From positions 1 to 20,462 of the forward strand of contig CALUHR010000011.1 in NCBI GenBank assembly GCA_944320495.1: 20,462 bases of DNA, in the 5' to 3' direction. The notes below the pieces were generated by a model. It saw only the letters and a list, made by a program, of their open reading frames with translations. It was not told the origin of the DNA and did not search any database. This document shows, in pieces, positions 1 to 20,462 of this stretch. The DNA is from Candidatus Methanomethylophilaceae archaeon. Its GTDB lineage: Archaea > Thermoplasmatota > Thermoplasmata > Methanomassiliicoccales > Methanomethylophilaceae. A program made the translations under genes and the position numbers. The number at the start of each line of letters is the position of its first letter. Within the stretch, counting starts at the first letter, position 1.

Positions 1-66
1 TCTTGATTCCAGCCGACTTCGCGGCAGGCGTGAAAACCGCGTAAACGAGGGAAGTATATAAGACTT

Positions 67-204
67 CCGACGCCCCACCGGTCTTCACCGTGATCTGTGT
101 CTCAATCGGGGCCTCAAGGGACCCGACTGTGCGTATTCATCGCGCTTGGAGCACGACGCCCGGGTCTTTCCCGAGTCCCACACGATGTTTCACATCGCAT
201 CGGC
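67..204 (-). ncRNA. Candidate structured non-coding RNA or long 5' leader (~138 nt)
   Basis: No plausible CDS. A closing stem (203-197 with 73-67) encloses five hairpins whose non-Watson-Crick pairs are G.U on the minus strand. A TATA element at 227-233 predicts a start near 204. Family not recognised. Confidence 0.35.
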
Positions 205-226
205 TTTCCTCCCCATCATGCCCTAG

Positions 227-240
227 TATATATGCATTTC
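227..240 (-). promoter_or_regulatory. Putative BRE/TATA promoter (minus strand GAAATGC-ATATATA)
   Basis: AT-rich TATA element with a purine-rich BRE-like 5' flank, just downstream of the DUF61 stop, pointing into the structured region. Confidence 0.45.
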
Positions 241-245
241 TATCG

Positions 246-632
246 TCATAGGGAGAACACGACGATGTAGCAGTCCGGTATCAGCCTTTTCAGCTCTCCG
301 AGGTCCGGATAGTACAGTCTGAGGTACCCTTCGCGGTGGATTTTCTTGCCGAGAAGCTTGGCGACGACCGCCGCCTCGACGCGACCCTCCACCTTCCAGG
401 CGCTCGTCTCGCCGGAGGTATCCGTCGATACGTATATCGGGAGACGCAGAGCGACCCTCTCCGGATCGTCGCACGCATCCCATATCCTCCTGACCTGCTC
501 CTCGGAGACCTCGATCTCCGAACCGTCCCTCATCTTGTATGTGCGCTCCCCGTCCATCATCTCGGTGATCGGACGCTTGGAGGCGGCGAGGTTCGTGTTC
601 AGCTCCCTCATGATCGAGGCCATGAAATCCAT
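246..632 (-). CDS. DUF61 (UPF0216) family protein
   Basis: About 128 aa with the family pattern RELN..L...KRPITEMM...RDGS...LRLPI...LYYPDL..L. The ORF is open from 647, but a TTTTA element at 659-655 sits ~24 nt above ATG 632, which favours a leaderless start at 632. Ends TGA. Confidence 0.75.
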   Translation of the reverse strand: MDFMASIMRELNTNLAASKRPITEMMDGERTYKMRDGSEIEVSEEQVRRIWDACDDPERVALRLPIYVSTDTSGETSAWKVEGRVEAAVVAKLLGKKIHREGYLRLYYPDLGELKRLIPDCYIVVFSL

Positions 633-715
633 GCGCCCAATATTCATAGTATAGTAAAAGAAGGAGTCGCCCGCATCATGGGGTTAACGCCGTTATCAGG
701 ATGGGCGCTCGGGAT

Positions 716-728
716 GAACACTATATAT
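716..728 (+). promoter_or_regulatory. Putative nifB promoter (GAACAC-TATATAT)
   Basis: TATATAT at 722-728, 26 nt upstream of ATG 754, consistent with a leaderless archaeal transcript. Confidence 0.55.
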
Positions 729-753
729 CGGGACCCCAGGATTCGAAGCGCGC

Positions 754-2007
754 ATGTCCATGGATCCCAAGCTGGAGGAGGTAATCAGAACCCACCCTTG
801 CTACTGCGAGGACGCCCACAGGAGCTTCGCCAGGATGCACCTCCCGGTGGCTCCGAGATGCAACATCCAATGCAACTTCTGCAACAGGAGGTTCGACTGC
901 TGCAACGAGTCGCGCCCCGGCGTAACCAGCGAGGTCCTCACCCCCGAGGCCGCTGCCGATAAGGTGGCCTATGTGAAGGAGAGGATCCCGAACCTCAGCG
1001 TCATAGGGATCGCTGGGCCGGGCGACCCTCTTGCCAACGAGGAGACGTTCCGCTCCATCGAACTGGTGCGCAAGAGGTTCCCAGACCTCACCCTCTGCAT
1101 ATCCACCAACGGGCTCGCCCTCCCCGACTGCGCCGATAGACTCTATGATCTCGGCGTCAGGTTCGTCACCGTCACGGTAAACGCTCTCACCCCGGAGACC
1201 GGCGCCGAGGTCTACGACTCCGTCGTCTTCGGCGGGAGGAGGCTGAGGGGCGTGGAGGGCGCATCCGTGCTCCTCTCCCGCCAGCTCGAGGGCATAGAGA
1301 GGTGCGCCTCGCTTGGCATGGCCGTAAAGGTGAACGTCGTGATGATCCCCGGAATCAACGACGGCGAGATACCGGACCTCGTCAAGAAGGTCAAATCCCT
1401 CGGAGCGTACATGGCCAACATACTCCCGCTGATCCCCGTCGAGGGGACCAGGTTCGCGGACCGCAGGGCCCCCACCCCGCAGGAGAGGAGGGAGATGATG
1501 GACCGCTGCGAGCTCGACGCCAGGATGATGCGCCACTGCCGCCAGTGCAGGGCCGATGCCATAGGCCTCCTCGGAGAGGACAGGTCCCCGGAGTTCGTCC
1601 ACATAGGCGGGTGCGGCTCCGGTTGCGGACCGCAGGGGGACGCCGTCGGCTGCGACGAGTCCGTCGTAGCCGTCGCCACCTCGGACGGCCGCACGGTCGG
1701 GGGGTTCGGCAACTCCACATCGTTCAGGGTCTACGCCACGGACGGCGGGACCTGCAGGTTCCTGAGAGAGGTCCCGGTCGACCTCACTCTACCTGTGTCG
1801 GGCGGCAGCCACCGCGACCACATCGAGAGGATCGCATCGTCCCTCGCCGGGTGCGGGACAGTCGTCGTCAGCGAGATCGGGGAGATGCCGTCCAGGGTGC
1901 TAGCCTCCAGGGGAGTCCGCGTCGTGAGGGCCTCCGGCGACGTCGACAGGGCCGTCCGCGACGCCCTCCGACGTCCCGACGAATGTATTATTAGTGACTC
2001 CGCATAG
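754..2007 (+). CDS. nifB: NifB radical-SAM Fe-S cluster biosynthesis protein with C-terminal NifX-like domain
   Basis: All NifB signature motifs present: HPC, CNIQCNFC (CX3CX2C), ESRPG, AGPGDPLAN, TVTVN, CRQCRADAIG. C-terminal domain VAVATSDG...F..Y...C.TVVVSEIG...L...G. Standard-code stop is TAG 2005-2007; an in-frame CGA at 1969-1971 may be the real end. Confidence 0.93.
   Translation: MSMDPKLEEVIRTHPCYCEDAHRSFARMHLPVAPRCNIQCNFCNRRFDCCNESRPGVTSEVLTPEAAADKVAYVKERIPNLSVIGIAGPGDPLANEETFRSIELVRKRFPDLTLCISTNGLALPDCADRLYDLGVRFVTVTVNALTPETGAEVYDSVVFGGRRLRGVEGASVLLSRQLEGIERCASLGMAVKVNVVMIPGINDGEIPDLVKKVKSLGAYMANILPLIPVEGTRFADRRAPTPQERREMMDRCELDARMMRHCRQCRADAIGLLGEDRSPEFVHIGGCGSGCGPQGDAVGCDESVVAVATSDGRTVGGFGNSTSFRVYATDGGTCRFLREVPVDLTLPVSGGSHRDHIERIASSLAGCGTVVVSEIGEMPSRVLASRGVRVVRASGDVDRAVRDALRRPDECIISDSA
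1980..1993 (+). promoter_or_regulatory. Putative alaS promoter (CGAATG-TATTATTA) inside the standard-code tail of nifB
   Basis: AT-rich TATA-like element ~40 nt upstream of alaS ATG 2032; GGTG Shine-Dalgarno-like site at 2022-2025. Confidence 0.45.
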
Positions 2008-2031
2008 CGGGCGCCATAACTGGTGTGCATC

Positions 2032-3810
2032 ATGGACGCTCAGCAGATGAGAGAGACCTACATCGACTTCTTCAAGGCGCGCGGACACACTCAGATCCAC
2101 TCCGCGCCCCTCATTCCGGAGAACGACCCCACCGTTCTCTTCACGACCGCGGGAATGCACCCGCTGGTGCCCTACCTCCTCGGGGAGAAGCACCCCGCCG
2201 GACGCAGACTCACGGACTTCCAGAAATGCGTGAGGACCGGTGACATCGACGAGGTCGGCGACGCCAGCCACCTCACGTTCTTCGAGATGCTCGGCAACTG
2301 GTCCCTCGGGGACTACTTCAAGAAGGAGTCCGTGGGATGGAGCTACGAGCTCCTCACCGAGGTGCTCCACATCGACCCGAACCACCTCGCCGTCACCTGC
2401 TTCAGGGGCGAGGACGGCATCCCCAGGGACGACGAGACCGCCGACCTCTGGAGGAGCCACGGCCTGAGGGACGACCAGATCTTCTTCTACGGAAGGGAGG
2501 ACAACTGGTGGGGACCCGCCGGCCAGACCGGACCCTGCGGACCCGACACCGAGATCTTCTACGACGACGGCAGGCCCAAATGCGGACCCGACTGCGGACC
2601 GTCATGCCACTGCGGCAAGTACACCGAGATCTGGAACAACGTCTTCATGGAGTACAACAAGCAGGCCGACGGGTCGTTCAAGCCCCTGGCCCAGAAGAAC
2701 GTCGACACCGGCATGGGCCTGGAGAGGATCCTCCGCGTCCTGAACGGCGTGGAGACCGTCTACGACACCCCCCTGTTCACCGGCATCATCGGCAGGATCG
2801 AGGAGATCTCCGGGAAGAGGTACAAGGAGGACCCCGAGGACGTCAAATCCTTCAGGGTCGTCGCCGACCATCTGAGGGCCGCCACCTTCATGCTCGGCGA
2901 CGGCGTCGTCCCGGCCAAGGTCGGACAGGGATACATCCTCAGGAGGCTCATCAGGAGGGCCAGCAGGTACCTCTCCAAGCTCGGGGTGGACGAGGTCTGC
3001 ATGCGCTCCATCGCCGAGGTCGTCGTCTCCGAGTACTCCGCGGCATACCCCGAGCTCGAGAGGAACAAGGAGACCATCTACTCCGCCCTCACCGCCGAGG
3101 AGGAGAAGTTCCACAAGACCCTGACCAAGGGCCTGCGCAGGTTCAACGAGATGATCGCCGAGGCAGGCGACTCCGAGACCCTCGACGGCGCCGCGGTGTT
3201 CCGCCTCTACGACACCTTCGGATTCCCCATCGAGCTGACCCAGGAGCTCGCCGCGGAGCAGGGCAGGAAGGTCGACGTCGCCGACTTCGAGAACCGCTTC
3301 AAGGCCCACCAGGAGAACTCCAGGATGGGCGCCGACCAGCAGTTCAAGGGAGGCCTCGCGGACCACGCGGTCGAGACCACCAAGCTCCACACCGCCACCC
3401 ACCTGCTCAACGCCGCCCTGAGGAAGATAGTGGACCCGTCCATCCAGCAGAGGGGGTCCAACATCACCGCCGAGAGGCTCAGATTCGACTTCAACCTCGA
3501 CAGGAAGGTCACCCCCGAGGAGCTCAAGGAGATCGAGAAGTACGTCAACGACGCCATCAAGGCCGCCATACCGGTCGTCTGCGAGGAGATGACCTACGAG
3601 CAGGCCAAGGAGCGTGGCGCCATCGGCGTGTTCACCGACAAGTACGGCGAGATGGTCAAGGTCTACACCATCGGCGACGTCTCCTGCGAGATCTGCGGCG
3701 GACCCCACGTGTCCAACACCTCCGAGCTCCAGGGCTTCAAGATCAAGAAGGAGGAGAGCTCCGCCGCCGGCATCCGCAGGATCAAGGCGGTCGTCGGCAA
3801 GTTCGACTGA
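2032..3810 (+). CDS. alaS: Alanine--tRNA ligase, short bacterial-type form (592 aa, no C-Ala domain)
   Basis: Motifs FTTAGMHPL, FQKCVRTGDI, TFFEMLGNWSLGDYFKKE, VDTGMGLER, GYILRRLIRRA, LYDTFGFP. Editing motifs HTATH and CGGPH present. Start ATG 2032 follows a GGTG SD (the track's 2023 is a GTG). Confidence 0.97.
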   Translation: MDAQQMRETYIDFFKARGHTQIHSAPLIPENDPTVLFTTAGMHPLVPYLLGEKHPAGRRLTDFQKCVRTGDIDEVGDASHLTFFEMLGNWSLGDYFKKESVGWSYELLTEVLHIDPNHLAVTCFRGEDGIPRDDETADLWRSHGLRDDQIFFYGREDNWWGPAGQTGPCGPDTEIFYDDGRPKCGPDCGPSCHCGKYTEIWNNVFMEYNKQADGSFKPLAQKNVDTGMGLERILRVLNGVETVYDTPLFTGIIGRIEEISGKRYKEDPEDVKSFRVVADHLRAATFMLGDGVVPAKVGQGYILRRLIRRASRYLSKLGVDEVCMRSIAEVVVSEYSAAYPELERNKETIYSALTAEEEKFHKTLTKGLRRFNEMIAEAGDSETLDGAAVFRLYDTFGFPIELTQELAAEQGRKVDVADFENRFKAHQENSRMGADQQFKGGLADHAVETTKLHTATHLLNAALRKIVDPSIQQRGSNITAERLRFDFNLDRKVTPEELKEIEKYVNDAIKAAIPVVCEEMTYEQAKERGAIGVFTDKYGEMVKVYTIGDVSCEICGGPHVSNTSELQGFKIKKEESSAAGIRRIKAVVGKFD

Positions 3811-3822
3811 AAAACATTATAA
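3809..3822 (+). promoter_or_regulatory. BRE/TATA promoter of the kinase-STAS pair (GAAAAAC-ATTATAA)
   Basis: Good match to archaeal BRE plus TATA, 25 nt upstream of ATG 3847. Confidence 0.6.
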
Positions 3823-3846
3823 CGCAGAGGGTCTAAGCGTGGGACG

Positions 3847-4332
3847 ATGTGCGGCTCTGACGAAGGGATCGCAAGCCCGGACGTCCCCTCGAGGGAGGTC
3901 CTGGGGACCACCGACTCGCCCGACGTGCTCGAGGTGCTCATGGAGGCGGACCGCCCCCAGGAGATCCTCGAGACCCTCTGCCAGTTCGCAGACGGTCACA
4001 CCGAGGACGAGAAGGCCAGGTACGTCTTCCGCCTGATCTGCGACGAGTTCCTCGAGAACATCGCCTCCTACGCGTACACGTCGGGCAACGGCCCCGTATA
4101 CGCGGCGGCGGATGCGAGGGACGGTCTGCGCGTGATCCTGATGGACAAGGGCGTCCCCTTCAACCCTCTGACCGACGCGAAGGTACCGGACGTCAACCTC
4201 CCGCTCGAGGAGAGAGAGGTCGGCGGATGCGGCATCCTGATCTCCCGGAAGTTCGCCAAGAGACTGGAGTACCGCAGGATCGGCGACTGGAACGTCACGA
4301 TAGCCGTAATCATCGAGGGGAGCGAGGACTGA
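3847..4332 (+). CDS. RsbW/SpoIIAB-like anti-sigma-type Ser kinase (HATPase_c fold)
   Basis: N-box DEFLENIASYAY, G1 DKGVPFNP, G2 GGCGILI, C-terminal EYRR.GDWNV; directly upstream of a STAS gene. Confidence 0.88.
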   Translation: MCGSDEGIASPDVPSREVLGTTDSPDVLEVLMEADRPQEILETLCQFADGHTEDEKARYVFRLICDEFLENIASYAYTSGNGPVYAAADARDGLRVILMDKGVPFNPLTDAKVPDVNLPLEEREVGGCGILISRKFAKRLEYRRIGDWNVTIAVIIEGSED

Positions 4333-4336
4333 TACC

Positions 4337-4630
4337 ATGGATTTCGAGACCACCGTCGAAGGGACAACCGTCACTGTGAAGGCATCCGGCAAGCTCGACT
4401 CGATCGGCGCCCAGGAGTTCTCCCAGGCCACCGACGGCCTGTCGAAGGGCATGAAGAGCATCGTCCTCGACTTCGAGGACGTCTCCTACGTGTCCAGCGC
4501 GGGACTCAGATCCGTCCTCAAGCTCAAGATGGGCAGCAAGGGCGTCGACCTCCGCATCGTCAAGGCGGGAGGCATGACGGCCGAGATCTTCAGGACAGCC
4601 GGTTTCGGCAGCCTCCTGAAGGACGCCTGA
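4337..4630 (+). CDS. STAS-domain anti-sigma-factor antagonist (RsbV/SpoIIAA-like)
   Basis: 97 aa with GKLDS, IVLDFEDVSYVSSAGLR (phosphoacceptor Ser region) and IF..AGF; GAGG SD at 4324-4327. Confidence 0.92.
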   Translation: MDFETTVEGTTVTVKASGKLDSIGAQEFSQATDGLSKGMKSIVLDFEDVSYVSSAGLRSVLKLKMGSKGVDLRIVKAGGMTAEIFRTAGFGSLLKDA

Positions 4631-4640
4631 GACCGCTAAC

Positions 4641-4669
4641 GCCGTCCGTCCGATGTCCCGGCGGACGGC
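4641..4669. terminator. GC-rich hairpin between convergent STAS and tRNA-Ala transcripts
   Basis: GCCGTCCG (4641-4648) is the perfect inverse complement of CGGACGGC (4662-4669). Confidence 0.45.
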
Positions 4670-4699
4670 ATACGCTCTCTCTTAGGAAGTTCACAGAAG

Positions 4700-4773
4700 T
4701 GGACTGAGCGAGATTCGAACTCGCGGCCTCCTGCTTGCAAAGCAGGCGATCTAACCAACTGATCTATCAGCCC
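4700..4773 (-). tRNA. tRNA-Ala (anticodon UGC), intronless, CCA not fully encoded
   Basis: Minus strand GGGCTGATAGATCAGTTGGTTAGATCGCCTGCTTTGCAAGCAGGAGGCCGCGAGTTCGAATCTCGCTCAGTCCA folds into a cloverleaf: anticodon arm CCTGC-TT-TGC-AA-GCAGG, GTTCGAA T-loop, G3:U70 pair and A73. Confidence 0.98.
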
Positions 4774-4799
4774 GTTGAGATGCCCTATCGGCGACCCCG

Positions 4800-4806
4800 T
4801 TAAATA
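4800..4806 (-). promoter_or_regulatory. Putative tRNA-Ala TATA box (TATTTAA on minus strand)
   Basis: AT-rich element ~27 nt upstream of the mature tRNA 5' end. Confidence 0.55.
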
Positions 4807-4942
4807 TCTTGCCATGGACCTGACCCCGTCTCCGACTCCCGGGATCCCATGTGCTCCCGGTTTTCGATGAATTAAAATCCAATCCTGCCTTGCCTCTCTT
4901 TAGATGCGTGCATGCGCGCAGGCGCGCGCGAGGGGCAGAACG

Positions 4943-4948
4943 TATATA
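4943..4948 (+). promoter_or_regulatory. Putative aro operon TATA box
   Basis: GCAGAACG-TATATA, followed by a GGTGA SD at 4973-4977 and ATG 4983. Confidence 0.55.
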
Positions 4949-4982
4949 CTGCTCCGTGTTAGCACGTAGCACGGTGAACGAT

Positions 4983-5780
4983 ATGATGTTCGGAAAGAGC
5001 GTGAGGCTTGAGAGGATCGTAGACAGGAATACGGGGAACTGCGTCATCGTCCCCATGGACCACGGGATCTCCATCGGACCCGTCGCCGGCCTCGTCGACA
5101 TGAAGAAGACCGTGGACGACGTCGCGAACGGCGGGGCCACCGCGGTCCTGATGCACAAGGGCCTCATCAGATACAGCTACAGGAGCAGCGGTCACGACAT
5201 CGGTCTGATCATGCACCTCTCCGCCTCCACCGACCTGGGGGTGACCAGCAACAGCAAGGTCCTCGTCGCAACCGTCGAGGAGGCGATCAAAGCCGGTGCG
5301 GACGCAGTCTCCGTGCACCTCAACGTGGGCGCGGAGACCGAGGGCGAGATGCTGGCCGACATCGGCCGCATCGCCAAGGAGTGCAACGACTGGGGCATGC
5401 CCCTCCTCGTCATGGCCTACGCCCGCGGACCCAAGATCCAGAACTCCTACGACCCCGTGGCCGTCGCCCACGCCGCCCGTGTCGCCACCGAGCTCGGAGC
5501 GGACATCGTCAAGTGCAGCTACACCGGCGACCCCGACTCCTTCAGGGAGGTCGTCAAGGGGGCCCTCGCTCCCATCGTCATCGCAGGCGGACCCAAGATG
5601 AACTCCGACAGGGAGATCCTCCAGATGGTCTACGACTCCATCCAGGCCGGAGGCCACGGCGTGTCCATCGGCAGGAACGTGTTCCAGCACTCCAACGTCG
5701 AGGGTATGACCAGGGCCATCTCCGACATCGTCCTCCACGGATACGACGTCGAGGAGTCCATGAAGAAGAACCTGAGCTGA
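4983..5780 (+). CDS. aroA': 2-amino-3,7-dideoxy-D-threo-hept-6-ulosonate (ADH) synthase (class I aldolase, MJ0400 type)
   Basis: VPMDHG, GADIVK (Schiff-base Lys), AGGPK, GRNVFQ; adjacent to DHQ synthase II. Start at 4983 or 4986 after the SD; the track's 4851 start is an upstream extension. Confidence 0.9.
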   Translation: MMFGKSVRLERIVDRNTGNCVIVPMDHGISIGPVAGLVDMKKTVDDVANGGATAVLMHKGLIRYSYRSSGHDIGLIMHLSASTDLGVTSNSKVLVATVEEAIKAGADAVSVHLNVGAETEGEMLADIGRIAKECNDWGMPLLVMAYARGPKIQNSYDPVAVAHAARVATELGADIVKCSYTGDPDSFREVVKGALAPIVIAGGPKMNSDREILQMVYDSIQAGGHGVSIGRNVFQHSNVEGMTRAISDIVLHGYDVEESMKKNLS

Positions 5781-6796
5781 TGCCGATGGACAAGGAGATC
5801 TGGATCAGGGCGGACATACCCGACGACGCGGAGAAGCGCAAGCAGCTCGTCCTCTCCGCGCTCGAATCGGGGATAGACACGGCGATCGTCAGACCCGGGG
5901 ACGACTTCGGCTCCCTCGGGAAGGTCAGACTGTTCGAGAACGACGGCGGGAAGCTCACGGGCAACTACGAGCTCGTGGCCCTCAGGACCCCCGACGACCA
6001 GGACAGGGCCATGGCTATGGCCGGCAAGAGGGCGGGGGTGATCCTCGACTCCTCCGACTGGACGGTCATCCCCCTCGAGAACCTCATAGCCAGGTTCAGG
6101 GACTCCGGCACCAGGGTCTACGCCTGCGCCGCCGACAGGGAGCAGGCCAAGCTCTACATGCAGACCCTGGAGAAGGGCGTCGACGGGATCGTCATCACCA
6201 CCGAGGACCCCAACGCCGTCAGGGGGTTCGCCGACATCATCTCCAGCAGCGCCGACGTCGAGCTCGTGCCCCTGGAGGTCACCGAGGTCAGGAACATCGA
6301 GATGGGCGACCGCGTCTGCGTCGACACCGTCTCCATGATGGAGCCGGGCGAGGGGATGCTCATCGGGTCCTCCGCGTCGTGCATGTTCCTCGTCCAGTCC
6401 GAGAGCGAGGACAACGGGTACGTGGCCGCCAGACCGTTCCGCGTCAACGCCGGGGCGGTCCACGCGTACGTCATGGGACCCGAGGGCAGGACCAGGTACC
6501 TCGCCGAGCTCAGATCGGGCGAGCCCGTCGTCCTCGTGAAGAGGGACGGGTCCACCCGCATATCCTCCGTGGGAAGATGCAAGATCGAGCAGAGGCCGCT
6601 CATCCTCATGAAGGCCACCGACGGCACCTCCACGTACTCCACGATCCTGCAGAACGCCGAGACCGTCAGGCTCGTGACCCCCGAGGGGTCCGTGTCCGTC
6701 GCCGCCCTGAAGAAGGGTGACAGGGTGCTCGCCAGGCTGGAGTCCGGCGGACGCCACTTCGGCATGAAGATCGAAGAGACCATCAGGGAGATCTGA
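5780..6796 (+). CDS. aroB': 3-dehydroquinate synthase II (NAD-dependent, MJ1249 type)
   Basis: GDRVCVDT, RPFRVNAGAVHAY, STILQNAETVRL, GRHFGMKIEETI. TGATG coupling with the upstream gene at 5778-5782; alternative start 5786. Confidence 0.93.
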   Translation: MPMDKEIWIRADIPDDAEKRKQLVLSALESGIDTAIVRPGDDFGSLGKVRLFENDGGKLTGNYELVALRTPDDQDRAMAMAGKRAGVILDSSDWTVIPLENLIARFRDSGTRVYACAADREQAKLYMQTLEKGVDGIVITTEDPNAVRGFADIISSSADVELVPLEVTEVRNIEMGDRVCVDTVSMMEPGEGMLIGSSASCMFLVQSESEDNGYVAARPFRVNAGAVHAYVMGPEGRTRYLAELRSGEPVVLVKRDGSTRISSVGRCKIEQRPLILMKATDGTSTYSTILQNAETVRLVTPEGSVSVAALKKGDRVLARLESGGRHFGMKIEETIREI

Positions 6797-8100
6797 TGAG
6801 GGTCTGCGCATCGCTGAGCTCCGTCTCGGAGCTCGACACTCCGACCAGGCTCGTGGAGATCCGCCTGGACCTCCTGGGCTCGGTCCCCGAGGACCCGAAG
6901 GGGCACGAGATGCTCGTGACCTTCCGCGGACCCGTGGACACCGGCGTCCTCCCCGAGGGGTTCTCCGGCATGATAGACATCGGCGAGGAGCACCGCCCCG
7001 AGACCTCCGCCACCGTGGTGGCGTCCCATCACGACTTCGAGGGCACGCCCACGGCGGAGCGCATCGGGTCCATCCTCTCCGGGATGGACTGCGACATAGC
7101 CAAGGGCGCCTTCTCCGTCGGCTCCTTCAGGGACCTCGTGAGCATCCTCGACGCCGCCAGGTCGCTGGGGAGGAGGCACGTGGTGCTCGGCATGGGCCCG
7201 CTCGGCACGATAACCCGCGTGAGGGCGGACATCCTCGGGAACGAGTTCAGCTTCGGATACGTCGGCGAGCCGACGGCTCCCGGACAGCTCAGCGCCGAGA
7301 GGATGGAGAGGCTGCCGGACGGATGCACCGTGCTCGGGATCGTCGGGAGGCCGCTCTCCAAGAGCAGGTCCCCGGCCATGCACAACGCGGCCCTGGAGGC
7401 CGCCGGGATCGACGGCATATACCTGCCGTTCGAGGCGGACGACCTGGACCAGGTGGAGGAGGTCGTGCGCGGATACGGCATCCGCGGGCTCAACGTCACC
7501 ATACCGTACAAGATCGACATCATGGACCACCTCGACGCCGTGACGGCCGACGCCTCCGCCATGGGGGCGGTCAACACCGTGGTCAACGAGGACGGCAGGC
7601 TCGTCGGGCACAACACCGACGTGGCCGGGGTCCGCAACGCCCTGTCCAGGGCGGGCATCGAGGCCGAGGACGGCCGCGTGCTCATCATGGGATCCGGAGG
7701 GGCCGCCAGGGCGATCGCCCACTGCGCCGCCGGGATGGGCTGCGACATCACCGTCACCGGAAGGAACGCCGAGACCGGGTCCGAGCTCGCCTCGGACTTC
7801 GGAGGCGTCTACCGCGACCCGAAGTCCGTATCCGTGATGATGTACGACCTGATCGTCAACTGCACCCCGGTGGGCATGTACTCCGACGGACCGTATCCCG
7901 TGGACATATCGCGCATCCAGAGGGGACAGGCCGTGTTCGACATGGTCTACGGCCGCGAGACCCCTCTGATCAGGCGCGCCAGGGAGGTCGGGTCGCCGGC
8001 AGCCACCGGCGAGGACATGCTGGCCGGCCAGGGGGCCGAGTCCTTCAGGCTCTGGACGGGCATCGATGGCATGTTCGACACCATGAGGGCCGTCCTATGA
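6796..8100 (+). CDS. aroDE: Fused type I 3-dehydroquinate dehydratase / shikimate dehydrogenase
   Basis: N-domain EIRLD, SHHDF, DIAK, MGPLG..TR, APGQL. C-domain SRSPAMHN, NVTIPYK, GAVNT, NTD, GSGGAAR, VNCTPVGM, DMVY, GEDMLAGQG. TGATG coupling at 6794-6798. Confidence 0.93.
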   Translation: MRVCASLSSVSELDTPTRLVEIRLDLLGSVPEDPKGHEMLVTFRGPVDTGVLPEGFSGMIDIGEEHRPETSATVVASHHDFEGTPTAERIGSILSGMDCDIAKGAFSVGSFRDLVSILDAARSLGRRHVVLGMGPLGTITRVRADILGNEFSFGYVGEPTAPGQLSAERMERLPDGCTVLGIVGRPLSKSRSPAMHNAALEAAGIDGIYLPFEADDLDQVEEVVRGYGIRGLNVTIPYKIDIMDHLDAVTADASAMGAVNTVVNEDGRLVGHNTDVAGVRNALSRAGIEAEDGRVLIMGSGGAARAIAHCAAGMGCDITVTGRNAETGSELASDFGGVYRDPKSVSVMMYDLIVNCTPVGMYSDGPYPVDISRIQRGQAVFDMVYGRETPLIRRAREVGSPAATGEDMLAGQGAESFRLWTGIDGMFDTMRAVL

Positions 8101-8936
8101 CATCGGTCGGCAGGTCCCACGGCTCCATAACGGTGATAAACGCCATGCCCAGCGGCATAGGGGCCACCATCGGAGTCGCCCTGAAGACCGAGGCGAGGTT
8201 CGCCGTCGGAGGGGACGCCAGAGAGGTCAGGATCGCCAGCGATGCGGGCGAGGACCCGACCATGGCGGCGATATGCGTGCGCAGGGCCTACGAGGCCGCC
8301 GGGATCCCCGAGCCGGACGGCTGGACGCTGGAGACGTCCTCGGAGATACCCGTGTCCAGAGGGCTCAAGAGCAGCAGCGCCGCCTGCAACGCCATCATCA
8401 GGGCCGTGTTCGCGGAGATCGGACACCGCATGGACCCCGTCGACCTCATCAGGCTCGGGGTCGGATGCGCCAGGGAGGCCAAGGTCACCGTCACCGGGTC
8501 CTTCGACGACGCCTGCGGATGCGGGCTCGGAGGCCTGGTCATGACCGACAACCGGAGGGACGAGATATTGGACAGGTCGGACATCGGCGAGTACGATGTC
8601 GTCATCCACGTCCCCCGCTTCAAGATCAGGAAGTCCTCGATGCCCGTCGAGGCGCTCCGCGCCGCGGCGCCGGAGCTCGAGGAGGCCGTGGACATCGCCA
8701 TGACCGACCCCTTCAGAGCCATGACGATCAACGGGCGCGTCATATCGAGGGTCCAGGACGTGGACAACTCCCTCGCGGAGAGGGCCGTGTCCATGGGGGC
8801 CCTGGGAGCGGGGATGTCCGGGTCCGGCCCCGCCATAGCCATCGTCGTGCCGCACGGCGACGGGCGGTCCTTCGCCCGCGACCTCGGCACGGATCCGGAG
8901 GAGACCATCATGACAACCACGAGGTGCGGCGAATGA
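8097..8936 (+). CDS. aroK: Archaeal shikimate kinase (GHMP family)
   Basis: ITVINAMPSGIGA, PVSRGLKSSSAA, TGSFDDA, AGMSGSGPA; ATGA overlap with aroDE at 8097-8100. Confidence 0.93.
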   Translation: MTSVGRSHGSITVINAMPSGIGATIGVALKTEARFAVGGDAREVRIASDAGEDPTMAAICVRRAYEAAGIPEPDGWTLETSSEIPVSRGLKSSSAACNAIIRAVFAEIGHRMDPVDLIRLGVGCAREAKVTVTGSFDDACGCGLGGLVMTDNRRDEILDRSDIGEYDVVIHVPRFKIRKSSMPVEALRAAAPELEEAVDIAMTDPFRAMTINGRVISRVQDVDNSLAERAVSMGALGAGMSGSGPAIAIVVPHGDGRSFARDLGTDPEETIMTTTRCGE

Positions 8937-10294
8937 CAAGTATAGCGTTCCGCGGAGGGGAGATATCCGGAAGGATATCCCCGCCGCCGTCCAAGAGCCA
9001 CACACACCGGGCCGTGTTCCTGGCCTCGATGGCCGAGGGGCGCTCGGAGCTCTCTAACTGCCTGCTTTCTGCCGACACGCTGGCCACCATGGACGCCTGC
9101 AGGGCGATGGGCGCATCGGTGTCGCTGGAGGGACAGGACGCGACCGTCGACGGAGGGGACCTCAGGGCCCCCGCCGCGCCGATCGACGCCATGAACTCCG
9201 GGACCACCATGAGGATACTGACCGGCATATGCTCGTCGTTCGACCGCCCGGTCACCATCACCGGGGACGAGTCCCTAAGGAAGAGGCCCATGGGCCCCCT
9301 CCTGCAGGCCCTGGGATCCTGCGGGGTCGCCTGTTCGTCCAACGGAGGCCTCCCCCCTGTGACCGTCCAGGGACCGAACCGCGGTGGCCCGGTGTCCATA
9401 GACGGGAGCGTCAGCTCCCAGTTCATCACATCCCTGATGCTCACCGCGCCCCTGCTGAGGGACGGGTCCGTCATCACCATCGAGGGCGACCCGGTGTCGG
9501 CCCCCTACCTGGACGTCACCTCGCACATGATGAGGCTGTACGGCGCCGAGGTCCGCAGGGACGGCAACGTGTTCGAGATCCCCGGCACCGGATACACCCC
9601 ATACGACTACGGCGTCCCGGCGGACTTCTCGTCCGCGGCGTTCCCCATGGTGGCCGCCGCTCTGGGCGGCGAATGCACCGTGACGGGGATGGATCCCGCC
9701 GACCCGCAGGGCGACAAGATGATCGTCGACATCCTGCGCATGGCGGGTGCCGATGTAACCGTAGACGGCCGCGAGGCCCGCGTGAGGGCGGGTCCGCTCA
9801 AGCCGTGCGAGATAGACATGGGGCAGGTCCCGGACCTGTTCCCGGTCACGGCGGTGCTGCTGAGCACCGCGGAGGGGGAGAGCCGGCTGTACGGCGCTCC
9901 CCAGCTGAGGTTCAAGGAGAGCGACCGCATCGAGACCACCGTCCGCATGATCAACGCCCTGGGAGGCGACGCGGAGGGGACCGAGGACGGGTGCATCATC
10001 CACGGCGTGGGACGTCTGAGGGGCGGGAGCGTGGAGCACCACGGCGACCACCGCATCATGATGTCCGCGGCCGTGGCGTCCGTCGTCTGCGACGGACCCG
10101 TCACCATGGCCGACCCGGAGTGCGCGGCCGTATCCTTCCCCGGATTCCCGGCGGCGATGGCGGGCATCGGCCTGAGATCGGAGGTCCAGCGATGTACCAG
10201 TTCGGAACCAGGCTCAGGTTCACGCTCTTCGGCAGGAGCCACGGCCCCTGCGTCGGGGGCATCCTCGAAGGCGTCCCGACGGGATTCGCCATAG
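8933..10294 (+). CDS. aroA: 3-phosphoshikimate 1-carboxyvinyltransferase (EPSP synthase)
   Basis: PPSKSHTHR, NSGTTMR, GDESLRKRPM, SSQFITSLML, KESDRI, GDHRI, SFPGF. ATGA overlap with aroK at 8933-8936. The standard-code end (TAG 10292-10294) creates a 103-nt overlap with aroC; in-frame CGA 10190-10192 would give a 419-aa protein. Confidence 0.95.
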   Translation: MTSIAFRGGEISGRISPPPSKSHTHRAVFLASMAEGRSELSNCLLSADTLATMDACRAMGASVSLEGQDATVDGGDLRAPAAPIDAMNSGTTMRILTGICSSFDRPVTITGDESLRKRPMGPLLQALGSCGVACSSNGGLPPVTVQGPNRGGPVSIDGSVSSQFITSLMLTAPLLRDGSVITIEGDPVSAPYLDVTSHMMRLYGAEVRRDGNVFEIPGTGYTPYDYGVPADFSSAAFPMVAAALGGECTVTGMDPADPQGDKMIVDILRMAGADVTVDGREARVRAGPLKPCEIDMGQVPDLFPVTAVLLSTAEGESRLYGAPQLRFKESDRIETTVRMINALGGDAEGTEDGCIIHGVGRLRGGSVEHHGDHRIMMSAAVASVVCDGPVTMADPECAAVSFPGFPAAMAGIGLRSEVQRCTSSEPGSGSRSSAGATAPASGASSKASRRDSP

Positions 10295-11271
10295 ACATGG
10301 ACGCGGTCGCGGAGGAGATGAGGCTCCGCAGACCCGTCGGAGGGATCGGCACGCCAAGGAGGGAGGCTGACGTCCCGGAGTTCGTCCAGGGCATCACGGA
10401 CGGGCGCGCCACCGGCCAGCCCATCCTCATAAAGATAGCGAACGGGAACACCGACGGCTCGAAGTACGCCGCGTTCTACGACACCCCGCGCCCGGGCCAT
10501 GCGGACCTGCCGGCGCTGCTGAAGTTCCCGGACCACGACCTGAGCGGCAGCGGCCAGTTCTCGGGCAGGCTGACCGCGGCCATCGTCGCCGCCGGGGCCG
10601 TCGCCAAGCAGATCATCGCGGAGAAGGGCGTCTCCGTCGACGCCTTCACCCGCTCGGTCGGCGAGGTGGCCGACGGCTCGGTGCGCACCGCCGCGGAGGC
10701 CCGCGGATCCCGCGCCTTCGCCACCCGCGCATGCACCCAGCGTCTCGACGACGCCATGAGGGACCACATCGAGAGGGTCGGCGCCTCCCGCGACAGCGTC
10801 GGGGGCACCGTCGAATGCATCGTCTCCGGGCTGCCCATAGGCTTCGGAGGTATCTGGTTCGAGGCCCTGGACGCAGAGCTGGCACATGCGATGTTCGGCA
10901 TCCCGGCGTGCAAGGGCGTCGAGTTCGGGGACGGATTCGAGCTCGCGGCCATGCGCGGGTCGCAGTCCAACGACGCGTACCGCATGGACGGCGGCAGGAT
11001 AGTCACCGCGAGCAACCACATGGGCGGCATCGTTGGCGGCATGTGCGACGGGGCGCCGGTCGTCCTCAGGGTCGCGTTCAAACCGACCCCTTCGATAGGC
11101 GTAGAACAGAGGACCATCAACCTCAGGACCGGGACCGACGACACGGTCACGGTCGAGGGTAGGCACGACCCCTGCATCGTCCCCCGGGCGGTGGCGGTCG
11201 TGGAGGCCATGGCTGCTCTGACCGTGGCAGATCAGATTGCGAGGGGATTCCGATGGGATTGGATTCTATAA
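10192..11271 (+). CDS. aroC: Chorismate synthase
   Basis: FGRSHG, RPGHAD, SGRLTA, DSVGG, KGVEFG, SNHMGGI.GG, KPTPSI, GRHDPC; GGAGGT SD at 10180-10185. Standard stop TAA 11269-11271; in-frame CGA at 11251-11253. Confidence 0.95.
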   Translation: MYQFGTRLRFTLFGRSHGPCVGGILEGVPTGFAIDMDAVAEEMRLRRPVGGIGTPRREADVPEFVQGITDGRATGQPILIKIANGNTDGSKYAAFYDTPRPGHADLPALLKFPDHDLSGSGQFSGRLTAAIVAAGAVAKQIIAEKGVSVDAFTRSVGEVADGSVRTAAEARGSRAFATRACTQRLDDAMRDHIERVGASRDSVGGTVECIVSGLPIGFGGIWFEALDAELAHAMFGIPACKGVEFGDGFELAAMRGSQSNDAYRMDGGRIVTASNHMGGIVGGMCDGAPVVLRVAFKPTPSIGVEQRTINLRTGTDDTVTVEGRHDPCIVPRAVAVVEAMAALTVADQIARGFRWDWIL

Positions 11272-12305
11272 GGGATGAGATAGCCGAGGTCGACAGAGGA
11301 ATCCTCGAGCTGATGAAACGCAGGCTGGAGCTCGCCCGCATGGTGGGCGAGGAGAAGGTCAGGACCGGCGCCGCCGTGAGGAACGCTGCGCAGGAGGACA
11401 GGGTCGCCGACAGGTACAGGGGCTTCGCCCTGGAGAACGGCATGAACCCCGTCTGCGCCGAGAGGGTGTGCCGCATCCTCATGCAGGAGTCCGTCGACCT
11501 CCAGGCGTCCATGCCCCGGCCGGCCGAACATGCCCGCCATGTGGCGGTCATCGGCGGCTACGGGAAGATGGGGCGCTGGATGGCGGACCTCCTGAGGAGC
11601 TCCGGCCACAGGGTCGACATCATCGACCCCTCCGCGGGGAACGGCCTGAGGACCGAGGACGCCAAGTGGGCCGACACGGTGATCGTCTCCATCCCCATAT
11701 CCCGCACCGGGGGCATGCTCCGGAAGCTGGACGGGATCTGCGGACCCGACACGCTGATCCTGGACATCGCCTCCCTCAAATCGCCGTTCATCGACGTGCT
11801 CAGGGAGCTGGGCTCCCGCAGGAGGGTGTGCTCCGTGCACCCCATGTTCGGACCGTCAGCGGAGTCCATGCATGACAGGAACCTCGTGGTCTGCGACTGC
11901 GGGTCCCGCGAGGCGGTGGATGACGCCCTGTCCCTGTTCGGGAACCACGGCGCCAACATCCGCACGATGCCCGTGGAGGATCACGACAGGTACATGTCCT
12001 ACGTCCTGGGGCTGAGCCATGCGGTCAACATCGCGTTCTTCACGGCTCTGGACAGGAGCGGGATATCGTTCCGCGACATGGAGTCGGTCGCCTCGACCAC
12101 GTTCGAGAAGATGATGGACACCAACCAGTCCGTCGCCCTCGAGGACCCCTACCTCTACTACGAGATCCAGCACATGAACTCCTCCCGCGAGACCATGCTG
12201 AAGGAGTTCGACAGCGCCGTCCACGACGTGGTGGAGGCCGCCCTGAGCGACGACCCCTCCGCGTTCAAGGAGCTAATGGACAGGGGACGCGAGTACTTCA
12301 CCTGA
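11253..12305 (+). CDS. tyrA: Bifunctional chorismate mutase / prephenate dehydrogenase
   Basis: AroQ-type N-domain (LDSIRDEIAEVDR.IL.L...R....K...R...E). PDH domain with VIGGYGKMG, DIASLK, SVHPMFGP, HDRYMSYVLGLSH. Confidence 0.9.
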   Translation: MGLDSIRDEIAEVDRGILELMKRRLELARMVGEEKVRTGAAVRNAAQEDRVADRYRGFALENGMNPVCAERVCRILMQESVDLQASMPRPAEHARHVAVIGGYGKMGRWMADLLRSSGHRVDIIDPSAGNGLRTEDAKWADTVIVSIPISRTGGMLRKLDGICGPDTLILDIASLKSPFIDVLRELGSRRRVCSVHPMFGPSAESMHDRNLVVCDCGSREAVDDALSLFGNHGANIRTMPVEDHDRYMSYVLGLSHAVNIAFFTALDRSGISFRDMESVASTTFEKMMDTNQSVALEDPYLYYEIQHMNSSRETMLKEFDSAVHDVVEAALSDDPSAFKELMDRGREYFT

Positions 12306-13839
12306 GGGGGGCCATCCCCCTCAGGGTCCCGAACACCGGCATCATGCCGGCCATGACCGAGCGGCGGTCCTCGTACATCGAGCGGTACATCCGGGTGTTC
12401 TCCGGATCGGGTCTGAAGGACCTGTCGACCACCGCCGCCCCTTCCAGCGTGCCCACGAGATCTGGAAGGTCGCCGACGGCATGGGCCGCCATGGCGCAGT
12501 CCGTCATCACCGCACCTCCGCGGGTGCGCATGACCACCGCCTCGCTTCCGATCATATCGGCCTTTATCTGGTTCCACAGGTCGTTGGCGCTCCCGCCCTC
12601 GGCTATCGTGATCCTGCTCAGGTCCACGCCGGCGACGCGGTACTCGTCGGTCACCCCGATGTAGTCGAAGCCTATCGCCTCCAGGACCGAGCGCCACATG
12701 GCCCCGCGTCCGGAGTCCAGGGTGAGATTGAGGAACGCCCCGCTGGCGTCGGCCTCGCTCCCGTAGCCTCCCGTCAGATACGGGAGGAACGTCACCCCGT
12801 TGGAACCCGCCGGAACCTCGGAGGCCTCCGCGGTGAGGGTGTCGTAGTCCGCGCTCCCGGCGCAGACGCTGTCCCTGAACCATCTGAGGGACAGCCCGCC
12901 GGTGCGGATGTACCCCCAGTAGAAGTACGAATCGTCCAGGGAGCCGCTGTTGAAAATCAGGCCCTTGCCGTGAGCGCTGAGCTCGGGGATGATCCCGTCG
13001 GTAGACGCGCAGAACATGGCGCATGTGCCGGCCACGTCGGCGGCCATCCCGGGGCGGAACATCCCGCAGCCCAGCATGGACTGCATGGTGTCGCCGGCGC
13101 CCGCGCATATGGGGGTCCCCGCGGGGACGCCGGTGCGCTCTGCCATCTCCCTCGTGAGCCCCCCGACGATGTCCCAGGGCTTCAGGATGCGGGGCATCAT
13201 CGACGGGTCGATGCCCAGGATCGACAGCTGCTCCTCGGACCACCTCTTGCGCATGACGTCGTATCCAAGCCCCCAACCGGACATGGCACCCTGGTCGATG
13301 AAGGCGTCCTCCGCCCTCAGGTCGGCCAGATGCATGAGGATGTACGGGGCGTTGTGGACGAACTTCGCCCCTTCGTCGGAGAACCCGGGCACGTTTGACT
13401 GGAACCATCTGGCGAAGAGCGCCGGGAACATGCAGCTGGCGTCCGCGTTGCCTGTCTCCTCGCCCCATATGGACAGACCCATGGCATTTATGGCGTCGGC
13501 ATCCTCCTGGGTGCGGGAGTCCAGATAGTTGACGTAGGGAGTGATCGACCGTCCGTCGGCATCCACCCCGGTGATCCCGCAGATGATGCCGTCGCCCATG
13601 ACGGCGCGGATGCCCGACGGGTCCAGGCCCTTGGACGTCATCTGCTCGGTGCACGCCCTCATCCCGGTCACGGTCAGCGAGAGGTACTCGTCCGGATCCA
13701 TCTCGACCATGCGGGGACCGGGATGGCGTATGGTGGTCATGCCGTCCCATACCGCAATGCACTGAAGATCGGAATCGTACACAGACACCTTGACGCTCTG
13801 GGTGCCGGCATCGAACCCCATGTAGAACCTCTCGCCCAT
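12298..13839 (-). CDS. FGGY-family carbohydrate kinase (xylulokinase-like), substrate unknown
   Basis: N-terminal GFDAGTQSVK (DxGTxS), GAGDTMQS, GTCAMF, FLPYL.G, R.VLEAI, GGS.NDLWNQIKAD; 513 aa; TTTTA element ~23 nt upstream of the ATG. Confidence 0.9.
   Translation of the reverse strand: MGERFYMGFDAGTQSVKVSVYDSDLQCIAVWDGMTTIRHPGPRMVEMDPDEYLSLTVTGMRACTEQMTSKGLDPSGIRAVMGDGIICGITGVDADGRSITPYVNYLDSRTQEDADAINAMGLSIWGEETGNADASCMFPALFARWFQSNVPGFSDEGAKFVHNAPYILMHLADLRAEDAFIDQGAMSGWGLGYDVMRKRWSEEQLSILGIDPSMMPRILKPWDIVGGLTREMAERTGVPAGTPICAGAGDTMQSMLGCGMFRPGMAADVAGTCAMFCASTDGIIPELSAHGKGLIFNSGSLDDSYFYWGYIRTGGLSLRWFRDSVCAGSADYDTLTAEASEVPAGSNGVTFLPYLTGGYGSEADASGAFLNLTLDSGRGAMWRSVLEAIGFDYIGVTDEYRVAGVDLSRITIAEGGSANDLWNQIKADMIGSEAVVMRTRGGAVMTDCAMAAHAVGDLPDLVGTLEGAAVVDRSFRPDPENTRMYRSMYEDRRSVMAGMMPVFGTLRGMAPLR
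12301..12325. terminator. Perfect 10-bp hairpin at the tyrA/FGGY convergent overlap
   Basis: CCTGAGGGGG (12301-12310), loop GCCAT, CCCCCTCAGG (12316-12325). Confidence 0.5.
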
Positions 13840-13899
13840 GAGCGTTCGGAGAAGGTATGAGTAAAAGGTTTTTGGTAGGTCCCCAGAATCCTGGTAGGT

Positions 13900-15363
13900 T
13901 CAGAGGTACTTACGGTAGTCGTACCTGCCGTCCCTGACGCGGGCGTTGACCTCGTCGGAGATCCTCTCGAGATCCCCGGGCTCGAAGAGTCCGGACGTTA
14001 TGTCACGGAACCCCTGCGAGGACATCATGTGCACCGAGCACGACGACACTCCGAACCTCCTGCCTATGGGGCCAGAAGCGACCTCGGTGTACTGGACCTT
14101 GTCGTAGTTGATGTACTCGACGGAGAGGTCGTAGGACCCGTGGACGATGAGGAACGAATCCTCGCCCATGCACACTGCACGGTGCCTCTGTGCCAGGACC
14201 ACACGGCCGGCGATGAGGATGACGAGGAGCAATGGCACGGCCACGAGCAGAGTGAGCGCCGTGGCGCTCCAGAACGGTGTGAGCGTGTCCGCGAACTCTA
14301 CCGCATATCCGCTGATGAACCCGAAGGACACCAGGATGACGACGGCCAGGATGAGGTTGGCGATGGCCATCGCCTTCAGCGCCCCGCGGGGCTGATGCTC
14401 CGGCTCTGGCTCGAAGTACAGCTCGGGGACCAGCCTCCCGAGCAGGTCCTCCACCTCCCTCCGGTCCTTTAGCGGGCAGAGTATCGGCATGTTCTCGTTC
14501 TCCTCCCCCATGCCGACGACCTCGGCCTCGAGGACCGAGCGTCCGATGAGCCTGGCGAAGATCGGGGACCTTAGGCGGACGGAGTTCACCTTGTTGACCT
14601 TGAAGGACCTGCGAGTGTGGGTGAACATGCCGCTCTCGACGGTGATCGTGTCCCCCAAGCGATAGACCCTGTAGTTGTAGTACTTCAGGATCGAGGATAT
14701 CAGCGGCAGGATGTAGGACACGAGCATCAGGATGACGGCTGTCAGCAGACCGCCTGAGCTCTCATAGAACAGCGAAATCACAGCATAGATCAGCATCACC
14801 AGTCCGAACAGCTGCTGACCGGTGGGCTGACCCAGGGCCGCGTTCAGGATGACGTCCCTGTTGGTGACCAGGATCATCGTGGACTCCAGGAGCTCCGTCT
14901 CGACGGTCGTCTCCTTGGAGAAGATCCTGGAGTTTAGCTCGTCGCGGAGACGGTCCGCCTCCGCCCTCTTCAGGACCAGGGTGGCCTCTGCCGCGGTGGC
15001 GTTGACGCTGCTGTTGACGTTGAACATCAGCGCGGACGTCCCGAAGATCATGTTGAAGATGTCCCTCCTGACGGTGACGGAGGCCAAGCGGGTGTACTGG
15101 ATGTGCTTGTCGGACTTGGTCAGTAGCATGTCCCTGACCACGTTCAGCTCCGTCGGCGTGAACGTGTACACGGTCCTCCTCCAGAGGGCCACACAGTAGA
15201 GGAACACCAATGCCGTCAGCACCGCGACCAGGGTCAGCGTCTTAGTGAGGCCGTCGACCACATCGATGACGTTCAGGATCACGAACAGCACCACCGCAGC
15301 GGCGAAGGCTTGGCTGACCAGGACGGTCGGATGGTTACGGAGGGTTATCGACTCGTCTCCCAT
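13900..15363 (-). CDS. YdbT-like membrane protein with multiple bacterial PH (bPH_2/DUF304) domains
   Basis: Alternating hydrophobic hairpins and bPH-type segments (YTF...V.R.ML...I.Y.R..SV; YRVYR...G.F...R.F...KVNSV; INYDKVQ.TEV..GPI.RRFG). Start MGDESITL at 15363, preceded by a GGAGAGG SD; the track's 15735 start is an extension. Confidence 0.8.
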   Translation of the reverse strand: MGDESITLRNHPTVLVSQAFAAAVVLFVILNVIDVVDGLTKTLTLVAVLTALVFLYCVALWRRTVYTFTPTELNVVRDMLLTKSDKHIQYTRLASVTVRRDIFNMIFGTSALMFNVNSSVNATAAEATLVLKRAEADRLRDELNSRIFSKETTVETELLESTMILVTNRDVILNAALGQPTGQQLFGLVMLIYAVISLFYESSGGLLTAVILMLVSYILPLISSILKYYNYRVYRLGDTITVESGMFTHTRRSFKVNKVNSVRLRSPIFARLIGRSVLEAEVVGMGEENENMPILCPLKDRREVEDLLGRLVPELYFEPEPEHQPRGALKAMAIANLILAVVILVSFGFISGYAVEFADTLTPFWSATALTLLVAVPLLLVILIAGRVVLAQRHRAVCMGEDSFLIVHGSYDLSVEYINYDKVQYTEVASGPIGRRFGVSSCSVHMMSSQGFRDITSGLFEPGDLERISDEVNARVRDGRYDYRKYL

Positions 15364-15890
15364 CGGTCCCTCTCCTTGAGCATCCTGACGACGCTCTGGT
15401 TCAGCCTGCCGGCTATGTCCTCGGCGACGTCCTCCTCCAGATGCTCTATGGTCACGGACCCTCCGGCGGTGGTGATCATCACGTCCGCCAACCCGAAGGC
15501 GCGGTTGATGGGACCGCGGGATACGTCGACCTGATGGATCCTCTCGATGGGGACCATCGTATGGGTGATGAAGACGATACCCTTCCTGAGGTCCGCCTTC
15601 TCGTCGTCGATCCTGTACCTGTAGCGCCTGTAGATTATCTCGGGAGCCGCCAGGCAGTACACCGCCGTGACGACGATTATCACGACAGAGAGGACCTGCA
15701 CCGGGAAGGCCCACGTGCCCAGAACATCTGGCCATATGAACGGTGTGGAGAATATCGCCGCGACTATGACGATGGCGATGACGTTGGCGATGTACATCGC
15801 CTTCTTGCTGACAGGTGCGAGTCTGCGATACCCGTCGAACGTCAGACCGTTCTCGTCTACCGCGAACTCGTCACGAGTGCTCAATCCCAT
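15345..15890 (-). CDS. YdbS-like membrane protein with one bPH_2 domain
   Basis: Two TM segments, then YRRYRYRID....LRKGIVF...T.VP..RI.QVDVSRGPI.R.FGLA.V.I.TAGG. Start 15890 is favoured by the TATA at 15919-15914. Standard stop TAA 15347-15345; in-frame CGA at 15365-15363. Confidence 0.88.
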   Translation of the reverse strand: MGLSTRDEFAVDENGLTFDGYRRLAPVSKKAMYIANVIAIVIVAAIFSTPFIWPDVLGTWAFPVQVLSVVIIVVTAVYCLAAPEIIYRRYRYRIDDEKADLRKGIVFITHTMVPIERIHQVDVSRGPINRAFGLADVMITTAGGSVTIEHLEEDVAEDIAGRLNQSVVRMLKERDRWETSR

Positions 15891-15913
15891 GCATCCGCGT
15901 TCGTACGGCATCG

Positions 15914-15927
15914 TATATAGAATTTGG
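15914..15927 (-). promoter_or_regulatory. Putative ydbS-ydbT promoter (CCAAATTC-TATATA)
   Basis: TATATA 24 nt upstream of ATG 15890 with a BRE-like flank. Confidence 0.55.
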
Positions 15928-15929
15928 CC

Positions 15930-15940
15930 GGGGGGGGGGG
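15930..15940. repeat. G11/C11 homopolymer tract
   Basis: Eleven consecutive G at 15930-15940, directly seen. Confidence 0.9.
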
Positions 15941-15990
15941 CATATGCCCGTTAACCCACCTGGCCGGATTGGAAAAGCCCGATCCTGGAG

Positions 15991-16010
15991 GCCGGGGGGT
16001 CTCCCCCGGC
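15991..16010 (-). terminator. Hairpin just after the ilvD stop
   Basis: Minus strand GCCGGGGG-AGAC-CCCCCGGC (8-bp stem), ~10 nt after TGA 16020, with CTTTT shortly downstream. Confidence 0.5.
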
Positions 16011-16019
16011 ATGGTTTGA

Positions 16020-17666
16020 TCAGTTCAGGTACGCGCCGTCCGCTCCGGAGGAGACGAGCTGGCGGTACTTCCTCTGGACGCCGTGGACGGGGCGCTCGAC
16101 CCTCTCGGCCTCCTTGAGGCGCTGGGCGATCTCCTCGTCGGAGAGACGCACGTTGAGCTTCCTGGCGGGGATGTCGATGTCGATGATGTCCCCGTCCCTG
16201 AGGGCGGCGATGGGCCCTCCCGCGTAGGCCTCGGGGGACACGTGGCCGATGGCCCCTCCCCTGGAGGCTCCGGAGAACCTTCCGTCGGTGATGAGCGCGA
16301 CCTGCTCGCCGAGCCCCCTGCCCACGATGAGGCTGGTGGGGGAGAGCATCTCGGGCATTCCGGGGGCGCCCTTGGGGCCCTCGTACCTGATGACGACGAC
16401 ATCTCCGGCGACGATGGATCCGGAGGTGATGGCCTCCGCCGCGGCGGCCTCGCCGTCGAACACACGGGCCCTTCCGGAGAACTGCATCATCTTGGGGCTG
16501 ACCGCGGCCTGCTTGATGACCGATCCCTCGGGGGCGATGTTGCCCTTCAGCACGGCGATCCCGCCCTGCTGGTGGAACGGCTTGTCGAGGGGCCTGATGA
16601 CCTCCGCGTCCCTGATCTCGGCGGCGTCGGCGATCTGATGGATGGTGGTGCCGTTTCCGGTGGGGACGTCGGCGAGCTTGTCCTTCAGGTCCTTGAGGAC
16701 CGCAGGCACCCCTCCGGCCCTGTCCAGGTCCTTGATGGCGTAGGGGCCAGCAGGCCTGAGGCTGGTGATGTGCGGAGTGTCCCTGGAGATCTCGTCGAAG
16801 TCATCGAGGGTCACGGGGCAGCCGAACTCCTTGGAGATGGCCGGGAGGTGCAGAGCGGTGTTGGTGGATCCGCCGATCGCCATGTCCACGCGTATCGCGT
16901 TGCGGAAGGACTCCCTGGAGACGATGTCCCTGGGCTTGATGTCCTTCTTCACGAGCTCGACGATGCGCCTGCCGGTCTCCCTGGCGATCTGCAGCTTCCT
17001 GTTGTCGTCTGCCAGGCAGGTACCGCACCCGGTGAGGCTCATGCCGATGGTCTCGGTCAGGCAGGCCATGGTGTTGGCGGTGAACAGGCCGGAGCAGCTT
17101 CCCCTGCCGGGGCAGGCGGTGCACTCGACCATGTGGAGCTCGTCCTCGCCGATGTTCCCGGCGCTGTAGGCACCGACGGCCTCGAACACGGACTGGAGGT
17201 CCATGTTGCCGTCCTTGCCGACACCGGGCTCCATGGCCCCGCCGGTGACGATCAGGCCGGGCACGTTCATCCTGCCCATGGCCATCAGCATGCCGGGGGT
17301 GACCTTGTCGCAGTTGGAGACACCGACCCATCCGTCCAGGGCGTGGCCCTCGACCATGACCTCGCAGCAGTCGGAGATGACCTCCCTGGAGATGAGGGAG
17401 TACCTCATGCCGTTATGTCCCATCGCGATACCGTCGCAGACCGCGGGGACCCCGAAGACGAAGGGCCTTCCGCCAGCCTCGATGATACCCTCGCGCACGG
17501 CCTCGACGATCTCGTTGAGGTGGATGTGCCCGGGGACGATGTCGTTCCAGGAGTTCGCTATACCGATGAACGGCTTCTCGAAATCCTCATCCGAGAGTCC
17601 GTCGGCCCTCAGAAGGCTCCTCTGGGGGGCCGCTCCGGGCCCCTTCCTGACTGCGTCGCTTCTCAT
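16020..17666 (-). CDS. ilvD: Dihydroxy-acid dehydratase
   Basis: MRSD start, PGHIHL, CDGIAMGH, CDKVTPG, CPGRGSCSGLFTANTM, GGSTN..LHL, YEGPKGAPGMPEM, TDGRFSGAS, GHVSPEA; 548 aa. Confidence 0.97.
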   Translation of the reverse strand: MRSDAVRKGPGAAPQRSLLRADGLSDEDFEKPFIGIANSWNDIVPGHIHLNEIVEAVREGIIEAGGRPFVFGVPAVCDGIAMGHNGMRYSLISREVISDCCEVMVEGHALDGWVGVSNCDKVTPGMLMAMGRMNVPGLIVTGGAMEPGVGKDGNMDLQSVFEAVGAYSAGNIGEDELHMVECTACPGRGSCSGLFTANTMACLTETIGMSLTGCGTCLADDNRKLQIARETGRRIVELVKKDIKPRDIVSRESFRNAIRVDMAIGGSTNTALHLPAISKEFGCPVTLDDFDEISRDTPHITSLRPAGPYAIKDLDRAGGVPAVLKDLKDKLADVPTGNGTTIHQIADAAEIRDAEVIRPLDKPFHQQGGIAVLKGNIAPEGSVIKQAAVSPKMMQFSGRARVFDGEAAAAEAITSGSIVAGDVVVIRYEGPKGAPGMPEMLSPTSLIVGRGLGEQVALITDGRFSGASRGGAIGHVSPEAYAGGPIAALRDGDIIDIDIPARKLNVRLSDEEIAQRLKEAERVERPVHGVQRKYRQLVSSGADGAYLN

Positions 17667-17702
17667 GCCAATCACAGTTCCTGTGACGGCCATCGAAGAG
17701 GC

Positions 17703-17710
17703 ATATTTAA
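17703..17710 (-). promoter_or_regulatory. Putative ilvD TATA box (TTAAATAT)
   Basis: Canonical TATA-like octamer ~37 nt upstream of ATG 17666; GTGAT SD-like site before the start. Confidence 0.55.
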
Positions 17711-17794
17711 GATAACGCGACCCACAACACGGAGAAACTCGGGATGGGATGCGTAGGGAACCCATCCGGGAGGATGGTATAGAAATGGATTGTA

Positions 17795-17812
17795 GGCGGG
17801 GTTGCCCCCGCC
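17795..17812 (-). terminator. GNRA-capped hairpin after rpsJ
   Basis: Minus strand GGCGGGG-GCAA-CCCCGCC, ~19 nt after the rpsJ stop. Confidence 0.55.
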
Positions 17813-17830
17813 ATGATTGTTTTGGGTTTA

Positions 17831-18145
17831 TCAGCTGCTGCGGAGCACGATCTCGATGTTCACGCCATCGGGAACCTGGATCCTCATCAGCTGCCTGAGG
17901 GCGCGCTCGTCGGCGTCCAGGTCGATGAGTCTCTTGTGGATCCTCATCTCCCAGTGGTCGACGGTCTCGCTTCCCTCTCCGTCGGGGCTCTTCCTGCAGG
18001 CCACCTTGAGCTTCTTGGTGGGCAGGGGAACGGGCCCGCGGATGTCCACACCGGTTCTCTGGGAGATCCCTTTGATCTGGTTGCAGACTCCGTCGACTTT
18101 AGCGGGGTCGGTCCCGCTGAGAGAGATCCTTGCGCGCTGAGACAT
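17831..18145 (-). CDS. rpsJ: 30S ribosomal protein uS10
   Basis: RARISLSG...VCNQIK.I...[41 protein letters not shown] 18145 follows a GTGA SD; tandem TGA TAA stop. Confidence 0.98.
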
Positions 18146-18161
18146 CTTGATCACTCAGGAT

Positions 18162-19427
18162 TCAAGCCTTCTCCACGGAGATGCACATTCCAGCGGCGAC
18201 GGTCTGACCCATGTCGCGGATAGCGAACCTTCCGAGAGGCGGGAACTCTTTCGCAGTCTCGATGACCATGGGCTTGGTGGGCTCCAGCTTCACGACGGCG
18301 ATGTCACCGGTCTTGAGGAAGTCGGGGTGCTCGGCCTTGGTCTGTCCGGTCTTGGGGTCGATGGACTTGATGAGCTCCACGAACCTGCACGCGGTCTGGG
18401 TGGTGTGGCAGTGGAAGACCGGGGTGTATCCGACGGTGATGACGGACGGGTGGTTCAGCACGACGATCTGAGCGGTGAAGCTCTTGGCGACGGACGGCGG
18501 GTTGTCGACGGGTCCGGCGACGTCTCCCCTCTTGATGTCGTTCTTGGCGACTCCGCGGACGTTGAATCCGACGTTGTCTCCAGGAAGGGCCTGGGGCATC
18601 TGCTCGTGGTGCATCTCGATGGACTTGACCTCTCCAGGAACGTGGGAGGGCTCGAACATGACCTTCATGTTGGGCTTGAGGATACCGGTCTCGACACGTC
18701 CGACGGGGACGGTTCCGATTCCAGTGATGGTGTAGACATCCTGGATGGGCAGCCTGAGGGGCTTCTCGGTGTGCTTCTCGGGGACCTTGAGGTTGTCCAG
18801 AGCGGCGATGAGGGTGGTTCCCTTGTACCAGGGCATGTTGGCGGAGGGCTCCTTGATGTTGTCTCCGGCGTAGGCGGAGACGGGGATGAAGGGGACCTCG
18901 TCGGTCTTGATACCGACCATCTTCATCAGCTTGATCATGGCCTCTTTGGCCTCGTTGTACTTGGCCTCCTCGTATTTCACGGCGTCCATCTTGTTGATGG
19001 CGACGATGATCTGCTTGACACCGAGGGTGGTGGCCAGGAAGACGTGCTCCTTGGTCTGGGCCTGGGGTCCCTCGATGGCGCTGCAGGTGATGATGGCTGC
19101 ATCGGCCTGGGAGGTACCAGTGATCATGTTCTTGACGAAGTCACGGTGTCCGGGAGCGTCGATGACGGTGAAGTAGTACTTGTCGGTGTAGAACTTCTTG
19201 TGGGCGACATCGATGGTGACTCCCCTCTCCCTCTCCTCCTTGAGTCCGTCCATGACCCAGGCGAAGTAGAAGGATCCCTTTCCTTTCTCCTCGGCCTCCT
19301 TCTTGTATTTCTCGACGAGGTGAGGGTCGATGGCGCCGGTCTCCAGCAGGATCCTTCCGGTCAGGGTGGATTTCCCGTGGTCGACGTGGCCGATGATGAC
19401 CAGATTCATGTGCTCTTTCTCTGCCAT
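18162..19427 (-). CDS. tuf: Translation elongation factor EF-1alpha
   Basis: [53 protein letters not shown]; GGAGG SD at 19439-19435; 421 aa. Confidence 0.99.
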
Positions 19428-19475
19428 GTTTCTTCCTCCGTTATTGGAACGCTGTTCTTGCGGATAAGGGGTTTG

Positions 19476-19490
19476 ATATAAAAGGTTTGC
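19476..19490 (-). promoter_or_regulatory. Internal tuf promoter between fusA and tuf (GCAAACC-TTTTATAT)
   Basis: Strong TATA at 19483-19476, flanked on both sides by CAAACC. Confidence 0.6.
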
Positions 19491-19502
19491 AGACTGCACG
19501 GC

Positions 19503-20462
19503 TCAGAGGCCGGCGTAGTACTTGTCGTCGTAAGGCTCGGGGTTGAGGCCCTTCCTGGTCCTGATGTCGGTGACGATCTTCTTCTGGAGCTCGGGCGGGA
19601 CCTGCTTGAATCCCGCGTTCTCCAGGGACCAGATGGCACGGCCCTGGGTGGAGCCGCGGATGTCGGACGAGAATCCGAACATGTCCGCGACGGGCACCTC
19701 GGCGGTGACGGTGGAGTCGGCGCCCTCCTGGCCCATCTCGAGGATGGTTCCGCGGCGCTGGTTGATCAGGTTGACGGCTCCGCCCATGTAGTCGGGCGGG
19801 ACGCTGATGAAGAGCTTCTGCATGGGCTCGAGCAGGATCCTGCCGGCCTGGCACATGGCTCCGTAGATACCGTCCCTGACGGCGGGGATGATCTGAGCGG
19901 GTCCCCTGTGGATGGTATCCTCGTGCAGCTTGGCGTCCATCAGGCAGACCTTGAGTCCGGCGACCTTCTCGTTGGCGAGCGGTCCCCTCACCATGGCCTC
20001 CTCGAAGGACTGCTTGACGAGCTCCATGGTCTCGTGCAGGTACTGGATACCCTTGGTGCAGTCGATCAGGACGTTGTTGTTCTTGAAGCCGACGACACCC
20101 TTGGCCTCGACATCGCTCATTCCGAGGTCCATCAGCTGGTGGGCGAGGGCCTTCGGGTCCTTGATCTTGGCCTCGGTGTCGATGTCACCCTTGCGGATGG
20201 CGTCCTTGACCGACTCCTCGAGCGGGCTCACGATGAAGTAGAACTTGTTGTGCTTGTTCGGGGACTTACCCTCGAACTCGCTGGGGTTGCTTCCCTTGAC
20301 GGACTCCTGGTACACGACGATCGGAGCGGAGGCGACGATGTCGACGCCCTGCTCGTTCTTGATCCTGTACTCGGTGATCTCCAGGTGGAGCTCTCCCATT
20401 CCGGACATCAGGTGCTCGCCGGTCTCGTTGTTGATCTCGATGTTCAGCGAGGGGTCGGCCTT
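19503..20462 (-). CDS. fusA: Translation elongation factor EF-2, C-terminal part (5' truncated by window edge)
   Basis: The frame is open from 20462 (KADPSLNIEINNETGEHLMSGMGELHLE). Also FEGKSPNKHNKF, LHEDTIHRGPAQIIPA (diphthamide His codon 19910-19908), FGFSSDIRGSTQGRA. Confidence 0.98.
   Translation of the reverse strand, partial: KADPSLNIEINNETGEHLMSGMGELHLEITEYRIKNEQGVDIVASAPIVVYQESVKGSNPSEFEGKSPNKHNKFYFIVSPLEESVKDAIRKGDIDTEAKIKDPKALAHQLMDLGMSDVEAKGVVGFKNNNVLIDCTKGIQYLHETMELVKQSFEEAMVRGPLANEKVAGLKVCLMDAKLHEDTIHRGPAQIIPAVRDGIYGAMCQAGRILLEPMQKLFISVPPDYMGGAVNLINQRRGTILEMGQEGADSTVTAEVPVADMFGFSSDIRGSTQGRAIWSLENAGFKQVPPELQKKIVTDIRTRKGLNPEPYDDKYYAGL

Follow-up and report, generated by a model that had tools for sequence, protein, structure and literature searches.

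The window analysed here, a stretch of 20,462 nucleotides, comes from the metagenome-assembled genome (90.6% complete, 1.8% contamination; designated G000) of a Methanomethylophilaceae archaeon from chicken gut whose nearest named relative is Candidatus Methanoprimaticola. Our own, home-made gene calls place 19 genes and 6,377 codons in the window. Fifteen of the genes end in TGA; the other four, which encode a NifB-like radical SAM protein, the shikimate-pathway enzymes AroA and AroC, and a bPH_2 (YdbS-like) protein, end at an in-frame CGA (Table 1). A first-pass annotation had placed these four ends at 1969, 10190, 11251, and 15365 and read CGA as an apparent stop codon, a candidate new genetic code. 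Our calls reproduce the four ends, and the data support this reading at the level of the window, the genome, and the genus.

Table 1. Features at and around the four CGA-ended genes of the window.
Feature	Position	Strand	Evidence
NifB-like / Radical SAM gene, 405 codons, ends at CGA	754..1968	+	Pfam Radical_SAM and Nitro_FeMo-Co; gene call
Proposed CGA terminator of NifB-like gene	1969..1971	+	Sequence; ortholog ends
Non-coding tail after NifB-like CGA, 11 codons and TAG (2005-2007)	1972..2007	+	
aroA (EPSP synthase)	8933..10189	+	Pfam EPSP_synthase; start ATG overlaps upstream TGA as ATGA
Proposed CGA terminator of aroA, A common to aroC ATG (CGATG)	10190..10192	+	Sequence; ortholog junctions
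Tail in aroA frame, 33 codons and TAG (10292-10294), within aroC	10193..10294	+	
aroC (chorismate synthase), 353 codons	10192..11250	+	Pfam Chorismate_synt 8-349; orthologs align to residue 351-353
Proposed CGA terminator of aroC, A common to ATG of chorismate mutase / prephenate dehydrogenase gene	11251..11253	+	
Chorismate mutase / prephenate dehydrogenase gene, TGA end	11253..12305	+	Pfam CM_2, PDH_N, PDH_C
bPH_2 (YdbS-like) gene, 182 codons, CGA end	15366..15911	-	Pfam bPH_2 94-168; gene call
Proposed CGA terminator of bPH_2 gene, A common to next bPH_2 gene's ATG	15363..15365	-	
Downstream bPH_2 gene, coupled via CGATG	13903..15363	-	Pfam bPH_2; gene call

As the first-pass annotation had noted, no CGA occurs in frame inside any of the 19 genes. 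Their 441 arginine codons are dominated by AGG (249) and CGC (134), with AGA (30), CGT (18), and CGG (10) making up the remainder, and CGA occurs 556 times out of frame. In a CGA-using relative that served as negative control (G075), CGA accounts for 104 of 4,912 aligned arginine codons (2.1%), and 62 of these 104 align to arginine; at this rate, approximately nine internal CGAs are predicted for the window. The four terminal CGAs stand where the encoded folds end, the last Pfam domain stopping 2 to 15 residues earlier (Nitro_FeMo-Co at residue 404 with CGA at 406; EPSP synthase, 627 and 640; chorismate synthase, 349 and 354; bPH_2, 168 and 183). Beyond the CGA, the reading frames of aroC and the bPH_2 gene continue for only five codons to a TAA (11269-11271 on the plus strand and, following the CGA at 15365-15363, 15347-15345 on the minus strand). 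At three of the four ends, the final A of CGA doubles as the first base of the next gene's ATG (10192, 11253, and 15363). These CGATG junctions resemble two TGATG couplings, at 5778-5782 and 6794-6798, whose positions agree with the ORF coordinates.

Relatives carry CGA, TGA, or TAA at all four sites, either at the same spot or within four codons of it. The first stop-like codon lies at -2 to +4 codons in 29 of 30 same-genus orthologs of the NifB-like gene (TGA 21, CGA 7, TAA 2). The aroA-aroC junction is mostly CGATG or TGATG across 30 orthologs, and the end of aroC falls at the exact position in 30 loci that include the source genome (CGA 21, TGA 4, TAA 5), with TG always following. Among 29 readable orthologs of the bPH_2 gene, 27 stop at the identical codon (TGA 22, CGA 6, TAA 1). 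Such swapping of CGA with canonical stops at orthologous ends is the behavior of a stop codon.

The same signal extends across the genome. In-frame CGAs pile up at the ends of ORFs and are nearly absent from their middles (407, 166, 46, 27, 6, 9, 18, 35, 88, and 300 in successive deciles), whereas CGT counts hardly change through the middle deciles. In ORFs whose second half contains a CGA, the coding score falls from +0.357 to -0.348 at the first such codon (n = 149; 85% negative afterward). It remains positive for ten control codons, and other rare codons cause no comparable collapse. Coding signal flanks only 13 of 730 CGAs on both sides, as opposed to 990 of 1,748 CGTs. Coding signal and protein homology both end at CGA, as they should at a stop codon. 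Admitting CGA as a fourth stop yields 1,663 genes covering 86.4% of the genome as coding sequence, compared with 1,535 genes and 82.6% under three stops. We also compared total coding scores in five genomes (G000, G073, G074, G075, and G015) using codon models that were trained on homology-defined codons and treated CGA as neutral; self-trained models on 400-kb pieces were discarded because they settled on incorrect frames in G000 and broke down in G074. The fourth stop raises the total coding score by 7.2% in G000 and by 6.5% in G073, whereas the score of the CGA-using control drops by 2.8%.

Under the four-stop model, 410 of the 1,663 genes (25%) end in CGA, and 89 of these 410 ends are coupled through CGATG. 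The sequence context of terminal CGAs is loose (T at +4 in 54%). CGA constitutes 3.3% of stops in the top decile of codon bias, a proxy for expression, and 36% in the bottom 40%, a share that low-scoring calls may inflate in the low-bias classes. Approximately 32,000 internal arginine codons contain no CGA, where about 1,100 would be expected from base composition. Because 44,933 CGAs stand out of frame in coding DNA, this avoidance acts at the level of translation.

The pattern recurs across the genus and in at least one further lineage, encompassing more than 60 independently assembled species genomes, some of them single contigs. When G000 proteins were used as tblastn queries, same-genus loci showed zero or one internal CGA among 54 to 448 aligned arginine codons. 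An all-versus-all blastp comparison of ORFs in the six frames of 80 related loci was abandoned: when the DNA is closely related, ORFs in a wrong frame also match one another, which creates spurious "conserved" CGAs. CGA-ended genes are frequent (27-28%) in the GC-rich genomes G000 (GC content 0.62) and G073 (0.61) and rare in G015 (0.56; about 4% of genes) and G074 (0.43), where the four-stop model brings no gain; in part of the clade, CGA may only be avoided. A single-gene tree of aRF1 distributes the CGA-free state patchily over at least three clades, with support too weak for its origins to be counted.

CGA is absent from the interiors of conserved genes with two known exceptions, both at conserved sites. 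The first lies in the gene for the release factor aRF1, which contains one in-frame CGA within the eRF1_1 domain at a conserved arginine 20 residues after the NIKS motif. Of the 15 same-genus genomes that could be read here, 14 have CGA at this site and nowhere else in the gene. Overall, it is the sole CGA in 51 CGA-free loci; further CGA-free lineages keep their single CGA at other aRF1 sites. The reading frame is continuous across the codon, so escape from termination must occur by read-through; no stimulatory fold was detected downstream, where fold z-scores are unremarkable. The second exception links gmhA and gmhB in frame; the joining codon is CGA in all but one of 30 genomes, the remaining one having AGA. 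Synonymous sites beside this junction vary, and no start codon precedes the HAD motif. Functional aRF1 and a GmhA-GmhB fusion both require that CGA be decoded, and the codon is therefore not wholly lost from sense use. Because it is read through at these conserved sites, CGA is not a clean stop but a leaky or dual codon. We conclude with high confidence that CGA is a fourth, weak, and leaky termination codon in this archaeon and its genus.

The retained tRNA also counts against a clean stop, which would not need it. All CGA-free genomes examined (G000, more than 30 same-genus genomes, G015, G073, and G074) carry a tRNA-Arg(UCG) gene, and it is conserved with compensatory stem changes. The proposal in the first-pass annotation that no tRNA reads CGA must be rejected as stated. 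A BLAST search combined with a YTTCGR pattern had indicated that the gene is absent from G008, G015, and G005; this proved wrong, as the Rfam tRNA hits of G015 include a gene with a C33 loop. Within the genus, the anticodon arm of tRNA-Arg(UCG) is abnormal: a 31-39 mismatch leaves a 4-bp stem in the G000 subclade, and C33 is found in the G015 subclade. This tRNA is canonical in two CGA-using relatives, and positions 31 and 39 are paired in the other four arginine tRNAs of G000. These oddities are not universal, since G073 has a normal 5-bp anticodon stem despite ending 28% of its genes in CGA.

Of the explanations raised in the first-pass annotation, acceptance of CGA by aRF1 fits best. Probably, aRF1, the single release factor, brings about peptide release at CGA, a codon that differs from UGA in the first base only. 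The putatively hypomorphic tRNA-Arg(UCG) would be a poor decoder that competes with aRF1 for the ribosomal A site. Release would win in most instances, so that CGA is purged from gene interiors, and GC pressure would cause TGA-to-CGA changes to accumulate at the ends of weakly expressed genes. The comparison of aRF1 sequences identified no residue change in the NIKS or YxCxxxF motifs or in the GTS loop that divides CGA-free from CGA-using enzymes. Both motifs are intact. A few alignment columns are semi-diagnostic (N or H versus E before PPEP, C versus S, and Q versus S) but confounded by phylogeny, and a Gly-to-Ser change in the GTS loop is confined to G000 and G018.

There is precedent for such a competition in yeast, where eRF1/eRF3 can release at CGA in rivalry with an inefficient arginine tRNA (Wada and Ito 2018, PMC7379694; PMC4482090) and a single CGA at a gene's end is detectably read as stop (PMC7379694). 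Replacement of Leu-123 of yeast eRF1, which corresponds to x of YxCxxxF, with Arg, Phe, or Tyr boosts release at CGA (PMC7379694, PMC4482090). The aRF1 described here has Arg at this very position (Y-R-C). This residue alone is insufficient because CGA-using relatives share it, which makes it at most a predisposition. Moreover, release at CGA in yeast amounts to a minor side reaction seen with reporter genes, whereas here CGA is apparently the fixed end of a quarter of genes.

Residual read-through by tRNA-Arg(UCG) appears to be exploited at a few conserved sites. Low termination activity would allow more aRF1 to be made, while the gmhA-CGA-gmhB arrangement would yield GmhA plus some GmhA-GmhB fusion. 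The former recalls prfB, the RF2 gene, which likewise contains an in-frame codon at which its own factor terminates, such that full-length protein requires termination to fail. Escape in prfB occurs by +1 frameshifting at a slippery site aided by a Shine-Dalgarno element; here it is read-through that would serve the presumed feedback.

In an alternative model, CGA has in effect no assignment or is decoded very slowly, and ribosomes stall there and are rescued (for example, through splitting by aPelota/ABCE1 followed by peptidyl-tRNA hydrolysis or drop-off), so that translation ends without recognition of the codon by aRF1. The 4-bp anticodon stem or C33 is expected to weaken decoding, aRF1 lacks a diagnostic change in its recognition motifs, each genome has a Pelota-like second match, and highly codon-biased genes shun CGA ends as they would a costly form of termination. 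Yet dependence of a quarter of all genes on rescue would itself be costly, and the tight CGATG coupling resembles TGATG termination-reinitiation, which needs orderly termination. Furthermore, a single conserved CGA lies within the release-factor gene, at different sites in several lineages, which points to aRF1 as the sensor, and yeast eRF1 does release at CGA. We therefore regard stalling and rescue as unlikely.

It is very unlikely that CGA still specifies plain arginine and that TGA stops simply mutated to CGA in a GC-rich genome in which short extensions are tolerated. The abundance of CGA ends follows GC content in the four genomes compared above, and such ends concentrate in weakly codon-biased genes; indeed, GC pressure may explain how frequent CGA stops are. 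This explanation accounts neither for the absence of CGA from gene interiors nor for its survival solely in aRF1 and at gmhA-gmhB. Several tails overlap the next gene out of frame for at least 33 codons, CGA stays at the identical terminal codon in many species while swapping with TGA and TAA, and a search of well-aligned conserved genes of the genus did not find normal internal CGA levels. Conversion of terminal CGA to UGA by C-to-U editing of mRNA, with the code remaining standard, is more improbable still. A single transition separates the two codons, the DNA data are compatible with it, and RNA cover at the four sites is thin (a Logan metatranscriptome contig over 10166-10408 has four differences, positions not listed). 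However, given the number of out-of-frame CGAs in coding DNA, the enzyme would need to know the reading frame with only a loose sequence context at terminal CGAs, and the conserved in-frame CGAs of aRF1 and gmhA-gmhB would have to escape it; to our knowledge, archaea have no mRNA C-to-U editing. Although the source genome is metagenome-assembled, the agreement among more than 60 independent assemblies and the identity of DNA contigs from an independent chicken-gut run to the window over 10997-12272 and 14024-15935, which include two of the four sites, exclude consensus error and make contamination a negligible concern.

Our literature search retrieved no paper that describes a CGA stop in this clade, and no sense-to-stop change of this sort is established for any free-living organism. 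The organellar genomes with sense-to-stop codes are tiny, encode a dozen or so proteins, and are not known to retain the cognate tRNA. In these codes, AGA/AGG of vertebrate mitochondria, TCA of Scenedesmus mitochondria, and TTA of Thraustochytrium mitochondria (NCBI tables 2, 22, and 23), the codon has likewise left gene interiors and sits at gene ends, and in vertebrate mitochondria it is also an arginine codon. The present case differs in that it concerns some 410 genes on the chromosome of a free-living archaeon, with the tRNA gene retained and read-through at conserved sites. Ambiguous codes (Condylostoma, table 28; Blastocrithidia, table 31; methanogen UAG/Pyl, PMC12626013) similarly let one codon mean stop or amino acid according to place and competition. 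A tRNA with a 4-bp anticodon stem reportedly belongs to the Blastocrithidia mechanism (PMC13092985), and tRNA-Arg(UCG) of the G000 subclade likewise has such a stem. In those codes standard stops gained sense, whereas here a sense codon gained stop. A recent preprint (Melnykov 2026, 10.64898/2026.04.02.715157) described two archaeal assemblies whose recognised domains contain no CGA and raised a CGA stop as a possibility, using a method that, according to its author, is unable to infer stops, and without evidence from terminal codons. Those assemblies come from another habitat, hydrothermal vents, read CGG as Trp, and had no tRNA(UCG) found, unlike the genomes described here. New in the present analysis are the retained but odd tRNA-Arg(UCG), the conserved CGA of aRF1, the gmhA-CGA-gmhB link, and the avoidance of CGA stops in genes with the strongest codon bias.

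Considering these observations jointly, we lean toward a model in which CGA is a genuine fourth chromosomal stop that pits aRF1 against a deliberately weakened tRNA-Arg(UCG). aRF1 would sense its own activity through its in-frame CGA, and read-through would set protein ratios such as that of GmhA to the GmhA-GmhB fusion. Several Methanomethylophilaceae lineages would have acquired or retained the system, and their GC content would determine how many genes end in CGA.

The finding has practical consequences. Public annotations made with table 11 would have wrong 3' ends for approximately one quarter of genes in these gut methanogens, with false extensions, false overlaps, missed genes, and distorted stop-codon statistics. 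Counting CGA as a stop lowers the number of TAG ends in our calls from 77 to 18, a shift that matters for analyses of Pyl and TAG usage in Methanomethylophilaceae. Code-inference tools that consider amino acids only are blind to sense-to-stop changes. These archaea would also offer a natural system for studying how factors of the eRF1 family discriminate the first base of stop codons. If correct, our interpretation describes the first sense-to-stop code change in a free-living organism. The genus would then represent an extant intermediate whose CGA codon still carries both meanings, stop and sense, making it possible to test the ambiguous-intermediate model against codon capture.

The genome under study (1.77 Mb in 14 contigs, ~62% GC) contains the window as contig C11, the gene content of which is archaeal as judged by gene calls and Pfam domains. 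It encodes a NifB-like radical SAM protein, AlaRS, an anti-sigma-type kinase, a STAS protein, an FGGY kinase, two bPH_2 proteins, IlvD, S10, aEF1A, aEF2, and the archaeal shikimate pathway (ADH synthase, DHQS-II, aroD/E, aroA, aroC, and chorismate mutase/prephenate dehydrogenase). Our own gene calls yielded 19 genes totaling 6,377 codons; none of their 441 Arg codons is CGA, whereas CGA occurs 556 times out of frame. TGA ends 15 of the 19 genes and CGA the other four. The last Pfam domain stops 2–15 residues before the terminal CGA at all four sites, three of which overlap the start of the downstream gene as CGATG. The first-pass annotation had described these 19 genes, the absence of in-frame CGA, and the four CGA ends, and was accurate in every point checked.

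Positions of CGA codons, tRNA genes, and neighboring features (G000, genome under study; G015, relative of the same genus)
Feature	Location	Strand	Detail
Terminal CGA, NifB-like gene	window 1969		then 11 codons to TAG/TAA
Terminal CGA, aroA	window 10190		then 33 codons to TAG/TAA
Terminal CGA, aroC	window 11251		then 5 codons to TAG/TAA
Terminal CGA, bPH_2 gene	window 15365	-	then 5 codons to TAG/TAA
Start of aroA	window 8933-8935 (ATG)		ATGA overlap with TGA of upstream gene, 8934-8936
Gene upstream of aroA	window 8097-8933		279 codons
tRNA-Ala(UGC) gene	window 4699-4773	-	between STAS gene and DeoC-family aldolase gene
tRNA-Arg(UCG)	G000:C13:413317-413390	+	
tRNA-Arg(UCG)	G015:C1:1444187-1444260	-	
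aRF1 gene with single in-frame CGA	G000:C2:85936-87195	-	locus L001 437-1696 (-)
gmhA-CGA-gmhB	G000:C13:193621-194700	-	locus L003 322-1401 (-)
Another in-frame CGA	G000:C5:178082-179083	+	locus L004; coding signal on both sides

Throughout the genome, which was analyzed with our own crude codon-model gene caller, in-frame CGA clusters at both ends of stop-to-stop ORFs and is almost absent from their middle (407, 166, 46, 27, 6, 9, 18, 35, 88, and 300 by ORF decile); the CGT control is near-flat in the middle deciles. At the first CGA of an ORF's second half (n = 149), mean codon log-odds drops from +0.357 before the codon to −0.348 after it; it remains positive when ten other rare codons are crossed in the same way. 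Coding signal is found on both sides of CGA in 13 of 730 testable cases versus 990 of 1,748 for CGT. The expectation that CGA would mark coding ends genome-wide was thus borne out. With CGA counted as a stop, 1,663 genes are called instead of 1,535, and the coding fraction is 86.4% instead of 82.6%; 1,176 genes end in TGA, 410 (25%) in CGA, and 52 in TAA. Base composition predicts ~1,100 in-frame CGAs. Out of frame, 44,933 CGAs occur within coding DNA, which indicates that avoidance of the codon is specific to the reading frame and acts through translation. TAG ends 18 of the 1,663 genes versus 77 when only the three canonical stops are used. In-frame sequence beyond these 18 TAGs stays open for a median of 121 codons, and such long open frames are consistent with the known Pyl/TAG usage of the order.

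The clade belongs to the family Methanomethylophilaceae of the Methanomassiliicoccales, and the closest named match to its archaeal release factor, aRF1, is that of Candidatus Methanoprimaticola sp. MG2 (91% identity). Sequencing runs carrying the sequence come from chicken and bird gut. We compared the proteins of the genome by tblastn with 140 related loci and 400-kb pieces of four other genomes. This search for CGA at conserved internal Arg positions, suggested by the first-pass annotation, found 0–1 CGA per 54–448 aligned Arg codons in same-genus loci; G075, a CGA-using relative that served as negative control, has 104 CGAs among 4,912 Arg codons, 62 of which align to Arg. Codon models were then trained on homology-defined codons, with CGA scored as neutral, and used to measure the effect of a fourth stop on total coding score. 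The score rose by 7.2% in a 400-kb piece of the genome under study (103 of 384 genes ending in CGA), by 6.5% in the more distant G073 (GC 0.61; 107 of 379), and by 0.2% in G015 of the same genus (GC 0.56; 17 of 384). It changed by −0.7% in G074 (GC 0.43), where the four-stop model brought no gain, and by −2.8% in the control. Avoidance of CGA is widespread in the family, and its GC-rich members are the ones in which many genes end in CGA. This distribution is consistent with GC pressure converting TGA to CGA after CGA has acquired a terminating role. On a weakly supported single-gene tree of aRF1, genomes free of CGA are distributed patchily.

A gene for the cognate tRNA-Arg(UCG) is present in the genome under study, in more than 30 same-genus genomes, in G073 and G074, and in G015, whose complete genome was checked across its full set of 43 Rfam tRNA hits. 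The early proposal that no tRNA reads CGA therefore does not hold for the CGA-free genomes examined. Conservation with compensatory stem changes indicates that this tRNA is functional. In the subclade of the genome under study, it carries a 31-39 mismatch (A-A or C-A), leaving a 4-bp anticodon stem; the pair is intact in that genome's other four Arg tRNAs and, in two CGA-using relatives, in tRNA-Arg(UCG) itself. The G015 subclade (G015, G008, G005, G007, and G031) has the loop C-C-U-C-G-A-C, in which C33 replaces the U33 that is near-universal in tRNAs; C33 is kept in five genomes, alongside a compensatory change in the stem. Each of these features is highly unusual in an elongator tRNA, but they are not universal because the stem of G073 is normal.

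We infer that aRF1 likely competes at CGA with tRNA-Arg(UCG), which would decode the codon poorly. Yeast provides a precedent: eRF1/eRF3 releases peptides at CGA in competition with tRNA, termination is detectable at a single CGA placed at the end of a gene, and the eRF1 variants L123R, L123F, and L123Y enhance release at CGA (PMC7379694). Position 123 is the x of the YxCxxxF motif (PMC4482090). The aRF1 studied here reads Y-R-C at this motif and so has the L123R-type residue; however, CGA-using relatives share it, and we found no motif substitution that separates CGA-free from CGA-using aRF1s. The aRF1 side would thus be a predisposition at most, and the lineage-specific changes apparent from sequence comparison sit on the tRNA side. 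The initial suggestion that aRF1 accepts CGA is the best fit and gains from the yeast precedent and Y-R-C, but the aRF1 motifs do not distinguish the two groups. A serious rival, albeit an improbable one, is that stall-and-rescue ends translation at CGA without recognition by aRF1. A Gly-to-Ser change in the GTS loop is confined to the genome under study and the near-identical G018 (S-T-E; loci L005 and L006); of the other relatives examined, one has N-T-E and all the rest have G-T-E.

Gene ends were compared at the same positions across 30 same-genus genomes. The end codon of aroC at 30 loci, including our own, is CGA (21), TGA (4), or TAA (5), and the TG of the next gene's start follows in every locus; the aroA/aroC junction of relatives is mostly CGATG or TGATG. 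Among 29 orthologs of the bPH_2 gene (TGA 22, CGA 6, TAA 1), 27 end at the identical codon, and 29 of 30 NifB-like genes (TGA 21, CGA 7, TAA 2) end at −2 to +4 codons relative to the site in the window. With this swapping, CGA behaves over evolution like one of the stop codons. Together with the absence of CGA from gene interiors, the swapping supports the headline claim of the first-pass annotation, and in this lineage CGA very probably serves as a fourth, leaky stop. Tolerated stop loss, which would leave CGA a plain Arg codon, is poorly compatible with such exchange and seems very unlikely. C-to-U mRNA editing is still less credible, as a frame-blind process fits poorly with the many out-of-frame CGAs in coding DNA. 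The alternation of CGA, TGA, and TAA across 30 genomes leaves hardly any room for consensus error or another artefact.

Several features bear on the strength of CGA as a terminator. CGA accounts for 3.3% of stops in the top codon-bias decile and 36% in the bottom 40%, and a canonical in-frame stop lies within five codons of 23% of CGA ends versus 16% of TGA ends. The genome-wide count of coupled junctions, another of the proposed checks, revealed CGATG at 22% of CGA ends versus TGATG at 7% of TGA ends. These figures are consistent with a weaker, leaky terminator that is shunned by highly expressed genes.

The aRF1 gene itself contains one in-frame CGA, located inside the eRF1_1 domain, 20 residues past NIKS, at the conserved Arg of SIAARLKTY. 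Of 15 readable same-genus genomes, 14 have it as the gene's only CGA, and a sole aRF1 CGA is found in 51 CGA-free loci overall. CGA-using families of the order have CGC, CGT, CGG, AGA, or AGG at this site and CGAs scattered elsewhere. Other CGA-free lineages place their single aRF1 CGA at NIKS-33 or NIKS-47, usually as the sole CGA among 84–375 aligned Arg codons. Because aRF1 represents ~8% of aligned codons, its repeated occurrence there is unlikely to reflect chance. The context is fixed: the following codon is always CTN, so that +4 is C in all 38 distinct sequences, and GCT, a rare codon, usually precedes the CGA. By contrast, the +4 base of terminal CGAs is preferentially T (54%) and seldom A (8%). 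The aRF1 CGA is a candidate for read-through autoregulation.

A second internal CGA links gmhA (SIS domain) in frame to gmhB (HAD domain), and no start codon was found at the junction ahead of the HAD motif. Of 30 same-genus genomes, 29 have CGA at the junction and the remaining one has AGA, while adjacent synonymous sites vary; a further subclade has separate genes, with TAA ending gmhA. This arrangement may represent programmed read-through, yielding GmhA and a fusion protein. CGA must be read, presumably as Arg, for aRF1 to be functional and for any GmhB to arise from the joined arrangement. The cognate tRNA and the CGAs of aRF1 and gmhA-gmhB show that CGA is not a clean stop. At locus L004, the part upstream of the CGA ends in ...KLSRNTE, with a hydrophobic helix making up the part downstream; the reading frame around the codon has no Pfam match and could be two genes or a read-through product.

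Searches of the full-text literature turned up no description of CGA as a stop codon for this clade. Stop-codon usage in Methanomethylophilaceae was the subject of a 2025 study, which is silent on CGA. All CGA changes reported by the Codetta survey are sense-to-sense, and a 2026 preprint (10.64898/2026.04.02.715157) speculates that two unrelated vent archaea may use CGA as a stop. Our findings suggest that CGA tails inflate published TAG-usage figures.

Follow-up and report, generated by a model that had tools for sequence, protein, structure and literature searches.

The junction between aroA and aroC in this Candidatus Methanomethylophilaceae archaeon raises the question of where translation of aroA ends. 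The window analyzed here, i.e., the whole 20.5-kb contig (C11) of a 1.77-Mb genome in 14 contigs with 62% GC, carries on its plus strand an archaeal shikimate operon whose members were named by Pfam as a DeoC-type ADH synthase, a DHQS-II, an aroD-aroE fusion, a GHMP shikimate kinase, aroA (EPSP synthase), aroC (chorismate synthase), and a chorismate mutase-prephenate dehydrogenase (CM-PDH) fusion. Under translation table 11, the aroA frame opened by the ATG at 8933 continues to a TAG at 10292 to 10294, which yields a 453-aa protein and a 103-nt overlap with aroC (10192 to 11250, plus strand; 353 aa; PF01264 with an E value of 1e-113 over profile positions 1 to 326 of 327). The apparent 34-codon tail of this product (RCTSSEPGSGSR...RRDSP; 10193 to 10294, plus strand) corresponds to the aroC N-terminus read in another frame. 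The preliminary description of this DNA had proposed that aroA (8933 to 10189, plus strand; 419 aa; PF00275) is instead terminated by a CGA codon, and the layout on which it relied is exact. The residues ...GIGLRSEVQ are followed by CGA (10190 to 10192), whose A also opens the aroC ATG (10192 to 10194); a GGAGGT Shine-Dalgarno-like site for aroC, read from the sequence, is located at 10180 to 10185 with a 6-nt spacer; and the sizes given for the two readings (419 aa as opposed to a further 34 aa and a 103-nt overlap) were verified. The four upstream genes of the operon (ADH synthase to shikimate kinase; 4956 to 8936, plus strand) all end with TGA, and the four upstream junctions, described as overlapping by only 1 or 4 nt, indeed measured 1 nt (5780 and 6796) and 4 nt (8097 to 8100 and 8933 to 8936), the last being the ATGA shared by the aroA start and the TGA of the shikimate kinase gene.

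The 419-aa product is complete by family standards. PF00275 matched it with an E value of 1e-106 over profile positions 5 to 415 of 417 (residues 9 to 407), and this full-length match within 419 aa assigns the shorter protein to the EPSP synthase family, with the profile exhausted before the CGA at 10190 to 10192. Among 8,000 candidates scored, 7,606 were AroA homologues at an E value of ≤0.001, and many of those with 416 to 420 aa terminate at the same residue as ...SEVQ. Homologues with 60 to 96% identity fell into two classes, which either end at ...SEV[LMQ] or carry a tail beginning with RC[TS]. Conservation of this tail as protein, one of the observations that had been named as counterevidence to termination at CGA, was looked for in these homologues and was not found: tail length ranges from 3 to ∼53 aa and is set by the next stop in that frame of aroC. 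Furthermore, 32 of the 66 variable sites within the 102 nt past the junction fall at third codon positions of aroC, which are second positions of the tail frame, indicating that the AroA tail is not evolving as protein. Neither its length nor its substitution pattern is thus that of a functional C-terminal extension. AroA is very probably a normal 419-aa EPSP synthase ending at the CGA at 10190 to 10192, the tail being an artifact of table 11, and we regard it as similarly well founded that aroA and aroC meet in an ordinary 1-nt stop/start overlap, with CGATG in place of TGATG. A frameshift into a nearby stop has been proposed for AGA/AGG in mitochondria; we considered such an event at the CGA and rejected it, since neither the +1 nor the −1 frame contains a stop at the aroA junction.

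Comparison of the junction DNA in 23 genomes of the same GTDB genus provided direct evidence on the identity of this codon. The alignment of homologues suggested in the preliminary description placed TGA at exactly the aroA end codon in 13 of the 23 congeners and CGA at the same position in the other 10 (G000, G018, G013, G010, G004, G023, G014, G002, G003, and G012). Named records assign the genus to Candidatus Methanoprimaticola; the codon is CGA in Ca. Methanoprimaticola sp. MG2, UBA480, and UBA537 and TGA in Ca. M. hominis Mx06. CGA precedes the aroC ATG by 7 nt in G014 and G002 (GAR CGA TAC C ATG), exactly at the site of a TGA in the sister genome G006, and in a deeper clade aroA ends with either TGC CGA xATG or TGC TGA xATG. 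The CGA/TGA swap thus also occurs where the codon is clear of the ATG, so that the effect is independent of start-codon overlap. Outside the family, all seven genomes sampled have ordinary ATGA overlaps at the aroA/aroC junction. The end of aroC behaves similarly. This gene has the second CGA end codon of the operon (11251 to 11253, plus strand), which overlaps the ATG of the CM-PDH gene, and across the genus aroC ends with CGA, TGA, or TAA; other families of the order use TGA or TAA there. One other-family genome has a CGA three codons before the end of aroC, opposite AGA or CGT in other outgroups, which marks it as a plain Arg codon in that genome.

With CGA read as a stop, the entire plus-strand operon, down to the CM-PDH fusion (11253 to 12305, plus strand; TGA end; Pfam CM_2, PDH_N, and PDH_C), tiles by 1- or 4-nt overlaps. 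Two further genes end with this codon. A radical SAM/NifB-like gene (754 to 1971, plus strand), whose Pfam domains extend to residue 403 of 405, has its CGA at 1969 to 1971, followed by a noncoding spacer of ∼50 to 60 nt with no ATG overlap, and a small bPH_2-domain gene on the minus strand (15363 to 15911) ends with a CGA (15365 to 15363) that forms a CGATG overlap with the next bPH_2 gene. In total, 4 of the 17 genes in the window have CGA ends (1969, 10190, 11251, and, on the minus strand, 15365 to 15363). Their 6,190 codons, 424 of which specify Arg, include no internal in-frame CGA, and the trinucleotide itself occurs 1,137 times in the window when all frames are counted. The remaining annotated features are genes for AlaRS, a HATPase_c_2 protein, a STAS-domain protein, and tRNA-Ala upstream of the operon, and those for an FGGY kinase, the two bPH_2 proteins, IlvD, EF-1alpha, and EF-2 on the opposite strand.

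The same pattern was found genome-wide. A scan for xyATG junctions at which the upstream frame continues for at least three codons returned 38 cases with CGA and 3 to 4 with GAA, AGA, or GCA, the proper TGATG count being 44; this excess of CGA is beyond chance. For a clean test of codon meaning, ORFs from 400 kb of an other-family genome (G030) were compared with the genome by tblastn, and only the best-scoring frame per locus was retained, which provided 66,497 aligned codons. CGA occurred 10 times among these, 9 of them in weak 5′ edges of alignments, compared with 194 CGT, 218 AGA, 98 CGG, 2 TGA, 2 TAA, and no TAG codons; CGG is retained as Arg in this genome. As a control, 59k aligned codons of G030 itself include 101 CGA codons, of which 68 align with Arg. 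Conserved sense positions in orthologues of the present genome are therefore nearly free of CGA. Of 194 orthologue C-termini, 159 reached a standard stop before any CGA (152 TGA and 7 TAA) and 35 met CGA first; the offset of these 35 CGA codons from the outgroup end ranged from −10 to +9 and was centered on 0, with up to 468 further codons before a standard stop. Pooling three reference genomes gave 306 verified gene ends, which comprise 229 TGA, 65 CGA (21%), 10 TAA, and 2 TAG. The base 3′ of a terminal CGA is T in 58% of the cases, compared with 32% for TGA. CGA is thus depleted within genes, sits at orthologue ends, and swaps with standard stops there, with TGA replacing it at identical sites. 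The claim that AroA terminates at CGA therefore draws support from three sides, namely, the TGA of congeners, the nonconserved tail, and these genome-wide orthologue tests.

Two other readings of these data were rejected. An effect limited to CGATG start overlaps is incompatible with the finding that only 12 of the 65 verified CGA ends are CGATG, with the spacer after the CGA at 1969, and with the gap between CGA and ATG in G014 and G002. Apparent signals for TAG as a sense codon and for CGG as Leu arose in GC3-based frame-loss scans, which had also made CGA resemble TGA but were contaminated by antisense frames and by alternative frames of equal third-position GC; the TAG and CGG signals vanished when the best-scoring frame per locus alone was kept, and such scans were excluded as evidence.

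Sense use of CGA nevertheless remains, at two sites. The aRF1 gene has exactly one in-frame CGA in all 13 genus genomes sampled, at codon 78 of 410. It specifies an invariant Arg 20 residues past the NIKS motif, in the context GCT/TCT CGA CTN AAR, and the flanking codons show synonymous variation across the genus. At the same position, 7 of 8 genomes sampled from the order outside the family have AGG, AGA, CGG, or CGC. The second site is the single non-edge internal CGA of the 66,497-codon set, located where the GmhA and GmhB domains meet. The boundary codon is CGA in 10 genomes of the genus, TAG in 2, TAA with a frame change in 4, and AGA or AAG in 3, and it is AAA in the other family. In this genome, no start codon is found 3′ of the CGA and the catalytic DxD motif starts four codons on, so that GmhB can be made only by read-through. 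The base 3′ of CGA is C or G at both read-through sites. With these codons conserved in both aRF1 and gmhA-gmhB, CGA does not serve purely as a stop, and the code is ambiguous rather than cleanly reassigned. By sequence comparison, CGA looks like an ambiguous, mostly-stop codon, and the same comparisons support the view that the confirmed observation at aroA represents one instance of a genus-wide ambiguous CGA-stop code.

ARAGORN identified a tRNA with anticodon UCG in the genome. Loss of this tRNA was rejected as an explanation of the pattern, as its gene was found in every genus genome closely inspected. At least 14 genus genomes keep it, and compensatory changes in its acceptor and anticodon stems indicate that the gene is under (purifying) selection; CGA is thus presumably still decodable as Arg. 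The anticodon arm has, however, diverged. A canonical tRNA(UCG) with a C31-G39 pair and a CUUCGGA loop is present in five further genera of the family and in one other family, whereas the arm is noncanonical in Methanoprimaticola only: positions 31 and 39 are always mismatched (A.A, C.A, or U.C) in the main clade, and in two more distant congeners, G008 and G015, the near-universal U33 is replaced by C33 and positions 27 and 43 are mismatched.

The release factor offers no comparable marker. Each genome has one aRF1 and one Pelota gene, and the aRF1 motifs NIKS and YxCxxxF are intact in the genus. A change from R to M at NIKS+7 (numbering from the N of NIKS), which we take to be equivalent to human R68, was considered as a genus marker of the trait and discarded, because it is family-wide, occurring in most genera; the outgroup aRF1s and those of Halobacterium (4af1) and Aeropyrum (3agk) have Arg at this position. 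Comparison of aRF1 across the genus, the family, and outgroups revealed no genus-specific change linked to CGA stops. On the strength of the codon and gene-end data, CGA has most likely been removed from coding sequence and reused as a termination signal equivalent to TGA in Methanoprimaticola (Methanomethylophilaceae, Methanomassiliicoccales). How this termination is achieved can be proposed with less assurance. The single aRF1 would read CGA alongside UGA and UAA and would compete for it with a deliberately weakened tRNA-Arg(UCG), which may be retained because the two conserved CGA codons in the aRF1 gene and gmhA-gmhB still need Arg. The CGA in the aRF1 gene could further act as a prfB-like feedback device, abundant aRF1 provoking early termination on its own mRNA. 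The gene does have, at an early position, a conserved in-frame copy of the putative stop codon of its own product, and in this it resembles the RF2 gene (prfB), where a conserved in-frame UGA lies early in the factor gene and is terminated by that factor, as CGA putatively is here. In prfB, however, the UGA is bypassed by a +1 frameshift, whereas the aRF1 CGA would need read-through by tRNA-Arg(UCG) for the putative feedback to operate. Taken jointly, recognition by aRF1 against a weakened tRNA, retention of the tRNA for two sites, and feedback are favored only slightly. The broader proposal that CGA serves genus-wide as a fourth, context-dependent stop read by aRF1, at 2 to 22% of genes depending on species GC, with tRNA-Arg(UCG) kept solely for two programmed read-through sites, seems to us fairly probable.

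The distribution of CGA among relatives suggests an order of events. The complete genome of G008 (53% GC) has 5 CGA codons in 31k aligned codons and that of G015 (57% GC) has 4 in 43k, none of them on Arg, and both have only a few candidate CGA ends. Four other genera of the family have 1 to 12 CGA codons per 14k to 23k codons, few of them on Arg, and 0 to 3 candidate CGA ends. These counts fit a scenario in which CGA would have been lost across the family first and captured later as a stop in Methanoprimaticola. CGA makes up a far larger share of stops in the present 62%-GC genome than in the lower-GC congeners G008 and G015, and T-to-C mutation pressure on TGA could be the cause of this higher share at high GC.

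Four alternatives to a stop codon read by aRF1 were weighed, none of which fits the whole pattern equally well. The first holds that CGA is unassigned or “hungry,” i.e., that the damaged tRNA(UCG) leads to stalling and that the peptide is released not by aRF1 but by aPelota/ABCE1 splitting and peptidyl-tRNA hydrolase. The alteration of the anticodon arm in this genus alone, the canonical aRF1 recognition motifs with no genus-specific change, and the Pelota gene in every genome agree with such a route, and the lower-GC congeners, with CGA purged but few CGA ends, resemble an unassigned stage. However, stalling and rescue would be a slow and costly way to finish 21% of genes, and the free CGA/TGA swap at identical sites speaks against it, as does the T bias after terminal CGA, a kind of bias shown by context-dependent release factors. 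Moreover, the sole CGA kept genus-wide is in the aRF1 gene itself, where feedback is sensible only if aRF1 acts on CGA. We consider this alternative unlikely. According to the second, C-to-U editing of the mRNA converts CGA into UGA, and the ribosome meets a standard stop. Editing that makes stops out of CGA occurs in plant organelles, and it would leave CGA and TGA interchangeable and produce the same genome-level signature as reassignment, but we know of no mRNA editing in archaea. The activity would also have to spare the conserved CGA codons of aRF1 and gmhA-gmhB, and the selected tRNA(UCG) implies that unedited CGA reaches the ribosome at least sometimes, so that editing appears highly improbable. 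Third, CGA might be plain arginine, with a real 34-aa AroA tail and the 103-nt aroC overlap arising from a tolerated stop-loss mutation. The table 11 frame is open to 10294, the cognate tRNA gene exists, and public annotations list extended AroA proteins, including that in RefSeq for Ca. Methanoprimaticola sp. MG2; against this, stop loss would be needed at 21% of genes and would prolong reading frames through downstream genes by up to 468 codons, CGA is avoided at essentially all real Arg positions, and the tails are conserved neither in length nor in frame, which makes this reading scarcely credible. Finally, a sequencing or assembly error hiding a T at 10190 can virtually be set aside, as the CGA recurs in an independent assembly with 99% identity (G018 and its ENA record) and in at least nine further species from different projects, and an error cannot account for the missing internal CGA codons.

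Termination at CGA by aRF1, the reading we prefer, has its closest precedents outside cellular genomes. Sense-to-stop reassignments are documented in organelles only (PMC6821328; NCBI tables 2, 22, and 23): UCA (and UCG) in Sphaeropleales mitochondria, UUA/UUG in Pycnococcus and thraustochytrids, and AGA/AGG in vertebrate mitochondria (PMC6821328; NCBI tables 22, 23, and 2). As in those cases, the former sense codon is gone from coding sequence and back only where genes end, at sites occupied by standard stops in relatives, its disappearance would have preceded capture, and changes in release factors or the tRNA set came alongside. In contrast, the organelle cases concern tiny genomes with bacterial-type release factors and a lost cognate tRNA, whereas the present one concerns a free-living archaeon of ∼1.8 Mb and ∼1,800 genes with a single eRF1-type factor and a codon with C at the first position, in which an altered cognate tRNA is retained and sense meaning persists at two sites. 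CGA has been suspected as a stop in two hydrothermal-vent archaeal metagenome-assembled genomes (MAGs) that read CGG as Trp (Melnykov, bioRxiv 10.64898/2026.04.02.715157); by that preprint's own account the method cannot infer stops, and gene-end evidence is not given (bioRxiv 10.64898/2026.04.02.715157). The vent MAGs are likewise archaeal and have CGA absent from recognizable protein domains, but they belong to another lineage, are without tRNA(UCG), and have CGG reassigned, whereas CGG is Arg here and the gene-end evidence is direct. Within the same archaeal order, methanogen UAG is ambiguous, being read as pyrrolysine or as a stop (PMC12626013; bioRxiv 10.1101/2024.09.30.615893). The likeness lies in one codon being both terminated and decoded through competition between a tRNA and aRF1; UAG, however, is a stop gaining sense meaning, whereas CGA is a sense codon gaining stop meaning. 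CGA goes unmentioned in this pyrrolysine-code work on methanogens (PMC12626013; bioRxiv 10.1101/2024.09.30.615893), and a literature search returned no published description of CGA termination in Methanomassiliicoccales. A parallel to the tRNA change is found in Blastocrithidia, where a 4-bp anticodon stem reportedly lets tRNA-Trp read a stop codon (PMC13092985). The lost 31-39 anticodon-stem pair similarly accompanies the probable code change in Methanoprimaticola, but the short stem here would weaken or alter a tRNA whose codon became a stop.

If correct, this would be the first sense-to-stop change outside organelles, in a free-living organism, and aRF1 would be the first release factor known to take C at the first codon position, which would challenge the view that eRF1/aRF1 strictly requires U there. 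A cellular genome of ∼1,800 genes with intermediates in relatives would also render the codon-capture and ambiguous-intermediate models directly testable, as successive stages are visible: the CGA purge is family-wide, the tRNA damage is genus-wide, and the share of CGA stops is apparently higher in the high-GC genome. Members of Methanomethylophilaceae supply PylRS/tRNA pairs for genetic-code expansion, and a natural CGA-stop host from the family is thus of applied interest. Gene callers would need a new translation table for these human- and animal-gut methanogen genomes, in which about one-fifth of the genus proteins are misannotated publicly, with false C-terminal tails and false gene overlaps; the AroA entry of Ca. 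Methanoprimaticola sp. MG2 mentioned above, with its 427 aa, is an example.

The base that follows a terminal CGA may act as a context signal. At the 65 CGA ends among the verified gene ends of the genome (G000), the next base is T in 58% of cases and A in 6%, compared with 32% and 21%, respectively, after TGA. CGATC is the most frequent context, accounting for 22 of these 65 ends, whereas C or G follows the CGA at the two read-through sites, which lie within the aRF1 gene and at the gmhA-gmhB boundary. TAG is nearly absent genome-wide (it fills none of 66,497 orthologue-aligned codons and closes 2 of the 306 genes whose ends were verified), and CGA is already scarce in the coding sequences of all four other genera of the Methanomethylophilaceae tested.

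The aRF1 gene of G000 (contig C2:85933-87165, minus strand; locus L142:934-2166) contains a single in-frame CGA, which occupies an invariant Arg position 20 residues after the NIKS motif. This codon is kept in all 13 sampled genomes of Candidatus Methanoprimaticola, while the codons beside it change synonymously; the conserved CGA looks like a feedback site within the gene. A survey of aRF1 from 20 genomes representing 18 further Methanomethylophilaceae genera (L173-L192) revealed that NIKS+7 is Met in most genera and Leu or Lys in some, with Arg present only in g19 and g20. The second read-through site is the codon at the boundary between the gmhA and gmhB domains (C13:194143-194145, minus strand; L141:1144-1146), which is CGA in G000 and nine congeners, TAG in two genomes, TAA accompanied by a frame change in four, and a sense codon elsewhere. 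Since no start codon was found after the boundary CGA, production of GmhB seems to require read-through of this codon.

The tRNA with anticodon UCG, cognate to CGA, is encoded at C13:413317-413390 (orthologues in L101-L112, L236, L237, and L253-L255). Its 31-39 pair is broken, or C33 is present instead (in the more distant congeners G008 and G015), only in Methanoprimaticola among the genera compared; the canonical C31-G39 pair is present in five further genera of the Methanomethylophilaceae as well as in a second family. ARAGORN found no tRNA-Pyl, tRNA-Trp, or tRNA-Tyr in the genome, where these genes could contain introns or be unassembled.

AroA proteins with read-through tails (427 to 472 aa) occur in public protein annotations, including the RefSeq annotation of Ca. 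Methanoprimaticola sp. MG2 (also L216). By extension from these AroA records, about one-fifth of the proteins of the genus are probably annotated as too long. Methanoprimaticola-type aroA is also found on two contigs (L219 and L230) from assemblies titled "Bifidobacteriaceae bacterium" and "Bacteroides salyersiae," records that are probably mis-binned or mislabelled.

In the window, the AlaRS gene (2023-3810, plus strand) ends in TGA and encodes 595 aa with the catalytic and tRNA_SAD domains, which seems shorter than expected of an archaeal AlaRS. Next to it, on the downstream side, come an HATPase_c_2 gene and a STAS-domain gene.
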